A stretch of 64,000 nucleotides of DNA from Dehalococcoidia bacterium (GTDB taxonomy: Bacteria > Chloroflexota > Dehalococcoidia > Lucifugimonadales > UBA2985): positions 24,261 to 88,260 of the forward strand of contig JACVQK010000001.1 of NCBI GenBank assembly GCA_015661155.1, read 5' to 3'. The translations under genes were made by a program, and so were the position numbers. Shown one piece after another: positions 1-64,000 of the stretch. Numbering within the stretch: position 1 is the first letter of the stretch; the number at the start of each line of letters is the position of its first letter. The notes under the pieces were generated by a model. It was not told where the DNA came from and did no database searches. It saw nothing but the letters and a program-made list of their open reading frames with translations.

Positions 1-302
1 GTGCCCTGGACCAGCTCCTGGGGTATCTCAGGCTCTGCTGACAGGAGGGAGGCGCGATAGAGGGCCACCGCCTGGGCTAGCTGTGCCCCCACGGTCTCTA
101 GCTCCGACTCTCGCTCCTTCAGGGCATCCTCCGCCTGGCCCAGGGTGGCCTCCATCTCCCGGATGCGGGCGTCCCGCTCCGCCAGGGTCGCCTCCAGCCC
201 CGCGATCCGCTCTTCGAGGGATGCTTTCGCAGCCTCAGCGCTGCCTTCTTCCAACGTCTCCGCCGGTTCCAGCTCTACGGTTTGGGTAGTGTCTTCAGCC
301 AT
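1..302 (-). CDS. phage scaffolding-like coiled-coil protein, N-terminal ~100 aa only (runs off window)
   Basis: ATG at 302 preceded by AAGGAG. Translation MAEDTTQTVELEPAETLEEG..LEERIAGLEATLAERDARIREMEATLGQAEDALKERESELE is acidic and heptad-like, and lies directly downstream of the portal gene. No stop before the window edge, so it is absent from the ORF track. Confidence 0.45.
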   Translation of the reverse strand, partial: MAEDTTQTVELEPAETLEEGSAEAAKASLEERIAGLEATLAERDARIREMEATLGQAEDALKERESELETVGAQLAQAVALYRASLLSAEPEIPQELVQG

Positions 303-411
303 GTTTGCTCCTTAGAGTGGGGTTGACTACCGTGCAGAATATGCGTTCTATCAGTTTCTGGCAAGAAGGGGATGGCATCCCATGATTCACCACTCTTTCC
401 TTATGGAGAGG

Positions 412-1719
412 TTAGCCCCCCTCTCCCCTCATCCGCTCCCACTCCCCATCCGGGTCTTCGATGCCCAGGTTCTCCATGGCGCGGCGCCGGCTCTGGATCC
501 CCGCCGCCACCAGCGTCTGCTGCTCCTGCACCAGGCGGCTGCGGTCCTGGGGCAGCACCGGCCCCCACACGACGCGCTGTTTCACCGGCAGGTGCTTCAC
601 CCCTGTGCGTTTCTCCAGAATGCGCAGCACCATCTCGTTGCGCTCCTTGTAGACGGCGGCGCGGATGAGGCGCTTGCGGCGCACCTTCTGGAGCAGGGGG
701 TTCAGCTCCATCTCCAGGGCCACGCCGGAGAGGCTGCGAGGGTTGTCGCCGAAGCTTATCCGTGGGGCCTCCGAGAGGTCGTGGAGCGAACGGTATATGA
801 GGTCGATGAAGTCCACGTGGAGCTTGATGCCCCCGCCCTGGAGCAGGTCCAGCAGGTAGGCCCGCGCCCGCTCCGGCAGCTCCCACACCGCCCCGGGCTG
901 CACGGCGATGTCCTCGGCGTGCTCCACCCCTTCCAGCACAGCGATGGGGTTTCCCGACAGCTCCAGGATCATGGATAGCTGGGAGACGGCCCGGTTCAGC
1001 TCCCGGGAAGGCTCCACCAGGGGCGGCACATCCGAGAGGCCCCAGAACTTCTTGGGCTCCCTCAAATTTGGGAAGATGACGAAGGGGATGAAGCCGTAGG
1101 GGTTGGACCTCTCCTGGGTCAGGGCGTCGTCCACCCACAGCCGAAACTCCTTGGGGGTCCAGACCTCTACGATGGTGGCCTGGTGGCTATTGCTCCCCGT
1201 TTTGGCCGACTTGATGCCGTAGAGCATCTGGGTCTCCTCCGAGGAGAGGGTGTAGCGGCTGGCCACCTGCCATATGCGGCTCATATCGTCGGCCACCCAC
1301 CAGGCGAAGAGGCCCTGGACGTCGGGAGATGTTATCCTGACACGGCGCTCCTGGGGGTCCCAGGTCACCTTGTAGCAGCCGTCGCCCAGGATGGCGGCAT
1401 CCAGCTCCGTATCGAAGTCCAGTTGCTCCAGGTGGTTGGCATCGTGCACCCGGCGCAGGGCCTCCTCCGCCCGCTTTGCCCGCTCCTGGGCTTCGGGAGA
1501 GGAGTCCGTCGGCTCCATGACGAAGGACGTCTCCGTCATCAGGTAAGAGGTTATCTTGTCGATGAAGGTGCGGGCGTAGTTGAAGGTGAGGCGTCGCTCC
1601 CGGCGGTGGGGGATGCCCAGCCACTGGACGCCGCTGTAGAAGTCCAGGTTCTCCCGGTAGGCCCTCAGCCTGTCGCTGTCCATGCGGGCGATCTTCTGGG
1701 GTAGGGATAGATTGTTCAT
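412..1719 (-). CDS. phage portal protein (SPP1 Gp6-like)
   Basis: ORF 412..2019 trimmed to the ATG at 1719 (GGAGAA RBS upstream). MNNLSLPQKIARMDSDRLRAYRENLDFYSGVQW.. has typical portal N-terminus and length (~435 aa), and sits next to the large terminase. Confidence 0.85.
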   Translation of the reverse strand: MNNLSLPQKIARMDSDRLRAYRENLDFYSGVQWLGIPHRRERRLTFNYARTFIDKITSYLMTETSFVMEPTDSSPEAQERAKRAEEALRRVHDANHLEQLDFDTELDAAILGDGCYKVTWDPQERRVRITSPDVQGLFAWWVADDMSRIWQVASRYTLSSEETQMLYGIKSAKTGSNSHQATIVEVWTPKEFRLWVDDALTQERSNPYGFIPFVIFPNLREPKKFWGLSDVPPLVEPSRELNRAVSQLSMILELSGNPIAVLEGVEHAEDIAVQPGAVWELPERARAYLLDLLQGGGIKLHVDFIDLIYRSLHDLSEAPRISFGDNPRSLSGVALEMELNPLLQKVRRKRLIRAAVYKERNEMVLRILEKRTGVKHLPVKQRVVWGPVLPQDRSRLVQEQQTLVAAGIQSRRRAMENLGIEDPDGEWERMRGEGG

Positions 1720-1817
1720 GGTTTTCTCCTCTTTATCTTGGATGTATTTCGAGGGCTTGACATTCCACTCCATCATTGTAATTATGGAGTGGAATGGAAT
1801 GTTTGAAGGAGGGCAAG

Positions 1818-2273
1818 ATGCCAACTGTAACTTTGAGTGAAACAGTGTATCGGAAGCTTCAATCTCTTGCGGAGCCATTCCGGGATACCCCAGAGACAGT
1901 GATTCAGCGACTTCTGGATGAGCACGAAAAGGGAGGTGGAGCAACCGGCACTGTCCCCGCTCCGCCGTCTTCGCCGGATTCTGAGGGGCATATGAGAAAC
2001 GAAGACTTTCATCATGCAATTGTTGCGATATTGGACAGGGCGGGGGCCAGTGGCAGGCGCCCTAGAGAAGTCATCACGGAATTGGAGAGGCAGTTTGCAG
2101 GCAAACTTTCCAAGTGGGATATTCAAAAAGAGCCTAAAGGGATGATTCGATGGAAGCACAGAGTATATGACGCAAAGGAGGATCTGAAGCAATGGGGCCT
2201 TATTGTATCTGTCAATGGTCGCTGGCAGATTACCGAACATGGGCAGAAGGCTTTCAAAGATGGAACTATATGA
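1818..2273 (+). CDS. small DNA-binding protein: N-terminal RHH/Arc-like segment plus Mrr_N-like winged helix (moron)
   Basis: ATG at 1818 with GAAGGAGGG RBS. The C-terminal half (HHAIVAILDRAGASGRRPREVITELERQFAGKLSKWDIQKEPKGMIRWKHRVYDAKEDLKQWGLIVSVNGRWQITEHGQKAF) follows the Mrr N-terminal wHTH pattern. Opposite strand and visibly lower GC than its neighbours. Confidence 0.7.
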   Translation: MPTVTLSETVYRKLQSLAEPFRDTPETVIQRLLDEHEKGGGATGTVPAPPSSPDSEGHMRNEDFHHAIVAILDRAGASGRRPREVITELERQFAGKLSKWDIQKEPKGMIRWKHRVYDAKEDLKQWGLIVSVNGRWQITEHGQKAFKDGTI

Positions 2274-2306
2274 ACTCGCTTTAGCCTTCATAGCTTGCTC
2301 CTGCTG

Positions 2307-2597
2307 TTAATTGGCTCTGGCCCGTTGCAGTATGCGGTGGACGGTGCGCTGGCTCAGCCCGAAGTGCTGTGCCAGCTGGGGCACCGTTTTCCCCTGGGTG
2401 CGGCTCACCTGGACCACCTCCTGGTCCCGGCTCTCCCGTATCTGCTGATAGTAGGCTGTGGGGTCATCGTACTTGCAGCAGGGGAGGTGGCAACCCAGGC
2501 AGGAGGGGGAGACGTCACAGCCGTCGTCCCGGTAGGGGTAGTGCTCTGGCAACGCGTCGATGATGGGCACGTTCTTCTGGGGGCTCATTTCCTTCAC
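2307..2597 (-). CDS. Cys-rich HTH protein (possible small terminase or regulator)
   Basis: Cys cluster CDVSPSCLGCHLPCC followed by the HTH-like segment TVPQLAQHFGLSQRTVHRILQRA. GTG at 2597, with an alternative ATG at 2588. Lies between terL and portal. Confidence 0.6.
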   Translation of the reverse strand: MKEMSPQKNVPIIDALPEHYPYRDDGCDVSPSCLGCHLPCCKYDDPTAYYQQIRESRDQEVVQVSRTQGKTVPQLAQHFGLSQRTVHRILQRARAN

Positions 2598-2628
2598 ACC
2601 TCGCTCTTCTCCATCTCTCGCATCCCTT

Positions 2629-4014
2629 TCACGCCGGCACGCGTCCCCGGGCGGCGCGGGGCTGGTACGCAGCAGCCCTCACCAGGAGGGCCAGGCTCAT
2701 GAGGAAGTCGTCGTGTCCCATGGCGGGGGGGACGTGGAAGCTCATAGTCTGGTTGGCCCTGAAGTAGCCCTGCGCCTTCTCCACCTGGCTCCACAGCTCC
2801 TGGAACTCGGGAGAGCCGTCTCTCGCGTACATCTTCAGGCGGCCGGAGTTCACCGTCGCCAGGAGGTCGAAGGCCAGGCGGGACTTGCTCTGGACGGTGA
2901 AGGTGAAGGGCTCCACTACGGCCCTGCCCAGGGTCTTCTCCAGGAAGCTGGCGATGCCCTGCCCCAGGCCGGTGGCGTCCACCACCACCCGGCGGCAGCG
3001 CCACAGGCCCCGCAAAACATCCACCAGCCTCGGAAAGAGAGAGGCGTGGCTCTGGCCTGTCCACCAGCAGTGCTCCACAATCCTGATGGCAGGCTCCGGC
3101 ATGAGCTGGTCGCAGTGGGAGAAGTCCAGCTCGCCGATGGTGACCACGGTGGAGTCCCGCTGAGGTTGGGCTATTCGGAGCGCCTCGTCCTTCCCCTCTT
3201 CGGCCTCTCCGGCGATGTCCACGGCGGCCACGTACACCTTTCCCTGCTCCGGGGAGGAGCGTCGGCTGTGGTCTCCCTGCATCTGGGCCCGCTGCTGGGG
3301 GGAAAATAGGCCGCCACCGCCGTGGAGGGGTTCCAGAAGGTACTGGGTGCGGAACAGGGGATGGCTCTCCCCCAGGCGTTGCCTTTCGCCTTCCACATAC
3401 GCCCGGTACAGGGGGTTGTACCTGGCCACCTCCTCCCAGTCCAGGTGGAAATGACGCTTGATCCCATCGGCGCGCTCCATCTCCAGGTTGGCCTGCTTCA
3501 CCTCCTCCAGCAGGGTGTCCCCCTTCCAGGGGGTGCCGTAGAGCACCGTGGTGACGTTGGTGGAGGCTCCCATGGGCCTGAACTCCCGGTAGAACTTCTC
3601 CCTGTCCACATCCTGGGCCTCGTCCATCTCCAGGAGGATGTGGGCAGTGGCCCCCACCACGTTGGTGGAGGGTTCGGCGCTCAAGAACATCTGACGCCCT
3701 CTGCCGAGACCCAGGATGTGGCCCGCCTCGGTGCTCCAGAGGCCCGCCATGCCCGCGTCGTTCAGGCGCTCCTTCAGACGGGCCATGCTGATGCGCACCT
3801 GGGGATCGAAGGTGGGAGCGCCCTTCACCAGGTTTCCCCCTTTGACGGTGAACAGGGTGAGAAGGAGCACCTCCAGCTGGGCCGACAGCTCGTTCTTCCC
3901 CCCCTGACGAGCTATCTCCACGGAGAAGGTCAGCCCCTTGTGGTGAAGGACGCTGTCCAGGACCGCCCTGCCTATCTCCACCTGGTATGGCCTCAAGGCC
4001 AACAGCTTGGACAT
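2629..4014 (-). CDS. phage terminase large subunit
   Basis: 461 aa. N-terminal ATPase region (ARQGGKNELSAQLEVLLL, LLEMDEAQDV as Walker B-like) and C-terminal nuclease-like region (VAAVDIAGEAEEGKDE..VVVDATGLG). Confidence 0.85.
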   Translation of the reverse strand: MSKLLALRPYQVEIGRAVLDSVLHHKGLTFSVEIARQGGKNELSAQLEVLLLTLFTVKGGNLVKGAPTFDPQVRISMARLKERLNDAGMAGLWSTEAGHILGLGRGRQMFLSAEPSTNVVGATAHILLEMDEAQDVDREKFYREFRPMGASTNVTTVLYGTPWKGDTLLEEVKQANLEMERADGIKRHFHLDWEEVARYNPLYRAYVEGERQRLGESHPLFRTQYLLEPLHGGGGLFSPQQRAQMQGDHSRRSSPEQGKVYVAAVDIAGEAEEGKDEALRIAQPQRDSTVVTIGELDFSHCDQLMPEPAIRIVEHCWWTGQSHASLFPRLVDVLRGLWRCRRVVVDATGLGQGIASFLEKTLGRAVVEPFTFTVQSKSRLAFDLLATVNSGRLKMYARDGSPEFQELWSQVEKAQGYFRANQTMSFHVPPAMGHDDFLMSLALLVRAAAYQPRAARGRVPA

Positions 4015-4019
4015 CTCTC

Positions 4020-4244
4020 TTACCCCTGCCTCAACAGGCCCAGGACTATCTGCGCGATGACCGCCCCCACCACCAGAAAGAGCAGTCCGTTTACCCGGGC
4101 CTTCAGCTCGCCCACGTGACGCTCCAGCTCCCGGATACGCTGGTCCAGCAGGGCGTCGAAGGTGGAGGCTGGAGAGAGGTCCACACCGGGGGAGGGGGGC
4201 CTTCGCGCCTTGCTGACGGCATCTCTGATCTCTTTATCCCTCAT
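4020..4244 (-). CDS. small membrane protein (coiled-coil plus C-terminal TM)
   Basis: ORF 4020..4277 trimmed to ATG 4244, which overlaps the upstream stop. C-terminal LLFLVVGAVIAQIVLGLL is a TM helix. Confidence 0.45.
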   Translation of the reverse strand: MRDKEIRDAVSKARRPPSPGVDLSPASTFDALLDQRIRELERHVGELKARVNGLLFLVVGAVIAQIVLGLLRQG

Positions 4245-4569
4245 GGAACCCCTCGGGCAGGAGGACGTTTCCCACACCCTTCAGCACCCCCAGGAGGCTC
4301 TGATACAGGTCATCCTCGGCTTGGTGGGACAGCTTGTACTTGGCGGAGACAGCCCGAACCAGCATTCCTATCCCCTTTATCAGCAGCTCCAGGTTTTCCG
4401 GCTGCTCCTCTGCTAAGCGGCTGAGGCGTACTCTGAGGAGGGCGATCTCTTCGTCCAGCCCCTGGATCTGCTTGGCCCTGGAGAGGCGAACCCTCTCCGC
4501 CTGGGATAGGGCCTCCTCGTAGAACTCCTGGGGTTTGACCGGAGGCTTGCTACGTTTCGTCGGGGCCAT
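4234..4569 (-). CDS. hypothetical phage protein (helical, 111 aa; small-terminase position)
   Basis: Intact ORF directly upstream of the terL block, with start/stop overlaps to both neighbours. Confidence 0.5.
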   Translation of the reverse strand: MAPTKRSKPPVKPQEFYEEALSQAERVRLSRAKQIQGLDEEIALLRVRLSRLAEEQPENLELLIKGIGMLVRAVSAKYKLSHQAEDDLYQSLLGVLKGVGNVLLPEGFHEG

Positions 4570-4711
4570 TGCTCTCCCCTTCCAGGGCTTCCAGCAGGTG
4601 ATGGAGGGTCTCCGGGGGCAGTCGGGATGCCACCTGTACCAGGCCCTGAAGGAGGCAGAGGGCCACCACCTCCCAGTTTTGTCTCTCTATTGCCGTTGCT
4701 ATGGTGGTCAT
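4550..4711 (-). CDS. hypothetical 53-aa protein
   Basis: ATG at 4711, translation MTTIATAIERQNWEVVALCLLQGLVQVASRLPPETLHHLLEALEGESNGPDET. Its stop overlaps the next gene by 20 nt. Below the ORF-track size cutoff. Confidence 0.3.
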   Translation of the reverse strand: MTTIATAIERQNWEVVALCLLQGLVQVASRLPPETLHHLLEALEGESNGPDET

Positions 4712-4754
4712 AGGCTCTTCCTCGTATCTGTCTCAGCCGGCGTTCTCATCGATG

Positions 4755-4907
4755 CATGAATTCATTCCAAAATCTGACCCTGGGGGAGTCCAGAGGGGCA
4801 AAGCCCCTTCTGGCGGGGGTCTGGGGGTGTCCCCCCAGATACTTTTCATTCCCCCTCTCCCCTGGCAAGGGAGAGGGGGACACAGGGGGTGAGGGTTTTT
4901 GAGATAG
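4755..4907. repeat. composite palindromic intergenic repeat (left arm A, core hairpin, right arm type 2)
   Basis: CATGAATTCATTCCAAAATCTGACCCTGGGGGAGTCCAGAGGGGCAAAGCCCC..GGGGGTCTGGGGGTGTCCCCCCAGA..CCCCCTCTCCCCTGGCAAGGGAGAGGGGG..GGGGGTGAGGGTTTTTGAGATAG. Near-copies at 39632, 13800, 57840 (reverse) and 62998 (reverse). Confidence 0.9.
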
Positions 4908-4909
4908 AT

Positions 4910-5236
4910 TCACTTCTTCCGCCTGCCGTTATGTCTCTGGCGGAGGATCAGCGCTGTTATGGCCAGGGACGATGTGAGGGGCAGGAGTCCCACCATCAGG
5001 AGTGGCCCTGCCTCCAGGAGCAGGGAGGAGCCTCCCCTGAAAGGGAGGAGAGGCAGCAGCATCCAGTACAGCCCCTGGGCGAGGAAGCTCAGGTTCACCA
5101 GGGAGAGAACCAAAACAGCTATCCTTCTGGCGGGCTGTGCGGCTGAGTAGCCGGCGAAGTGGAGGGCGTTGAAGCCCCCCGAAATAGTGGTGAGCGCTCC
5201 CTGGATGATAACCAGGGCCTGGGTAGATTCTGGCAC
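4910..5236 (-). CDS. small integral membrane protein (3 predicted TM)
   Basis: 108-aa hydrophobic ORF with GTG start. No homology recognised. Confidence 0.45.
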   Translation of the reverse strand: MPESTQALVIIQGALTTISGGFNALHFAGYSAAQPARRIAVLVLSLVNLSFLAQGLYWMLLPLLPFRGGSSLLLEAGPLLMVGLLPLTSSLAITALILRQRHNGRRKK

Positions 5237-5330
5237 GGGCTCCTCCTGCCATGGTCGTTCTCCTAACCGAGGGATTACGAGGAGGAGTGTAGGACAGATG
5301 TTCTACTTAGTCAATGGGAGGGTGGCACAC

Positions 5331-5490
5331 GTAGGGGCGATTCATGAATCGCCCCTACGACTATGCCGATTGTCACTGCACAAAGAGTGAAAATTCCTTG
5401 CGCAGCAGGTACCTTCCCCCATCGAGGGGGAAGGTTAGGATGGGGGTGAGGCCCCCACCTCAATCCTCCCCCGCAAGCGAGGGAGGAGGC
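5331..5490. repeat. cluster of short perfect or near-perfect palindromes
   Basis: 28-bp perfect palindrome GTAGGGGCGATTCATGAATCGCCCCTAC (5331-5358). Also hairpins CCTTCCCCC-ATCGA-GGGGGAAGG and CCTCCC-N10-GGGAGG. The GGGGGAAGGTTAGGATG module recurs at 16140. Confidence 0.8.
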
Positions 5491-5747
5491 CGGAGACCCC
5501 GAGAGTTCGGGGGCAGTAGCTACTGAGTCGAGGAGAGCCTTTGGACAGGGGAAGCCCAAACCCTATAAGACACGGGTCTGCCCAGATTACTGGCGCAGGT
5601 CGTCACTTTTAAACCATAGCAGGCGGCCGTCTGAAAGTTTCACTTGATACCACGCAGGGATGCATTGTAAGGCCCCGTCCTTTATGAGCACCTGGGTTCC
5701 CTGGGCTACTTGGTTATTCGTATAAGCGCTCCCTGGGAAGCAATTCG

Positions 5748-6401
5748 TCAGGTCGTCATAGCCTTGGCGTGGCCCTTGCCGCTAGCTATGTAGGCGGTGC
5801 CTAGTTGCATGGGAACCCTCCACCATTCCCACGATGCTGGTACCTGGAAGGGTGTGACTGCGTCTGATGTTAGTGTTGGCACTGTTGGTGTTGGCACGGG
5901 GTTTAGTTCAAACAGCCCAAAGGAGATAATGTCCCCATCGCGCCAGTCGTCGTAAACGTGGTAAGCGTAGTAGCCACTACCTAATGCAAGGCCAATGACG
6001 ACCACAATCAGGGCTTGAAATATCGGGCGCTGGTTAAACACGACCCGCCCAGGCCACAGCAAGGCATGGGTCACCGCGTCTCGTGTCCCTGGAGCCTTAA
6101 CCAGAAGTATCGCGAGGAGGAACAGCGCGGCGGTCCCGATATCTATGAGACGCCATATGCTGCGGGACAGGTCAATTGGGACGAAGGGGTTAAACAAGAT
6201 TGCCACAAAGACGAAAACCCCGACAGCCCAGAGTTGCCCCCACTGAAGGCCGAAAATGGCCACCAGCACAGCGGCGAATCCCGTGACCCACCGCAAAAGG
6301 GTGTAGCTATACGGCCATTCCCCCAACGCCCCCAGAAGCATGGCAATAGCTCCAAGGGCGAACAGGACTACCAGAAGCCTTTTCTGCGCGTCAGTTGACA
6401 T
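5748..6401 (-). CDS. integral membrane protein (N-terminal 4-TM region, DUF6804-like by eye)
   Basis: 217-aa ORF. WPYSYTLLRWVTGFAAVLVAIF.. is hydrophobic. Region is lower in GC than its neighbours. Confidence 0.6.
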   Translation of the reverse strand: MSTDAQKRLLVVLFALGAIAMLLGALGEWPYSYTLLRWVTGFAAVLVAIFGLQWGQLWAVGVFVFVAILFNPFVPIDLSRSIWRLIDIGTAALFLLAILLVKAPGTRDAVTHALLWPGRVVFNQRPIFQALIVVVIGLALGSGYYAYHVYDDWRDGDIISFGLFELNPVPTPTVPTLTSDAVTPFQVPASWEWWRVPMQLGTAYIASGKGHAKAMTT

Positions 6402-6465
6402 AGCCGCACCCTCCTAGACTATGTCGCCAACGGAACTCAGGCCCTGAGGACACCACGGTTACTTT

Positions 6466-6726
6466 CTACTGGGGTGTCTTCAGGCCATTCAGTCGGGCCA
6501 CAAGCCGGGACTTTCGCCGGGCGGCGTTGTTCTTGTGAATAATACCCTTGGTCGCCGCCTGGTCCAGGGCCTTCACGGCCTCTCTGGTGCTCGCCTTGGC
6601 GGCTTCCAGGTCTCCCGCGGCGATGGTTTCTTGGGCCTTCTTGACATAGGTTCTGGTGGCGGTGCGAATGGGCCGATTGTGCAGGCTTTTTGTCTCCGTC
6701 ACCCGGGCCGATTTTTCGCTAGGCAA
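6466..6726 (-). CDS. rpsT: 30S ribosomal protein S20
   Basis: TTG start with AAGGGGGA RBS. KSARVTETKSLHNRPIRTATRTYVKKA..IHKNNAARRKSRL is the S20 signature pattern. Confidence 0.9.
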   Translation of the reverse strand: MPSEKSARVTETKSLHNRPIRTATRTYVKKAQETIAAGDLEAAKASTREAVKALDQAATKGIIHKNNAARRKSRLVARLNGLKTPQ

Positions 6727-6746
6727 AGAGATTCCCCCTTTTAGCT

Positions 6747-8927
6747 TTAAGCTCTGGATTTGGATGAGACCTGGGCTTCCTCCTCGGGGGTGCTGCGGGC
6801 CACGGAGAACACCCCTTCCACCCCTTCCAACCGGGAAAAGAGCCGGCTCAGCTGTCCAACGCCGGTGGTATAGAGGGTCAGGTAAACGGAGCAGATGCTA
6901 TCCTCATGCTCCGTGCTGACCAGGGACGCGATGTTCACCTTGTCCTGGGAAACCAGGGTGGTTATATCCCTCAGCAGGCCCACCCTGTCCCACGCCTCGA
7001 TGTGGAGCCTTACGGGATGAAGGGTCTGGGTCTTCCCCCAGTTTACCTGGACCAGGCGCTCCTTCTCGTCCTCGTTCTGAATGTTGCGGCAGTCCACCCG
7101 GTGGATTGAGACCCCTCTGCCGCGTGTGATGTAGCCCACTATCGCATCTCCTGGGATGGGGTTGCAGCACTGGGAGATGCGGGTCAGCAGGTCTCCTACT
7201 CCCAGCACCTCTATCCCAGAAGAAGGCCACGAGAGGGGAAGGGAGGGGGTGTGCTCCATGGGGGGCGGTTCCTGCTGGGCGGCGAGCTTGGCGGTTACGA
7301 GGGCGATGCTCACGCTGCCGCTTCCCAGGGACGCCAGCAGCTCCGCTCCACTGTCGAACTTGAGGAGAGTGGCCACCTCTTCCTCGTTCATCTTCAGGCT
7401 CAGGCGTCGCAGCTCCTTGTTCAGCAGCTCCCTGCCCCGTTGGATGTTGACCCCCCGCTCCTGCTTGCGGAACCACTGGCGTATCTTCTCCCGGGCGTTG
7501 GCGGTGTTGACATAGCCCAGGTTGGTGTTGAGCCAGTCCAGGCTGGGCCCCCGGGCTACTTTGGTGATGAGGATCTCCACGGTGTCCCCGTTTTTCAGCT
7601 GGGTGTACAGGGGCACCAGCCTGCCGTTCACCTTGCCCCCGATGCAGCGGTGCCCCAGGTCGGTGTGGATGCGGTAGGCGAAGTCGATGGGAGTGGAACC
7701 CGCGGGCAGCTCCTTGATCTCTCCCTTGGGGGTGTACACGAAAACCTGGTCCTGGAAGATGTCCATCTTCACCGAATCGAGGAACTCCGCCGCTCCGGTG
7801 ACCTCCCTCTGCCAGTCCAGGAGCTGCCTCAGCCAGCTCATCTTCTCCTCGAAGTGCGGGTCTTTGGTATCTCCCTCCTTGTATCTCCAGTGAGCGGCCA
7901 CGCCGTACTCCGAGACCTGGTGCATGTCGTAGGTACGGATTTGGACCTCTAGGGGGATGTTCGGCAGGTACATCACCGAGGTGTGGAGCGATTGGTACAT
8001 GTTTTCCTTGGGGCTGGCTATGTAGTCATCGAACTCCCCTGGGATGGGATGCCACAGGCTGTGGATCACTCCCAGGGCGCTGTAGCAGTCCTGAATTTCG
8101 TCGACCAGGATTCTGAGGGCGAAGAGGTCGTAAATCTGCCCAAACTCCTTGCCCTGTTGGGCGTACTTCTCCATCTTCTGGTAAATACTGTATATGTGCT
8201 TTGCCCTTCCCGTAACCTCGGCCTTTACCCCTGCCCTGGTCAGCTCCTCCCTCAGCACCTCGCATATCCGGTCGACGTACTCTTCCCGCTCCTCTCGCTT
8301 GGTTGCCAGGAGGAGGGAGACCTTCCGGTACTCAGTGGGTTGCAGGTAGCTGAAGGCCAGGTCCTCCAGTCGCCATTTGATGTCTCCTATTCCCAGTCGG
8401 TGGGCCAGGGGCGCGTAGATTTCCAGCGTCTCCCTGGCTATGGCGGCCCTCTTCTCGGGAGTGTGAGCCTGGAGGGTCTGCATGTTGTGGAGGCGGTCCG
8501 CCAGCTTGATCAGGACCACCCTTATGTCCTGGGCCATGGCCACCAGCATCTTGCGAAGGCTCTCCGCCTGGCCGTCTTCGTAGCCGTGTCTTATGCCGTC
8601 CCCGGCAACCATCAAATCCATTTTGCTCAGCTTGGTAACTCCGTCTACCAGCTGGACAACCTCTACCCCAAACCTCTGCTCCATCTCCCCATAGCTTACG
8701 CTGCAGTCCTCCATCACATCGTGGAGGAGGGCTGCCACCAGGGTGGCGGTGTCCAGGTGAAGGTCCGCCAGGAAGAGGGCGACGTGCACCGGGTGCTCCA
8801 CGTAGGGTTCGCCGGAGAGGCGCGTCTGCCCCTGGTGGGCCGACTGGGCGAAGCGGTACGCCTGGTCGATTAGCTCCACCTTGTCTGGAGGCAAATAGCT
8901 CTTGGCTGTGGTGAGGAGGTCCTTCAT
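6747..8927 (-). CDS. relA: bifunctional (p)ppGpp synthetase/hydrolase RelA/SpoT family
   Basis: ORF trimmed to MKDLLTTAKSYL at 8927. HD domain (HPVHVALFLADLHLD..LLHDVMED), synthetase domain (YQSLHTSV), and TGS and ACT regions. 726 aa. Confidence 0.95.
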   Translation of the reverse strand: MKDLLTTAKSYLPPDKVELIDQAYRFAQSAHQGQTRLSGEPYVEHPVHVALFLADLHLDTATLVAALLHDVMEDCSVSYGEMEQRFGVEVVQLVDGVTKLSKMDLMVAGDGIRHGYEDGQAESLRKMLVAMAQDIRVVLIKLADRLHNMQTLQAHTPEKRAAIARETLEIYAPLAHRLGIGDIKWRLEDLAFSYLQPTEYRKVSLLLATKREEREEYVDRICEVLREELTRAGVKAEVTGRAKHIYSIYQKMEKYAQQGKEFGQIYDLFALRILVDEIQDCYSALGVIHSLWHPIPGEFDDYIASPKENMYQSLHTSVMYLPNIPLEVQIRTYDMHQVSEYGVAAHWRYKEGDTKDPHFEEKMSWLRQLLDWQREVTGAAEFLDSVKMDIFQDQVFVYTPKGEIKELPAGSTPIDFAYRIHTDLGHRCIGGKVNGRLVPLYTQLKNGDTVEILITKVARGPSLDWLNTNLGYVNTANAREKIRQWFRKQERGVNIQRGRELLNKELRRLSLKMNEEEVATLLKFDSGAELLASLGSGSVSIALVTAKLAAQQEPPPMEHTPSLPLSWPSSGIEVLGVGDLLTRISQCCNPIPGDAIVGYITRGRGVSIHRVDCRNIQNEDEKERLVQVNWGKTQTLHPVRLHIEAWDRVGLLRDITTLVSQDKVNIASLVSTEHEDSICSVYLTLYTTGVGQLSRLFSRLEGVEGVFSVARSTPEEEAQVSSKSRA

Positions 8928-9059
8928 CTTGTATAGCCGAAAACCGATGGGTTTACAAAGGAAGTATAACCAACTATCTCTCTTCCTGCAATTATCTCGC
9001 CTTGGCAAACCCTCTCCCGTGGGTTATCCTTCTCTCTGAGCGCTGGAAGGAGGTGCACC

Positions 9060-10310
9060 TTGTATCGCGCGCCCAGGGGAACAGCGGACGTTCTGCCGGA
9101 AGAGCAGGGGTACTGGCGCTACATAGAGGCCAGGGCCAGGGCCCTGGGGCAGCGCTTTGGCTACCAGAGGCTTGACACCCCCGTGTTCGAGCAGACCGCC
9201 TTGTTCGTGCGAGGCGTGGGCCAGGGCACGGACATAGTGGAGAAGGAGATGTACTCCTTCTTGGACCGCGGTGGCGACTCCATGACCCTGCGCCCCGAGG
9301 GCACGGCTCCTGTCTGCCGGGCCTACCTGGAGCACGGCATGCACAACCAGCCTCAGCCGGTGCGCCTGTACTACTTCAGCCCCGCCTTCCGCTACGAGCG
9401 TCCCCAGGCGGGGCGGTTCCGACAGCACCATCAGTTCGGCGTGGAGGCCCTGGGAGACGGCGATCCCTCCGTGGACGCCGAGATTGTGGAGATGGCATGG
9501 CGTTTGATGGAGGACCTGGGCCTGAGAGACCTCACATTGCTCCTCAATAGCATAGGCGACTCAGAGTGCAGACCGGCCTACCTGGAGCACCTCAGGGCCT
9601 ACTACGCGTCCCGGGTTGAGCGCCTCTGCCAGGACTGCCGGGGGAGATTGGAGCGCAGTCCCCTGCGGCTTCTGGACTGCAAGCAGGAGGCGTGCCAGGC
9701 CCTGGCTCAGGAGGCCCCCCGTTCCATAGATCACCTCTGCCATCCGTGTCGGGACCACTGGGAGGAGCTGATGAAGTGCTTGCGGAGGCTGGACATCCCC
9801 TTCCGGGTGGAGCCCAGGCTGGTGCGTGGTCTGGACTATTACACCCGTACCGTTTTTGAGATTCAGCCTCCGGAGGAGAGGGCCCAGAGCACCCTCTGCG
9901 CAGGAGGGCGCTACGACGGGCTTATTCAGGAGCTGGGAGGCCCTCCTACGCCGGGTATCGGCTTTGCCGCGGGCATGGAGCGCATGGTCTCCAACGTCAA
10001 GGGCCAGGGGGTGCCTGTGCCCCAGGAGGAGTCCGTAAGGGTGGTCATAGCCTATCTGGGGGATGAGGCCAAGGGGGAGGCTCTCTCCCTGGCCTCTCAG
10101 CTGAGGAGCAAGGGTATAGGAGCAGTCCTGGCCCCCGCCGGCAAGAGCCTGCGGGCCCAGATGCGCTATGCCAACTCCCTGGGGGTGTCCTACGCCCTGA
10201 TCCTGGGGGAGGAGGAGATGAGAAGCGGCTCTGCGCTCCTTCGCGACATGGCGAAGGGGGAGCAGAGGGTGGTGCCCCTTCAAGGAGTGGCAGAGGAGCT
10301 AGCCAACTAG
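9060..10310 (+). CDS. hisS: histidine--tRNA ligase
   Basis: TTG start after GGAAGGAGG. MYRAPRGTADVLPEE..LRPEGTAPVCRAY..YYFSPAFRYERPQAGRFRQHHQFGVE are class II HisRS motifs. Confidence 0.95.
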   Translation: MYRAPRGTADVLPEEQGYWRYIEARARALGQRFGYQRLDTPVFEQTALFVRGVGQGTDIVEKEMYSFLDRGGDSMTLRPEGTAPVCRAYLEHGMHNQPQPVRLYYFSPAFRYERPQAGRFRQHHQFGVEALGDGDPSVDAEIVEMAWRLMEDLGLRDLTLLLNSIGDSECRPAYLEHLRAYYASRVERLCQDCRGRLERSPLRLLDCKQEACQALAQEAPRSIDHLCHPCRDHWEELMKCLRRLDIPFRVEPRLVRGLDYYTRTVFEIQPPEERAQSTLCAGGRYDGLIQELGGPPTPGIGFAAGMERMVSNVKGQGVPVPQEESVRVVIAYLGDEAKGEALSLASQLRSKGIGAVLAPAGKSLRAQMRYANSLGVSYALILGEEEMRSGSALLRDMAKGEQRVVPLQGVAEELAN

Positions 10311-10317
10311 CAGGCTG

Positions 10318-10472
10318 CCGAAAAAGGGGGAGTGCAGAGGGGCGCAGCCCTTTGCCGAGGGTCTGGGGGTGTCCCCCAGACTGGGCTTGGCCCAGACCCA
10401 CACCTTACGAACCGTAGAATATGGTCAGACCAGACCTGCAATAGTTGAGTGTGGGTGCAGGGCACGTCCTGC
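10318..10472. repeat. composite intergenic repeat (left arm B, core hairpin, inner module 1)
   Basis: AAAAAGGGGGAGTGCAGAGGGGCGCAGCCC..GAGGGTCTGGGGGTGTCCCCCAGA-CTGGGCTTGGCCCAGACCCACACCTTACGAACCGTAGAATATGGTCAGACCAG..GAGTGTGGGTGCAGGGCACGTCCTGC. Near-copy at 51866. Confidence 0.9.
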
Positions 10473-10762
10473 TAGCATTTGCCCCTGGCGACCACCTTTT
10501 CGCAGGGGCTGGAAGGCCATACCTCTACGCTACCAGCTTGGGCAAAGGGCGACATGTACTCCCGCACCTTGTCGGCGTTCTCTGCCTCAAGGAACAGGTA
10601 GAGGGTGTGGCGCCCGTCCAGGACGGCCTCTCCCTTGATCTTGACGCCGAATTTGGCCGCGTTGGCCGCGGACAGGTGCTTCAAGAGCATGGGGGCCATC
10701 TGGGGATGGCCCGCGGGGCAGCCCTCGGCGGGATGCTGGTGTTGCACTACGAACATAGACAT
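10472..10762 (-). CDS. conserved-looking small Cys-containing protein, function unknown
   Basis: ATG at 10762 with AAGGAG RBS. MSMFVVQHQHPAEGCPAGHP... 96 aa. Confidence 0.55.
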   Translation of the reverse strand: MSMFVVQHQHPAEGCPAGHPQMAPMLLKHLSAANAAKFGVKIKGEAVLDGRHTLYLFLEAENADKVREYMSPFAQAGSVEVWPSSPCEKVVARGKC

Positions 10763-10869
10763 ATCGTCTCCTTTATAAGCAGCTTCAACTTTCGGGTGCA
10801 TTTTCGCACAGCACCCATTGTGCTTCTATTGTAGTTCTGGGTAGGCAGGAGCGTCAACCGACGGGCTGC

Positions 10870-11622
10870 TTACAGCCCCTGGATGGCCCTTCGTTGTGCT
10901 TCGAGGTGGTGTGCAATGCCTCTCTCCGCGAGGGATAGCAGCCCATCCATGGTGGCCCTGGAGAAGGGCTTTCCCTCGGCGGTGCCCTGCACCTCCACCA
11001 GCTCCCCCGCCTCGGTCATAACCACGTTGAAATCCACCCCCGCGCGGGAGTCCTCGTCGTAGCAGAGGTCCAGGGCCATCTCCCCATCCACCACCCCAAC
11101 GCTTATCGCGGCCACCGCCTCTCGGAGGGGGACGGAGGGGATGACGCCTGTCCTGACCATGTGCAGCATGGCCTGGTAGAGGGCCACGTAGGAGCCGGTG
11201 ATGGCGGCGGTGCGGGTCCCACCGTCGGCTTGTATCACGTCGCAGTCCATGACCAGGGTACGTTCTCCCAGGGCCTCCATATTCGTCACTGCCCGCAGGG
11301 AGCGGCCAATGAGGCGTTGTATCTCCTGGGTACGGCCGTCGACCTGGCCCGAATCGCCATTTCTGGGCCTTCGGGTCAGGGTGGAGCGGGGTAGCATCCC
11401 GTACTCCGCGGTTACCCACCCCTTTCTCTGCCCCCGCAGGAAGTTCGGCACTCGCTCCTCCAGGGATGCGGTGCAGATGACCCTGGTCTCCCCCACCTCT
11501 ATCAGGACGGAGCCTTCCGGAAACAACAGGTAAGACGGGGTTATCTTCACCTTACGGGGCTCGTCGTTGGCCCTGCCATCTGCTCTGAACAATAGCCCTC
11601 CTTTTGTCCCTATCCTGCCCAT
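10870..11622 (-). CDS. rph: ribonuclease PH
   Basis: [55 protein letters not shown] is the RNase PH pattern. Start set at MGRIG (11622); exact start uncertain. Confidence 0.9.
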
Positions 11623-11671
11623 GCCAGTATACCACCCCGGTGAATCGGGGCATCTCAGTTCGCCCATTAAC

Positions 11672-11860
11672 AGGGTGAGGGAAAAGGGGGAGTGCAGAGG
11701 GGCGCAGCCCCTTTGACGGGGGTTTGGGGGTGTCCCCCAGATTCAAATTCCTCCCCCCTTCCTGGCCAGGAAGGGGGCCAGGGGGATGGTCGAAAGGGTT
11801 TTCCAACACTCTGATAATGTCTCTGAGAAGTGTGGGTGCAGAGCTCGCACTGCCTCCCGC
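11672..11860. repeat. composite intergenic repeat (left arm B, core hairpin, right arm type 1, fragment of inner module)
   Basis: GGGAAAAGGGGGAGTGCAGAGGGGCGCAGCCCC..GGGGGTTTGGGGGTGTCCCCCAGATTCAAATTC..CCCCTTCCTGGCCAGGAAGGGGG..GGATGGTCGAAAGGGTTTT..GTGTGGGTGCAGAGC. Confidence 0.9.
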
Positions 11861-11940
11861 AAGGTGGACGTCTTGCCAGAGGCTCCGCTATACTGGTCTG
11901 GAGCGTTACTCTCTCCTGCTTGTACTCATGGAGGCTGGCA

Positions 11941-13248
11941 GTGGCCGAGATACAACCCTTCAAGGGAATACGTTACAACCCCCAGCTAGCCAGTAACCTG
12001 GAGCGACTGCTGTGCCCTCCCTACGACGTCATCACGCCGGAGCAGCAGCGGGAGCTGCACAACAGAAGCCCCTACAACGTCATCCGCCTGGAGCTGGGGA
12101 TGAGCCAACCCTCGGACTCCGATGGGGCCAACCGCTACACCAGGGCCGCCGCCCTGCTGGAGGAGTGGCTGGGCCAGGGGGTACTGGTTTCTGAGAAGAA
12201 GGCCGCCTTTTATCTCCTCCAAGAGGAGTTCCCCCATCTGGGTCGTGTCAGGACCCGCCGCTCCCTGCTGGCCAGGGTGCGACTGGAGGACTTCTCCCGC
12301 AGAGTGGTCATCCCTCACGAGGAGACCTCCCAGGGGCCAAAGAGGGACAGGATGGAGCTGCTGAAGGCCACCAGGGCCAACCTGAGTCCTATCATGGGCA
12401 TATACCGCGATCCCTCTGGAGACCTGAGCGCCCTCCTGGGCAGGGCGATGGCGGGACCTCCCCTGGTACGCGCCGATTACGGTGACTCCCATATACGATT
12501 GTGGGCTCTCGCTGAGGAGGGGGCCATGGAGGCGATTCGAGGGTCGCTGAAAGACGCTCCCGTCTTTCTGGCCGATGGGCATCACCGGTACGAAACGGCC
12601 CTCCTCTACCGGGACATTCAGAGGGCCAGAGGGGGAGCACGGGACGGAGAGGACGGCCACGGCTTCGTCATGATGACTCTCACGGAGATAAGTGACCCCG
12701 GGCTGCTCGCCCTCCCGTACCATCGCCTGGTCAGGGGTCTGTCCCCCGGGGAACTGGAGAGGGTGGTGGCGCTGGCGAAGAAGACCTTTGCCCCCATCTC
12801 TCTGGCTGCCAAACCTGGCCTTGACGACGAGGCTGCTCTTCACCTGATGGAGCAGCTGGAGGGCGTTGCCAGGACGCAGGTGGCCCTTGGCCTGCTGGAG
12901 CACGGCGCTGAGGGGGCCTCCATCCTCGCTCTACGAGGCTCCCCGGGGGCTTCATCCTCTCCCCTGGAGCGGTGCGCCACCTGGGTTCTGGCGAAGAGGG
13001 TGCTGGAGCCTGGGTTGAGGAGTCAGGAAGAGGCCGTGGAGAGAGGGATTCTGCGCTTCACGCCCGATCCCCAGGAGGTCTACCGTCTGGTGAGAGGCGG
13101 TGACTTTCAGATGGGTTTCCTTCTCCCTCCCCTGGATATGGACCTCTTCGAGGAGGTGGTGCTATCTGGAGAGCGGATGCCCCTCAAGTCCACCTACTTC
13201 ACTCCCAAGCTGCCCACCGGGCTGGTGATAAACCGCCTGGTGGGATGA
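11941..13248 (+). CDS. DUF1015 family protein
   Basis: GTG at 11941 with GGAGG 7 nt upstream. AEIQPFKGIRYNPQ..LLCPPYDVITPEQQREL..ADGHHRYETAL is typical of DUF1015. The upstream part of the tracked ORF lies inside a repeat. Confidence 0.85.
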   Translation: MAEIQPFKGIRYNPQLASNLERLLCPPYDVITPEQQRELHNRSPYNVIRLELGMSQPSDSDGANRYTRAAALLEEWLGQGVLVSEKKAAFYLLQEEFPHLGRVRTRRSLLARVRLEDFSRRVVIPHEETSQGPKRDRMELLKATRANLSPIMGIYRDPSGDLSALLGRAMAGPPLVRADYGDSHIRLWALAEEGAMEAIRGSLKDAPVFLADGHHRYETALLYRDIQRARGGARDGEDGHGFVMMTLTEISDPGLLALPYHRLVRGLSPGELERVVALAKKTFAPISLAAKPGLDDEAALHLMEQLEGVARTQVALGLLEHGAEGASILALRGSPGASSSPLERCATWVLAKRVLEPGLRSQEEAVERGILRFTPDPQEVYRLVRGGDFQMGFLLPPLDMDLFEEVVLSGERMPLKSTYFTPKLPTGLVINRLVG

Positions 13249-13255
13249 TGGACAA

Positions 13256-13380
13256 GCATGGTGTTTTAAAACCCCCTTCGACCATCCCCCTAGCCCCCTT
13301 TCTGGACAGGAAGGGGGAAGAGTTTAAATCTGGGGGACACCCCCAGACCCCCGGCGGGGGCTTCGCCCCCTGCACCCCCA
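13256..13380. repeat. composite intergenic repeat, reverse orientation (right arm type 1, core, left arm B-like)
   Basis: ..CCCTTCGACCATCCCCCTAGCCCCCTTTCTGGACAGGAAGGGGGAAGAGTTTAAATCTGGGGGACACCCCCAGACCCCCGGCGGGGGCTTCGCCCCCTGCACCCCC. Confidence 0.9.
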
Positions 13381-13389
13381 TATGTTGCT

Positions 13390-13620
13390 CTAGTAGCCTG
13401 ATCGCCGCCACCAGCGAACGCCCATGGTGCGTCCCACGGCGGCGATGAGGGGCGCTACCGCTATCCAGAGGGCGATGGTCACCAGCATAGCGCCAGTGTA
13501 GCTGATGGTCTGGATTCCAACGTCGTCGGCGATGATGCCCCAGAATATCATGGTGATCCACGAGCTGAAGAAGAAGCTGACTCCCGCGGAAGGGATGGCC
13601 AGGATGGCAAGACAACCCAT
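13390..13620 (-). CDS. small membrane protein (2 TM)
   Basis: 76-aa hydrophobic ORF between two repeat loci. No homology recognised. Confidence 0.4.
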   Translation of the reverse strand: MGCLAILAIPSAGVSFFFSSWITMIFWGIIADDVGIQTISYTGAMLVTIALWIAVAPLIAAVGRTMGVRWWRRSGY

Positions 13621-13799
13621 GAGAGACCTCCATGGAGCGAACGGGCCCTATCTCGATTTTATCCCTTAGAACCCTGACCGCCTGGGACAAATGTGAGGTT
13701 AGCCGGGGTTCCTCGCGCTGTCAATGGTCACCTCTCTACGCTATACTTGTCCTCGATTAGAGCAGCCACGTTACTCAGCCCCAGCCTTCGCCAGTAGAG

Positions 13800-16053
<2,254 letters not shown>

Positions 16054-16087
16054 GCCTTGAGTAAATATCTAAGCAGACGTCCTACCC

Positions 16088-16157
16088 CCTCTCTGACTCT
16101 CCCCCGTTGCACGTGGGAGAGAAATCCCTTCCCCCCTTTGGGGGGAAGGTTAGGATG
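16088..16157. repeat. short hairpin repeats
   Basis: CTCTCCC-N11-GGGAGAG and CCCTTCCCCCC-TTT-GGGGGGAAGGTTAGGATG. The second matches the module at 5412-5445. Confidence 0.75.
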
Positions 16158-18227
16158 TGGGAAAAGTTTAGCTCATCGTTCAAGGCTCAGTGGGGCATCA
16201 TGACCTCTTACTCAGCGTACCGAGAGAGCCTGGACCTGTCATCGCTCTTCTCCCCCCGCATGGAGGGGCAGCCCCAGCCCTGGAGCGCCCTCCATCTGGG
16301 AGTCCCCTATCCAGGCGAGGTTATCGTGGCCTCCCGATGGGACGACAGTTGGGGCAAAGAGCTGACGGGCGAGTGCTACTTTCGCATCATCCTCCTCACC
16401 TCTCGCTCGCGGTTGCCCCTGTCCTCCCTGAGGGACGCCCGGATAGTGGCGTGCATTCCCTCTCAGGAGGTGCTCCGCCAGAGGGAGAGCCTAGACCGGG
16501 AGCTGAGGTCCATCGCCGAAGCCAGGGGGCTGTACGTCACCCGAAGGCAGGCGGACTCATCGGCGCTGCGCTCCTCCCTGGAGCAGCGGGAGGTGGAGCT
16601 ACGAGGGGAGTTCCTGGAGGGTTGTTCCCGCTCCTACGGGTCGGGCCAGATAGTAAGCGCGGCGAGCCTGGACGTAGAGCCGGGGCGCATCTTCGCTGCC
16701 TCTGATCCCGCTCTATGGCTACGAGACCTGGCAGGGGCCATCCTTGCTAGAGTCTATCCCACCCTTCCCATAGAGTCGGGGGCCTTCTCACGCCCCCTCC
16801 TTGAGGAGGAGTTGCAGGGCCTCTTCGATACTCTCATGGCCGGAGCCCCCCCGGCTACAACGGACGAGGCCATGGCATCCTTCGCTGTGGGCCTGGGACT
16901 GGCCCGCAGGGGAGACCCCTCCGCCTTCGACCCCCCGGAGTGTGCCGTGTTCGAGCTGATCCGACGGGAGCTGGAGCGCCGGGGGCCCAGGCTCGCCATC
17001 CAGGACATCACCCAGCTCCTGGGACACTCCCACGGCCTACCCCTTCCCCTGGTCGCCCTGTTCCTTCTGGCCTTTGTGAAGCACAGCCACCCCGAAACAG
17101 AGCTGGACCTGGCCGCCGACCACTCCCTGGTCACGCGGGATAGGAATCCATTCCCAGGCGATCGCCTCACCTGGGAGATGGTGGGGCAAATCCGGTGGCA
17201 CCGGGACATGTACGGATTCCTCACCTCCCTCCATCTGCCGGAGCCTCCCCTGTGGAACACTGCCCTGCCCTTCATTCGGGTCATAGACCCCGGGGCTGAG
17301 AGGGCTGCCCCCTCAGAGGTGCCATCGAGAGAGGCCGCGCTGCTTCCCAGGCTGAGGGAGCTTTCCGAGGCTGCCCGGCAAGCCCTGGTGGACATTCGGC
17401 CCCTGCTGGATGCCGAGGAGGTGTCCGAGGCCGAAAGCAGGCTACAGGCCCTGATATCCCTGGGGCAGAGCGCTGACTATCAGCAGTTCTACCGCGGTGT
17501 GCGGGAGAGCTTCCAAGGCCCTCGCTCCCTGGCCCGAGAGCGTCACCTGCCGGCCCAGGCGCGCCTGCTCAAAGCCGTGTCCCCCCAGGTATCGGCGGTG
17601 CGGTCGTACCTGAAGGACATGACCTTCGGGCCCCAGGAGAGCGCCCTCTCTCTAAACCAGAGGGCCTTGCTCCTTGAGACCAGCCCCATTCATATCCTGG
17701 AGAATCCAGCCCTATGGCCCGCTATTGACGAGAGGTTCGAGCGCCTCCGCCAGGCTTATCGAGAACTCTACATAAGACATCACGCCCAGTACCGTAAAGA
17801 GGCGTCCGCCCTCTGGGCACGCCTCCAACATGCCCTGCCCCTGGTGGAGGCCCTGGAGCAGCTCAACTCCATCGCCGAGCTGGGCCTGCCCGTGGGGGCG
17901 GACCTCCCGTACCAGTTCGAGGCGCTGAACACCGCCCTCAAGATGTGCCCCGCCCCTGAAGAGGAGGTCCAACTGGAGGAGCGCCCCATGTGCCCCTACT
18001 GTGGCCTCCGATTGTCGGAGAGCATACCCCATCAGGAGATAGAGGCTATCCAGGAGCAGAACCGCCGCCTCAGCCTCCACGGCATCCAGCAGATTCTGGG
18101 GCAAGAGGGGGAGGGGGTGGTGGACAAGCTCATAAGGATAGTCCGCATCGCGGACCTGACCCCCCTCTCCAGCGTGCTTAGCCCCCAGGTGGTGGCATTC
18201 TTGCGGAGCTTTGCCACCAGCCCATGA
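16155..18227 (+). CDS. large uncharacterised protein (~690 aa), single CxxC near the C-terminus
   Basis: Uninterrupted ORF with genome-typical GC. Its stop overlaps the pth ATG (ATGA). No P-loop or other catalytic motif recognised. Start uncertain (16155 or 16200). Confidence 0.7.
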   Translation: MWEKFSSSFKAQWGIMTSYSAYRESLDLSSLFSPRMEGQPQPWSALHLGVPYPGEVIVASRWDDSWGKELTGECYFRIILLTSRSRLPLSSLRDARIVACIPSQEVLRQRESLDRELRSIAEARGLYVTRRQADSSALRSSLEQREVELRGEFLEGCSRSYGSGQIVSAASLDVEPGRIFAASDPALWLRDLAGAILARVYPTLPIESGAFSRPLLEEELQGLFDTLMAGAPPATTDEAMASFAVGLGLARRGDPSAFDPPECAVFELIRRELERRGPRLAIQDITQLLGHSHGLPLPLVALFLLAFVKHSHPETELDLAADHSLVTRDRNPFPGDRLTWEMVGQIRWHRDMYGFLTSLHLPEPPLWNTALPFIRVIDPGAERAAPSEVPSREAALLPRLRELSEAARQALVDIRPLLDAEEVSEAESRLQALISLGQSADYQQFYRGVRESFQGPRSLARERHLPAQARLLKAVSPQVSAVRSYLKDMTFGPQESALSLNQRALLLETSPIHILENPALWPAIDERFERLRQAYRELYIRHHAQYRKEASALWARLQHALPLVEALEQLNSIAELGLPVGADLPYQFEALNTALKMCPAPEEEVQLEERPMCPYCGLRLSESIPHQEIEAIQEQNRRLSLHGIQQILGQEGEGVVDKLIRIVRIADLTPLSSVLSPQVVAFLRSFATSP

Positions 18228-18781
18228 AGCTCATAGTGGGGTTGGGGAATCCGGGCAGCGCGTACGCCAGCAGCAGGCACAACGTGGGCTTCCGTTGCAT
18301 CGAGGGCATCAGCCGCCATGCCGGTATCCCCCTGTCTGAGCGGCGACGCACCACCATCTTAGGCCAGGGCAAGCTGGAAGGAGAGGAGGTGGTGCTGGCC
18401 AAGCCCCGCACCTTCATGAACAACAGCGGGGAGGCCGTATCCTACCTGTTGAGCCGCTTTCCCACGCCCCTTGGGGACCTGCTCATCATCTACGACGACA
18501 TGGACCTTCCCCTGGGGAAGGTGCGCATCCGGCCCTCGGGAAGCGCCGGGGGGCACCGGGGCATGGAGTCCATCGTGTCCGCCCTGGGGAGCGTGGACTT
18601 TCCCCGCATCCGCGTGGGCATAGGTCGCCCTCCGCCGGGTGTGGAGGAGATAAAGCACGTCCTTGGCCCCTTCACCGCCGAGGAGAATCCCCTCATCCAG
18701 GAGGCGTTGGTCACGGTGCGGGACGCGGTGATAGACATACTGGCCAACGGCCTTGACTGGGCCATGAACCGGTACAACTAA
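18224..18781 (+). CDS. pth: peptidyl-tRNA hydrolase
   Basis: MKLIVGLGNPGSAYASSRHNVGF..AKPRTFMNNSGEAV..DDMDLPLGKVRIRPSGSAGGHRG is the canonical Pth pattern. Confidence 0.95.
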   Translation: MKLIVGLGNPGSAYASSRHNVGFRCIEGISRHAGIPLSERRRTTILGQGKLEGEEVVLAKPRTFMNNSGEAVSYLLSRFPTPLGDLLIIYDDMDLPLGKVRIRPSGSAGGHRGMESIVSALGSVDFPRIRVGIGRPPPGVEEIKHVLGPFTAEENPLIQEALVTVRDAVIDILANGLDWAMNRYN

Positions 18782-18836
18782 TACCTGGTTGCAAAAGCTC
18801 ATGGACTTTCTGGGGGGACTTGATTGAGCGAAGTTG

Positions 18837-19880
18837 CTAGGTTGGTCGGTGGTATTCCAGGACTGGTTCCCCATCAGTCCGTGTGAGGAGTTCGCCTAAG
18901 ATAAAGTATGTGCCAAGGGCGGCAGTGCGTGCGTCTGGCTGTGTGATCTCGCTATGGGCCTTACTATCAAGGTCATTCAACTTGGCAATAGAGTAATAGA
19001 TACGCTCCGTTTCAGCTTTAAGGTAGGCCCCTGTTGCTCCTGTAAGCCCTTTCTGGTGCAAGTATGCCGTTAGCCGATTGATGTAGCTGTTATCAGAGAC
19101 ATCAAGCTTGTTGTCTCTTCCCTTACCTTGCAGGAGTTCATACGTATCGCGCGGGTCGCTCCATAAATACTTGGCCAAGTCGTGAAGTATGTCTCGGCAA
19201 CTCCACATGACATTTCTCCAATCTTGTGGATTGTCAGACTTCAGACCGGCCTGGATAGTATCCAGGTGTCCATTAAGTCCTATTTTTGTCAGTTTTACTT
19301 CTACTGTGGTTCGGTATGCCTGGAACAAGTCTTGTAGGGCACTGCCGTAGCGAAGCGTGGAGTAGGCTTGGGAGACGAAAATGAAGACCGAGTTCTCTAT
19401 GGTCTTGAGCACATTTTGGAAGACTTGCTTGTCAAACCGTTCAATCAGAGCTGTTTCAACATACTGATCCTGAAACCTGATATATTTGGTTGACTTTTGT
19501 CCGGTTGGCTCGATGTGCCCAGTCTGTGCAGCTGACAAAATCCAGTCGATTCCAGCCCGTAGTTCCATGCTCGTAGATGAGGAGGGTTCCTCTGAAGTAC
19601 GGTGTGAGTCATCGACAACGCTAGCTATGATTGTGCGCAACCCCCCGAGCGTTATCCACTCCGTACGGCCTCGAACTTCTTTGCGATACCAGGGTAGTTC
19701 AGTACCGGAGGGATATCCCTCTAGCTCGTGCCTAAACCAGGAAAGTCGTTCTTCCCAGCCAAGAATCTGGCACGCAAGGAAACACTGACGGAGTGCAATC
19801 TTGAGGTCAGCGCTAGCGCCGCTAAGACTAGCAAGCACGGAGTGAAAAATTTCGATTGCTTCTTCTTGTGGGCTGTGCAT
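18837..19880 (-). CDS. AbiTii-like abortive-infection family protein (347 aa)
   Basis: The N-terminal segment SADLKIALRQCFLACQILGWEERLSWFRHELEGYPSG..LPWYR follows the AbiTii N-terminal pattern (..LA..L....L..W...ELnGY). Markedly lower GC than flanks. The C-terminal half contains RLTAYLH, which fits Rx4-6H. Confidence 0.7.
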   Translation of the reverse strand: MHSPQEEAIEIFHSVLASLSGASADLKIALRQCFLACQILGWEERLSWFRHELEGYPSGTELPWYRKEVRGRTEWITLGGLRTIIASVVDDSHRTSEEPSSSTSMELRAGIDWILSAAQTGHIEPTGQKSTKYIRFQDQYVETALIERFDKQVFQNVLKTIENSVFIFVSQAYSTLRYGSALQDLFQAYRTTVEVKLTKIGLNGHLDTIQAGLKSDNPQDWRNVMWSCRDILHDLAKYLWSDPRDTYELLQGKGRDNKLDVSDNSYINRLTAYLHQKGLTGATGAYLKAETERIYYSIAKLNDLDSKAHSEITQPDARTAALGTYFILGELLTRTDGEPVLEYHRPT

Positions 19881-19922
19881 GCTTACATTATAGTCGCTTT
19901 GTGAAACGAAAGGAGCCTAATT

Positions 19923-20021
19923 GTCATTGCGAGGAGGCGATAGCCGACGAAGCAATCTGGAGGAAGGGTGCACCCCGCATCCGGATTGCCACGGCCCTCC
20001 TTCGTCGGGCCTCGCAATGAC
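19923..20021. repeat. long imperfect hairpin element (GTCATTGCGAGG...CCTCGCAATGAC type)
   Basis: Termini GTCATTGCGAGGAGG / GGCCTCGCAATGAC with inner pair GAAGCAATC / GGATTGCC. A half-copy lies at 36354-36400 and a related element at 53068-53180. Confidence 0.8.
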
Positions 20022-20143
20022 ATTGACAGAGAACTTCAGTAACACCACACTAGTGCGTTTGCAGAGGTTTGGGGCTTCCGGCGGGCTCCTTCAGGCTACG
20101 GGGGACAGGCTCAAGGGAAGAGATTGGCAACTCTGCGTCCTGC

Positions 20144-20854
20144 CTATCCCCTCAGCTTGTCCGCCAGCCACGTCTTCAGGAGAGGGTGAAGCTGCTCCCG
20201 GCACTCCCGAAGGCTGTGACCCGCTCCCGGGTACAGCACCAGCTCCTTGGGCTCCCGGGCCATCTGGAATATCTGCTGAGAGCAGTGGGGGCCCAGACGG
20301 GTGTCAGCCTCGCCGTGAACCAGGAGAAGGGGCCGTGGAGACACCAGGGAGACGTAGTGAGCACCGTAGGTCTGGCTGGCCAGGCCCACCACTGTTGCCA
20401 CCGCGTCGCATAGCGGAGCGGCCGCGATGACCACGGCGCCGCCCAGGGAGTGGCCCACCAGGGCCACCCGCGAATGGCCCCGCTCCTGGAGGAAGTGAAC
20501 CCCCGCTACTACGTCCAGCACGCAGTCCAGGAAGCTGTTCGACTTACGGTAGCTCAGCCGGAGGGAGGAGATTCCCTCTTCCGTAAGCTCGTCGGAGAGA
20601 AGGGGGTAGAGGCCCCCACCCCCGTTGAATCCCCCGCCGACCCCGGCAACCCACAGGACAGCCCTGGTGGCCTCCGCGGCCCGGTGAAAGAGACATCGGA
20701 TGGAACCCATGTTGGTGCGCAGCAGGACGCCAGTCCCGCCGTTGGCCTCGGGCAGCAGCCACGGCGCGGCCCCCCGAAACTGGATGGGAAGTGTGGCCCC
20801 CGCCAGCAGGTCCTCCCATGTCAGCTCAGCTACCACCCTTGACCCTTCCCACAA
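20144..20854 (-). CDS. alpha/beta hydrolase (dienelactone hydrolase-like)
   Basis: Nucleophile elbow VALVGHSLGGAV, later LLLVHGEADT and GAGHSL. The start overlaps the aminotransferase stop; an alternative GTG lies near 20836. Confidence 0.8.
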   Translation of the reverse strand: MWEGSRVVAELTWEDLLAGATLPIQFRGAAPWLLPEANGGTGVLLRTNMGSIRCLFHRAAEATRAVLWVAGVGGGFNGGGGLYPLLSDELTEEGISSLRLSYRKSNSFLDCVLDVVAGVHFLQERGHSRVALVGHSLGGAVVIAAAPLCDAVATVVGLASQTYGAHYVSLVSPRPLLLVHGEADTRLGPHCSQQIFQMAREPKELVLYPGAGHSLRECREQLHPLLKTWLADKLRG

Positions 20855-22028
20855 AGCGCTCCATTCGAGCCAGGGCCTCCTCTATCTCTCCGGCGGAAAC
20901 GGCGTAGCAGCATCTAACGTGCCCTTCGCCGCTGGGGCCAAAGGCGGAGCCTGGCACAATGGCAACCTTCTCCTCCATGAGCAGCCTCTCGGCGAACTCC
21001 TCGGAGGACATGCCAAGCCCCCGGATGGAGGGGAAGGTGTAGAAAGCGCCCTGGGGTTCCAGGCAGCTCAGGCCCAGCCGGTTCAGCCCCCGGACCATCA
21101 GGTGTCGCCGACGGTTGTACTCCTCTCGCATCTCCTCCACGGCTTCGTCTCCGGAGCGCAGGGCCTCGATGGCCGCCATCTGGCCCTGGATGGGCGCACA
21201 CAGCGCGGTGTACTGGTGCACCTTCATCATGGCCTCGATGATCTCCGGGCGGGAGCAGGCGTAGCCCACGCGCCACCCCGTCATGGCGTAGGACTTGGAG
21301 AAGCCCCCCAGGTGGATGGTGTGATCTGCCATTCCTGGCAGGGAGGCGAAGCAGGTGTGCTCCACTCCGTACACCAGGCGCTCGTAGATCTCGTCGGAGA
21401 CCACCAGCAGGTTGTGTCGCCGCACCATGTCCGCTATCCTCTCCATCTCCCGGCGGGGCATGACGGTTCCTGTGGGGTTGTTGGGGTAGCCCAGGAGGAG
21501 GGCCTTGGTTCTGGGGGTGATCCTGGCCTCTATGTCCTCGGGCCGTACCCTGAAGGAGTTCTCCATGTGGGTGGGCACGGTGACGGGGACTCCCCCTGCC
21601 AGGAGTACACAGGGTACGTAAGAGACGTAGGTGGGCTCTGGGATGATGACCTCGTCCCCGGGGTCCAGGATGGCCCGCATGGCCAGGTCCAGGCCCTGGC
21701 TGACCCCCACGGTGACGAGCACCTGATTGGTGGGGTCGTAGCTCAGAGCGTAGCGCTGGTTCAGATATTTGCTTATCCCCTGGCGCAGCTCCAGGAGGCC
21801 GTAGTTGGAGGTGTACATGGTGTACCCCTTCTCCAGGGAGTAGATGGCGGCCTCCCGGATGCGCCACGGCGTGACGAAATCAGGTTCCCCCACCCCCAGG
21901 GAGACGACCCCGTCCATGGAGGAGATGAGGTCAAAGAACCGGCGTATCCCAGAGGGAGAGAGGCTTCTCACCCTCTGGGATAGGGGGGACTTTCCCACCT
22001 CTGACTCTTGTCCCTGGCTCAAGGACAC
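20826..22028 (-). CDS. class I/II PLP-dependent aminotransferase (AspC/AlaT-like)
   Basis: 400 aa. PNNPTG and FSKSYAMTGWRVGY (PLP-lysine motif). Immediately downstream of an Lrp/AsnC regulator, as in alaR-alaT-type pairs. Confidence 0.9.
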   Translation of the reverse strand: MSLSQGQESEVGKSPLSQRVRSLSPSGIRRFFDLISSMDGVVSLGVGEPDFVTPWRIREAAIYSLEKGYTMYTSNYGLLELRQGISKYLNQRYALSYDPTNQVLVTVGVSQGLDLAMRAILDPGDEVIIPEPTYVSYVPCVLLAGGVPVTVPTHMENSFRVRPEDIEARITPRTKALLLGYPNNPTGTVMPRREMERIADMVRRHNLLVVSDEIYERLVYGVEHTCFASLPGMADHTIHLGGFSKSYAMTGWRVGYACSRPEIIEAMMKVHQYTALCAPIQGQMAAIEALRSGDEAVEEMREEYNRRRHLMVRGLNRLGLSCLEPQGAFYTFPSIRGLGMSSEEFAERLLMEEKVAIVPGSAFGPSGEGHVRCCYAVSAGEIEEALARMERFVGRVKGGS

Positions 22029-22031
22029 CTC

Positions 22032-22523
22032 CTACGGAGTGAGAGGGAGGCGCTTGGCCCCATCCTCTCCATCGAAAATCTCCCCGTCCTGTTTGTAGCG
22101 CTTGAGGAGAAAGTGGGTGGAGGTTCCCCGTACCTCCTCCAGGGCGGCCAGCTTCTGGGCCACGAAGTTGGCCACCTCTTTCATGCTCTTTCCCGCGAGA
22201 AGCACCGAGAGGTCGAAGTCCCCCGACACCAGGTGGAGGGAGCGCACCTCTGGAAACCGGGCTATTCTCTGGGCCACACTATCAAAGCCCACATCCCGCT
22301 GGGGAGTGACCCGTATCTCCACCAGGGCCAGCACCTCCTCCGTGCCGGCGCGTTCCCAGTTGATGAGGGTTTTGTACTTCACTATTATCCTGTCCCGCTC
22401 CGCCGCCGCAATGGTTCCCTTTACCTCCTCCTCTGGCACACCCGTCATCTCGGAGATCTCCTGGGGTGTTGCCCGGGCGTTACGCTCCAGAATGTCCAGG
22501 ATCTCTGTTCTAACGTCTCTCAT
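22032..22523 (-). CDS. Lrp/AsnC family transcriptional regulator
   Basis: Trimmed to MRDVRTEILDILERNARATPQEISEMTGV (HTH) plus a C-terminal RAM-like domain. The ATG at 22523 lies inside the duplicated gatA tail. Confidence 0.9.
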   Translation of the reverse strand: MRDVRTEILDILERNARATPQEISEMTGVPEEEVKGTIAAAERDRIIVKYKTLINWERAGTEEVLALVEIRVTPQRDVGFDSVAQRIARFPEVRSLHLVSGDFDLSVLLAGKSMKEVANFVAQKLAALEEVRGTSTHFLLKRYKQDGEIFDGEDGAKRLPLTP

Positions 22524-22980
22524 AGCTTCGGCCTCTTCTTGTGCCACTCTGTGGCCTGCTCATAGGTTGGTTACTATTCTCTAAAACCTCTACTTCGCTG
22601 GTCTTATCGCTCTTTAGATTGACCAATGCCCCGAATTGATACTGCAATGGTTCTCTGAACCAATCGTACTTGATCTTTTGGTAATCGCTCTCGATATCCT
22701 GTGGCCCACCATCTTTCTTGACTTCAATAACCAGGAAGTTGCGCTCGTGAGAGCCGCGTTCGTGGAAGATAATGTCAGGGCGCTTATTGTGGTAGCTTCC
22801 TTTCGTTATTTCTAAATCACAATCGTAGTCGCGTAGCAGCTTATGAACCTCGTTCGCGTAGTGGTGAGCCAGATTCCATTCAGTATTCCCTGATTCGGAA
22901 GTAAAATCGTAGATATTGGGCTGATTTTGAAATAGCGATTCCGCCGCTTGCCTTAATAGTATTTGAACCTCTTCATTCAT
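22510..22980 (-). CDS. PD-(D/E)xK nuclease-fold protein (standalone, 156 aa)
   Basis: Motif arrangement D..RPDIIFHERG..NFLVIEVKK (PD...ExK). Low GC. The C-terminal tail is read from the duplicated gatA segment in another frame. Confidence 0.6.
   Translation of the reverse strand: MNEEVQILLRQAAESLFQNQPNIYDFTSESGNTEWNLAHHYANEVHKLLRDYDCDLEITKGSYHNKRPDIIFHERGSHERNFLVIEVKKDGGPQDIESDYQKIKYDWFREPLQYQFGALVNLKSDKTSEVEVLENSNQPMSRPQSGTRRGRSYERR
22519..22567. repeat. 49-bp direct repeat, copy A (vestigial gatA 3' end fused to the lrp start)
   Basis: CTCATAGCTTCGGCCTCTTCTTGTGCCACTCTGTGGCCTGCTCATAGGT. It differs at 2 positions from copy B at 23164-23212. Confidence 0.9.
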
Positions 22981-23000
22981 AGTGATTTGTTTACACGATA

Positions 23001-23158
23001 CTAGCAGGGTGTTGAAAAACCCTTTCGACCATCCCCCTGGCCCCCTTCCTGGCCAGGAAGGGGGAAGAGTTTGAATCTGGGGGACACCCCCAGACCCCCG
23101 CCAGAAGGGGCTTTAGCCCCTCTGGATTCCCCTTTTTCTGCTAGTCTGTTCATAGGGT
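23001..23158. repeat. composite intergenic repeat, reverse orientation (right arm type 1, core, left arm)
   Basis: ..GAAAAACCCTTTCGACCATCCCCCTGGCCCCCTTCCTGGCCAGGAAGGGGGAAGAGTTTGAATCTGGGGGACACCCCCAGACCCCCGCCAGAAGGGGCTTTAGCCCCTCTGGATTCCCC. Confidence 0.9.
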
Positions 23159-23163
23159 TTGTC

Positions 23164-23212
23164 CTCATAGCTTGGGCCTCATCTTGTGCCACTCTGTGGC
23201 CTGCTCATAGGT
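23164..23212. repeat. 49-bp direct repeat, copy B (functional gatA 3' end)
   Basis: CTCATAGCTTGGGCCTCATCTTGTGCCACTCTGTGGCCTGCTCATAGGT. Confidence 0.9.
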
Positions 23213-24625
23213 GTATGCCACTCGTAGTATAGTCTCCTCTCCCAGGGGCTTGCCCATTATCTGCATCCCCACGGGAAGGCCATCCACAAACCCCGCGGGA
23301 AGGGACAGGGCTGGTATTCCAGCGATGTTGACGGGGATGGTACATACGTCGCTCAGATACATCTGCACCGGGTCCTCCATCTTCTCCCCCAGCTTGAAGG
23401 CCACCGTGGGCGAGGTGGGAGTGACCAGGACGTCGTATCTCTGGAATGCCTCCTGGAACTCGCGGCGGATGAGGGTGCGCACCTTCTGGGCCTTGAGGTA
23501 GTAGGCATCGTAGTATCCCGCTGACAGGGCGTAGGTGCCCAGCATTATACGCCGTTTTACCTCTGGGCCAAAGCCGTGCTGCTTGGTCTTCTCCATGGCC
23601 TGCCACATGGTGTCGGCCTGCTTGTAGGAGAAGCCGTACTTCACCCCATCGTACCGGGCCAAATTTGCCGAGGCCTCCGAGGGGGCGAGGATGTAGTAGA
23701 CCGCCAGGGCGTACCGGGTGTGGGGTAGGGAGGTCTCCTCCACCGAAGCTCCCATCTTCTCCAGGGTCTCCAGGGCCTTCTTGAGGGTCTCGGCAACGTC
23801 GCGGTTGATGCCCTCGACGTAGTACTCCCTGGGCACGCCGATCCTCATGCCCCGCACGTCGGCTTCCAGGGCACGGGTGTAGTCCGGGATGCCCTGGGGG
23901 ATGGAGGTGGAGTCTCGGGGGTCATGGCCGGCGATGGCGTTCAGCACCAGGGCGCAGTCGGTGACGTCTCTGGTCAGGGGGCCGATCTGGTCCAGGGAGC
24001 TGGCGAAGGCCACCAGCCCGTAGCGGCTCACCAGGCCGTAGGTGGGCTTCAGGCCGACGATGCCGCACAGGGCGGCGGGCTGCCGAATACTGCCGCCGGT
24101 ATCGGACCCCAGGGCGTACAGGCACTCTCCCGCGGCCACCGCCGCCGCTGGCCCGCCGCTGCTGCCACCGGGCACGCGCTCCATGCCCCAGGGGTTGTGG
24201 GTGGGGAAAAAGGCGGAGTTCTCCGTGGAGGAGCCCATGGCGAACTCGTCCATGTTCCCCTTCCCCACCACCACTGCTCCCTGGCCGTACAGCCTCTCCA
24301 CCACGGTGGCGCTGTAGGGAGGAACGAAGCTCTCCAGCATACGGGAGGAGCAGGTGGTGAGGACTCCCCGGGTGCACATGTTGTCCTTGATCTGCACTGG
24401 AACCCCTGTCAGGGGCGTGACCCGTCCCTCTGCCATGGCCTCGTCGGCCTCCCTGGCCTGTCTCAGGGCCATCTCCCCGGTGACGGTGACGAAGGCCTTC
24501 AGCCGGGGTTCCACCTCCATTATCCTGCCCAGGATGGCCTGGGTCAGCTCCCGAGAGGAGACCTGCCTGCTATCCAGAAGCCCTCGGGCTTCGTGGAGGG
24601 TGAGGTCGAAGAGATTTGCCGCCAT
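23165..24625 (-). CDS. gatA: Asp-tRNA(Asn)/Glu-tRNA(Gln) amidotransferase subunit A
   Basis: 486 aa with the amidase signature [26 protein letters not shown]. Confidence 0.95.
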
Positions 24626-24921
24626 TACTCCAGCACCGCCTTGACCCGGAAGAAGTCGCCCTCCCTGTGGGGAGCGTTGGCCAGGATGTCCTCCTTGGGA
24701 AAGGGAGGGTGAGGTTCGTCCTCTCTCATCACGTTTTCCAGGGCCACCGAGTGCCCGGTGGGAGGGACGTCGGTGGTGTCCACCTGTTTCAGCACCTCGA
24801 AGCTCTCCAGGATACTGGAGAGCTGGTGGCGAAAGTGCTTAGCGTCCTCCTCACTCAGCCCCAGGCGGTAGAGAAGGGCGATGTGCCGGACTTCCTCGAT
24901 GCTCAGTTTAGGAGATGTCAT
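24625..24921 (-). CDS. gatC: Asp-tRNA(Asn)/Glu-tRNA(Gln) amidotransferase subunit C
   Basis: 98 aa. [49 protein letters not shown] overlap with gatA. Confidence 0.9.
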
Positions 24922-25005
24922 GATCGCTCACCCATCCGTTGTAAGGTCAGTTCAGTGTAGCAAAGAGGTCATCTTCCTTCAAGGCGCTGTACTGGGCGCA
25001 CATCC

Positions 25006-25479
25006 ATGTTGCCAGCTCACTCCGTCTCCCCCATCCGGTCTCCAGGTTTTGTTGATAGGAGCAGGCCTGGCGTTTATGGCTACGGAGACCTCGATGATAC
25101 TACATGGGTACGCGTTGATTCTCTGGGGCGCGCACGAAAGATCAAAGGTGAGTCTGAGCACTGGCTACTGCCACCCAATTATCACAGCCGCAATCCGCAT
25201 CCGGCTTACCAGCTAGGCCACGAATGGGCGGTAAGTTATGAATATCAAATGCTATTGGTCTATCCCAGGGCGGACGCATCGTTTTTGTCGTACGCCGGTA
25301 TGGTGAACTACTACTCCTCAATCCACAAGAGTGCCCGTGAGATCAATCCGAGGCTTCTCACCGAACTTACTCCTCTGGCTGTGAATGTCAACCCAAAAGG
25401 CACCCACTCACATCAGTGGAGTTACCCTGCTTTGGTGGACACCTGGAGATCGGTTATCGCCCTTCTTGCTCTTGTATGA
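25006..25479 (+). CDS. hypothetical protein in a low-GC spacer (possibly a truncated remnant)
   Basis: 157-aa ORF with mixed composition and no RBS seen. Its 3' end runs through a solo IS3-type end and antisense into ccmD. Confidence 0.3.
   Translation: MLPAHSVSPIRSPGFVDRSRPGVYGYGDLDDTTWVRVDSLGRARKIKGESEHWLLPPNYHSRNPHPAYQLGHEWAVSYEYQMLLVYPRADASFLSYAGMVNYYSSIHKSAREINPRLLTELTPLAVNVNPKGTHSHQWSYPALVDTWRSVIALLALV
25421..25450 (+). repeat. solo IS3-family terminal repeat-like sequence
   Basis: CCCTGCTTTGGTGGACACCTGGAGAT closely matches the reverse complement of 42848-42875 (CCCGCTTTGGTGGACACCTGGAGAAT) next to the IS3 transposase remnant. Confidence 0.6.
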
Positions 25480-25603
25480 GCCCTTCCAGGTAATGGGTGG
25501 ACTCCTGGAGCCTGGCCTGACGGCGGGCAAGCACAAGCACATAGCCCAGGATGATAATCCAGGCAATGGAAAAGGCGGCGGTCAGATACCACAGGTTGTC
25601 CAT
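25454..25603 (-). CDS. ccmD: heme exporter protein CcmD
   Basis: 49-aa ORF below the track cutoff: MDNLWYLTAAFSIAWIIILGYVLVLARRQARLQE... ATG immediately follows the ccmC stop (TAGATG). Single TM followed by a basic stretch, as in CcmD. Confidence 0.6.
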   Translation of the reverse strand: MDNLWYLTAAFSIAWIIILGYVLVLARRQARLQESTHYLEGLIQEQEGR

Positions 25604-26362
25604 CTACGCTTCCTCTCTTTCCTCCAACTCTTGAAGCAACACAGCGTTCCTGCGCTGGACAGCCTCGATGGCGGAGCGCAGCGACAGGAGAGCCAGGTAC
25701 AGGAACGTCATGGCCGCCAGACCCACTAGCAGAGCTACCAGCATGCGAGTGTCCAGGTTCAGGCCCCCACCGGTGAAAACGACCGGGTGAATGGTGCGCC
25801 ACCAGCGGATGCTGAAATACACGATGGGCACGTCCACGAAGGCCACAATTCCGAACACCGCGGCAAACCGCGCCTGCTGCGTGGGGTCTTCAATGGCGCT
25901 GCGCAGCATCAGGTACCCCACATACACCATCCAGAGAAAGAGGGTGGTGATAAGGCGGGGGTCCCATGTCCACCAGGCACCCCAGACAGGCTTTGCCCAG
26001 AGAGACCCCAGAACGAGGGCCAGGGAGGTGAACAACACGCCGATCTCCGCCGAGGAGACGGCAAGGATGTCCCACCTCTCCTGCCGGCGGTACAGGTACA
26101 CCCCGCTGGCGACGAAGGTGACGAAGAAGGCAAGGAAAGCCACCCAGGCAGCGGGCACATGGATGTAGAAGATGCGCTGGACGTTGCCCATGGTGGCCTC
26201 CCGGGGAGCGAAGGCCAGGGCAAAGTACATGGCCACGGGCATCGCCAACAGGGCGGCCCAGGCAAAGGTGCGTGGCGTCCCCAGGCCGTGTCGCAGACGA
26301 GGGAACTCATGGGTGGCCATCGGTGTTCCAAGGCGAGGCGAGACCCCGAGATATTCACGCAT
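25604..26362 (-). CDS. ccmC: heme exporter protein CcmC
   Basis: W-rich motif WAKPVWGAWWTWDPRL. Multi-TM. Start set at the ATG overlapping the ccmB stop (ATGCGTGA). Confidence 0.9.
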   Translation of the reverse strand: MREYLGVSPRLGTPMATHEFPRLRHGLGTPRTFAWAALLAMPVAMYFALAFAPREATMGNVQRIFYIHVPAAWVAFLAFFVTFVASGVYLYRRQERWDILAVSSAEIGVLFTSLALVLGSLWAKPVWGAWWTWDPRLITTLFLWMVYVGYLMLRSAIEDPTQQARFAAVFGIVAFVDVPIVYFSIRWWRTIHPVVFTGGGLNLDTRMLVALLVGLAAMTFLYLALLSLRSAIEAVQRRNAVLLQELEEREEA

Positions 26363-27098
26363 CACTACCCTCCAGCACGAACTCAAAGAGAAGGACACCC
26401 ACAGCTAGGAAGATGGCATCGAAGGCTGCCAGCAGCCCCAGCCATGGCAACAACTCGCCGACGGGCTTCTCCTGGAGCACCAGGGCGGTCGCCTCCACGC
26501 TCCCCACGACGACCGGCAGCACCACGGGCAGGAGCAGCACGGGCAGCAGCGCTTCCCTGGTGCGGGCGCTGGCGACCAGAGCGCTGAACAGGGTGCCGAC
26601 GGCGCAGAACCCCAGGGTGCCCAGGAGCACGACGGGCAGAATCAGCGGGTGCAGCAAGGGGATGTTGAATAGCAGCGCGAACAGGGGGAGGATTGCCATC
26701 TCCATGACCAGCAAGAACAGAAGGCTGGACACCACCCGCGCAGCGTAAACGGCCCCCCTGTCCACCGGCGCCACCAGGATACCGCCCAGGGACCCCCGGT
26801 CTTTTTCCCCTACAAAGGTGCGCCCCAGCCCCAGCACCCCGGCAAACACAAATGCCACCCACAGCAGGCCCGGCCCCAGCGCCTCCAGGCGCTGACGCTC
26901 CAGGTCCAGGGCGATGTTGAAGATGACCAGGGCGATGAGGGCGAAGACGAAGGAGTTGGCCACCGCCTCGCGGCGCCGCATCTCCACCCTGACGTCCTTC
27001 AACACCAGGGCCCAGGCCTTCCCCAGGGAGGCGTTGCGCGGCCTACGGGTGGTGGCCGTCGAGATAGGCGCGATATCTACACTCAAGCTCTTCAACAC
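26355..27098 (-). CDS. ccmB: heme exporter protein CcmB
   Basis: 247 aa, 6 TM. LKDVRVEMRRREAVANSFVFALIALVIFNIAL is the typical CcmB N-terminus. GTG start, uncertain. Confidence 0.85.
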   Translation of the reverse strand: MLKSLSVDIAPISTATTRRPRNASLGKAWALVLKDVRVEMRRREAVANSFVFALIALVIFNIALDLERQRLEALGPGLLWVAFVFAGVLGLGRTFVGEKDRGSLGGILVAPVDRGAVYAARVVSSLLFLLVMEMAILPLFALLFNIPLLHPLILPVVLLGTLGFCAVGTLFSALVASARTREALLPVLLLPVVLPVVVGSVEATALVLQEKPVGELLPWLGLLAAFDAIFLAVGVLLFEFVLEGSDA

Positions 27099-27825
27099 TC
27101 ATTGACTCCCTGGAAGCCTCGAAAGCCAGCTTCCCTCTGGCAAGAACTCCAAAGCGCGTCCCCAGCCGGTAACCTTCACCAATGCGATGCGTGGCTACGA
27201 GAACAGTCAGGCCATTCCCCAGCCCTTCCGACAAGACCTGGGATAGGACTTGGAGGGCCACACTGTCTAGGCCCGTGTCCGGCTCGTCCAGAAGGAGAAC
27301 CTGCGGCCCTCCCAACAGAGCCCGGGCCAGGGACAGCCGCTGCTGCATTCCGCGAGACATGGTGCGCACCAGGTCGTTGGCGCGCCTGGCCAGGCCAACC
27401 AGACCTAGCAACTCGGCGATGCGACCTGGCCCGTCGGAGACCTCGTACAGGGAGGCATACAGTTCCAGGTTCTCCCTGGCCGTCAGGTCCGGAAACAGGT
27501 ACATCTGGTGGGAGACCACCCCTACCATGGGGCGAACCATTGACGGCTCGGTAGCCACGTTGAAGCCGCCGACCCACGCCTCGCCGGACGTTGGGCGGAC
27601 CAGGGTGGCGAGGATGCGTACCAGGGTTGTCTTGCCCGCGCCGTTGCCGCCGAAGAGGACCAGGCACTCGCCAGGGGCCACTGTTAGGTCCAGGCCACGG
27701 AGCACCTGTCGCGGGCCATAGGAGAAGCGCAGATCGCGACAGAGGATTCCCTGGGTAGTCGCTGCTTTCTCTGCCGAGTCCTCGCTGCCTCGAACCCCGA
27801 CCCCGCTACTTGCGTTCGTTGTCAT
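27043..27825 (-). CDS. ccmA: cytochrome c biogenesis ABC ATPase CcmA
   Basis: Walker A GGNGAGKTT, signature MSRGMQQRLSLA, Walker B LLLDEP. Start at MTTNAS or 27855. Confidence 0.9.
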   Translation of the reverse strand: MTTNASSGVGVRGSEDSAEKAATTQGILCRDLRFSYGPRQVLRGLDLTVAPGECLVLFGGNGAGKTTLVRILATLVRPTSGEAWVGGFNVATEPSMVRPMVGVVSHQMYLFPDLTARENLELYASLYEVSDGPGRIAELLGLVGLARRANDLVRTMSRGMQQRLSLARALLGGPQVLLLDEPDTGLDSVALQVLSQVLSEGLGNGLTVLVATHRIGEGYRLGTRFGVLARGKLAFEASRESMSVEELECRYRAYLDGHHP

Positions 27826-28888
27826 CCCACTCTTCTTCGTCCGGGTCAGTGGCAATGGTGCGCCCTGGGCGCACCATTGCTGGGACGAGGGCCCTGCGCC
27901 GCTTCAGCGCCACAGCCAGGAACAGGCCGCCAATGAGGCCCAGGCCGGTCAGGCCTCCAGCCAGAAACTTGAAGTTGCCGCGTATCCCGGAGCCGCCACC
28001 GAGCCCCGACAACTCCAGGTTCAGGGTATCTTGAGAGGGCGATAGGGTAGCGCTGTACACCCCGAACTGTCCCTCCTCTTGGAGGTCCATCGGGCCTTGC
28101 GATACGACTCCCTGGCCGGTCACCTGCCCCTGGTTGCCAGAGGTCATGACCAGGATCTCGGCCGGGCGGTAATCTATCGGACGGACAAACTGGAGCTTGC
28201 CTTTGCCAGAGTAAGGCAGCCCGTAGTAGTACACGATCTGCTGCTCGCCGGGGAACACAGGGGCCAGTGAACAGAACCCACCCTCGTGCCACGTCACCTG
28301 CTCCTCGCTGAGGCCCTGGTGAAGAGTGCCGTTGGATGCCCCCTGGGGGAGAGTGAAGTGCAGCGTCTCGCCCGGATTCCCAACACCACCTTTCGTGGCT
28401 CCAACGTAGGTGCGGTTGCCGGAGTTCTGGAACGTGAAGAACTCCAGCACCTCCACAGCGGACTGCTCTGGCTTGGGGTAGAAGATGACGTGAGCAGCCG
28501 TGACGCTGATGGTTTCGTCGCTACTGGTGGTTTCGTAGACCAGAATGTCCCGAGACACAGGGAACCCCTCGGCCGGTGCTTCGAAGGGGTCATGGTACAT
28601 GACGCCCAGGTAGGTGGCGCAGAGGGCCAGCTGGGTGCCTGGGGCCGGCTCCACGCCCTCGAAGGCAAAGGTGCCGTTCGGGCCGCTGGTGGCCTCCAGT
28701 ACAGGGGCTTCCCTACCGTTTGGAAGCGTCACGTGAAGCTCAAGGAGTTGCTCTGGCACTGGCTCGCCCGTGGTCTTGTTGATGACCGTGCCCTGGACTA
28801 CTCCGCCCTGGGCGAGAGCCGTCTGTAGCGGGAAGGCCAGGGCAAGGACGGCCACTGCCAGGATGGGAAGTATCAGCTTATGCCTCAT
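27806..28888 (-). CDS. secreted carboxypeptidase-regulatory-like domain protein with C-terminal TM anchor
   Basis: Signal peptide MRHKLILPILAVAVLALAFPLQTALA, then GVVQGTVINKTTGEPVP..TSGPNGTFAFEGV. C-terminal GLIGGLFLAVAL plus an acidic tail. Embedded in the ccm operon. Confidence 0.7.
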   Translation of the reverse strand: MRHKLILPILAVAVLALAFPLQTALAQGGVVQGTVINKTTGEPVPEQLLELHVTLPNGREAPVLEATSGPNGTFAFEGVEPAPGTQLALCATYLGVMYHDPFEAPAEGFPVSRDILVYETTSSDETISVTAAHVIFYPKPEQSAVEVLEFFTFQNSGNRTYVGATKGGVGNPGETLHFTLPQGASNGTLHQGLSEEQVTWHEGGFCSLAPVFPGEQQIVYYYGLPYSGKGKLQFVRPIDYRPAEILVMTSGNQGQVTGQGVVSQGPMDLQEEGQFGVYSATLSPSQDTLNLELSGLGGGSGIRGNFKFLAGGLTGLGLIGGLFLAVALKRRRALVPAMVRPGRTIATDPDEEEWDDNERK

Positions 28889-29213
28889 GGTCAGCCTCCT
28901 GTGGTTGTCCTTTCTCCATTGACCCAGGGATCGACCCGTCAAGGCGTTCCAGACGCCGGAGCACCCCGGCGGCCCGTTCGCGGTACCGCTCCCTCAGCTC
29001 CAGATAGTCCGCCTCGGACAAATTTCCCAGGTGGTACTCGAAGTCCAGGTCCCGGATGGCGTCGTAGGCGCTATCCCGCCGGGACAGCAGGGACTCCAGG
29101 CGGTCTCGCTCCCAGCTCTGGCCTGTGTCTGGCGCGGGCCTGGCTCGAAACAGCGGCCACAGCACCACTGCTACTGTTGCGCTGACCATCAGCAACGTTG
29201 CCACAAGAACCAT
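28878..29213 (-). CDS. CcmI/CycH N-terminal-like small protein (TM plus helical region)
   Basis: MVLVATLLMVSATVAVVLWPLF then RRDSAYDAIRDLDFEYHLGNLSEADYLELRERY, the pattern seen at CcmI N-termini. Confidence 0.55.
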   Translation of the reverse strand: MVLVATLLMVSATVAVVLWPLFRARPAPDTGQSWERDRLESLLSRRDSAYDAIRDLDFEYHLGNLSEADYLELRERYRERAAGVLRRLERLDGSIPGSMEKGQPQEADHEA

Positions 29214-29225
29214 GGGTTCCTCCCC

Positions 29226-29720
29226 TCAGATGTCCTCTTTAATATCCCTGTCCACCTGCTCCAGGTACGGGCCCAGGGCAGCGCGGCGCCTCTGCTGCAC
29301 AGCCACGGTCACCAGGTCCCGTCGGCGATTCCAGGCCTGAAGCAGCAGGTAGATCACCGCTCCGCCGGCAGCGATGGCGGCGAAGGGCGTGATCCACGCC
29401 GTGAGGTTGAACCCCCGCTTGGTGGGGGCGGCCAGAATGGTCTCGCCGTACTGACCAACGTAGTAGTCCAGTATCTGGGCCTTGGTCATGCCCTGTACCT
29501 CCATGGCGGCGATATCCACCCGCATCTGGTCACCCACGGGGCAGCCCATGGCGCTGGCGCAGGCCTCCAGGGTGTAGGTACAGCCGCATGTGCACATGAT
29601 CTCCCCCTCCAGCTGGTCCACCATGGACCCTGCCTGAACCGCGCGAGTCCCTGGCCCCGCCACGGCCAGCAGGCCCGCCGCAACCACCATCGCGACCAGG
29701 GCAAGCCTACGGCTGAACAC
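29226..29720 (-). CDS. ccmH: cytochrome c-type biogenesis protein CcmH/NrfF-like with atypical Cys motif
   Basis: GTG at 29720 with GGAGG RBS. MCTCGCTYTLEACASAMGCPVGDQMRVDIAAMEVQGMTKAQILDYYVGQYGETILAAP aligns by eye with the CcmH core (L-R-C-x-x-C...YGE.vl..P), followed by a TM. Confidence 0.75.
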   Translation of the reverse strand: MFSRRLALVAMVVAAGLLAVAGPGTRAVQAGSMVDQLEGEIMCTCGCTYTLEACASAMGCPVGDQMRVDIAAMEVQGMTKAQILDYYVGQYGETILAAPTKRGFNLTAWITPFAAIAAGGAVIYLLLQAWNRRRDLVTVAVQQRRRAALGPYLEQVDRDIKEDI

Positions 29721-31710
29721 GCGCCACCTCCCGCTCCAGCACGTGTTGCTCCCGGCGCACCAGGCGATCCCTCTCCCGGCGGTCGGGCCATATGGCGATG
29801 ACCGTGCCCAACAGCAGCACGCCACCGCCCAGCCATATCCAGGTGACCATGGGGTTGACCAGAATCTTGAAGGTAGCGCTGCCGGCGTTGTCGTCCCACC
29901 CCGCCAGGATGATGTACAGGTCCTCCATCAGCGTGCTGCGCAGTCCAACCTCAGTCACCGGGTTGTCGTGGTTGCGATGGTAGTACTTCTCCGCCTGCAT
30001 GGTCTGAAGGAAGCGGCCACCCTTGGATATCTCCAGCGAAGCCGACACCACCTGATTGCTCGCAGTCTGGTACTCTTTCAAGCCGCGGTAGGTCACCTGG
30101 TAGTTCTTGATGTCGAGGGAGTCGCCAGGCTGCAATACTCCCTCCACGCTGGTGGAGAACAGTGAAGAGGCCACCACCCCCGCCGCCATGACCACGAAGC
30201 CCAGGTGGACGATGAGGCCACCGTAGCGGGGCTTGTTGCTGGCCACCAGCCGCGGGAGACCCCGGAACGGGTCTTCTCCACGGGTCCGCCGTCTTGCTCT
30301 GAGGCCGCGATAGAACTCCAGCGTGGCAGTGGCCACCACGAAGGCCAGAATCCAGGACGACCCGACGGCCCAGACGTTGGTCACGCCCAGAGCTACAAGG
30401 GCTATGGGCATTGCCAGCGACGTGACGAAGGGCCGCAGGAAGTTGCGGAGCAGGTTAGACCGGGACGCCTTGCGCCACCCGATGAGGGGGCACACCGCCA
30501 TGATGGCCAGCAGGGCTAGCAGGATGGGAGGGATGACCTGGTTGTAGAAGGGCGGCCCCACGGTGACCTTGGTTCCGGTGACCGCCTCCGAGATCAGTGG
30601 GAACACGGTGCCCCAGAACATGGCGAAGGCCACCCCCACCAGGAGCAGATTGTTGAACAGGAAGCTGGACTCGCGGGACACCAAGGAGTCCATCTCGCTC
30701 TCGCTTCTTAGCTGCGGGAGGCGGTACCACAGGAGACCCACGGACACCGCTAACACAACGAGGATGAAAGATACGAACAGCGGCCCCATGGGGCCCACGC
30801 TGAAGGTATGCACCGAGGAGAGCACGCCGCTGCGGGTCAGGAAGGTGCCGAAGATGGACAGGGCAAAGGTGGCAATGATGAGGGCCATGTTCCACACCTT
30901 CAGCATCCCCCGGCGCTGCTGGATCATCACCGAGTGGAGATAGGCGGTGCCCGCCAGCCAGGGCATGATGGAGGCGTTCTCCACCGGGTCCCATCCCATG
31001 TAGCCGCCCCAGCCCAACTCAACGTAGGCCCACTGAGCGCCGAAGAGGTTGCCCACGCCCAGGAAGAACCAGGCAAAGAGCGTCCATCGGCGGGTGGAGC
31101 GGATCCACTGATCGTCCAGGCGGTTGGACACCAGGGCGGCGATGGCGAAAGCGAAGGGGATGGTGAACCCCACGTACCCCAGGTACAGCGTGGTGGGGTG
31201 GAAGAACATCCCCATGTTCTCCAGGAGGGGGTTGAGACCCTCGCCCTCGGCGGCGGAAAATGGGAGCTTATCGAAGGGGTTGCTGACGAAGGTGGCCAGG
31301 CCCAGGAAGAAGGCCAGCACCCCTGCGATGACGGCGATGATGACCGTGAGCAGGGCCAGGTTCTGCCGCCGGTTCTGCCACACCACCACCACCCCCATTA
31401 TGGAGAGGACCCACGCCCAAAGAAGAAGGGACCCGGCCTGCCCTGCCCACCAGGCGGCGATGGTGTAGGGAAGGGACATATCCGAGCTGGAGTACTGGTA
31501 CACGTACTGGATGGTGAAGTCCCGGGTGACGAAGGCGTACACCATGGCTGCCGAGGCCAGGGTTAAGAGCCCGGCGGCGGCCAGGAGGCCTGCGCGGGCG
31601 CTGTCCGCCAGCTCGCGGTAGTTCAGGGCCTTCCCCAAAGAGGCGGCCACCATAACGTAGAGAGCCACGAGAAAGGCTACCATCAGGCTCATGCTTCCGA
31701 TGTCGGTCAT
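29707..31710 (-). CDS. ccmF: cytochrome c heme lyase subunit CcmF
   Basis: 667 aa, multi-TM, W-rich motif WGGYMGWDPVENASIMPWL. Confidence 0.95.
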   Translation of the reverse strand: MTDIGSMSLMVAFLVALYVMVAASLGKALNYRELADSARAGLLAAAGLLTLASAAMVYAFVTRDFTIQYVYQYSSSDMSLPYTIAAWWAGQAGSLLLWAWVLSIMGVVVVWQNRRQNLALLTVIIAVIAGVLAFFLGLATFVSNPFDKLPFSAAEGEGLNPLLENMGMFFHPTTLYLGYVGFTIPFAFAIAALVSNRLDDQWIRSTRRWTLFAWFFLGVGNLFGAQWAYVELGWGGYMGWDPVENASIMPWLAGTAYLHSVMIQQRRGMLKVWNMALIIATFALSIFGTFLTRSGVLSSVHTFSVGPMGPLFVSFILVVLAVSVGLLWYRLPQLRSESEMDSLVSRESSFLFNNLLLVGVAFAMFWGTVFPLISEAVTGTKVTVGPPFYNQVIPPILLALLAIMAVCPLIGWRKASRSNLLRNFLRPFVTSLAMPIALVALGVTNVWAVGSSWILAFVVATATLEFYRGLRARRRTRGEDPFRGLPRLVASNKPRYGGLIVHLGFVVMAAGVVASSLFSTSVEGVLQPGDSLDIKNYQVTYRGLKEYQTASNQVVSASLEISKGGRFLQTMQAEKYYHRNHDNPVTEVGLRSTLMEDLYIILAGWDDNAGSATFKILVNPMVTWIWLGGGVLLLGTVIAIWPDRRERDRLVRREQHVLEREVARVQP

Positions 31711-31738
31711 TGGCTTTACCTACTCCCTATGGCGTCCA

Positions 31739-32191
31739 TTAGATAGACGGAACATACTTGCTGGGGCACTTGGCCAGCAGGATGTCTGCGTTGAAGGTGC
31801 CCTCCGGCGTCAGCGCTCCCTCCACCACCACTTCGCCACCCGGCGTGAAGGCATCAGGCACTACCCCCTGGTATGTGACGGGGATGCTCTGCTGCCCGTC
31901 CGTAACGTCGAAGTGGAGGGTCATGCCCCCGGAGACGGCGTGCACGGAGTCCTGCGCGACCGTGCCTCCCAGCCGGACCCGTTCGCCGATGGACTCCCCT
32001 TTGGCCAGAAGCTCGCCCGCCGTCAGGTAGTACATGGCGGCGTTCTGGATGCCCACGATGATGAGATATGCCAGAGCCAGGAGTACCACCGCCGCCACAA
32101 TCATGAACTTCTTCCGCTTCCAGAAGGCGGTGGCGCCGCCTGGCCCTGGGTGCCTTCCCTGAGCTGGTGCCGTTCTCGCCGGTGTGGTCAT
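31739..32191 (-). CDS. ccmE: heme chaperone CcmE, CxxxY variant
   Basis: Trimmed to MTTPARTAP (GGAGATGGA RBS). TM followed by an OB fold (VRLGGTV..). The C-terminus LLAKCPSKYVPSI has Cys where canonical CcmE has the heme-binding His (HxxxY). Confidence 0.9.
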   Translation of the reverse strand: MTTPARTAPAQGRHPGPGGATAFWKRKKFMIVAAVVLLALAYLIIVGIQNAAMYYLTAGELLAKGESIGERVRLGGTVAQDSVHAVSGGMTLHFDVTDGQQSIPVTYQGVVPDAFTPGGEVVVEGALTPEGTFNADILLAKCPSKYVPSI

Positions 32192-32204
32192 TCCATCTCC
32201 TATA

Positions 32205-32343
32205 ACAGGGTGCTGAAAAACTCCTCCGACCATCCCCCTAGCCCCCTTCCTGGCCAGGAAGGGGGAGAATTTGAATCTGTGGGACACCCCCAGACCCCCG
32301 TCAAAGGGGCTGCGCCCCTCTGCACTCCTCCTTTTTCATCAGC
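32205..32343. repeat. composite intergenic repeat, reverse orientation, inside the ccm transcription unit
   Basis: ..CCTCCGACCATCCCCCTAGCCCCCTTCCTGGCCAGGAAGGGGGAGAATTTGAATCTGTGGGACACCCCCAGACCCCCGTCAAAGGGGCTGCGCCCCTCTGCACTCCTCCTTTTTC. Confidence 0.9.
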
Positions 32344-32346
32344 CTC

Positions 32347-32943
32347 CTAAAACTCACGCAGGGCAGCTTCAACAAAGAATGTCCCGCTGTCCCCTGGAGG
32401 CGTAATCCAGATGACCTGGGCATCGCTCTGGAAGAAGAAGTAGTGGGCGTTGTTGCCATCGCTGACGGTGAAGACACGCCGCCCGGCAAGACTCAATTCC
32501 CGCAGGTTGGAGAAGGGGGTCCCGCCCTCTCCGATGGCCTGGGCCATGGCCTCCAACTGCTCCCGGGCGGCGTCGGGCGACGTAGCGGTCCCGGCCCAGA
32601 CAACCCCGCCCTGCTCGTAGTAGGCCACCCTCGCCTCGGTGAGCTGGGGGGACCCCTCCTGGTGCAGCCCCGCCACCATCTGAAGCGCCTGGGGGCCTTC
32701 CACCGTGCTGAGGAGTCTGAAGCCTCCTATCTCCTCCGGGATGGCGCTGGCCTGGGGCAGCCGCTGGACGACGCCCCAGAGGCCCGCCGCAACGACTGCA
32801 ACTATTAGCACAAAGAAGCCCATCTGAGCTGCTTGGAATGAGCTCTTTGCCCGCCGCGCCGGGGCGCTTCTAACCTGTCGAGGGGCAGGTGGCATGGGCA
32901 ATCTCTGTTCATTAGCAGGAGGAATGCTTGTGTTCACAGTCAC
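32347..32943 (-). CDS. membrane-anchored hypothetical protein
   Basis: 198 aa. Basic N-terminus, one TM (FFVLIVAVVAAGLWGVV), then a soluble domain. Start codon uncertain (see shared promoter motif). Confidence 0.6.
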   Translation of the reverse strand: MTVNTSIPPANEQRLPMPPAPRQVRSAPARRAKSSFQAAQMGFFVLIVAVVAAGLWGVVQRLPQASAIPEEIGGFRLLSTVEGPQALQMVAGLHQEGSPQLTEARVAYYEQGGVVWAGTATSPDAAREQLEAMAQAIGEGGTPFSNLRELSLAGRRVFTVSDGNNAHYFFFQSDAQVIWITPPGDSGTFFVEAALREF

Positions 32944-32944
32944 A

Positions 32945-32987
32945 ATCTTACGGAGCGAACCTTAAAGGAACCTGAGACGAGGCTGAG
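32945..32987 (-). promoter_or_regulatory. shared 43-nt upstream architecture, site c
   Basis: Sense strand CTCAGCCTCGTCTCAGGTTCCTTTAAGGTTCGCTCCGTAAGAT. Same spacing as sites a and b, with a -10-like TAAGAT 1 nt from the annotated GTG. Confidence 0.5.
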
Positions 32988-33070
32988 AAGTGGCTGTGGT
33001 AGCCGCGTCGCAAGGAAGGGGAACGGAGGTGAGAGATGTCCACGGGTGGCCCCCCTGAGCGAGTCAAACC

Positions 33071-33904
33071 CTACACCGTCGCCAGGATGCCCAGACCCAG
33101 GGCCACTACTCCAGCGCCGAGGCCCAGGCGAACCCACTCCTTGTGGTGGAGGTTCCAGCGGGCCAGGCGGTTCATCGCCGGGCGGGCAGAGGCCGCGGCC
33201 AGGATAGCCACCAGCGGCAGGACAAACATGACGTTGTACAAGACCAGGTACAGATAGGATTGCACGGGGCTCTGCTGGAGGGCCAGCATACTGAGAATGA
33301 CCAGGTACACGGCTCCGCTACATGGCACGGTGCACAGGCCCACCAGGATTCCCAGGCCGAACATGGTGGCAAAGGATGCCCGCTGGCTCCAGTCCCGCAC
33401 AAGGCTGCCTATTGCCGCCGGGGCACTCAGGCGGAGCCCCCACCCGGGCACCAAGTAGTCCTTTATCATCCACAGCCCCAGGAACACAGCGGCCAGCGCT
33501 CCCAGCCGAGACCCCACGTGGTTCTGAGCCAGGGCCGTGGACACCCTGAGCAGGCCAACCCCCAAGGTAAGGTAAGTAAGGAAGATGGCCACGATGAAAG
33601 CCCCCCCAAAGAGCAGCAGCCTGCCGCGCAGGGTCGAAGAACTGACGCTCTCCACCCCTCGGTTCACGGAGGCAACGGCGGCCACGAAGAGAAGAAGCAC
33701 GGTGAAGGCGCACGGGTTGATGCCATCAACAAGACCGGCAGCAATGATGGTCGGCAGGGCAACCGAGGGAGCGGAGAGTGGACTGGCGGGGCCTGCATAC
33801 AGGCGGGCCGGGGTCTCCCAGAGGCCCGCTGCCAGGCCGATGGCGAACACCAGGATAACGAGAATGGAAAGCGCCACAATAGTGCGGCGGTTGACCACGC
33901 TCAT
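33071..33904 (-). CDS. ccdA: cytochrome c biogenesis thiol-disulfide transporter CcdA/DsbD-like
   Basis: DGINPCAFTVLLLFVA and LCTVPCSGAVYLVIL motifs, 6-8 TM. ATGA overlap with the upstream cupredoxin-like ORF. Confidence 0.85.
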   Translation of the reverse strand: MSVVNRRTIVALSILVILVFAIGLAAGLWETPARLYAGPASPLSAPSVALPTIIAAGLVDGINPCAFTVLLLFVAAVASVNRGVESVSSSTLRGRLLLFGGAFIVAIFLTYLTLGVGLLRVSTALAQNHVGSRLGALAAVFLGLWMIKDYLVPGWGLRLSAPAAIGSLVRDWSQRASFATMFGLGILVGLCTVPCSGAVYLVILSMLALQQSPVQSYLYLVLYNVMFVLPLVAILAAASARPAMNRLARWNLHHKEWVRLGLGAGVVALGLGILATV

Positions 33905-34227
33905 CCCTGTACTACCAGGGTGCCCCACATGTACGGGTTCTCCTTGCCACCGCAGCAGACCGAGCAGTAGAAGCCGAAGGTCCCGCTCTCTGAGGGGGTG
34001 AAGGTGAACTCCTTCGTCGTCAGGGGCGGAACCTCGACGTCCACCCCCAGCTCGTCTATGGCGAACTGGTGCCAGCCACCGCCGTCGGTGTGGAACTGGT
34101 CCTCTTTGTTCACCAGGCGAAGGGTGATGGGCTCCCCCAACCGAGCCTCGATGCGCGATGGATTGAAGCCCTCCATGGACGGCTGGACAATCACTGCGCC
34201 GGGGCTGCCGCCTCCACTGGGCCTCAC
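33901..34227 (-). CDS. cupredoxin-like domain protein (soluble domain; see in-frame TGA finding)
   Basis: FNPSRIEARLGEPITLRLVNKEDQFHTDGGGWHQFAIDELGVDVEVPPLTTKEFTFTPSESGTFGFYCSVCCG. No RBS before the tracked GTG. Confidence 0.6.
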   Translation of the reverse strand: MRPSGGGSPGAVIVQPSMEGFNPSRIEARLGEPITLRLVNKEDQFHTDGGGWHQFAIDELGVDVEVPPLTTKEFTFTPSESGTFGFYCSVCCGGKENPYMWGTLVVQG

Positions 34228-34233
34228 GGCGGG

Positions 34234-34362
34234 TCAGAGGAAGTAGGCGGCCAGAGAAATGACGGCTAAGGTTACGGCCCCGAAGGCCAGGAGGCGAACT
34301 GTTCCACCCGCACGACGAGCCGCCGCCTTGCGCCGCCGGTTCGAGAGTCCTCTCGCATTCAT
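34234..34362 (-). CDS. 42-codon signal-anchor ORF, in frame with the cupredoxin-like ORF across a TGA
   Basis: GGAG RBS then ATG at 34362. MNARGLSNRRRKAAARRAGGTVRLLAFGAVTLAVISLAAYFL-TGA, then 2 codons, then the tracked ORF. Confidence 0.35.
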   Translation of the reverse strand: MNARGLSNRRRKAAARRAGGTVRLLAFGAVTLAVISLAAYFL

Positions 34363-34441
34363 GGTTTGTTTCTCCACGGGCTACCTCCTTGACTCACCTC
34401 AAGTCTGATGCGGGTGGTCTGTCTGGGTCTTTCATCCATGC

Positions 34442-34762
34442 CTATCCACCCTCCGGTGAGCCTGGCCGTTCTCCCACACTGAAACCCATCCGGCGGCTTG
34501 TGGGGTGGTGAAGGGACACGGTCACCATGGACACCAGCTCATAGGGGAGAAAAGCGACATCCATATCCGCACAGGTCTTCGCGTCCCTGAAATGCTGGAC
34601 AGCAAACCAGGTGTCCGCCAGGTGGACGGCGTGGCACAGGTCCAGGGTACGTCCTGTAGCCAGGTGGAGGTTTACCACGGGCACAGCGTCAGGTTGCCCG
34701 TGGCACTCCTTCGTCACACGGTCCGGCAGGACTTCTCGGTAGAAGCTGGCGTCGAAGGCCAT
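34442..34762 (-). CDS. hypothetical protein
   Basis: 106-aa ORF starting 5 nt after the upstream stop. No homology recognised. Confidence 0.4.
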   Translation of the reverse strand: MAFDASFYREVLPDRVTKECHGQPDAVPVVNLHLATGRTLDLCHAVHLADTWFAVQHFRDAKTCADMDVAFLPYELVSMVTVSLHHPTSRRMGFSVGERPGSPEGG

Positions 34763-34767
34763 AGCCG

Positions 34768-35151
34768 TTAGCGCCAGTCCATCATTCCTTGGGCGGACTG
34801 CATCATACCACCGCCCGTGGGGCCGTTCATGGCCCCATGATGGCCGTCGCCCACGTGCTCTTCCATGGCATGGGAGTCCTCTTCGGCCATGTGGGTTTCG
34901 GTATTTTCGTGGTGGTCATCGCTCATGTGCCCTTCCATGGCCCGCCACTCCTCTTCGGTGAGGGAGCCCATGGCCCCGGCCATGCCCTCCACGTCGCCCG
35001 CCTCACACGTCTCGTGCATCGCTGCATAGGTGTCCGGCGCGGAGTCATCCGCCTGTCCAGGCGATGCAGCCCATGCGGGAATCGCCAGGACTGCCCCAAC
35101 AAGAAGTACGACGACCACACCAGTGGCTCCAAACCACCAGGATATTCGCAT
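34768..35151 (-). CDS. secreted His/Met/Glu-rich protein (putative metal binding)
   Basis: Trimmed to MRISWWFGATGVVVVLLVGAVLAIPAWA (signal peptide). The mature part has repeated HM..E/H motifs (EGHMSDDHHENTETHMAEEDSHAMEEHVGDGHHGAM..MMQSAQGMM). Confidence 0.6.
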   Translation of the reverse strand: MRISWWFGATGVVVVLLVGAVLAIPAWAASPGQADDSAPDTYAAMHETCEAGDVEGMAGAMGSLTEEEWRAMEGHMSDDHHENTETHMAEEDSHAMEEHVGDGHHGAMNGPTGGGMMQSAQGMMDWR

Positions 35152-35265
35152 TCTCACAAGATTCCCCCTTCCTTCCAACAGGATTGGCTTTACCATTGAG
35201 ACATCCAATGCCGGCTGTCCCACAAAGGATGATGCCAGCCGGCCGTTCTAGTGATGTCCGCCTGT

Positions 35266-35454
35266 TCAGCCACCTGCCATGGGTTTGGGGCCGACCTTCA
35301 AATACTTTCCCGGCTCCTTGGCGAAGTCGGCTTTGCAGCCGGGGGAGCAGAAGTAGTGGGTCTTGCCCATGTGAACGATGGGGGCGGCGGCCTTCTTGGG
35401 GTCCACCTGCATACCACAGACCGAGTCCTTCTCCTTACGTGACCAGAACACCAT
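35266..35454 (-). CDS. YHS/TRASH domain protein
   Basis: DSVCGMQVDPKKAAAPIVHMGKTHYFCSPGCKADFAKEPGKY is the YHS pattern. Confidence 0.8.
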   Translation of the reverse strand: MVFWSRKEKDSVCGMQVDPKKAAAPIVHMGKTHYFCSPGCKADFAKEPGKYLKVGPKPMAGG

Positions 35455-35472
35455 TTCGATTACCTCCTTCCT

Positions 35473-35492
35473 TAGCTTACTATAGCTTACTA
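35473..35492 (-). promoter_or_regulatory. tandem 10-mer (TAGCTTACTA x2) directly upstream of the YHS gene RBS; candidate operator
   Basis: Perfect tandem duplication in the 66-bp spacer. Sense strand TAGTAAGCTATAGTAAGCTAAGGAAGGAGG..ATG. Confidence 0.35.
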
Positions 35493-35520
35493 TCGAGACG
35501 TCGCCGAGGGTCTCATGAAC

Positions 35521-35739
35521 CTAGTGACAGCCCCCGCTCGCACTGCGGTCGCTCTTCTCTCCCACCCTAGCCACGGCGTCCTGCTCCCCTGGCTGCTTGG
35601 TGTGCTCGTGCCCTTCCATGCCACGTCCACCATACCCGTGGCTGCCGTGCCCGTGAGCTCGCATCATGAACAAGAAATGCACTCCGCCAAACAGAATCCA
35701 TATGCCATAGCTTTGCAAGAAATCCCACATGACCGTCAC
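35521..35739 (-). CDS. DUF2933-like small membrane protein with His-rich tail
   Basis: MWDFLQSYGIWILFGGVHFLFMMRAHGHGSHGYGGRGMEGHEH. ATGA overlap with the upstream cupredoxin-like gene. Confidence 0.6.
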   Translation of the reverse strand: MTVMWDFLQSYGIWILFGGVHFLFMMRAHGHGSHGYGGRGMEGHEHTKQPGEQDAVARVGEKSDRSASGGCH

Positions 35740-36212
35740 CTCTCAATTCCTTGGCCTTTGATATATGTCCTTTCCTTCGCTTCTGCCATGCTTTCCTCCG
35801 ACTTGATGGCCCGGGGAGACTTTGGCCCACCCCGAGGGGCCGTGACCACTAGACTACCCCGGTACATGCCCCACTGGCAGGTGAACAGGAAAGTCCCGGC
35901 CACGGTAGGCACGAACTCCACCGTCGTCTCCTGGAAGGCGGGAAGGCGCCGGTCTATGCCAAAGCCGGCAAAGATCACCCGCTCCGAGCAGGGGTTGTCT
36001 TCCCTACGCAGGAAGCGGAGCCGCACCGGCACACCCTGCTGCACCCGGAGCATGTCTGGGCGGTAGCGCCCGTTGATGACCACGCGTGCCTTCTGGTAGC
36101 CGTCGACGGTGAGTGACGCCCGCTGTCGATGGTGCAAATGAAGCCTTGCCACCAGCAGTCCGGCGACTACGATGCCAACTGTAACCGCAACCTCCATGCC
36201 ACTCACCTGCAC
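35736..36212 (-). CDS. membrane-anchored cupredoxin-like (Cupredoxin_1-type) protein
   Basis: TM followed by DGYQKARVVINGRYRPDMLRVQQGVPVRLRFLRREDNPCSERVIFAGFGIDRRLPAFQETTVEFVPTVAGTFLFTCQWGMYRGSLVV. Alternative ATG at 36197. Confidence 0.75.
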   Translation of the reverse strand: MQVSGMEVAVTVGIVVAGLLVARLHLHHRQRASLTVDGYQKARVVINGRYRPDMLRVQQGVPVRLRFLRREDNPCSERVIFAGFGIDRRLPAFQETTVEFVPTVAGTFLFTCQWGMYRGSLVVTAPRGGPKSPRAIKSEESMAEAKERTYIKGQGIER

Positions 36213-36245
36213 AAAAAGCGTTCCGTCAGGGCTTCTGTCATCATC

Positions 36246-36288
36246 ACTCTAAGCCCACATCCTTAAAGCAAGATGAACTGAGCCTGAG
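36246..36288 (-). promoter_or_regulatory. shared 43-nt upstream architecture, site b
   Basis: Sense strand CTCAGGCTCAGTTCATCTTGCTTTAAGGATGTGGGCTTAGAGT, 33 nt upstream of the GTG at 36212. Confidence 0.5.
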
Positions 36289-36431
36289 AACTCTGGGGGA
36301 TTGTCTATCAAGAGCGAGGCGGGCCAGTGTCCTGTCTCCGAAAAAGGAGCCTGATTGTCATTGCGAGGAGTCCTTCACTGGAAGGACGACGAGGCAATCT
36401 GGGGTGGCGCTCCGCCCTCTCTACCTTGCGG

Positions 36432-37304
36432 TCATTTGGGGTTTGCCCCTGTATCTCCCCGTTTCGTCAGATACGTCTCCGGATGCTCCTGGAACCGCTC
36501 CAGGCATCTCTGGGAGCAGAAGAACTGCCTGGCTCCCTGGTACGTAGCGAAGAGGGTGGCCGTCCACTGGTCCACCTTCATCCCGCACACCGGGTCCTGC
36601 ACCCACAGGTGGGCCTCCTCCTTGCGGTCTCGTAGCTTGCCGTCCTCCAGCCACAGAATGCGGTCGGCCATGTCCTCCAGCCGGGGGTCATGGGCGACGA
36701 TGAGCACCGTCCGGCCCTCGTCCCGGGCGATGTCGTGAAGGATCATCATCACCTCGTGGCCTGTCTTGGAGTCCAGGTTGCCCGTGGGCTCGTCGGCCAG
36801 AATGAGCCTGGGGTTGTTTATCAGCGCCCTGGCGACGGCTACCCGCTGTTTCTCTCCCCCGGAGAGGTTTCGGGGCAGGTACCGCCTTCGCTGGGAGAGG
36901 CCCAACCGCTCCAGCAGCTCAGAGGCCCTCTCCTGGGCGGCCCTGGTGCCTCCGGGCACCAGGCTGGCGGGAAACAGGACGTTCTCCTGCGCGCTCAAGC
37001 TAGAGAGCAGGTTGAAGGCTTGGAAGATAAAGCCAACCTCTCGGGCTCGGATGTCCGGCAGGCGGGACTCGCTGAGAGTGGTGATCTCCACCCCGTTAAT
37101 GAAGACTTGGCCCGAGGTGGGCCGCAGCAGCCCGCCCAGCATGGAAAGCAAGGTGGTCTTGCCGGAGCCCGAGGGGCCCATGATGAGCACCAGCTCGCCC
37201 TCCCGGACCTCCAGCGTCACGTTGTCCACAGCCCGGACTGTCGTGAGCCCGGAGCCGTACACCTTCGTAAGGCCGATGGCTTGTACGGTATGCTTCTCCC
37301 TCAT
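36432..37304 (-). CDS. MacB/LolD-type ABC transporter ATPase fused to a C-terminal YHS domain
   Basis: Trimmed to MREKHTVQAIGLTKVYGSG (AAGGAG RBS). Walker A GPSGSGKTT, signature LSGGEKQRVAVARAL, Walker B LILADEPTGNLD. C-terminus DPVCGMKVDQWTATLFATYQGARQFFCSQRCLERFQEHPETY. Confidence 0.9.
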   Translation of the reverse strand: MREKHTVQAIGLTKVYGSGLTTVRAVDNVTLEVREGELVLIMGPSGSGKTTLLSMLGGLLRPTSGQVFINGVEITTLSESRLPDIRAREVGFIFQAFNLLSSLSAQENVLFPASLVPGGTRAAQERASELLERLGLSQRRRYLPRNLSGGEKQRVAVARALINNPRLILADEPTGNLDSKTGHEVMMILHDIARDEGRTVLIVAHDPRLEDMADRILWLEDGKLRDRKEEAHLWVQDPVCGMKVDQWTATLFATYQGARQFFCSQRCLERFQEHPETYLTKRGDTGANPK

Positions 37305-37314
37305 GACTACTCCT

Positions 37315-38424
37315 TTACTCCTTGAACACCACTCCAGGCTCCACACGGGCGATCCGATAGGCGGGAAGCAGCGCCGCCAGCGCGGCAATGCCCACGGCGA
37401 CCACGGACACCCGCAGCAGGCTCCCCACCGGGTAGTCCAATGCGATCTCCGGTGCCAGGGCTGGGATAAGCGCCCGAGCCAGGTACGCCACCGCCACTGC
37501 TGTACCCAGGCCTAGAAGCACGACCACCAGAGCCTGGAGCGCCACCACCGCCAGCAGGTGTCGGTTCTTCGCCCCCAACGCCTTGGCGATGCCATACTCC
37601 CTGGCCCGGCGCACCGTGGCTGTGTACATGGTGAGACCGACCACCAGCGCACCAACTACGGATCCGATCCAGGTCATGATCTGGATGAGGTCTACCCCCA
37701 TCTGGCGTGACATATCGAGGTCGCTAGCCACAAACGCCTCTCGCGTCATGACATGCACGCCGGGCACCGCCTGCTGGATACGCGTTGCCAGGGCGTCGGG
37801 CGCGGCCTCCGCCTCCGCCCTGACGAGGAAGTAGCTGGCCGCCCCGGGCGCTTCCAGGAGCTGCTCCAACTCATCGTAGGCGAGGAAGGTGATGGAGTTG
37901 ACCATGGAGAAGGTGTCCATGGAGAGGCCAACCACTCGGAACTGGCGGCCCAGGACAGTGACCGTGTTCCCCAGGTCAACCCCGCCCTGTCGAGCCAGGA
38001 CGTCCGGGATGACGGCCTCGCCGGGACCGGGGATTGCGGTCCCCCTGGCCATGGCCCAGGGGCCTCCCGCCGCCGCGTCCGGGCGCACCCCCACAATGTA
38101 GGAGAACCAGCGACGCTCTCCTGCCTCCACAGGGCTGCTGACATAGAGGATGGGCGTGGCGTCCCGCACGCCCGGCACGGCCTCGACGCCTCCCCTGAGG
38201 CTGCTGGGCAGGACGGAGCTGGCCATATGCATATTGGAGACGCCCTCCTGCATCACCCACACGTCGGCACCCGCCCGCTCAGGATATGTCACCAAATCCT
38301 GGGAAACCCCGACGAAGACGCCCTCCAGCAGAAGCACCAGCACCAGTGCTGCCGCCACGCCGCCGATACTTATGAGGAGGCGGCCTCGCTCCTGGAACAG
38401 GTTCTTCATTCCCAGCCGTACCAT
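37315..38424 (-). CDS. ABC transporter permease, FtsX/MacB-like
   Basis: Trimmed to MVRLGMKNLFQERGRLLISIGGVAAAL. N-terminal TM, large extracytoplasmic domain, C-terminal 3 TM (FtsX fold layout). Confidence 0.85.
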   Translation of the reverse strand: MVRLGMKNLFQERGRLLISIGGVAAALVLVLLLEGVFVGVSQDLVTYPERAGADVWVMQEGVSNMHMASSVLPSSLRGGVEAVPGVRDATPILYVSSPVEAGERRWFSYIVGVRPDAAAGGPWAMARGTAIPGPGEAVIPDVLARQGGVDLGNTVTVLGRQFRVVGLSMDTFSMVNSITFLAYDELEQLLEAPGAASYFLVRAEAEAAPDALATRIQQAVPGVHVMTREAFVASDLDMSRQMGVDLIQIMTWIGSVVGALVVGLTMYTATVRRAREYGIAKALGAKNRHLLAVVALQALVVVLLGLGTAVAVAYLARALIPALAPEIALDYPVGSLLRVSVVAVGIAALAALLPAYRIARVEPGVVFKE

Positions 38425-38428
38425 AGCT

Positions 38429-39550
38429 CTACTGCCGGAACACCAGGGCCGGGTCCACGCCGGCGACCTGGCGAACTGGAATGAGGGATGCGACAGAGGC
38501 CATGATGATGGTGGCAACGCCGGCGCGCAGGAGCACCCCGCCGTCCCAGGGGAGCACCAGATACTTGGGTAGCAGCCACCCGATGAGGGCCGCCACCCCA
38601 AAGCTGGCTAAAACCCCCACCACGAAGCCCGCCGCCGCAAAGGCGATGACCTGGCCCAGCACGTAGCCGTACAGGCGGGCGTTCCTCGCGCCGATGGCCT
38701 TCATGATGCCGTACTCTCGCAGCCGCTCGAAGACGGCAGCGTACAGCGTAAGGCCAATGACCAGTACCCCTGCCCCATAGGCCACGCCGACCAGCAGGCG
38801 CAGCACCGATCCCATGAGGTCGCGCACGATAGCGACATCCTTGGCCGCCAGCTCCCCGGGCGTGAAGACATCCACCGCGGGCACCGCCGCCTCGATGGCT
38901 GTGCGCACGCGGGAGACCTGGGCGCCCGGCTCCACCTCCACCAGTAGGGAGCTGGGGGCGCCCGCACTGGGGGCCTCTCGTCCCACGGAGGTGAGGGTGA
39001 AGGCGTCCTCCAGGCTGATAAAGAAGTACGAGCCGAACCAGGAGGCGGTCTCCGCCGAGAGCCCGACGACGCGGAAGTCCCGGCCGTAGATATCCAGGTG
39101 GTCGCCCAGAACCAGGTCATTGGCTCGTGCCAGGGCGTAGTCCACCACCACCTCGCCGGGGCCGCCCAGGTCACGCCCTTCCTTGAGTCGCCATGGCCCC
39201 CCGACGCCGTGATAGCCGACGATGGTCGTGGTAGTCTTCTTGTTCCCCTGAGTGTAGATCATCGGCACGTTGACTACCGGGTGCACCGCCCGTACTCCGG
39301 GCACGGCCCTCACCTGGTCCGCGACGTCAGGGGGCAGGGCTGAGCGTGTGAAGGACGCTCCTTCCACCCCCGCTCGGGCGGTGATGAGCTGGACGGGAAG
39401 GTGTTCGCGGTAGGCGCGTATCTGCCGCCACATCCCGACCTGGAACCCTTCCAGCACCATCACCAGAAGGATGGCAGCCCCCACCGCCAGCACACTCAGG
39501 AGCGCGCTGCTCCGATCATGGACGAGGCTGCGGTAGAGCAACGGGAACAC
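38429..39550 (-). CDS. ABC transporter permease, FtsX/MacB-like
   Basis: 373 aa with the same topology as its neighbour. GTG start with AGGAGG RBS. Confidence 0.85.
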   Translation of the reverse strand: MFPLLYRSLVHDRSSALLSVLAVGAAILLVMVLEGFQVGMWRQIRAYREHLPVQLITARAGVEGASFTRSALPPDVADQVRAVPGVRAVHPVVNVPMIYTQGNKKTTTTIVGYHGVGGPWRLKEGRDLGGPGEVVVDYALARANDLVLGDHLDIYGRDFRVVGLSAETASWFGSYFFISLEDAFTLTSVGREAPSAGAPSSLLVEVEPGAQVSRVRTAIEAAVPAVDVFTPGELAAKDVAIVRDLMGSVLRLLVGVAYGAGVLVIGLTLYAAVFERLREYGIMKAIGARNARLYGYVLGQVIAFAAAGFVVGVLASFGVAALIGWLLPKYLVLPWDGGVLLRAGVATIIMASVASLIPVRQVAGVDPALVFRQ

Positions 39551-39576
39551 GTCCGACCTCCTGGGTTTCTGAGTCC

Positions 39577-39619
39577 ATTCTACCCCAGGAACCTTAAATG
39601 TAAGTGAGAGGAGGCTGAG
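39577..39619 (-). promoter_or_regulatory. shared 43-nt upstream architecture, site a
   Basis: Sense strand CTCAGCCTCCTCTCACTTACATTTAAGGTTCCTGGGGTAGAAT, 26 nt upstream of the GTG at 39550. Confidence 0.5.
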
Positions 39620-39631
39620 GGCGATATTATT

Positions 39632-39790
39632 ATGAACTCATCCCAAAATCTGACCCTGGGGGAGTTCAGAGGGGGCAAAGCCCCTTCTGGCGGGGGTCTG
39701 GGGGTGTCCCCCAGATACTTTTCTTCCCCCTCACCCTGGGTAAGTGAGAGGAGGGGGAAACAGGGGGTGAGGGTTCTTGGAATAGCTCTA
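39632..39790. repeat. composite intergenic repeat (left arm A, core, degenerate right arm type 2)
   Basis: ATGAACTCATCCCAAAATCTGACCCTGGGGGAGTTCAGAGGGGGCAAAGCCCC..GGGGGTCTGGGGGTGTCCCCCAGATACTTTTC..GGGGGTGAGGGTTCTTGGAATAG. Confidence 0.9.
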
Positions 39791-40050
39791 TAGACGGAGC
39801 ACCTTTACCAAGTCTTTAACATCCCGTCGAGGGCACTTCAAACTCCTCGGTTACGATAGGTACGTAAAGTCGAGGGAAAGGAGGCTACTGACATGATGGG
39901 ACACGGGATTCGGAGGAATGGGCTGGTCTGGCTGGTGGTGGCCGCTGGTCATGGTGCTGTTCCAGGTGGCCGTGATCGGCCTTGGCGTGGGGATGATGGG
40001 CGCGCTGTTCAAGCGGACTCCTGTTGCCACTGCACCGGGAGCAGGGGCCC

Positions 40051-41421
40051 TCACGCGCTGGTGGGCAGGCAGACTGAGAACCGACTGCCCTTGCCCGGCG
40101 TGGACTCCACCACCAGCTCTCCCCCGTGGTGGTCCACGATCCACTTGGCGATGGCTAGGCCCAGCCCAGTGCCGCCGCTGTCTCGCGAGCGGGCCTTGTC
40201 GGCGCGCCAGAACCGGTCGAAGACGTGGGGAAGGTCCTCCGGCTCAATCCCGATCCCCGTGTCTTCCACCCCGACGACGGCCCAGGGTTGTTCGTGCTTT
40301 AGCCACAGGGTCACCGTCCCTCCCTCCGGGGTGTACCGCAGGGCGTTGTCCACGAGGATGAGGAGAAGCTCTCTCAGGCGGTCCTCGTCCCCCTGGACTA
40401 CCGCAGGCTCCAAGTTCCCCAAGTGCACAGAGACTCCCCTGGCTAGGGAGCGGGCCTGGCGGTGCGCGTCCACCAACAGGGCGTCCAACTCCACCGGCCT
40501 GGTCTCCAGGGCCTGGCCTGCGTCGGCCCGGGCCAGCGCCAGCAGGTCGTTCACCAGCCTGGACAGGCGCTCCACCTCGCGGCGTACGTGGGTCAGGGTC
40601 TGTCGCCGCTCGTCCGCGGGCATGTCTCTGATCCTGTCCAACAGGTCCAGGTTACCGCGGATGGCCGTCAGCGGTGCCCGAAGCTCGTGGGAGGCGTCGG
40701 CGGTGAACCGCTGCTGGGCGGAGTAGGCCTCTTCCAAGCTGGCGAGCATCTCGTTGAAGGTCCGGGCCAGTTTCCACAGCTCGTCGCTGGAGTTACCGGC
40801 TCTCAGTCGGCGGCGGAACCCCCGGGAGAGGGCGATGGCCCGGGCCGTCTCCGTCATCTCCGAAACGGGGCGAAGGGCCCTGCCTGCCAGGGCGCCGCTG
40901 AGGAGCCCGACGCTGAGGACGGCTACAAAGCCACCCGCAACGAGCACCCACCGGAGCCTGCCCAATACCCTGTCCTGCTGACGGTAGGAGGAGGCCACCT
41001 GCACCCACGCCACAGTAGTATCGCCGACGGTCACCGGAGCGAGGTAGACCTTCAGCCGCTGTCCCTCTAGAAACGCAGAGAATTTAGCCTCGGTCAAACC
41101 CTTCCCTGGAAAAGGAAGGCTGCGTCCCTCCAGGTTGGCGGAGCGACTCACCATCGACCCATCCCGGCCAAGAACCTGGACGTACACCTCCGGGGCCTCG
41201 AAAGCCTCCAGAGAGGGGACTGTCGGCGTGCCCTCGGCGGGAAAATTGTGGTTGGCGGCGCGCAGGGCCGTCGACATGTGCTCAACGCGGCTGGCGATGG
41301 TGTCGTTCACCATGCTCTCCAGGTGCTGGGCCATCTCGAAGTAGAGTGCAACGCCGAAGAGCAGGAACGCGACCCCGAAGATGCCGCCGTACCAGAGACC
41401 AAGCCGCACTCGAATGGACAA
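40051..41421 (-). CDS. sensor histidine kinase (2 TM, HAMP, HisKA, HATPase_c)
   Basis: H-box FTADASHELRAPLTAI, N-box LVDNALRYT, G-boxes DTGIGI and GGTGLGLAI. Confidence 0.9.
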   Translation of the reverse strand: MSIRVRLGLWYGGIFGVAFLLFGVALYFEMAQHLESMVNDTIASRVEHMSTALRAANHNFPAEGTPTVPSLEAFEAPEVYVQVLGRDGSMVSRSANLEGRSLPFPGKGLTEAKFSAFLEGQRLKVYLAPVTVGDTTVAWVQVASSYRQQDRVLGRLRWVLVAGGFVAVLSVGLLSGALAGRALRPVSEMTETARAIALSRGFRRRLRAGNSSDELWKLARTFNEMLASLEEAYSAQQRFTADASHELRAPLTAIRGNLDLLDRIRDMPADERRQTLTHVRREVERLSRLVNDLLALARADAGQALETRPVELDALLVDAHRQARSLARGVSVHLGNLEPAVVQGDEDRLRELLLILVDNALRYTPEGGTVTLWLKHEQPWAVVGVEDTGIGIEPEDLPHVFDRFWRADKARSRDSGGTGLGLAIAKWIVDHHGGELVVESTPGKGSRFSVCLPTSA

Positions 41422-41426
41422 GCCCC

Positions 41427-42107
41427 TTACTCCCTCAGCACGTAGCCAGAGCCGCGCATGGTGTGGATAAGGCGAGGCTCGACGCCATCCTCCAGCTTGT
41501 TGCGGAGATAGCGGACGTACACCTCCAGGATGTTGGACTCTCCCTCGAACTCATACTCCCACACCCTGTCCATGATCTGGCTCCGAGTCAGCACCTGGCC
41601 CGGGTGCCGCATGAACAGGTGGAGGAGCTTGAACTCGGTGGTGGAGAGATGTATCTCCCGATCCCCACGGCGGGCGGTGCGGGATCCGGTATCCAGCTCC
41701 AGGTCGGCATACCGCAGGACCTCGGGAGCCGTGGCCTCGCGGCGTCTCAAAAGGGTATGGATACGGGCCACCAGCTCCTCGAAGGCGAAGGGCTTCACCA
41801 GGTAGTCGTCGGCCCCTGTTTCCAGGCCCCTCACCCTGTCAGACACGGCATCCTTGGCCGTAAGCATGAGCACGGGTACGTTGCCACCAGCCTTCAGCCT
41901 CTGGCATACCTCCATGCCGTCCATGCCAGGCATCATGACGTCCAGCACCACCAGGTCTGGTGGCTGCTCCCGGGCCAGGTCCAGCCCGGCCCTGCCGCCG
42001 CTGGCCACGTCCACGGCATAGCCCTCGTAGGAAAGTCCCCGGCGTAGGAAGTCCGTCACGGCCGGGTCGTCGTCAATAACCAGTATCCGATGTTGGGTCA
42101 TGCTCAC
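41427..42107 (-). CDS. OmpR/PhoB-family response regulator
   Basis: Receiver domain ([27 protein letters not shown]) and winged-helix output ([38 protein letters not shown]). Confidence 0.95.
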
Positions 42108-42257
42108 CCTTGCGACATGCTTCGCCGGCTCAGCCCTGAACTTTTCGTGGCACTGAAGTGGACCCCATCAGTTGGACAGGAGAGAGGCCACGCTAAGAGT
42201 GGAGCCTGTTGCCTCAACATGCTGTGCTGCTGAACAGGGTTGCTGTGATTGTACCAC

Positions 42258-42876
42258 GTGCTGCAGTGGGTCTACGTTCGTGGCGGACATAAACACCTCG
42301 GCCGGGATTCAGTACCCAAGGGCCTAGTGAGGCCGCTCGTTATTGTAGAATCGGAAGTACTCGCTGATCCCAATCCTGGCGTCTCGTCCATCCTGGTATG
42401 CCTTCAGATACACCTCCTCGTATTTCACTGTGCGCCACAGCCTCTCAACGAAAATGTTGTCCTTATACCACCCCTTTCCGTCCATGCTGATCCGGACTCC
42501 ATGTTGCTTGAGAGGCTCGGTGAAGGCTTCGCCGTTAAACTGGCCTCTCTGGTTCGTGTTGTTGAAGATGTCCGGTCGCTCTCCCCTGAGCGCTTCCTCC
42601 AGAGCCTCGGAGGAGAAGTCGGCGTTCAGGGTGTTTGATCCTTCCACGGAAGGACCAGGAGAGCCCATACCGGCTGTACCAGTCCATGATGGTCACCAGG
42701 TACAGGAATCCCCTGGACATGGGGACATAGGTGATGTCCGCCGCCCACACTTGGTTGGACATGGTGATCTCCATGTCGGCGCGAAACTCCGGCGGGTGGG
42801 GCCGTACAAACCTTCGCATGATGAACTCCTTCTGGGATCAGTGACCCCAATTCTCCAGGTGTCCACCAAAGCGGGT
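42258..42876 (-). mobile_element. decayed IS3-family insertion sequence (orfA deleted, orfB frameshifted and nonsense-mutated)
   Basis: End-like sequence TGACCCGCTTTGGTGGACACCTGGAGAATTGGGG (sense) at 42876-42843. A weakly similar sequence lies at 42258-42292. See the pseudogene entry. Confidence 0.65.
42309..42830 (-). pseudogene. IS3-family transposase orfB (rve/DDE integrase core) remnant
   Basis: Two overlapping frames give NQVWAADITYVPMSRGFLYLVTIMDWYSRYGLSW and ..IFNNTNQRGQFNGEAFTEPLKQHGVRISMDGKGWYKDNIFVERLWRTVKYEEVYL..FYNNERPH-TAG-ALGY. There is a frameshift near 42650, and a TAG replaces the Gln of the usual HQALGY ending. Confidence 0.85.
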
Positions 42877-43027
42877 CAAATCCAAAGCTCCTTGATAGCA
42901 GACCGACACGAAACCCGATGGCGGGTCTCCGGAGGTAAGGTTATCGGCAGTTCTGGCAATAAGCGGAACTAGCCGGCATTAGGCAGAGAACCCGAGATGG
43001 CCCAGGGCCTTGTTGATTGGTGCGCAT

Positions 43028-43112
43028 AATAACAAGCAAGCCCCTCGAACCATATGAGCGGGGCGCTGTTCAGGAACCCGCTCGTGTCCTTCGGCAGGCT
43101 CAGGGTGAGCGG
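43028..43112 (+). repeat. ~85-bp inverted repeat, left copy
   Basis: AATAACAAGCAAGCCCCTCGAACCATATGAGCGGGGCGCTGTTCAGGAACCCGCTCGTGTCCTTCGGCAGGCTCAGGGTGAGCGG. Its reverse complement recurs at 44317-44401 with a few mismatches and one indel. Confidence 0.9.
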
Positions 43113-43216
43113 ACAAGAGCCAGTCTTTAGAGAATCGAATGACGCTGTCCCCGTACACCAGGTCGACTGGGCCTCGCCTCCCTGCTATAATATCTTCCGA
43201 AGGTGCAAGCCTGTCA

Positions 43217-43291
43217 GCGGGAGTAGCTCAGCGGTAGAGCTCCGCCCTTCCAAGACGGACGTCGTGGGTTCGAATCCCATCTCCCGCTCCA
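43217..43291 (+). tRNA. tRNA-Gly (anticodon UCC), CCA encoded
   Basis: Acceptor GCGGGAG/CTCCCGC, D arm GCTC-AGCGGTA-GAGC, anticodon loop CTTCCAA, T arm GTGGG-TTCGAAT-CCCAT, discriminator T, CCA. One C-A mismatch in the anticodon stem. Confidence 0.9.
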
Positions 43292-43306
43292 TTGTTGTGA
43301 CCCTTC

Positions 43307-44020
43307 ATGCCATCTTCCAGCAACAATCCTGAATTCGTGACCTCCGTAGCTTCTCCCAACAAGACAGGGCAGATAACGCCCCAGCAGGCGTTCCTTCTCC
43401 TGGAAGGGGAGCAGGGCGTGGCCCGGTGGGAACCCAGGTTCGACCCCATCTCGGAGCTCATCTACACCATCCTCTCCCAGCACACCTCCGACGTCAACGC
43501 TCTGAAGGCCTACCATAGCCTTCAGGAGGCCCTCGGCTCGTGGGAGCGGGTCGCCCAGGCCAACCCGGAGGAGATCGCCCAGGCGATATGGATTGGTGGA
43601 CTGTCCAGGGTCAAGGCTCCCCGCATCGGGGCGGTGCTCCAGGCCATCCAGGAGGAGTGCGGCAAGTTGGACATCTCTTTCCTCAAGGAGATGCCCCTGC
43701 CCCAGGCCAAGGCGTGGCTGCGGCGGCTTCCCGGGGTGGGGCCCAAGACCGCGGCCATCGTGCTGTGCTTCGCCCTGGGCATGTCCGCCATGCCCGTGGA
43801 TACCCATGTTTACCGGGTGAGCAAACGCCTGGAGATCATCCCCTCCAGAGCCACCACCGAGCAGGCTCACGACCTCCTGGAGGCCGCGGTAGCCCCAGAG
43901 CAGGTCTTCGCCTTCCACGTCTACCTCATCACCCACGGACGGCGGGTGTGCAAGGCGCGGCGACCCCTGTGCCAAGGGTGTGTGCTCAGGGAGAGCTGCC
44001 CCTCCGCCTTCCGGGTGTAG
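43307..44020 (+). CDS. nth: endonuclease III (HhH-GPD, 4Fe-4S)
   Basis: LPGVGPKTAAIVLCFALGMSAMPVDTHVYRV (HhH-GPD) and C-terminal CKARRPLCQGCVLRESC (C-x6-C-x2-C-x5-C). Confidence 0.9.
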   Translation: MPSSSNNPEFVTSVASPNKTGQITPQQAFLLLEGEQGVARWEPRFDPISELIYTILSQHTSDVNALKAYHSLQEALGSWERVAQANPEEIAQAIWIGGLSRVKAPRIGAVLQAIQEECGKLDISFLKEMPLPQAKAWLRRLPGVGPKTAAIVLCFALGMSAMPVDTHVYRVSKRLEIIPSRATTEQAHDLLEAAVAPEQVFAFHVYLITHGRRVCKARRPLCQGCVLRESCPSAFRV

Positions 44021-44288
44021 CAGGGCGAGCCCCTTCGGCAGGCTCAGGACAGGCTCTGCACCCACATTCCTCAGAGGCATTCATAGACGAGCCGAATTCA
44101 GGGTCTGTGAGATGTGGGTCTGGGCTGTGCCCAGGCAGGGCGTGCCCTGCACCCATACTCAACTGTTGCTGCGCTGGTCTGACCATCCTTCAGATGAAGG
44201 ACGGTTCGTAAGGTGTGGGTCTGGGCCATGCCCAGTGGAGGACATCCCCAGACCCCCGCCATGGTCAGGTTTTGGGATGAGTTCATGT
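44021..44288. repeat. composite repeat, reverse orientation: inner modules 2 and 1 side by side, degenerate core, left arm A
   Basis: ..CTGCACCCACATTCCTCAGAGGCATTCATAGAC..GAGATGTGGGTCTGGGC.. then GCAGGGCGTGCCCTGCACCCATACTCAACTG..GGTCTGACCAT..CGTAAGGTGTGGGTCTGGGCC.. then GGACATCCCCAGACCCCCGCC then GGTCAGGTTTTGGGATGAGTTCATG. Confidence 0.9.
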
Positions 44289-44316
44289 CTCACCCCGTAC
44301 AGCGCCTTTCGATGGT

Positions 44317-44401
44317 CCGCTCACCCTGAGCGCAGCCGAAGGACACGAGCGGGTTCCTGAACAGCGCCCCGCTCAAATGGTTCGAGGGCTTGCTTGTTAT
44401 T
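44317..44401 (-). repeat. ~85-bp inverted repeat, right copy
   Basis: CCGCTCACCCTGAGCGCAGCCGAAGGACACGAGCGGGTTCCTGAACAGCGCCCCGCTCAAATGGTTCGAGGGCTTGCTTGTTATT. Confidence 0.9.
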
Positions 44402-45094
44402 GTACATGCTAGTCCGCAAGGCGTCAGGGTTATCTTGGATTCCTTGCCACATGCAGGAACTATCAATATCGTCATGATTTCACAAACGTCAGGATCGATT
44501 CCTGGGCCAAGCGTTTACTCAAGGGTGAGGTATTTGACACGTAGATCGGTGGTGGTAAGTGGCGCATCGTATCCAGTGTTTGCCGGATCGGTTTGCCCAC
44601 AATTGAAAGTCCAATCGATGTGGCGAGAAGCTTTGACCTGCCCCCCGGAAACCGGTCCGGGTGAATTGCTAGACTCTGGACCAATGGTGCTCACTCTAAC
44701 TCATTCCATTGGTACAATGATCCGGGGCAGGTCAACTCAGCACTTCCCATGCGGGCGAAAGTGTGTTGAACGATTGGGAGTGGACTGCAAAGCGTTGACA
44801 AAAGGCTCTGTGCAAATCTATACCCGCTTGTGTTTGAAGGAGGCCAAGGCACTTGGTAGCGGTCATAGGCACATCAGCCTGAAGCATCTGCTCAGGCGGT
44901 CAGGCTCAGCCTTGGCCGGGCCGCTCCTCATCGCTGGCGCGTGGGCATAGCCTTCCTGGAATGAAATCACCACGTTTGGATCTTCGGAGTCTTCCATAAG
45001 TAGCCTGTTGGCAAAAACTGAATAGATGCGGGACGGGTCACATCCATGTGGCGAACTCGCGTTTAGAATCCTAAGCAGTTTCAGGAGGAGCACA

Positions 45095-46684
45095 GTGAAG
45101 TCGTTTGTTTGTCATAGTCGTATCGTGGTCCTGTTGGCTCTTATGGCCATAGTAGGGGCGCTTGTCCCAGGCTTGGCCCTGGCAGATGGGCCTGTACCAG
45201 GCACTGACGCCGACAACGTCGGGCCATCGGACGTGTTCTTCGGGTCGCTATTGCCGGTGGTGACCGAAACAGGTTACGTAAGCCTCTCTGTGGACGGAGA
45301 AGGCACTACAGGCAGTTCAGCCACTGTCCAGGTCCAGAAGCCTAGCGGCGCTACGGTAAGGGTGGCATATCTTGCCGCTGCCAGCACCGGATTTAGTGGC
45401 TACAACATACCCTCCTCCAGTATTTCGGTAAATGGCTCTCCGATTCCTTCGTGGGCATTCACGACTCCCAGCAGTATCAGTTCCTGGAATCACTGGGCCA
45501 ATGTGACCTCACTAGTTAAATCCACAATAGACGCCGCCCCAGCAGGAACTGTCAACATAACCATAGGCGAAGGCAGCTCCAGCAGTATCGACGGCACAAT
45601 TCTCGCAGTCATATTCGACGACCCTAACCAGGCGGTCAGCAACACAATAGTGCTTCTCTTCGGGGCACAGAATATCAATGGCGACACATTTAACATAGGT
45701 CTGGGAGAACCTCTGGACAAGAGTGACCCTAACCTGATTCTCAATATGTCTCTGGGTATATCCTTTGGTCATCAACCTTCCAGCCAGTACAGCTTGGTCA
45801 ATGTCAACGGCACCAGAATGACCACTTCGGCTGGCGGTGAAGATGATGGTCAGGTTGCGAACGGCGCGCTGCTGACTGTTGGCGGTGTCGGCGACACCAA
45901 CACTAACCCTGCAAACCCTTATGCCACGGGTTCAATGGGGATCCGTTATGACGACGAGCTCTATAACCTGCTTCCCCTCGTAAACACAGGAGACAGCTCC
46001 ATAACGGTCTATTCTCAGAATCCATCCAACGACGACAATATCTTTTTCTCCGCCCTGTTCCTGGCCTCCGCTGCCGCGGTTGTGGACGAAGGCGCTATTT
46101 TGACGCCATCTGCCGCCACGAATCCGGTTGGCACTTCACATACCGTAACTGTCAAAATACAGGACGACAATGGCAACCCTGTAGCTAACAGAAGCGTGAC
46201 ATTCAGCATAGTTTCAGGGCCAAATGCAGGTAATAGCTTTACCGCTACTACAAACGCAAGTGGTCAGGCCATCTACACATACACTGGCAATACGGCGGGT
46301 TCTGACCACATCGTGGCCGCATTCGTGGATTCCCACGGGCAGACTAGGCAGTCCAACGGGGCAGTTAAGACATGGGTTGTAACTAATACACCTCCCGCGG
46401 TTACGGCGGACAGCCCAAGCGTCGCTACGAACGAAGGAACGGCTGCAAGCAACACGGGCACGTACAGCGATTCAGATGCCGGAGACAACGTTAGTATCAC
46501 GGCCAGCGTGGAGGCCGTGACCAAGACAGGCACTAACAGCGGAACCTGGAGTTGGACCAACAGTGCACCGGATGGCCCTGCTGACTACGACGTGACTATC
46601 ACAGCAAATGACGGCACCGCGCCTCCCGTGAGCGTTACGTTCCATGTACACGTCAACAACGTGGCGCCGACTATTAGGCGCTGA
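45095..46684 (+). CDS. PKD-repeat surface protein, fragment 1/5 (signal peptide, unknown domain, Big/Ig-like domain)
   Basis: GTG at 45095 after AGGAGGAG. Signal peptide VKSFVCHSRIVVLLALMAIVGALVPGLALA. ..AILTPSAATNPVGTSHTVTVKIQDDNGNPVANRSVTFSIVSGPNAG is Ig-like. Low GC. The frame is lost at ~46675. Confidence 0.7.
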   Translation: MKSFVCHSRIVVLLALMAIVGALVPGLALADGPVPGTDADNVGPSDVFFGSLLPVVTETGYVSLSVDGEGTTGSSATVQVQKPSGATVRVAYLAAASTGFSGYNIPSSSISVNGSPIPSWAFTTPSSISSWNHWANVTSLVKSTIDAAPAGTVNITIGEGSSSSIDGTILAVIFDDPNQAVSNTIVLLFGAQNINGDTFNIGLGEPLDKSDPNLILNMSLGISFGHQPSSQYSLVNVNGTRMTTSAGGEDDGQVANGALLTVGGVGDTNTNPANPYATGSMGIRYDDELYNLLPLVNTGDSSITVYSQNPSNDDNIFFSALFLASAAAVVDEGAILTPSAATNPVGTSHTVTVKIQDDNGNPVANRSVTFSIVSGPNAGNSFTATTNASGQAIYTYTGNTAGSDHIVAAFVDSHGQTRQSNGAVKTWVVTNTPPAVTADSPSVATNEGTAASNTGTYSDSDAGDNVSITASVEAVTKTGTNSGTWSWTNSAPDGPADYDVTITANDGTAPPVSVTFHVHVNNVAPTIRR

Positions 46685-46695
46685 ATGGGAATCTA

Positions 46696-47286
46696 GTGGC
46701 GCAAGCCACTGACCCGGCGGGTTCCAATGACCCGTTGACCTTCCAATTCGATTGCGACAACAATGGCTCCTATGAGACGCCAGCCTATCCGAACACCTCG
46801 AGTGCCGACTGCTCTTTCGACGACAACGGCAGCTACACCGTGGGCGTACAGGTGTCAGATGGAGACGGTGGTGTGGCTACAGGTTCCATAACGGTGGTCG
46901 TGCTCAACGTTCCGCCGACGGCGTTCCTGCCCAATCCTGCACCGGTCAACGAGGGCTCTCCTGCGACGCTCACCTTTGAGAATCAGGGCGACCCCTCTGG
47001 CGCCGACCACAGCGCGGGCTTCCACTACTCTTTCGCATGCGATGGGCTGGACGCATCCCTTGCCACATCCTATGCTGCATCCGGTGCCTCGGCCAGCGCA
47101 AATTGCACCTATTTCGACAACGGCCTGTACACAGTGAAGGGCCGTATCTTCGACAAGGACGAGGGTAATAACACCTACGCCGCCACCGTCACCGTGAACA
47201 ACGTGGCGCCGGTGGTCAACGCCGGTGCAGACCAAGCGGTAAACGAGGGACCGACCCTGGTGCCGACACCTGGACGGGCACCGTGA
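46696..47286 (+). CDS. PKD-repeat surface protein, fragment 2/5
   Basis: PKD-type repeats (FQFDCDNNGSYE..DNGSYTVGVQVSDGDGGVATGSITVVVLNVPP; CTYFDNGLYTVKGRIFDKDEGNNTYAATVTVNNVAP). Confidence 0.6.
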   Translation: MAQATDPAGSNDPLTFQFDCDNNGSYETPAYPNTSSADCSFDDNGSYTVGVQVSDGDGGVATGSITVVVLNVPPTAFLPNPAPVNEGSPATLTFENQGDPSGADHSAGFHYSFACDGLDASLATSYAASGASASANCTYFDNGLYTVKGRIFDKDEGNNTYAATVTVNNVAPVVNAGADQAVNEGPTLVPTPGRAP

Positions 47287-47633
47287 ACTACGGCGACGGG
47301 TCAGGCAACCAGGCGCTTAGTCTCACGGGCAAGACCTTTAACCTGAGCCACGTGTACGCCGACAATGGGACGTACACCGTGACCGTGACTGTCACCGACG
47401 ATGATGGTGGGTCAGGTTTCGACACCCTTACCGTCACCGTGAACAACGTGGCGCCGGTGGTCAACGCCGGTGCAGACCAAGCGGTAAACGAGGTATCACC
47501 TGGGGTGACGGCACTACCACTGAGGCAGGGGTTGTCGCACAAGCCCCATTCGGACCTCCGGGCAGCACGGCGGGCGCCGACGGGACCGTGGCAGGGAGCC
47601 ACGTGTACGCTGACAATGGGACGTACACCGTGA
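47283..47633 (+). CDS. PKD-repeat surface protein, fragment 3/5
   Basis: VNYGDGSGNQALSLTGKTFNLSHVYADNGTYTVTVTVTDDDGGSGFDTLTVTVNNVAPVVNAGADQAVNE; the frame is then lost. Confidence 0.55.
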   Translation: MNYGDGSGNQALSLTGKTFNLSHVYADNGTYTVTVTVTDDDGGSGFDTLTVTVNNVAPVVNAGADQAVNEVSPGVTALPLRQGLSHKPHSDLRAARRAPTGPWQGATCTLTMGRTP

Positions 47634-48034
47634 CCGTGACTGTCACCGACGATGATGGTGGGTCAGGTTTCGACACCCTTACCGTCACCGTAAACAACGT
47701 GGCTCCCGTGGCCACAGCCACCGGCAGCATCATCAACGAGAACGGCACAGCCACGGTAAGCGGCACCATCGCCGACCCCGGTACCCCGGACACCTTCACA
47801 GTGGTCATAGACTGGGGCGAAGGTGTGCCCCAGAGCTACGCCTACTCTGCGGGGAGCATTACGTACAGTGAAACCCACCAGTACCTGGACGACAACCCGA
47901 CGGGGACAGGCTCAGACGTGTACGCCATAAGCGTGACAGTTACAGACGATGACAATGGCGTGGGTACGGCCTCGACCAGCGTCACCGTAAACAACGTGGC
48001 GCTGTGGTTAACGCCGGCGCAGACCAGACGCTGA
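47588..48034 (+). CDS. PKD-repeat surface protein, fragment 4/5
   Basis: SHVYADNGTYTVTVTVTDDDGGSGFDTLTVTVNNVAPVATATGSII..TFTVVIDWGEG..THQYLDDNPTGTGSDVYAISVTVTDDDNGVG. Confidence 0.55.
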   Translation: MAGSHVYADNGTYTVTVTVTDDDGGSGFDTLTVTVNNVAPVATATGSIINENGTATVSGTIADPGTPDTFTVVIDWGEGVPQSYAYSAGSITYSETHQYLDDNPTGTGSDVYAISVTVTDDDNGVGTASTSVTVNNVALWLTPAQTRR

Positions 48035-48615
48035 CCTTCGGCAGCCCGGTCAGCATTAGTGCCACATTCACGGATCCGGGTACCCTGGACACCTGGACAT
48101 ACACCCTAAACTGGGGCGATGGCACACCGTTGCAGAGCGGTTCTGCTACTCTGTCAGCGCCTATTACAGGCACGCACCAGTATCTAGTGCCAGGTAACCA
48201 GACCACCACCGTCTGTGTAACAGACGACGACTTGGGTAAGCATTGCGACAGCGTCGCCATCACCTTCGTTAGCACCAAGGGTAAGATAACTGGCGGGACC
48301 CTGCGCTTTGGAAACAACGGGCGCGGCGGCTTCAATGTCCAGTCTGTCGATGGAATAACCGTTCAGGGTAACTTGCAGTACCAGAACGGCTCTGAAAACC
48401 TTCATGCGCCCACAATGACTGCCATAGCAGTGTCGCCTGACCTCACCAAGGGTTGGTTCTCTGGCGTGCTGAAAGACGGGCGCGTCTTTGTGGCCTACGT
48501 AGAAGACAATGGCGAGCCTGGCAAGAACGACATATACAAGCTGTGGATAAACGGCGTGCTTCAGAACGGTGACGGGAAGCTAACTGGAGGCAACATCCAG
48601 ATTCACAAGAGCTAA
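48004..48615 (+). CDS. PKD-repeat surface protein, fragment 5/5 (last PKD repeat and C-terminal domain)
   Basis: VNAGADQTLTFGSPVSISATFTDPGTLDTWTYTLNWGDGTP..GTHQYLVPGNQTTTVCVTDDDLGKHC, then a C-terminal beta-rich domain. Confidence 0.6.
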   Translation: MVNAGADQTLTFGSPVSISATFTDPGTLDTWTYTLNWGDGTPLQSGSATLSAPITGTHQYLVPGNQTTTVCVTDDDLGKHCDSVAITFVSTKGKITGGTLRFGNNGRGGFNVQSVDGITVQGNLQYQNGSENLHAPTMTAIAVSPDLTKGWFSGVLKDGRVFVAYVEDNGEPGKNDIYKLWINGVLQNGDGKLTGGNIQIHKS

Positions 48616-48639
48616 CACGTCGCCAGCCAAGCAAACGAT

Positions 48640-48669
48640 AAGAGGCCCGGTCGAAGGATCGGGCCTCTT
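48640..48669 (+). terminator. stem-loop downstream of the surface-protein gene
   Basis: AAGAGGCCCG-GTCGAAGGAT-CGGGCCTCTT, a perfect 10-bp stem. No clear U-tract. Confidence 0.5.
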
Positions 48670-48857
48670 GGCTTGAGGTGGTTCCCGACTTATTGACAGA
48701 TAACTAAGAGTGGGGTGTCGGGGCTTGCTCTTGGAATCACAGAGTAACTCTGCTGGAACAACTGCGACTAAGGCTAGGGTCTTGTCACGAATCTTTGTTT
48801 GTAGGAAGAACGTCCCTTTTCGTCTGGTGTAGTCTGCATGGTCAGTGGCCCATAGCC

Positions 48858-48983
48858 CCTCTCATCCTGAGCCGAGTTTACCATGAGCTTGTCGAAGGGC
48901 ATGAGTGGCAAGATGCATCGGTTCTTTACCCCGTTCATATGGTTCGACAGGTTTACCATGAGCGGGGTCGATCCTGAACCCTC
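48858..48983. repeat. CTCACCCTGAGC/GTCGAAGGG-type repeat fragments
   Basis: ..CTCATCCTGAGCCGAGTTTACCATGAGCTTGTCGAAGGGCATGAGTGGC..GGTTCGACAGGTTTACCATGAGCGGGGTCGATCCTGAACCC. Related pieces lie at 54258-54292 and 63197-63246. Confidence 0.7.
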
Positions 48984-49064
48984 AAATAGCCGAAAGGCCC
49001 TGACGGGGACAGCGTACCAGGGGATAGTCAACAGAGTCCCAAAGCAGGTAGAATGGCATGTGAA

Positions 49065-49475
49065 ATGCTGTACATAGACCAGAAGTACGCCCGGGAGATG
49101 GTGGCCCACGCCCTGGAGGATGACCCCAACGAGTGTTGCGGCATCCTCGCAGGCAAGAAGGGGCGGGTGCAGAAGCTCTACCGAATGGCCAACGTGGAGG
49201 CGAGTCCCTATCGCTATCGGATGGACCCGCAGGAGCTTCTCAAGGTGTATCTGGAGATCGACAATAGCGGTTGGGACATCGTGGCTTTCTACCACTCCCA
49301 CACCCACTCCGAGGCGTACCCCTCGGCCACGGACCTGCGCCTTGCCACCTGGCCCGAGGTCCGGTACGTGCTCATCTCCCTGTTGGACAAAGAGAACCCC
49401 CCCATAAGGGCCTTCCATATAGAGAATGGCAACATCATTGAAGAAGAGCTGGAAATCGGGGGAGCCGGGCGATGA
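49065..49475 (+). CDS. JAB/MPN (JAMM) metalloprotease domain protein
   Basis: ECCGIL..(E), FYHSHTHSEAYPSATD (HxHx7Sx2D JAMM motif). Start at 49065 or 49053. Confidence 0.85.
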   Translation: MLYIDQKYAREMVAHALEDDPNECCGILAGKKGRVQKLYRMANVEASPYRYRMDPQELLKVYLEIDNSGWDIVAFYHSHTHSEAYPSATDLRLATWPEVRYVLISLLDKENPPIRAFHIENGNIIEEELEIGGAGR

Positions 49476-49521
49476 CCCCTACCGCCTCCATGTCCCCAGT
49501 CCCTAACCAGGAGATAACCCT

Positions 49522-50826
49522 TTGAGCTTCGCGAACTCTTTCCTCTTTCCCAACACCGCGGAGGCGAGCGGCCAGGGACACCTGGTCCTGGGCGGCTGCG
49601 ACGTCACCCACCTGGCGGCGGAGTTCGGCACGCCCCTGTACGTCTACGACGAGGCCACCCTCCGGGACAGGTGCCGGGAGTTCCTGGGAGAGTTCCAGAG
49701 GCGCTATCCCAAGAGCGCCGTCATCTACGCCTGCAAGGCCTTCATCAACACCTCCCTGGCCCGCCTGTTCCGGGAGGAGGGCCTGGGGCTGGACGTGGTA
49801 TCGGGAGGAGAGCTGGCGGTGGCCCAGCGGGTGGCCTTCCCCCCCGAAAGAATCTATTTCCACGGCAACAACAAGAGCCGGGAAGAGCTGGAGATGGCCC
49901 TGGACTGTCGTATCGGGCGCGTGGTGGTGGACAACTTCCACGAGCTCGCTCTACTGGGTAGGCTGGCGTCTCACCGGGGTGTGGTTCAGGACGTTCTCAT
50001 AAGAGTCTCGCCGGGGATAGACCCCCACACCCACGCCTACACCACCACCGGAGTGCTGGACAGCAAGTTCGGTTTTCCCATCCAGACGGGGCAGGCGAAA
50101 GAGGCCGTGGGAAAGGCGATGAGGGAGCGAGGCGTGAGGGTGGTAGGGCTGCACTTCCATCTCGGCTCCCCCATCTTCGAGATGGAGCCTTTCGCCAGGG
50201 CCATGGAGCTGACCCTGGACTTCGCCTCCCAGGAGGGCCTGCCGCTGCGGGAGATAAGCCCCGGCGGAGGCTTCGCCATAGCCTACACCCGGGACCAGAG
50301 GCCACCCTCCGTGGGCGAGTACGCCCAGGCCATCACTGCTTCCCTGGAGTCCCGGTGCCGTGCCCTGGGGCTTGAGCCTCCCCTCCTGGTCATCGAGCCG
50401 GGAAGGGCCATCGTCGGCCCCGCGGGGGTAGCCCTCTACAGAGTGGGAGCCTCCAAAGACATCCCCGGGGTCAGGAGATACGTCGCTGTGGATGGAGGCA
50501 TGGGAGACAACATCCGACCCGCCCTCTACGGATCCCAGTACGAGGCGGTGGTGGCCAACAAGATGGGCGTTGAGGAGGGGGAACGCGTAACCATCGCCGG
50601 GAGGTTCTGCGAGTCGGGGGACGTGCTCTTGCGGGATGTGACCCTTCCCAGGCTGGAGGCAGGAGACCTCCTGGCTATTCCCGCCGCAGGGGCCTATGCT
50701 CCGGCCATGGCCAGCAACTACAACCTCGCCCCAAGGCCGGCCATAGTCATGGTGGCTGACGGCCAGGCCAGGCTCATACGACGGCGAGAGACCTACCAAG
50801 ACCTGATGAGCAACGACCTGCTCTAA
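49522..50826 (+). CDS. lysA: diaminopimelate decarboxylase
   Basis: 434 aa. GTPLYVYDE, ..YACKAF.. (PLP Lys), ISPGGGFAI, CESGD. TTG start with GGAG RBS. Confidence 0.95.
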   Translation: MSFANSFLFPNTAEASGQGHLVLGGCDVTHLAAEFGTPLYVYDEATLRDRCREFLGEFQRRYPKSAVIYACKAFINTSLARLFREEGLGLDVVSGGELAVAQRVAFPPERIYFHGNNKSREELEMALDCRIGRVVVDNFHELALLGRLASHRGVVQDVLIRVSPGIDPHTHAYTTTGVLDSKFGFPIQTGQAKEAVGKAMRERGVRVVGLHFHLGSPIFEMEPFARAMELTLDFASQEGLPLREISPGGGFAIAYTRDQRPPSVGEYAQAITASLESRCRALGLEPPLLVIEPGRAIVGPAGVALYRVGASKDIPGVRRYVAVDGGMGDNIRPALYGSQYEAVVANKMGVEEGERVTIAGRFCESGDVLLRDVTLPRLEAGDLLAIPAAGAYAPAMASNYNLAPRPAIVMVADGQARLIRRRETYQDLMSNDLL

Positions 50827-50842
50827 CGGAGGGAGCATTACC

Positions 50843-51859
50843 ATGTGGCAAGTGGTGGGGCATGAAGCGGCCATCACCCTGCTGTCCCGAAGCCTGGAGA
50901 GGGACATGCTCTCCCATGCCTATATTTTCGTGGGGCCGCCCCAGGTGGGCAAGATGACCCTGGCTCTGGCTCTGGCCCAGGGGGTGAACTGCCTTGCATC
51001 CCCGGCTTCCAGGCCCTGTGGCGAGTGCAGCCAGTGCCGCCGCATAGCCCAGGGGCGTCATCCCGACGTGCAGGTGGTGGACCTGGAGGTGAGCGCGTCC
51101 AGGGCCACCCTTAAAAAGGAGATAGGCATTGACCAGGTGAGAGAGGTGCAGCACTGGGCTATCCTGAAGCCCTACGAAGGGAGATGCCGGGTGATCGTAT
51201 TCCGGGAGGCGGCGCATCTGAGCTCGGATGCCTCCAATGCCCTGCTCAAGCTCCTGGAGGAGCCTCCTGAGTCGGTGCTGTTCATACTGCTGACCATAAG
51301 AGTGGAGTCCATCCTCCCCACCGTTCTCTCTCGCTGCCAGAGGGTTGACCTCAACCCCCTTTCCCTGAATACTGTAGCCAGGGAGTTGCTCTCGACCCGG
51401 GGCATCCCCCCCCAGGAGGCCATGGAGCTGGCCCGGCTCTCTGGAGGAAGGATAGGATGGGCCCTTGAGGCTGCCGGGAACCCCCAGGTCTTGATCGATT
51501 ACACCAGAGAGGTGGGGCGCGTGGCATCTCTTGTGGAGGACGGGCTGGAGGAGAGGTTCGCCTATGCTGCGGAGCTAGCGACCCTTTTCCCCCGGGACCG
51601 CGAGAAGGCTCTGGGGTCTCTGAAGACGGCTCTAAGCTGGTGGCGAGACCTGCTGCTGGTGAAGAAGGGGGGAGAGGAGTTGGTATCCAATGTGTCGGCG
51701 AGGGAAGCTCTGCACCGCTGCTCCCAGTGGGTCTCCACTCCCCAGGTGGTGGAGGCCATAAAAAGGACCCAGGACACCATGGATTGCCTGGAGGCCAACG
51801 TCAATCCCAGTTTAGCTCTGGAGGTCTTGATGCTTTCCCTACCCCGAAGGGACGGGTAG
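50843..51859 (+). CDS. holB: DNA polymerase III subunit delta'
   Basis: SHAYIFVGPPQVGKMTLALALAQGVNC..PCGECSQCRRIAQGRHPDV..NALLKLLEEPP. Confidence 0.9.
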   Translation: MWQVVGHEAAITLLSRSLERDMLSHAYIFVGPPQVGKMTLALALAQGVNCLASPASRPCGECSQCRRIAQGRHPDVQVVDLEVSASRATLKKEIGIDQVREVQHWAILKPYEGRCRVIVFREAAHLSSDASNALLKLLEEPPESVLFILLTIRVESILPTVLSRCQRVDLNPLSLNTVARELLSTRGIPPQEAMELARLSGGRIGWALEAAGNPQVLIDYTREVGRVASLVEDGLEERFAYAAELATLFPRDREKALGSLKTALSWWRDLLLVKKGGEELVSNVSAREALHRCSQWVSTPQVVEAIKRTQDTMDCLEANVNPSLALEVLMLSLPRRDG

Positions 51860-51865
51860 GAGAGT

Positions 51866-52118
51866 CCGTACCGAACAGGTTGATGAAAAAGGAGGAGTGC
51901 AGAGGGGAGGGCTCCCATCCAGTGGATGGGAATCCCTTTGCCGAGGGTCTGGGGGTGTTCCCCAGACTGGGCTTGGCCCAGACCCACATCTTACGAATCG
52001 TAGAACATGGTCAGACCAGCACAGCAATAGTTGAGTATGGGTGCAGGGCACGTCCTGCCCCTTCCTGGCTAGGAAGGGGGACAGGAGGATGGTCGAAAGG
52101 GTTTTGAGAGCACCCTGT
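51866..52118. repeat. composite intergenic repeat (left arm B, core, inner module 1, right arm type 1)
   Basis: GATGAAAAAGGAGGAGTGCAGAGGGG..GAGGGTCTGGGGGTGTTCCCCAGA-CTGGGCTTGGCCCAGACCCACATCTTACGAATCGTAGAACATGGTCAGACCAG..GAGTATGGGTGCAGGGCACGTCCTGC-CCCTTCCTGGCTAGGAAGGGGG..GGATGGTCGAAAGGGTTTT. Confidence 0.9.
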
Positions 52119-52146
52119 TAACCACGGCAACGGAAAGGTGGCACAT

Positions 52147-52953
52147 ATGTCAAGGGTGGTAGGCGTTAGATTCCAGCGGGCAGGGAGAGTGCAGTACTTC
52201 GATCCCGGGGATGTGGAGATAAAGGTAAACGACCAGGTGGTGGTGGAGACAGACAAGGGGTTGGAGATTGCCCTGGTGGTCATAGCCCCGAGCCAGGTGG
52301 TGTACAGCGAGATCAAGGAGCCCCTCAAACCCATTACGAGGAAGGCTACCCAGGGGGATGTGCACCGGGGGGGAGAGTTGAAGGCCAGAGCCAGTGAGGC
52401 TTTGGTCTTGGCTAAAGAGCAAGCCAGCGCTTTGAATCTCCCCATGAAGTTCACGGACGCGGGGTATACCCTGGACGGAGGGCGACTGGTGATCCAGTTC
52501 ACCGCCGATGGAAGGGTTGACTTTCGCGCCCTTCTCTATCAGCTGGTGCAGAGATACAGGGTAAAGGTGGAGCTACGGCAAATAGGGCCAAGGGACGAGG
52601 CCAAGGCCCTGGGCGGGCTGGGTAGGTGTGGCCAGGTCCTTTGCTGCGCCCGATGGCTAACGGAGTTCTGCCCCATAACGGTGAAGATGGCCAAGGAGCA
52701 GGCCCTGCCCATCAGCGCGGAGAACCTGGCGGGCAACTGTGGCCGCCTGCGGTGCTGTCTAAGGTACGAGTACGAAGAGTACGTGAAAATGAACAGGGAG
52801 CTACCCAGAATTGGGGAGTGGGTCATGAGCCCCTACGGAAGGGCCAGGGTTGTTGTTGGGCATCCCCTGAAGAGCGCCGTCTCCATCCTCCTGGAGAGCC
52901 AGGCCACCGTAGAGATTCCGGTGTCCCAGGTCACCCGCCTGAGCCGCAACTGA
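52147..52953 (+). CDS. PSP1 domain protein (RicT/YaaT-like)
   Basis: VVGVRFQRAGRVQYFDPGD..GRCGQVLCCARWLTEF..GNCGRLRCCLRYE. Follows holB as in many genomes. Confidence 0.9.
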   Translation: MSRVVGVRFQRAGRVQYFDPGDVEIKVNDQVVVETDKGLEIALVVIAPSQVVYSEIKEPLKPITRKATQGDVHRGGELKARASEALVLAKEQASALNLPMKFTDAGYTLDGGRLVIQFTADGRVDFRALLYQLVQRYRVKVELRQIGPRDEAKALGGLGRCGQVLCCARWLTEFCPITVKMAKEQALPISAENLAGNCGRLRCCLRYEYEEYVKMNRELPRIGEWVMSPYGRARVVVGHPLKSAVSILLESQATVEIPVSQVTRLSRN

Positions 52954-53067
52954 GCTGACACGATCTGGTGGGGTGGTGGACGCCTCCCCAGATTCCTTGC
53001 TGGCGCTCAGAATCTCCCATGCCGAGGGGCATCGGCATCACGAAGGATGAAAATAGCTCTGCCTAAC

Positions 53068-53303
53068 GTCATTCCGAACGCAGCACAGCGAAGTGAGGAA
53101 TCTAGGGCCTACCTCACTTGCTAAAGGCATAGGCCTTAGATTCCTCGGTCGTCCGCCTTTGGCGGACTCCTCGGAATGACAGGTGGGCAATGCTGGATGG
53201 CATTTTCGTAGACGTAGCAGACGTAGGGTGGGTGAAACCCACCCTTTGATTGCGATGTGTTTGGGCGGTGGGTTTCGCTATGCTCCACCCACCCTGCGTC
53301 TAC
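53068..53303. repeat. two unrelated long palindromic elements side by side
   Basis: GTCATTCCGAACGCAGCACAGCGAAGTGAGGAATC...GATTCCTCGG..CTCCTCGGAATGAC (53068-53180) and GTAGACGTAGCAGACGTAGGGTGGGTGAAACCCACCC...GGTGGGTTTCGC..CCACCCACCCTGCGTCTAC (53208-53303). Confidence 0.8.
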
Positions 53304-53536
53304 TGTAGAACAGGGTCAGGCTCACCATGAGGGGGATTGAGCCTTAACTCGAATAATCGGGAAGGCCCTCCACCGGGGGGCCAGGCAGGGGTTCATCAGC
53401 CCTAAGATGTGCTGGCAATGGCTTTTACGCGCTGAACAATCCTGGGAAGGATTTGGCCTGAGGGGCCCTGCAACACCACGTCGCAGAGGTAAGTCAGGGG
53501 AGTGTCCGCGATGTTGACCTCTATGAGGTGTGCCCC

Positions 53537-54202
53537 TCACATCTTGGCTTCAGGGGGGAATCCCGCCGCGGGGTAGACCAGAGCCGAGGTGCCTATGATG
53601 AGCATGCAGTCGCACCGCTCCGCCTCCTGGAAGCAGACCGACAGCACGTCCCGGGGGATGGGCTCGCCGAAGGAGACGGTGTCCCCTTTGATGAGGCCTC
53701 CACACGCTGGACACCTGGGGGGCAGCTCCCGGATCTGGAACTCCTCCCGCATCCACCTCGTGCCACACCCGATGCAGCGCACCTTTCGTCTGTTGCCGTG
53801 GATCTCCGCTATGTTCTTGCTACCCGCCTCCCGATGGAGGTTATCCACGTTCTGGGTGATGATATGCTTGAGGACTCCCATCTCCTCCAGCTCCACCAGC
53901 GCGTGGTGGCCGGGATTGGGCCGGGCATCCTGCATGGGTCGCCGGGACTCCGCCCCTGGCCCCTCGCTCTCGCGATGGAGAAGGTTGCGCCAGTGGGCCT
54001 CCGGGTCATCCAGAAAGCGCTGGTATCCCCTCATGTCGGGCTCCCCGACCCTGGTATACAGCCCACCGGGGCCTCTGAAAGGGGGTATGCCGCTCTCCAC
54101 GGATATGCCAGCGCCCACCAGGGCTATTACGTGGCGGCTCTGATGGATCAGCCTGCTGGCACCTTCTATCGCCTTTTCCTGCTCCTGTCCGGGGGAAGTC
54201 AT
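53537..54202 (-). CDS. cobB: NAD-dependent protein deacylase (Sir2 family)
   Basis: Trimmed to MTSPGQEQ (GGAGAAAG RBS). GAGISVESGIPPFRG, ITQNVDNLH, EIHGN, Zn ribbon CIGCG..CPACGG. The upstream part of the tracked ORF is repeat-derived. Confidence 0.9.
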   Translation of the reverse strand: MTSPGQEQEKAIEGASRLIHQSRHVIALVGAGISVESGIPPFRGPGGLYTRVGEPDMRGYQRFLDDPEAHWRNLLHRESEGPGAESRRPMQDARPNPGHHALVELEEMGVLKHIITQNVDNLHREAGSKNIAEIHGNRRKVRCIGCGTRWMREEFQIRELPPRCPACGGLIKGDTVSFGEPIPRDVLSVCFQEAERCDCMLIIGTSALVYPAAGFPPEAKM

Positions 54203-54360
54203 GGTCACTTTCTCCTGCTCCGCTCTGGTTCGACAAGCTCGCCATGAGCGGAGAGATAATACCCGCTCACCCTGAGTTTGTCGAAGGGTCATCCGCCCTG
54301 TGTCTTCTGGCCCCTCGGCCACGGGGCTGCACACCCACGATATGTTATCACGGGGAAGCC

Positions 54361-55392
54361 TTATAAGGGTACGATAGCTCCCTTTTCCACCCACAGATTC
54401 TTTGGATCGTCCAGGAGGAGCACGGGTGACTCTCCCCGCTCCCTCTCCAGAAGGGCACCCTCGGCCAGCTTCAGGGTGAGGGCCAGGGTACGGGCCTGTC
54501 CCCGGGAGACGTAGGTGGCTGCCTCCATCTCCCCTATCTTTAGCCGCACATCATCCCGATGTGGCCCCCACTGGGATGAGCCCAGGGCCACCTCCCTCCC
54601 CAGTCCCTCCTCCAGGATGCGGGCAAAGGTGTGGTGGGCGTCCTCCCCCTCCTCACCGTCCAGGGGAATGCTGGGGACATACTCCATAGCCAGCTCCTCC
54701 CGAGCCTCGGTTAGCTGGCAGTAGAGCTCCCTGGCCAGGGCCCTTAGCTCCTGCACCACCTGAGCACGCCGCTGGGCTATATAGACCCCCTCCTGCACCA
54801 TGGCCTGGTTCCAGAAATCCATCTCTTCGGGTTGAGCCCTCCTCTCCCGCAGGAGCCTCAGGAGATGGTTGCGCTGGTACACCACCTTCTGGTATTTCTG
54901 AAGAGACCGGAGATAGGCGCGGTCCATCTGGCATATAAGGATGTCCAGGTAGCGCCGCCGCGCCGCAGGAGGCCCTGAGACCATTTGGATATCCTCGGCG
55001 TCGAAGAGGACGGCGTTGACCACTCCCACCAGCTCCGAGGCTGGACGGGGAATGCCGTTGACCCAGATGTCCTTGCGCAGGTAGGTCTGGTACCCGTCCT
55101 CCCCTGGCCCCTCCAGGTGCATGTCCACCACTATGCGTACCCTGTCCTGCCCCTTTTGGGCGATCCCCAGCACCTGGGTGTGGGCATGGTCGTCCTGGGC
55201 CGTTCTGCTGATGGCCTCTCGGTCGCTGGTGGCCCGGTAGGCCTTGGCGATGGATAAAAGGTACACGGCTTCCAGCAAGTTGGACTTGCCCTGGGCGTTG
55301 CCTCCGTAGAAAACCAGAAGGCCCGGGGGAAGGTCCAGCTCCAGGTGTTGGTAGTTACGAAAGTTGGTGAGGCCCAGGTGGGAGATGTACAT
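54361..55392 (-). CDS. recF: DNA replication and repair protein RecF, C-terminally truncated or replaced
   Basis: MYISHLGLTNFRNYQHLELDL..GGNAQGKSNLLEAV (Walker A), SRGQARTLALTLKLAE (signature), VLLLDD (Walker B), then 14 unrelated residues and a stop. Confidence 0.85.
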   Translation of the reverse strand: MYISHLGLTNFRNYQHLELDLPPGLLVFYGGNAQGKSNLLEAVYLLSIAKAYRATSDREAISRTAQDDHAHTQVLGIAQKGQDRVRIVVDMHLEGPGEDGYQTYLRKDIWVNGIPRPASELVGVVNAVLFDAEDIQMVSGPPAARRRYLDILICQMDRAYLRSLQKYQKVVYQRNHLLRLLRERRAQPEEMDFWNQAMVQEGVYIAQRRAQVVQELRALARELYCQLTEAREELAMEYVPSIPLDGEEGEDAHHTFARILEEGLGREVALGSSQWGPHRDDVRLKIGEMEAATYVSRGQARTLALTLKLAEGALLERERGESPVLLLDDPKNLWVEKGAIVPL

Positions 55393-55519
55393 GGGGGCTG
55401 TCCTTGGAGGAGCCTGTCTTGAGCTGGCCCCATTATATCAGAGGGACATGACTCAGCAGAGGGGTCTCCTTCCCAGGCGGGGCGGGCGCATTTGCAGGCC
55501 GTGAGGGCGTACGAGCGCG

Positions 55520-56047
55520 CTAGGGGGAATGGTGGGTACGGTTCCTCATCCTGAGCGCAAGTGGCTCAAACTCCCGTAGCAGCCATACCGGCGGCTGTCG
55601 TTTGCCTAAATGGGCATGGTTAAAGGAGTTGCGCCTGAACCATCGCGACAGCTCTTCTACTGTTGGCTCAGGCCCACCAGCGGCAACACTCAGTGCCATG
55701 TTAACGGCTTCATCATGAGGCACATAGAAGGCATAGTCGTTAAAGATTAGGAATATGGTAACAGCCGTTAAGGCAAGGCGCTTGTTGCCGTCTATCAAGG
55801 GGTGATTCTTGATGAGGGAGCGGAAAAGGGCAGCAGCCTTGTCAAAGATGGTGCGGTGAAGGAAATCCCCATCGTAAGTCTGTCGTGGCTCTGCCAGGGC
55901 GGACTCCAGGAGTCCGATGCCGTGCTCTCCGCCCAGGTACGCAAAGGCTGGCAGCGGGTCTGGATAATCTGGGTAGAACTCCTCTGCCAGCCTATAAACT
56001 ATGTACTCGACGCCGACGCGGTCGAGGAAGTGGTACTTGCGGCTAAT
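55520..56047 (-). CDS. doc: Doc (death-on-curing) / Fic-fold toxin; no canonical start codon
   Basis: Motif HPLIDGNKRLAL (HxFxDxNKR). The reading frame is open from 56056, but the first ATG/GTG/TTG is TTG at 55798, inside the motif. ATT at 56047 lies 10 nt after AAGGAG. Confidence 0.55.
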   Translation of the reverse strand: MSRKYHFLDRVGVEYIVYRLAEEFYPDYPDPLPAFAYLGGEHGIGLLESALAEPRQTYDGDFLHRTIFDKAAALFRSLIKNHPLIDGNKRLALTAVTIFLIFNDYAFYVPHDEAVNMALSVAAGGPEPTVEELSRWFRRNSFNHAHLGKRQPPVWLLREFEPLALRMRNRTHHSP

Positions 56048-56195
56048 GCTTCTCCAACTCCTTCAGAGCACGCCAGTGCACCTTAATAGCTATCTCGGTG
56101 GCCTCTTTAAATGCTTCCGACACCTGGGGAACTGGCTTGCCTTGCTTCATTGGGGCGTGCTTTTTTGTAGCCGGCTTCTCTGCGTTTTTCGCCAT
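56043..56195 (-). CDS. putative antitoxin (50 aa)
   Basis: ATG at 56195 with AAGGTGA RBS. MAKNAEKPATKKHAPMKQGKPVPQVSEAFKEATEIAIKVHWRALKELEKH. Its stop overlaps the beginning of the Doc frame. Confidence 0.4.
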   Translation of the reverse strand: MAKNAEKPATKKHAPMKQGKPVPQVSEAFKEATEIAIKVHWRALKELEKH

Positions 56196-56269
56196 GGGTC
56201 TCACCTTCGTACGTTTTCTGATGAACTTCGACCTCTTCTACATTATGCCATATCGCTGCGCTGACGGCA

Positions 56270-56830
56270 CTATCGAGGGAACGGCTGTGGCGGGAACCAG
56301 GGAGAGCGCGGATGGGCAAGGAGAGGTGCCATGACCTCCTGCCTGAGCTGCTCCAGCACCAGGCGGTCCGTGGGGAAGGCCAGGGGGTCTGGCAGGGAGT
56401 CCAGAGGGAAGTAGTCCACCATGTCCAGGTCATCTCCCGCGAGGAGGGTGCCGCCGATGACAGTGCCCTGGAACCAGATACCCACGGTCAGGGAGCTGGG
56501 GCTGTGGAAGTTGGAGTGGACGGCGTAAACGTATCCCACCTCCACCTGAAGCCCCGTCTCCTCCAGGAGCTCCCGTCGGGCTGCGTCCCGCACCTCCTCG
56601 CCCCACTCCACGTAGCCGCACGGGATGCACCAGGTGCCCCGGTAGAGGCGGCCGCGGCACCGTCGCCCCAAGAGGACTCGCTGATTCTCAAGGAGAATCA
56701 CTCCCACACCCACCGCGGGTCTGGGAGATGGAGTGAAGCCACATCCTCGGCACACCAGCCGCGAGTTCTCGTGGCGAAGCTGTGTTTCCAGAGGGTCGCC
56801 GCATCTGGGACAGAACCGGAATCCGTTCAC
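56270..56830 (-). CDS. NUDIX hydrolase with N-terminal zinc ribbon
   Basis: CPRCG..CRGCG, then NUDIX box [23 protein letters not shown]. Confidence 0.85.
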
Positions 56831-56842
56831 GAGCCTTCTCTC

Positions 56843-57778
56843 CTATCTGAACACCAGCAGTATCGCCGAGGCGCTCACCAGCCACAGGACGATGTCCACT
56901 ATCAGGGGCACGTCGGTGAGGAGTATCTCCTCGGGGCTTTCCCCCAGGCTCTTGTGGTGCACCAGGTAGAGGTAGCGGAACAGGCCGTACATCACGAAGG
57001 GGATGGTGAGCATCATGGCATTGTTGTCCGGCAGGTTTTCGGCGGTGAAGGTGTACAGGATGTAGGAGATCAGGGTAGCCGGAGCCACCAGGGCGATGAG
57101 CTGCTCCAGGAATCGCGGCGTGTACTCCTCCAGGGTCTCCCTCTGCAAGGAGCCGCCCTCCTCCGCCAGAACCACCTCGTTGAGGCGCTTTGAGAAGCCC
57201 AGGAAGAGGGCCCCCAGGCTGGTGCAGACGTACAGCCAGGGGGAGATGGACACGTCCAGGACCACCGCTCCCGCGGCGGCCCGCAGCACGAAACCGGCGC
57301 TGATGGCCAGGATGTCGACGATGATCACCCGCTTGAGGAGGGTGGAGTAGGCCACCATGGTGGCCAGGTATATCAGGGCCACCAGAGCGAAGACGGGCTC
57401 CAGAGCGAAGGCCAGGGCCAGCCCTCCTGCACCCAGGGCGGCGGCCATGCCCAGGGCAATGGAGGGTGGCAAAACCCCCGCGGCGATGGGCCTGTGCCGC
57501 TTCCAGGGGTGATGGCGGTCTCTCTCCGCATCCAGGACGTCGTTGAGCAGGTAAACGGCGCTGGTGATGAGGCAGAAGAGGGCAAAGGCTAGGGTGATTC
57601 GGGCGAAGAGACGGGCCGCCTCGTTCAGCTCCTCCAGGCTCCATGCCTGGCTGACGGTGAAGAAGAAGGCGAAGTAGATGATGAGGTTCTTGGCCCACTG
57701 GCGAGGCCGCATGGAGGTGAGGAGGGCCTTTGCTATATCCCATCCTCCGGCACGAGACACCCTTCCCCCTTCTGCCAT
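56843..57778 (-). CDS. UbiA-family prenyltransferase (decaprenyl-phosphate phosphoribosyltransferase-like)
   Basis: MRPRQWAKNLIIYF..NDVLDAERDRHHPWKRHRPIAAG, 8-9 TM. Start at 57778 or 57817. Confidence 0.85.
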   Translation of the reverse strand: MAEGGRVSRAGGWDIAKALLTSMRPRQWAKNLIIYFAFFFTVSQAWSLEELNEAARLFARITLAFALFCLITSAVYLLNDVLDAERDRHHPWKRHRPIAAGVLPPSIALGMAAALGAGGLALAFALEPVFALVALIYLATMVAYSTLLKRVIIVDILAISAGFVLRAAAGAVVLDVSISPWLYVCTSLGALFLGFSKRLNEVVLAEEGGSLQRETLEEYTPRFLEQLIALVAPATLISYILYTFTAENLPDNNAMMLTIPFVMYGLFRYLYLVHHKSLGESPEEILLTDVPLIVDIVLWLVSASAILLVFR

Positions 57779-57839
57779 GATAGCTGGATGATAAGAGGCT
57801 TCAAGGGACAAAGTCAACCCTGGCCCTAGAAGCTGTTGG

Positions 57840-57975
57840 GAAAACCCTCACCCCCTGTGTTCCCCTCTCCCTTGCCAAGGGAGAGGGGGAGGAAAAGGAA
57901 TCTGGGGGACACCCCCAGACCCCCGTCAGAAGGGGCTTCGCCCCCTCTGCACTCCCCCAGAACAGCATTTACGAA
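57840..57975. repeat. composite intergenic repeat, reverse orientation (right arm type 2, core, left arm B)
   Basis: AAACCCTCACCCCCTGTGTTCCCCTCTCCCTTGCCAAGGGAGAGGGGGAGG..AATCTGGGGGACACCCCCAGACCCCCGTCAGAAGGGGCTTCGCCCCCTCTGCACTCCCCC. Confidence 0.9.
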
Positions 57976-57982
57976 CACCCTG

Positions 57983-59890
57983 CTAGGCGCTGGGTCTGGC
58001 GGCGGGAGAGGGGGAGACCTCGTCCTGGAAGTTCATGGCGTAGAGCCTGGTGTACAGGCCGTCCTTGGACAAAAGCTCCTGGTGCCTCCCCATCTCCACG
58101 ATGCGGCCCTTGTCCAAGACCACTATCTTGTCGGCGTCCTGGATGGTGGAAAGGCGGTGGGCGATGATGATGGCCGTGCGGCCCCGCAGAAGCTCCTTGA
58201 GCGCCTCCTGGATCAGGCGCTCCGTGTAGCTGTCGACGTTGGCCGTGGCCTCGTCCAGGATCAGGATGCGCGGGTTAGCCACCAGGGCTCGGGCAAAGGC
58301 GATGAGCTGCCGCTGGCCTACGCTCAGGTTGCTGCCACGCTCGTGGAGCACCGTATCGTAGCCTTCAGGAAGCCTCATGATGAAATTGTGGGCTCCCAGG
58401 GCCCTGGCGGCCTGCTCTATCTCCTCCTGGGTCGTCTCTCGACGCTGAAAGCGGATGTTCTCGGCCACGGTGGTGGAGTAGAGGAATGGCTCCTGGAGCA
58501 CCATCCCCATCTGACGGGCCAGAGAGTCGCGGGTGATGTGACGCAGGTCGTACCCATCCACCGCAATGCTCCCCTGGCTGACGTCGTAGAACCGCGCGAC
58601 CAGGGCGACCAGGGTGGTCTTGCCCGCGCCCGTGGGCCCCACTATTGCCACCTTCTCCCCAGGGGAGATGTTCAGCGTCACGTCGTGGAGCACCTCCACC
58701 TCCTGGTTGTAGGAGAAGGAGACGTGCTCCAGCTTGAGGTCGCCCTTGATGGGAGGCAGGACCTGGGCGTCGGTCGCATCCACCAGGTTCGGCTTCACGT
58801 CCAGCAGCTCGAAAATCCTCATGCCTGCCGTCATGGCTCGCTGGAGCATGGCGTACTGCATGACCAGGGCGCGGATGGGCTCGAAAAAGCGCTGCACGTA
58901 CAGGGTGAAACCGATCATGGTTCCGATCTCCAGGGCTCCCCTCTGCTCCATCCTGCCCCCGAAGACGATGACGATCCCGAAGGAGATGGCGGTGAGAACC
59001 TCTACGGTGGGCATGAGGCCGGCGGTCAGCCGCAGGGCGTTGAGGTTGGCCCGCAGGTGTCCGGCGTTCACCTCCTGGAACTGGCCCAGGTTGATCTGCT
59101 CCCGGTTCAGGCTCTGGGTCACCCGCACCCCGGAGATGTTCTCCTGGAGACTGGCGTTGACCCCGGAGATGGCGTAGCGAATCTGCATGAAGGCCCGTCG
59201 GGCACGGGTCTGCCAGAAGACCATGGCCACCACGAAGACCGGTATGACAGAAAAACAGATGAGCGCCAGCTGGAAGTTCCAGAGCAGCATCAGCACGATG
59301 ATGCCGAAGAGGCTCAGAATCTCGGCAATACCCACGGCGAAGATTCCCATGAACTCCTGAAGGGCCAGGGCGTCGTTCTGCACCCGGCTCATCAGTCGGC
59401 CCACCTCGTTGTGGTCGTAAAAGAGGACGGAGAGGCGCTGTAGATGGGCGTGCATCTCCGTGCGCAGCCGGTACAGGAGCGCCTGGTTGATCCTGGCCAG
59501 CCCTCTCAGGTGGATGTAGTTCCCCGCCAGGTTGGCCACCACCACGGCGGCGAACAGCATACCCACCCTGTCCAGGCCCGAGACGTCGCCCTTTCGGATG
59601 TAGTCGTTAATGGCCATGCCAACGAGTCGGGGCACCAGAAGCTGGGTAAGGATGTACACCAGCATCGCCAGCATGACCAGGAGGGTCAGCTTCCAGTGAG
59701 GCTTCAGGTAGCCCAGGAGCCGCAGGATGACGCGCTGGTCGTAGACCTTGCCAAACTCCACGTCATCCAGGACCAGGCTGAGATGACCCCGGGCCCTGCG
59801 TACCTCCGCGGCGTTCCCCGGGAGGTTCAGGTTCCCCCCGTGACCACCCCCCCCGTGCCCCCCCCAGCCGCCGCCGCCACCGCCCCACAT
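57983..59890 (-). CDS. ABC exporter, fused permease/ATPase (type I exporter half-transporter) with Gly/His-rich N-terminal extension
   Basis: 6 TM plus NBD (GPTGAGKTT, LSVGQRQLIAFARAL, ILILDEATA). N-terminus MWGGGGGGWGGHGGGGHGG. Confidence 0.9.
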   Translation of the reverse strand: MWGGGGGGWGGHGGGGHGGNLNLPGNAAEVRRARGHLSLVLDDVEFGKVYDQRVILRLLGYLKPHWKLTLLVMLAMLVYILTQLLVPRLVGMAINDYIRKGDVSGLDRVGMLFAAVVVANLAGNYIHLRGLARINQALLYRLRTEMHAHLQRLSVLFYDHNEVGRLMSRVQNDALALQEFMGIFAVGIAEILSLFGIIVLMLLWNFQLALICFSVIPVFVVAMVFWQTRARRAFMQIRYAISGVNASLQENISGVRVTQSLNREQINLGQFQEVNAGHLRANLNALRLTAGLMPTVEVLTAISFGIVIVFGGRMEQRGALEIGTMIGFTLYVQRFFEPIRALVMQYAMLQRAMTAGMRIFELLDVKPNLVDATDAQVLPPIKGDLKLEHVSFSYNQEVEVLHDVTLNISPGEKVAIVGPTGAGKTTLVALVARFYDVSQGSIAVDGYDLRHITRDSLARQMGMVLQEPFLYSTTVAENIRFQRRETTQEEIEQAARALGAHNFIMRLPEGYDTVLHERGSNLSVGQRQLIAFARALVANPRILILDEATANVDSYTERLIQEALKELLRGRTAIIIAHRLSTIQDADKIVVLDKGRIVEMGRHQELLSKDGLYTRLYAMNFQDEVSPSPAARPSA

Positions 59891-59891
59891 G

Positions 59892-61694
59892 CTAGAGTCC
59901 CCCCTTCGACTTCATCATTGAGGTCTCCGACCGGGCCTCACCCGTGCTACCCACTCCGTCGAGCGCCACCTCCTGGGGCCGTAGCTGAAGCTCGTATATC
60001 TCCTGGTAGGGGCCGGACACCCGGATCAGCTCGTCGTGAACGCCTTGCTGCACTATGCGTCCGTCCTTCATCACCAGAACCACATCGGCGTTCTTCACAC
60101 TGCTCAGCCGGTGGGCGATGATGAAGGTCGTTCGCCCCTGGATCACCGCGGTCAGGGCCTGACGGATCAGGTGCTCCGTCTCGGTGTCCACACTGGAGGT
60201 GGAGTCGTCCAGGATGAGGATGGGGGGGTCCAGCAGAAGGGTGCGAGCGATGGCGAGACGCTGTCTCTGGCCGCCGGAGAGGGTCACGCCCCTCTCTCCC
60301 ACGTAGGTGTCGTACCCGTCGGGTAGGCTCTGGATGAAATCGTGCATCTGGGCTATCTTGGACACCCGGATCACGTCCTCCAGAGAGGCATCCACCGCAC
60401 CGTAGGCGATGTTGGCTCGAATGGTGGAGGTGAACATGAACACGTCCTGCTGGACGATTCCCACGTTCTGGCGCAACGATGCCAGGGTGAGGTCGCGTAT
60501 GTCCATGCCGTCTATGGTAATTCTTCCCTCGGTAACTTCGTAGAAGCGGGGTATCAGGTGCACCACGGTGGTCTTGCCGCTGCCGGGGGCACCCAGAATA
60601 GCCACCACCTGGGTGCTGGGCACGGAAAAGCTCACGTCGCGCAGCACCGGCGACAGCTCAGTGTACCCGAAGGACACGCGCTCGAAACCCACGTCGCCCT
60701 TCACCCGCGGCACCACCAGGGCGTTCCGCTTCTCCTTCACGGGGGACTCGGCATCCAGCACGTAGAAGATGCGCTCCCCGCAGGAGATGGCCCGGGAGAA
60801 GCTGTTGACGGTCATGGCCGCCATGCGCACAGGCATGGCCAGGAGATTCAGATACATCAGGAAGGCCACCAGATCCCCTGTCGTCATCTGGCCCTCCATC
60901 ACCTGTCGGCCACCGTACCACAGGACTACGCCGGTGCCTCCCAGGAGGAAGAAGCTGTTCAGAGAGGTGGTGATGGCCTGGAGCCTCTCAGCGTTGAAGC
61001 CCCACTTGGCCACCTCGCCAGCGTGGAGCCGGAACTTCTCCTTCTCGTACTCCTCCGCGGCAAAGGCCTTCACCACCCGCTGCCCGGCCAGGTTTTCTTG
61101 CAGCACCGTGGTCATGCGGCCCATCTCCACCTGCTGGGCCATCCAGTTGCGCCGCATCTCCAGCATGATGGTGGCCGTGCGCCAGATGATAAAGGGCATG
61201 AACACCAGGCTCATCAGGGCGAGCTCCCAATTGGAGACCAGCAGGATGGCGGTGGTGCCAACGACCAGGAACACCATGTAGCTCCCCCGCACCAATCCCC
61301 CCTGGATGAACATCCGTATCCCCTCCACGTCTGCCGTGGCCCGGGACATCAGGTCGCCCGACCTCTCCTTATCGTGGAAGGCGAAGCTGAGCCGCTGCAA
61401 CCGATCGTAGAAGGCGTTGCGGACGTCGTAGGCAACGCGCTGTCCCAGGGACTCCCCCAGGTACTGCTGACCATAGGCAGCGATGCCCCTCAGAACGCTG
61501 ATGCCCAATATCATCAGGGCCAGGACGAGCAACCGGCGGAACTCCCCCGACCCCACGACTTCATCCACCGCTGTCCCCAGGAGCTTGGGGACTGCCAGGG
61601 CAAAGAGGGTGACGGCGATGGTGGAGAGGTAGGCCAGCAGGAGCCTGCCCTTGTATTTTAGAGAGAACCGGGAGATCCTGAGGAGGATGAACAT
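59892..61694 (-). CDS. ABC exporter, fused permease/ATPase (partner half-transporter)
   Basis: 6 TM plus NBD (GAPGSGKTT, LSGGQRQRLAIARTL, ILILDDSTS). Its stop abuts the start of the downstream partner. Confidence 0.9.
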   Translation of the reverse strand: MFILLRISRFSLKYKGRLLLAYLSTIAVTLFALAVPKLLGTAVDEVVGSGEFRRLLVLALMILGISVLRGIAAYGQQYLGESLGQRVAYDVRNAFYDRLQRLSFAFHDKERSGDLMSRATADVEGIRMFIQGGLVRGSYMVFLVVGTTAILLVSNWELALMSLVFMPFIIWRTATIMLEMRRNWMAQQVEMGRMTTVLQENLAGQRVVKAFAAEEYEKEKFRLHAGEVAKWGFNAERLQAITTSLNSFFLLGGTGVVLWYGGRQVMEGQMTTGDLVAFLMYLNLLAMPVRMAAMTVNSFSRAISCGERIFYVLDAESPVKEKRNALVVPRVKGDVGFERVSFGYTELSPVLRDVSFSVPSTQVVAILGAPGSGKTTVVHLIPRFYEVTEGRITIDGMDIRDLTLASLRQNVGIVQQDVFMFTSTIRANIAYGAVDASLEDVIRVSKIAQMHDFIQSLPDGYDTYVGERGVTLSGGQRQRLAIARTLLLDPPILILDDSTSSVDTETEHLIRQALTAVIQGRTTFIIAHRLSSVKNADVVLVMKDGRIVQQGVHDELIRVSGPYQEIYELQLRPQEVALDGVGSTGEARSETSMMKSKGGL

Positions 61695-61759
61695 AACCCT
61701 TCGGTTTCCATACTATCTCGAAAGGTGCAGGGGGTCAATAGTTTGCGTGGCAGGTCTTC

Positions 61760-61786
61760 TTGTGTTATGAAACATGGGTGTATAAT
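61760..61786 (+). promoter_or_regulatory. candidate sigma-70-type promoter for cvpA
   Basis: TTGTGT-N15-TATAAT about 40 nt upstream of the ATG at 61828. Confidence 0.35.
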
Positions 61787-61827
61787 CGCGCTTGTGTAAT
61801 CGCAGTTAGCAGAGGGAGCAGAGAGAT

Positions 61828-62445
61828 ATGAACTGGCTTGACATCGTCATCATAGCTGCCTGGGCTCTTGGCCTCTTTATCGGTTGGCGAATGGGGCTCT
61901 TCGGAGCCATCTTCACCACCGGCGGCCTCATCGCGGGGGTCCTTCTGGCGGCGCGCTTCAGCGATAACGTGGCGGGGCTCCTCACCGACTCCATCTCCAG
62001 CGATACCCTGGTCACTGTCATCTCCTATGCCATCATCATTGTCCTGGTCTTCATAGCGGCCCAGCTCCTCAAGGCCATGGTAAAAGGCATCTTCAAGCTG
62101 GTCCTTCTGGGCTGGGTGGATAGCCTGGGGGGGCTGGCCCTGGGCCTGGTGGCGGGAGTGGCCCTGTCGGGTGCCATCATCATGGGGCTGGCCAGATACT
62201 CCAGCGACCTGCCCGTGGAGCTGCTGGAGGAGTTGACTGGAGCAAGCTACCTTGACATTCCCATCGAGAGGACCGGGATACAGGAGAAGCTGAACACCGC
62301 TTTGGTGGAGTCTACCCTGGTTCCAGTCTTTCTGGATGTCAGGGATGCCCTGCCCGGTGAGGCCACGGGTCTTGTTCCCGATGACTTCAGGCTGGCCCTG
62401 GACGTTCTGGAAGCCCAAATAGCGGGAGCAGAGGAGAGGAAGTAA
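61828..62445 (+). CDS. cvpA: CvpA family membrane protein
   Basis: MNWLDIVIIAAWALGLFIGWRMGLF.. 4 TM, typical CvpA N-terminus. Confidence 0.85.
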   Translation: MNWLDIVIIAAWALGLFIGWRMGLFGAIFTTGGLIAGVLLAARFSDNVAGLLTDSISSDTLVTVISYAIIIVLVFIAAQLLKAMVKGIFKLVLLGWVDSLGGLALGLVAGVALSGAIIMGLARYSSDLPVELLEELTGASYLDIPIERTGIQEKLNTALVESTLVPVFLDVRDALPGEATGLVPDDFRLALDVLEAQIAGAEERK

Positions 62446-62463
62446 ACCCCCAGGAAGTCCCCC

Positions 62464-62973
62464 ATGATCAGCGCGCCTGTCCTCTTGCTGAACCAGAACT
62501 ACGAGCCCCTTAACCTGTGCACGGTGCGCCGGGCGGTGGTCCTGCTGGATGGGGGCAAGGCAGAGCTCCTGGAGAACGGCCGGGGGGAGATCAAGACCCC
62601 TTCTCGCGCCGTTCCCATCCCATCGGTGATACGGCTGGTGTACCTGGTCAGGCGTCCCCTTATTCAGCGGAGGCTATCTCGCAAGGAGGTTTTTCTGCGG
62701 GACAAGCACACCTGCCGCTACTGTGGCCGTGAGACCAAGCAGCTCACTCTGGACCACGTCATGCCCCGCTATCGGGGAGGAGCTCACTCCTGGGAGAACG
62801 TGGTCAGCGCTTGTGTATCCTGCAATCACCGCAAGGCGGGGCGCACACCGGAGGAGGCGGGTATCAAGCTAGTAGGAGAGGTGCGCTCCCCCCGGGCAAA
62901 CCCGTACTCTATGTTCCTTCAGCGACCCCTTCAGGATGAATGGCACAGGTTCCTCCCCTGGTTGGACAGCTAG
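62464..62973 (+). CDS. HNH endonuclease
   Basis: CRYCG..LTLDHVMPRYRGGAHSWENVVSACVSCNHRK (HNH with CxxC pairs). Confidence 0.85.
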   Translation: MISAPVLLLNQNYEPLNLCTVRRAVVLLDGGKAELLENGRGEIKTPSRAVPIPSVIRLVYLVRRPLIQRRLSRKEVFLRDKHTCRYCGRETKQLTLDHVMPRYRGGAHSWENVVSACVSCNHRKAGRTPEEAGIKLVGEVRSPRANPYSMFLQRPLQDEWHRFLPWLDS

Positions 62974-62997
62974 CAGGGCGTAAAAGCCCTTGCCAGT

Positions 62998-63152
62998 GCA
63001 TAGAGTCTATCTCAAAACCCTTACCCCCTGTGTCCCCCTCTCCCACACTGCGGGAGAGGGGGAAGAGGATTGAATCTGGGGGACACCCCCAGACCCCCGC
63101 CAAGGGGCTTCGCCCCTCTGGACTCCCTGGAGGCCCTTTTGAGATAGTTTCA
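62998..63152. repeat. composite intergenic repeat, reverse orientation (right arm type 2, core, left arm A-like)
   Basis: CTATCTCAAAACCCTTACCCCCTGTGTCCCCCTCTCCCACACTGCGGGAGAGGGGGAAG..AATCTGGGGGACACCCCCAGACCCCCGCCAAGGGGCTTCGCCCCTCTGGACTCCC..TTTTGAGATAG. Confidence 0.9.
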
Positions 63153-63324
63153 CTGTATCTGGTTGCGTAAGTTCGCGTCCACAAGGTTCGCCCCAGGCCC
63201 GCTCACCCTGAGCTTGTCGAAGGGCGTGAGCGGGATCGATCCTGGACTTGAATAACCAAAAGCCCCCGGTGGGGGCCTTCCCGATTGACTTTTCATCGCT
63301 AGCTGCCTTATCCTGCATACAGAG

Positions 63325-63426
63325 TCAAGCGGGAGCTTGGGTATGCCAGGCTGAGAGGCCCCGCCGCACCGGGGCGACCGTCGGAACCTGAACTGGGTAA
63401 TGCCAGCGAAGGGAGCGTGAGCTTGT
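63325..63426 (+). promoter_or_regulatory. TPP (THI-box) riboswitch
   Basis: P1 CAAGC...GCTTG enclosing ..GCCAGGCTGAGAGG..CGGAACCTGAACTGGGTAATGCCAGCGAAGGGA, which are the conserved CUGAGA and ACCUGA..GGAUAAUGCCAGCG blocks. Directly upstream of thiG. Confidence 0.8.
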
Positions 63427-63438
63427 TCCAACCTCTTG

Positions 63439-63470
63439 ACACCGCTGGCGCTTCCGGCGGTGTTTCGCTT
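63439..63470 (+). terminator. candidate attenuator hairpin of the TPP riboswitch expression platform
   Basis: ACACCGC-N11-GCGGTGT followed by TTCGCTT, 20 nt before the RBS AAAGGAGA. Confidence 0.45.
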
Positions 63471-63490
63471 CCCGGACGCAAAGGAGACTG

Positions 63491-64000
63491 ATGGCTATGC
63501 ATGACCCCCTGGTCATCGCCGGAAGGGAGCTCTCCTCCCGCCTCATCCTGGGCACCGGCAAGTACCGCTCCATGGAGGAGATGGTCAGCGCCATCGAGGC
63601 CTCGGGGACAGGGATGATAACCGTGGCGCTGCGCCGTCTGGACCTGGATGATCCCAACAAGAAGACCCTCTTGGACTACATAGACTGGAGCAGGTATCGT
63701 ATTCTCCCCAATACCGCCGGATGCCGCACTCCGGAGGAGGCTCTCACCGTTGCCAGGCTGGCTCGGGCCATGGGCCTCTCCAACTGGATCAAGCTGGAGG
63801 TCATTCCAGACCCCAAGTATCTCCTTCCCGATCCCGTGGACACCCTGGAGGCGGCCAGAGTCCTCATAAAGGAGGGCTTCGTTGTGCTTCCCTATATCCA
63901 CGCCGACCCCGTCCTGGCCAGAAGGCTACAGGAGATAGGATGTGCCACGGTGATGCCCCTGGGATCGGCCATAGGCTCCGGCCGGGGCATCCACACCGCC
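63491..64000 (+). CDS. thiG: thiazole synthase ThiG (N-terminal 170 aa; runs off window)
   Basis: [52 protein letters not shown]. No stop before the window edge, so it is absent from the ORF track. Confidence 0.9.

Follow-up and report, generated by a model that had tools for sequence, protein, structure and literature searches.

The dispersed palindromic repeats in this stretch of Dehalococcoidia DNA (64,000 nucleotides, hereafter the window) are most probably MITEs of IS5 type: non-coding elements that carry three GC-rich hairpins between IS5-type inverted ends and are bordered by 4-bp duplications. The MITE family itself is undescribed, and the kind of mobile DNA is ordinary. The elements show several features by which bacterial MITEs are recognised, namely terminal inverted repeats (TIRs) of 15-19 bp (about 15-30 bp is expected of a MITE), a direct duplication, a small non-coding size, and dispersed, polymorphic copies. 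A reading made earlier from the bare sequence (the sequence-only reading) had proposed MITE or REP/BIME-like repeats; the TIRs, duplications and empty sites described below bear out its view of them as non-autonomous and mobile, and the TIRs and duplications argue against the REP/BIME half with its RAYT enzyme.

The 24-nt core, GGGGGTCTGGGGGTGTCCCCCAGA, has 11 matches at up to 3 mismatches on the two strands of the window, where none is expected by chance (none in 100 dinucleotide-preserving shuffles), and a degenerate twelfth copy lies near 44225, in agreement with the 12 copies in both orientations, and with the positions, that had been reported. Self-BLAST and a covariance model delimited 12 composites of 133-263 nt (Table 1), close to the 130-270 nt proposed. 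Together they occupy 3.4% of the window, or about 19% when only non-coding DNA is considered; every core copy, the degenerate one included, sits within a composite. The count of at least 14 composite loci could not be sustained, since what remains beyond these 12 is fragments, such as part of a module (11814-11858) and two occurrences of a 27-nt mini-module (54262-54288, 63198-63224). After correction of two ORF starts that overran repeats (ccmE at 32188, ligA at 14038) all 12 composites are intergenic, as had been claimed, and the copy placed inside the ccm transcription unit does lie in the ccm gene cluster (c7).

Table 1. Repeat elements of the window (flanks are the 4 nt to the left and right; L105 and L108 are loci from relatives, compared in the text)
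Copy	Position	Strand	Structure	Flanks	Setting
c1	4759..4910	+	type-2; TIR AATTCATTCCAAAA.../...TTTTTGAGATAGATT; hairpin A, core, hairpin C2 (CCCCCTCTCCC/GGGAGAGGGGG)	CATG / CACT	
c2	10311..10471	+	type-1 left TIR, hairpin A, core, module X; right terminus is module X end ...GTCCTG	CTAG / CTAG	left CTAG includes TAG stop of hisS (9060..10310)
c3	11671..11813	+	full type-1, 143 nt; covariance model 140 bits	TTAA / ATAA	between divergent RNase PH and DUF1015 genes; module X fragment adjoins at 11814-11858
c4	13257..13389	-	type-1, left TIR decayed	CTAG / CTTG	directly past DUF1015 stop codon; no element at syntenic L105 site
c5	13805..14036	+	type-2, module X between core and hairpin C	CATG / CATG (perfect duplication)	right CATG includes ligA start codon (14038); L105 empty site ...accaGCCATGactgac
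c6	23005..23140	-	type-1, left TIR with 7-nt deletion	CTAG / CTAG	within 600-nt insertion (22568-23160) missing in L105
c7	32206..32346	-	full type-1, 141 nt; 139 bits	TTAG / TTAT	ccm gene cluster; left TTAG carries stop codon of gene 32347..32823; right flank before ccmE ribosome-binding site and ATG (32188); L108 empty site ...GAGCTTTAGGAGGGGAGGATG
c8	39635..39788	+	type-2	TATG / TATA	between FtsX/MacB permease and histidine-kinase genes
c9	44021..44283	-	rearranged composite: type-2 left TIR, degenerate core, no hairpin A, two module X in tandem, 24-nt mini-module within last hairpin	CATG / CTAC (non-matching)	adjoins endonuclease III stop codon
c10	51876..52117	+	type-1; hairpin A with 30-nt insertion; module X between core and hairpin C	CGAA / TTAA	neighbours are DNA polymerase III delta' gene and PSP1-domain gene
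c11	57830..57982	-	TIR variant 3 (CAGGGTGTTCGTAAA.../...TTTTCCCAACAGCTT), type-2 interior	CTAG / CTAG	left CTAG includes TAG stop of ABC transporter gene 57983..59890
c12	63003..63149	-	type-2b, TIR AACTATCTCAAAA.../...TTTTGAGATAGACTC	no recognisable duplication	between HNH endonuclease gene and TPP riboswitch upstream of thiG

Elements are built in the order TIR, hairpin A, core hairpin (TCTGGGGG-TGT-CCCCCAGA), hairpin C, TIR. This basic non-coding unit measures 130-160 nt and is lengthened by nested modules; element sizes are 122-263 nt. In four copies a third module of ~95 nt (module X, CTGGGCTTGGCCCAGACCCACAC...GTGTGGGTGCAGGGCACGTCCTGC) separates the core from hairpin C; it is absent from the sequence-only reading, as are the TIRs and the 4-bp flanking duplications. 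The left and right arm sequences quoted in that reading are correct, and each left arm goes with the right arm of its own number (1 with 1, 2 with 2); they are not freely exchanged, because each arm pair has its own terminal inverted repeat. Module shuffling, also proposed there, is a partly correct description: the copies vary as subfamilies with different ends and by nested insertions into loops and spacers.

The commonest TIR is CAGGGTGCTGAAAAA...TTTTTCAGCACCCTG; the consensus from the window and dozens of copies elsewhere reads CAGGGTGCTGAAAAAGG on the left and its reverse complement on the right. Direct 4-bp duplications (CTAG, CTAA, TTAG, CATG) flank the elements. The left four nucleotides equal the right four in 11 of 27 full-length type-1 copies, versus 3.1 expected when right flanks are permuted (about 1 in 100,000 permutations reach 11), and nine of these 11 matches are non-palindromic direct repeats; inverted ones number zero. 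Within the window the duplication is perfect for four copies and matches at three of four positions for four others. Type-1 flanks are CTAG, CTAA, TTAG, TTAT or CTAC, type-2 targets (CATG or TATG) depart from YTAR, and other TIR variants also carry duplications of CTAG, TAAG or CATG. Duplication of a 4-bp YTAR target is a documented signature of IS5 (PMC5009759), and the type-1 elements have it, as derivatives of IS5 should.

Presence/absence polymorphism among relatives, which the sequence-only reading had sought, is found at two loci where the target stands unduplicated. L105, whose DNA is 77-85% identical over window positions 11856-24651, has no element in 21 kb, versus c4, c5 and c6 in the syntenic stretch of the window; at the start of ligA it reads a single GCCATG where the window has CATG[232 nt]CATG. 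L108 (JACPQL01; CcmF 85% identical) has the single-target empty site between a gene and ccmE, where the window has ...GAGTTTTAG[141 nt]TTATAGGAGATGGAATG. Because insertions are polymorphic among relatives, no individual copy is required. The window copies have diverged from one another by 11-32% and so give no sign of current activity.

Confinement of the modules to the window, the finding that would have spoken against a repeat family, does not hold. The 22-nt core alone occurs at more than 104 loci in a one-genome-per-species collection, the architecture recurs in about 45 species-level Chloroflexota/Dehalococcoidia genomes among the matches listed, and the covariance model has 111 matches in the fetched loci, with 12 copies in the 64-kb window. 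Elements of other genomes are likewise mostly intergenic (94 of 101), and their orientation is unbiased.

The earlier statement that the window holds no cognate transposase stands: tblastn with IS5 transposases found none in the window, and Pfam scans of 60 window ORFs returned only an rve_3 integrase fragment (42324-42647). Nor was an IS5-family transposase present in 108 Chloroflexota loci (about 0.8 Mb) fetched around other copies. A metagenome scan with the element end, however, recovered at least 11 elements in which that end precedes an ORF beginning MRG; nine such ORFs are complete (360-388 aa). Of the elements, seven are complete insertion sequences of 1.3-1.4 kb, closed at the other extremity by an inverted copy of that end with CTAG adjoining. 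The element end TAGCAGGGTGCTGAAAAA is identical to the metagenomic insertion-sequence end at 18 of 18 nucleotides. Both of the two ORFs scanned match Pfam DUF772 and DDE_Tnp_1, and they score 262 and 278 bits with the NCBIfam model for IS5 family transposases, NF033581 (cut-off 140). The nearest organism-named relative of one of these insertion sequences is labelled Methylomirabilota, not Chloroflexota. The interior of the window elements is unrelated to that of the IS5-family insertion sequences sharing their ends.

From these shared ends and targets we infer that the copies were moved by an IS5-family enzyme. A DDE transposase of this family, encoded elsewhere and acting in trans, would bind both ends of an element, cut it out or copy it, and insert it into a 4-bp target, YTAR being preferred (CTAG, CTAA, TTAG), with the target duplicated on both sides at insertion. 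In this genome of 62% G+C, genes contain few TA-bearing tetranucleotides, whereas stop codons and intergenic DNA are rich in them (for YTAR, the window has 2.2 sites per kb of coding DNA versus 7.2 per kb of non-coding or boundary DNA), and elements would land at gene ends because such tetranucleotides concentrate there. Neighbouring genes, those at the ccm insertion included, would survive because the duplication restores the stop codon or, once, the start codon. The hairpin interior would be cargo that has no relation to the parental insertion sequence and whose pairing compensatory changes maintain.

Two of the roles suggested earlier find little in the gene context to recommend them. Transcription termination is disfavoured, given that no U-tract follows the hairpins, that the core of c1 alone qualifies as a terminator, and weakly, and that terminator-like sites between 4500 and 24400 are not enriched (10 seen, 13.5 expected). 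Action at mRNA 3' ends sits poorly with an element orientation unbiased relative to transcription (19 sense, 15 antisense) and with divergent regions holding more elements (17) than convergent ones (8).

The plain MITE model offers no explanation for an interior conserved better than the ends, or for one interior found with several TIR variants. A single architecture also accommodates different hairpin sequences at equivalent positions. Interior helices are paired in 95-98% of cells versus 79% for the TIR stem (helix 1 of the covariance model, 111 copies); in an alignment that was itself fitted to the model, changes on both sides occur at 40 of 43 modelled base pairs, and 91.5% of cells are paired versus 76% when shuffled and about 60% with partners slid. 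A copy retrieved via its TIR has a compensated core (TCTGAGGG/CCCTCAGA), and the apparent invariance of the core elsewhere is partly ascertainment because the core served as search query. Copies from other species are 87-89% similar to window copies, the same as window copies among themselves, while flanking genes are only 74-85% identical between species, a similarity that would not be expected if dead transposon copies had simply decayed neutrally. These observations, together with a top strand on which G:T pairs are more numerous than A:C pairs (56 vs 15 in hairpin A), mostly owing to one inherited column, would suit a three-hairpin interior selected by host or element as a structural device, with the IS5-type ends as its vehicle. 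The device might act as RNA, for instance in the processing or stability of read-through transcripts, or as DNA, as a cruciform or protein-binding palindrome; such a function would add to the MITE reading without replacing it, the elements persisting through the action of their interior. We regard it as an unlikely addition. It has to contend with the unbiased orientation relative to flanking genes, with the want of U-tracts and of terminator-like enrichment, with folding energies ordinary for the base composition (z = -1.0 to -1.5), and with polymorphic insertions that make single copies dispensable; in Rfam 15 no element reached a gathering score, matches at E up to 1 being sub-threshold and at chance level.

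Repeats of REP/BIME type mobilised by a RAYT (Y1 HUH) enzyme, or palindrome-associated elements of IS200/IS605 type recognised as single-stranded hairpins, would share with the window elements GC-rich extragenic palindromes in both orientations, tri-nucleotide loops (GAA, GCA, TGT), a mosaic make-up recalling the BIMEs of enterobacteria and pseudomonads, and the slight preponderance of G:T over A:C on one strand. Neither REPs nor IS200/IS605, however, produce TIRs of 15-19 bp or 4-bp direct duplications, and REPs and BIMEs have no TIRs, no target duplication, GTAG or CGTC tags and dependence on a Y1 transposase (PMC3733652). The window elements share none of those tags, TIR-less ends or duplication-less flanks: the conserved GTAG/CGTC tag is missing beside the core, where the preceding bases vary (GAC, GGC, GCC), no Y1 transposase was found by Pfam among the 60 window ORFs, and insertion sequences encoding DDE transposases have identical ends. 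We therefore consider this origin very improbable.

That the recurring peptides of the six-frame translation are real small proteins, or that the blocks are assembly artefacts suggested by the many copies at contig ends in other assemblies, is an idea to which we give almost no credence: the ORFs are spurious, as already surmised, with copies in both orientations, indels that break the frame because their lengths are not divisible by three, and changes that are paired (compensatory) rather than codon-wise. Independent projects have yielded copies within long contigs and in complete chromosomes, and junctions against empty sites are clean, the copies at contig ends arising because short-read assembly of a dispersed repeat yields them.

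As probable IS5-type MITEs, the window elements share the 18-nt end with metagenomic members of the IS5 family and, like IS5 of Escherichia coli, duplicate a 4-bp YTAR target; they differ from this family in having no transposase gene, in their unrelated interior, and in the CATG-like targets of some subfamilies. Correia elements (NEMIS/CREE) of Neisseria resemble them in being abundant, intergenic, 100-160 bp long and TIR-bounded with a TA-containing duplication, often co-transcribed with neighbours, and able to form stable hairpins; Correia elements duplicate TA, form one long TIR hairpin and are not known outside a single genus, in contrast to the 4-bp duplication, three separate interior hairpins and about 45 species-level Chloroflexota genomes listed here. 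BOX elements of Streptococcus pneumoniae are also modular, with conserved modules at the ends and, between them, short structure-forming units whose number varies; to our knowledge they have no demonstrated cognate transposase and no defined target duplication, and they bear no sequence relation to the window elements. Tourist-like MITEs (PIF/Harbinger) differ in being eukaryotic, in their 3-bp TAA/TTA duplication and in having no known conserved multi-hairpin interior, but they depend on a transposase superfamily related to IS5, have TA-rich target duplications, and exist as TIR-bounded non-autonomous copies that far outnumber their parents.

Judged by the tests for such elements, the composite repeats of the window are very probably bacterial MITEs that descend from insertion sequences of the IS5 family. 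The 24-nt core has 11 matches at three or fewer mismatches on the two strands of the window and none in 100 shuffles; near 44225 there is one more copy, in a decayed state, in agreement with the 12 positions first proposed from sequence inspection. By self-BLAST, every core sits inside a 120-240-nt block that recurs at as many as 11 further sites of the window. A covariance model finds 11 of the 12 copies with scores of 35-140 bits and assigns each to a single strand. The earlier count of at least 14 composite loci reduces to 12 composites (c1 to c12) plus fragments. The elements account for 3.4% of the window sequence and, by rough gene calls, for ~19% of its non-coding DNA.

Elements oriented by their cores bear terminal inverted repeats (TIRs), most frequently the pair CAGGGTGCTGAAAAAGG...CCTTTTTCAGCACCCTG. 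From one end to the other they comprise a TIR, hairpin A, the nearly invariant core hairpin (TCTGGGGG-TGT-CCCCCAGA), an AT-rich spacer, hairpin C, a G-rich stretch (AGGGGGATGGTCGAAAGGG) and the second TIR. The 'arm 2' elements have their own TIR pair, (CATG)AACTCATCCCAAAA...TTTTGAGATAG, and the TIR of c11 is a third variant. The alternative left and right arms described in the sequence-only reading do exist; what it called the first left and first right arm are two halves of one subfamily, and the TIRs had been overlooked. A nested piece of ~95 nt, module X, is found once in each of c2, c5 and c10, where it lies between core and hairpin C, and twice in c9. A mini-module of ~25 nt (AGCCTGTCCTGAGC...CGAAGG) occurs within hairpin loops, in the window and in many other genomes.

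Alignment of 111 copies to a four-helix model gave standard pairs in 91.5% of cells (76% when shuffled, ~60% with partners slid), changes on both sides in 40 of 43 pairs, and pairing of 95-98% in the interior helices and 79% in the TIR stem, figures that are biased towards the model because the alignment was fitted to it. A listing of alternative stems that involves no alignment makes the same point: hairpin A appears as CCAGAGGGGC/GCCCCTTTGG, GCAGGA/TCCTGC or CCAGTCCCGA/TCGGGACTGG, and hairpin C as CCCCCTTCCTGG/CCAGGAAGGGGG, CCCCCTCTCCC/GGGAGAGGGGG or TCCCCCAAG/ATTGGGGGA. A compensated core, TCTGAGGG/CCCTCAGA, was present in a copy detected via its TIR rather than its core. In single-sequence folding the whole element scores between z = -1.0 and z = -1.5, which is uninformative because shuffled G-runs and C-runs also fold well; module X alone scores z = -3.4. 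In some species the hairpin C position holds a G-tract run, GGGCGGGCGGGTGGG, by sequence a textbook G-quadruplex motif; many other Dehalococcoidia genomes have this or similar G-tracts in place of hairpin C (loci L012, L023, L030, L035, L056, L064, L068, L070, L081, L097, L099 and others).

The insertion signature is a 4-nt target duplication. Left and right flanks are identical in 11 of 27 full-length copies of the type-1 TIR subfamily, where 3.1 are expected from permuted right flanks, and at least 11 matches were reached in about 1 in 100,000 permutations. Nine of the matches are non-palindromic (CTAA, TTAG, TTAT, CTAC, TGTA); all are direct repeats and none inverted, which sets them apart from the TIR. 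Flanks of most remaining type-1 copies agree at three of four positions, and elements with other TIR variants show duplications of CTAG, TAAG and CATG.

Comparison of orthologous intergenic regions, as the sequence-only reading had proposed, revealed empty sites in two relatives. Locus L108 (GCA_016190445.1), with ~82% DNA identity to the window across ccmE-ccmF-ccmH, reads ...GAGCTTTAGGAGGGGAGGATG... where the window has ...GAGTTTTAG-c7 (141 nt)-TTATAGGAGATGGAATG..., that is, a single TTAG vs two. Of the two TTAG copies, the left one preserves the stop codon of the upstream gene and the right one lies ahead of the ccmE ribosome-binding site. A JGI metagenome contig, L105, is syntenic with window positions 11856-24651 at 77-85% identity, and neither nhmmer nor the covariance model detected an element in it. 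Its DUF1015-ligA spacer measures 138 nt vs ~790 nt in the window, and its ligA begins at one GCCATG vs CATG-c5-CATG in the window, where the second ATG is the ligA start codon. The reverse case also occurs: L108 and another fetched locus, L010, carry elements at sites that lack one in the window.

Two further differences from L105 were noted near these elements. Its spacer has neither elements nor the 76-aa reading frame found between c4 and c5; and its AsnC and gatA genes abut at the place where the window has a 600-nt insertion. A low-GC reading frame in that insertion contains ...PDIIFHERG...NFLVIEVKK, which by eye looks like a PD-(D/E)XK nuclease motif.

The copies lie between genes, as originally described, once two over-long reading frames (ccmE and ligA) are corrected. 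Flanking genes, by Pfam names, include hisS, RNase PH, DUF1015, ligA, AsnC, gatA, ccmE, ccmF, FtsX/MacB, a histidine kinase, endonuclease III, DNA polymerase III delta', PSP1, UbiA, an ABC transporter, an HNH endonuclease and thiG. In other genomes, a crude gene call places 94 of 101 elements between genes. YTAR sites number 2.2 per kb of coding DNA vs 7.2 per kb outside it in the window, and stop codons are the source of many of them; the upstream gene's stop codon lies within the duplication in c2, c7 and c11, and a start codon does so in c5. The bias towards gene ends would thus reflect the supply of YTAR at stop codons and outside genes, together with selection against insertions within genes. 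The family illustrates how a YTAR preference directs insertions to stop and start codons in a GC-rich genome, and since the duplication repairs the codons that are hit, an element is tolerated inside an essential gene cluster.

Features of the window: composite elements, corrected starts and neighbouring loci
Feature	Position	Strand	Remarks
c2	10311-10471
c4	13257-13389
c5	13805-14036
c6	23005-23140
c7	32206-32346
c9	44021-44283
c10	51876-52117
c11	57830-57982
c12	63003-63149
ligA start, corrected	14038
ccmE start, corrected	32188
Mini-module CCCTGAGC-N4-6-CGAAGGG	54262-54288, 63198-63224, 44032-44055		~25 nt; also inside the 87-nt repeats; standing alone or nested in loops
Phage-like genes	412-4014	minus	includes a 461-aa ORF without Pfam match
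SPP1-type portal	412..1776	minus
Small sigma-70 region 4/HTH protein	2307..2597	minus
76-aa ORF	13390-13620	minus	no Pfam match
'tRNA-Lys' (ARAGORN)	16106-16200		95 nt; overlaps start of 706-aa ORF; doubtful, no Rfam call
706-aa ORF	16107-18227		weak DUF6079 match; between ligA and pth
Low-GC ORF	22510..22980	minus	no Pfam match
600-nt insertion	22568-23160		relative to L105; carries c6
53-nt direct duplication	22515-22567 = 23161-23212		gatA 3' end; bounds the 600-nt insertion
rve_3 integrase fragment	42324-42647	minus	just upstream of the 87-nt repeat pair
87-nt inverted repeat pair	43028-43114 / 44315-44401		around tRNA-Gly, endonuclease III gene and c9
tRNA-Gly	43217-43291
Big_1/PKD-domain ORFs	45095-48615		lower GC (57%); internal 64-116-nt repeats
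Second inverted-repeat element	53068-53180		113 nt, unrelated: GTCATTCCGA...TCGGAATGAC
TPP riboswitch	63319-63433		upstream of thiG, 170 nt from c12

Several other features of the window were noted. The phage-like genes may be what is left of a prophage, with its end immediately before c1, the segment between the 87-nt inverted repeats could be invertible or rearranged, and the Big_1/PKD-domain frames may represent one large surface protein gene split by frameshifts. The second inverted-repeat element resembles a further small element, either mobile or structured; together with its flanks it shares 82% identity with L105 14440-14660, in a different gene context, and interiors resembling GTCATTCC... 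occur in metagenomic MITEs with the same IS5-type ends. The interval between ligA and pth is ~1.7 kb longer than in L105, which has a 124-aa gene in place of the 706-aa frame.

The modules extend well beyond the window: scanning one genome per species located the 22-nt core at at least 104 loci. The matches listed fall in ~45 genomes, nearly all of which are MAGs with a Chloroflexota or Dehalococcoidia label; their sources are groundwater, Lake Baikal, the Black Sea, and other marine and soil samples, and two complete chromosomes are among them. Copies in these listed genomes share 85-93% identity with whole composites of the window, and the sole long coding match to the window among these genomes is 78% identical. 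The closest matches to window proteins are 68% (DUF1015) and 85% (CcmF) identical, and the window organism is a Chloroflexota without a close sequenced relative. The exact 22-nt core also appears, among the matches listed, in about ten Streptomyces genomes (L024, L038, L050, L076, L077, L082, L091, L093, L094, L104) and in two other Actinomycetota (L045, L065). Ten exact 22-mers in Streptomyces cannot be chance. These Streptomyces copies are without the Chloroflexota arms, are usually followed by AA(A/G)CACAGC, and in several cases apparently interrupt coding sequence, as with the SMR/SugE-type gene of L050, which a guanidine-III riboswitch precedes, and the acyl-CoA synthetase of L091.

Candidate partners were sought in metagenome contigs, by a scan for copies of the end sequence that have anything except the G-run of the MITE next to them. 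At least 120 loci with many unrelated interiors were recovered, and in at least 11 the end is followed 70-95 nt on by a reading frame beginning MRG, complete in nine (360-388 aa). Seven elements are complete (1.27-1.38 kb): they close with the same end in inverted orientation, and CTAG adjoins it. The two frames that were scanned both contain Pfam DUF772 and DDE_Tnp_1, and the NCBIfam model 'IS5 family transposase' (NF033581, cut-off 140) matches them at 262 and 278 bits. E. coli IS5 makes a 4-bp duplication at YTAR (PMC5009759), and the related element IS711 likewise targets YTAR (PMC2266754); shared ends and the 4-bp YTAR insertion signature thus both indicate IS5-family enzymes. Eleven IS5 transposases had no tblastn match in the window, which bears out the initial remark that it holds no cognate transposase, or in 108 loci covering ~0.8 Mb of Chloroflexota. 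Among homologues of one transposase the single sequence with an organism name is labelled Methylomirabilota, with no Chloroflexota link established. A search of the Chloroflexota loci for TIR pairs 0.7-3 kb apart returned orphan TIR-like matches that were coding sequence or other MITEs, and no autonomous partner was found for TIR variants 2 and 3. Because of this distribution of homologues, we infer rather than observe that IS5-family enzymes moved the window-type elements.

Whether the three-hairpin interior has a genuine function of its own is doubtful, although a plain 'dead transposon' model leaves several observations unexplained. The interior is kept better than the ends, and one interior is found with several end variants. 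Window copies are at most 89% alike among themselves and 87-89% alike to those of other species. In hairpin A, top-strand G:T pairs exceed A:C pairs (56 vs 15), a strand asymmetry that is suggestive, with one inherited column dominating the count. Against a dedicated RNA role, orientation is independent of transcription (19 sense and 15 antisense between tandem genes; 38 and 28 beside 3' ends), divergent regions hold 17 elements vs 8 in convergent ones, U-tracts are absent, terminator-like sites show no enrichment, and Rfam returns no match at gathering thresholds or at E up to 1. A more specific form, which we consider slightly less probable still, is that the interior, mainly the core, would be a functional structural module that a conserved protein or nuclease targets, either as DNA or within read-through RNA, with interchangeable IS5-type ends as its vehicle of spread across Dehalococcoidia and related Chloroflexota. 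Such a 'cargo-carrying' MITE would have its cargo, not its ends, as the conserved unit. A hairpin interior that outconserves the transposase-binding ends, and is as alike between species as within one genome, poses a modest, testable question on MITE cargo. Transcription termination and mRNA 3'-end protection, both initially suggested as roles, were set aside as primary explanations, since these counts reveal no orientation or position bias relative to genes. REP/BIME elements, named at the outset alongside MITEs, are dismissed because the window repeats fail the tests that define that class; the MITE half of that proposal stands.

Recognition of the family has practical consequences. The elements give rise to spurious ORFs and misplaced gene starts, as in the over-extended ccmE and ligA, and they break short-read assemblies of Chloroflexota MAGs, with many copies at the ends of contigs. 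With a covariance model for the family, gene calls would become cleaner across a poorly cultured class. Rfam holds no model of it, and literature searches by topic and by literal sequences returned no description. It is a new family, not a new mechanism: the elements resemble Correia elements in abundance and co-transcription and BOX elements in modularity, with no sequence relation to either.
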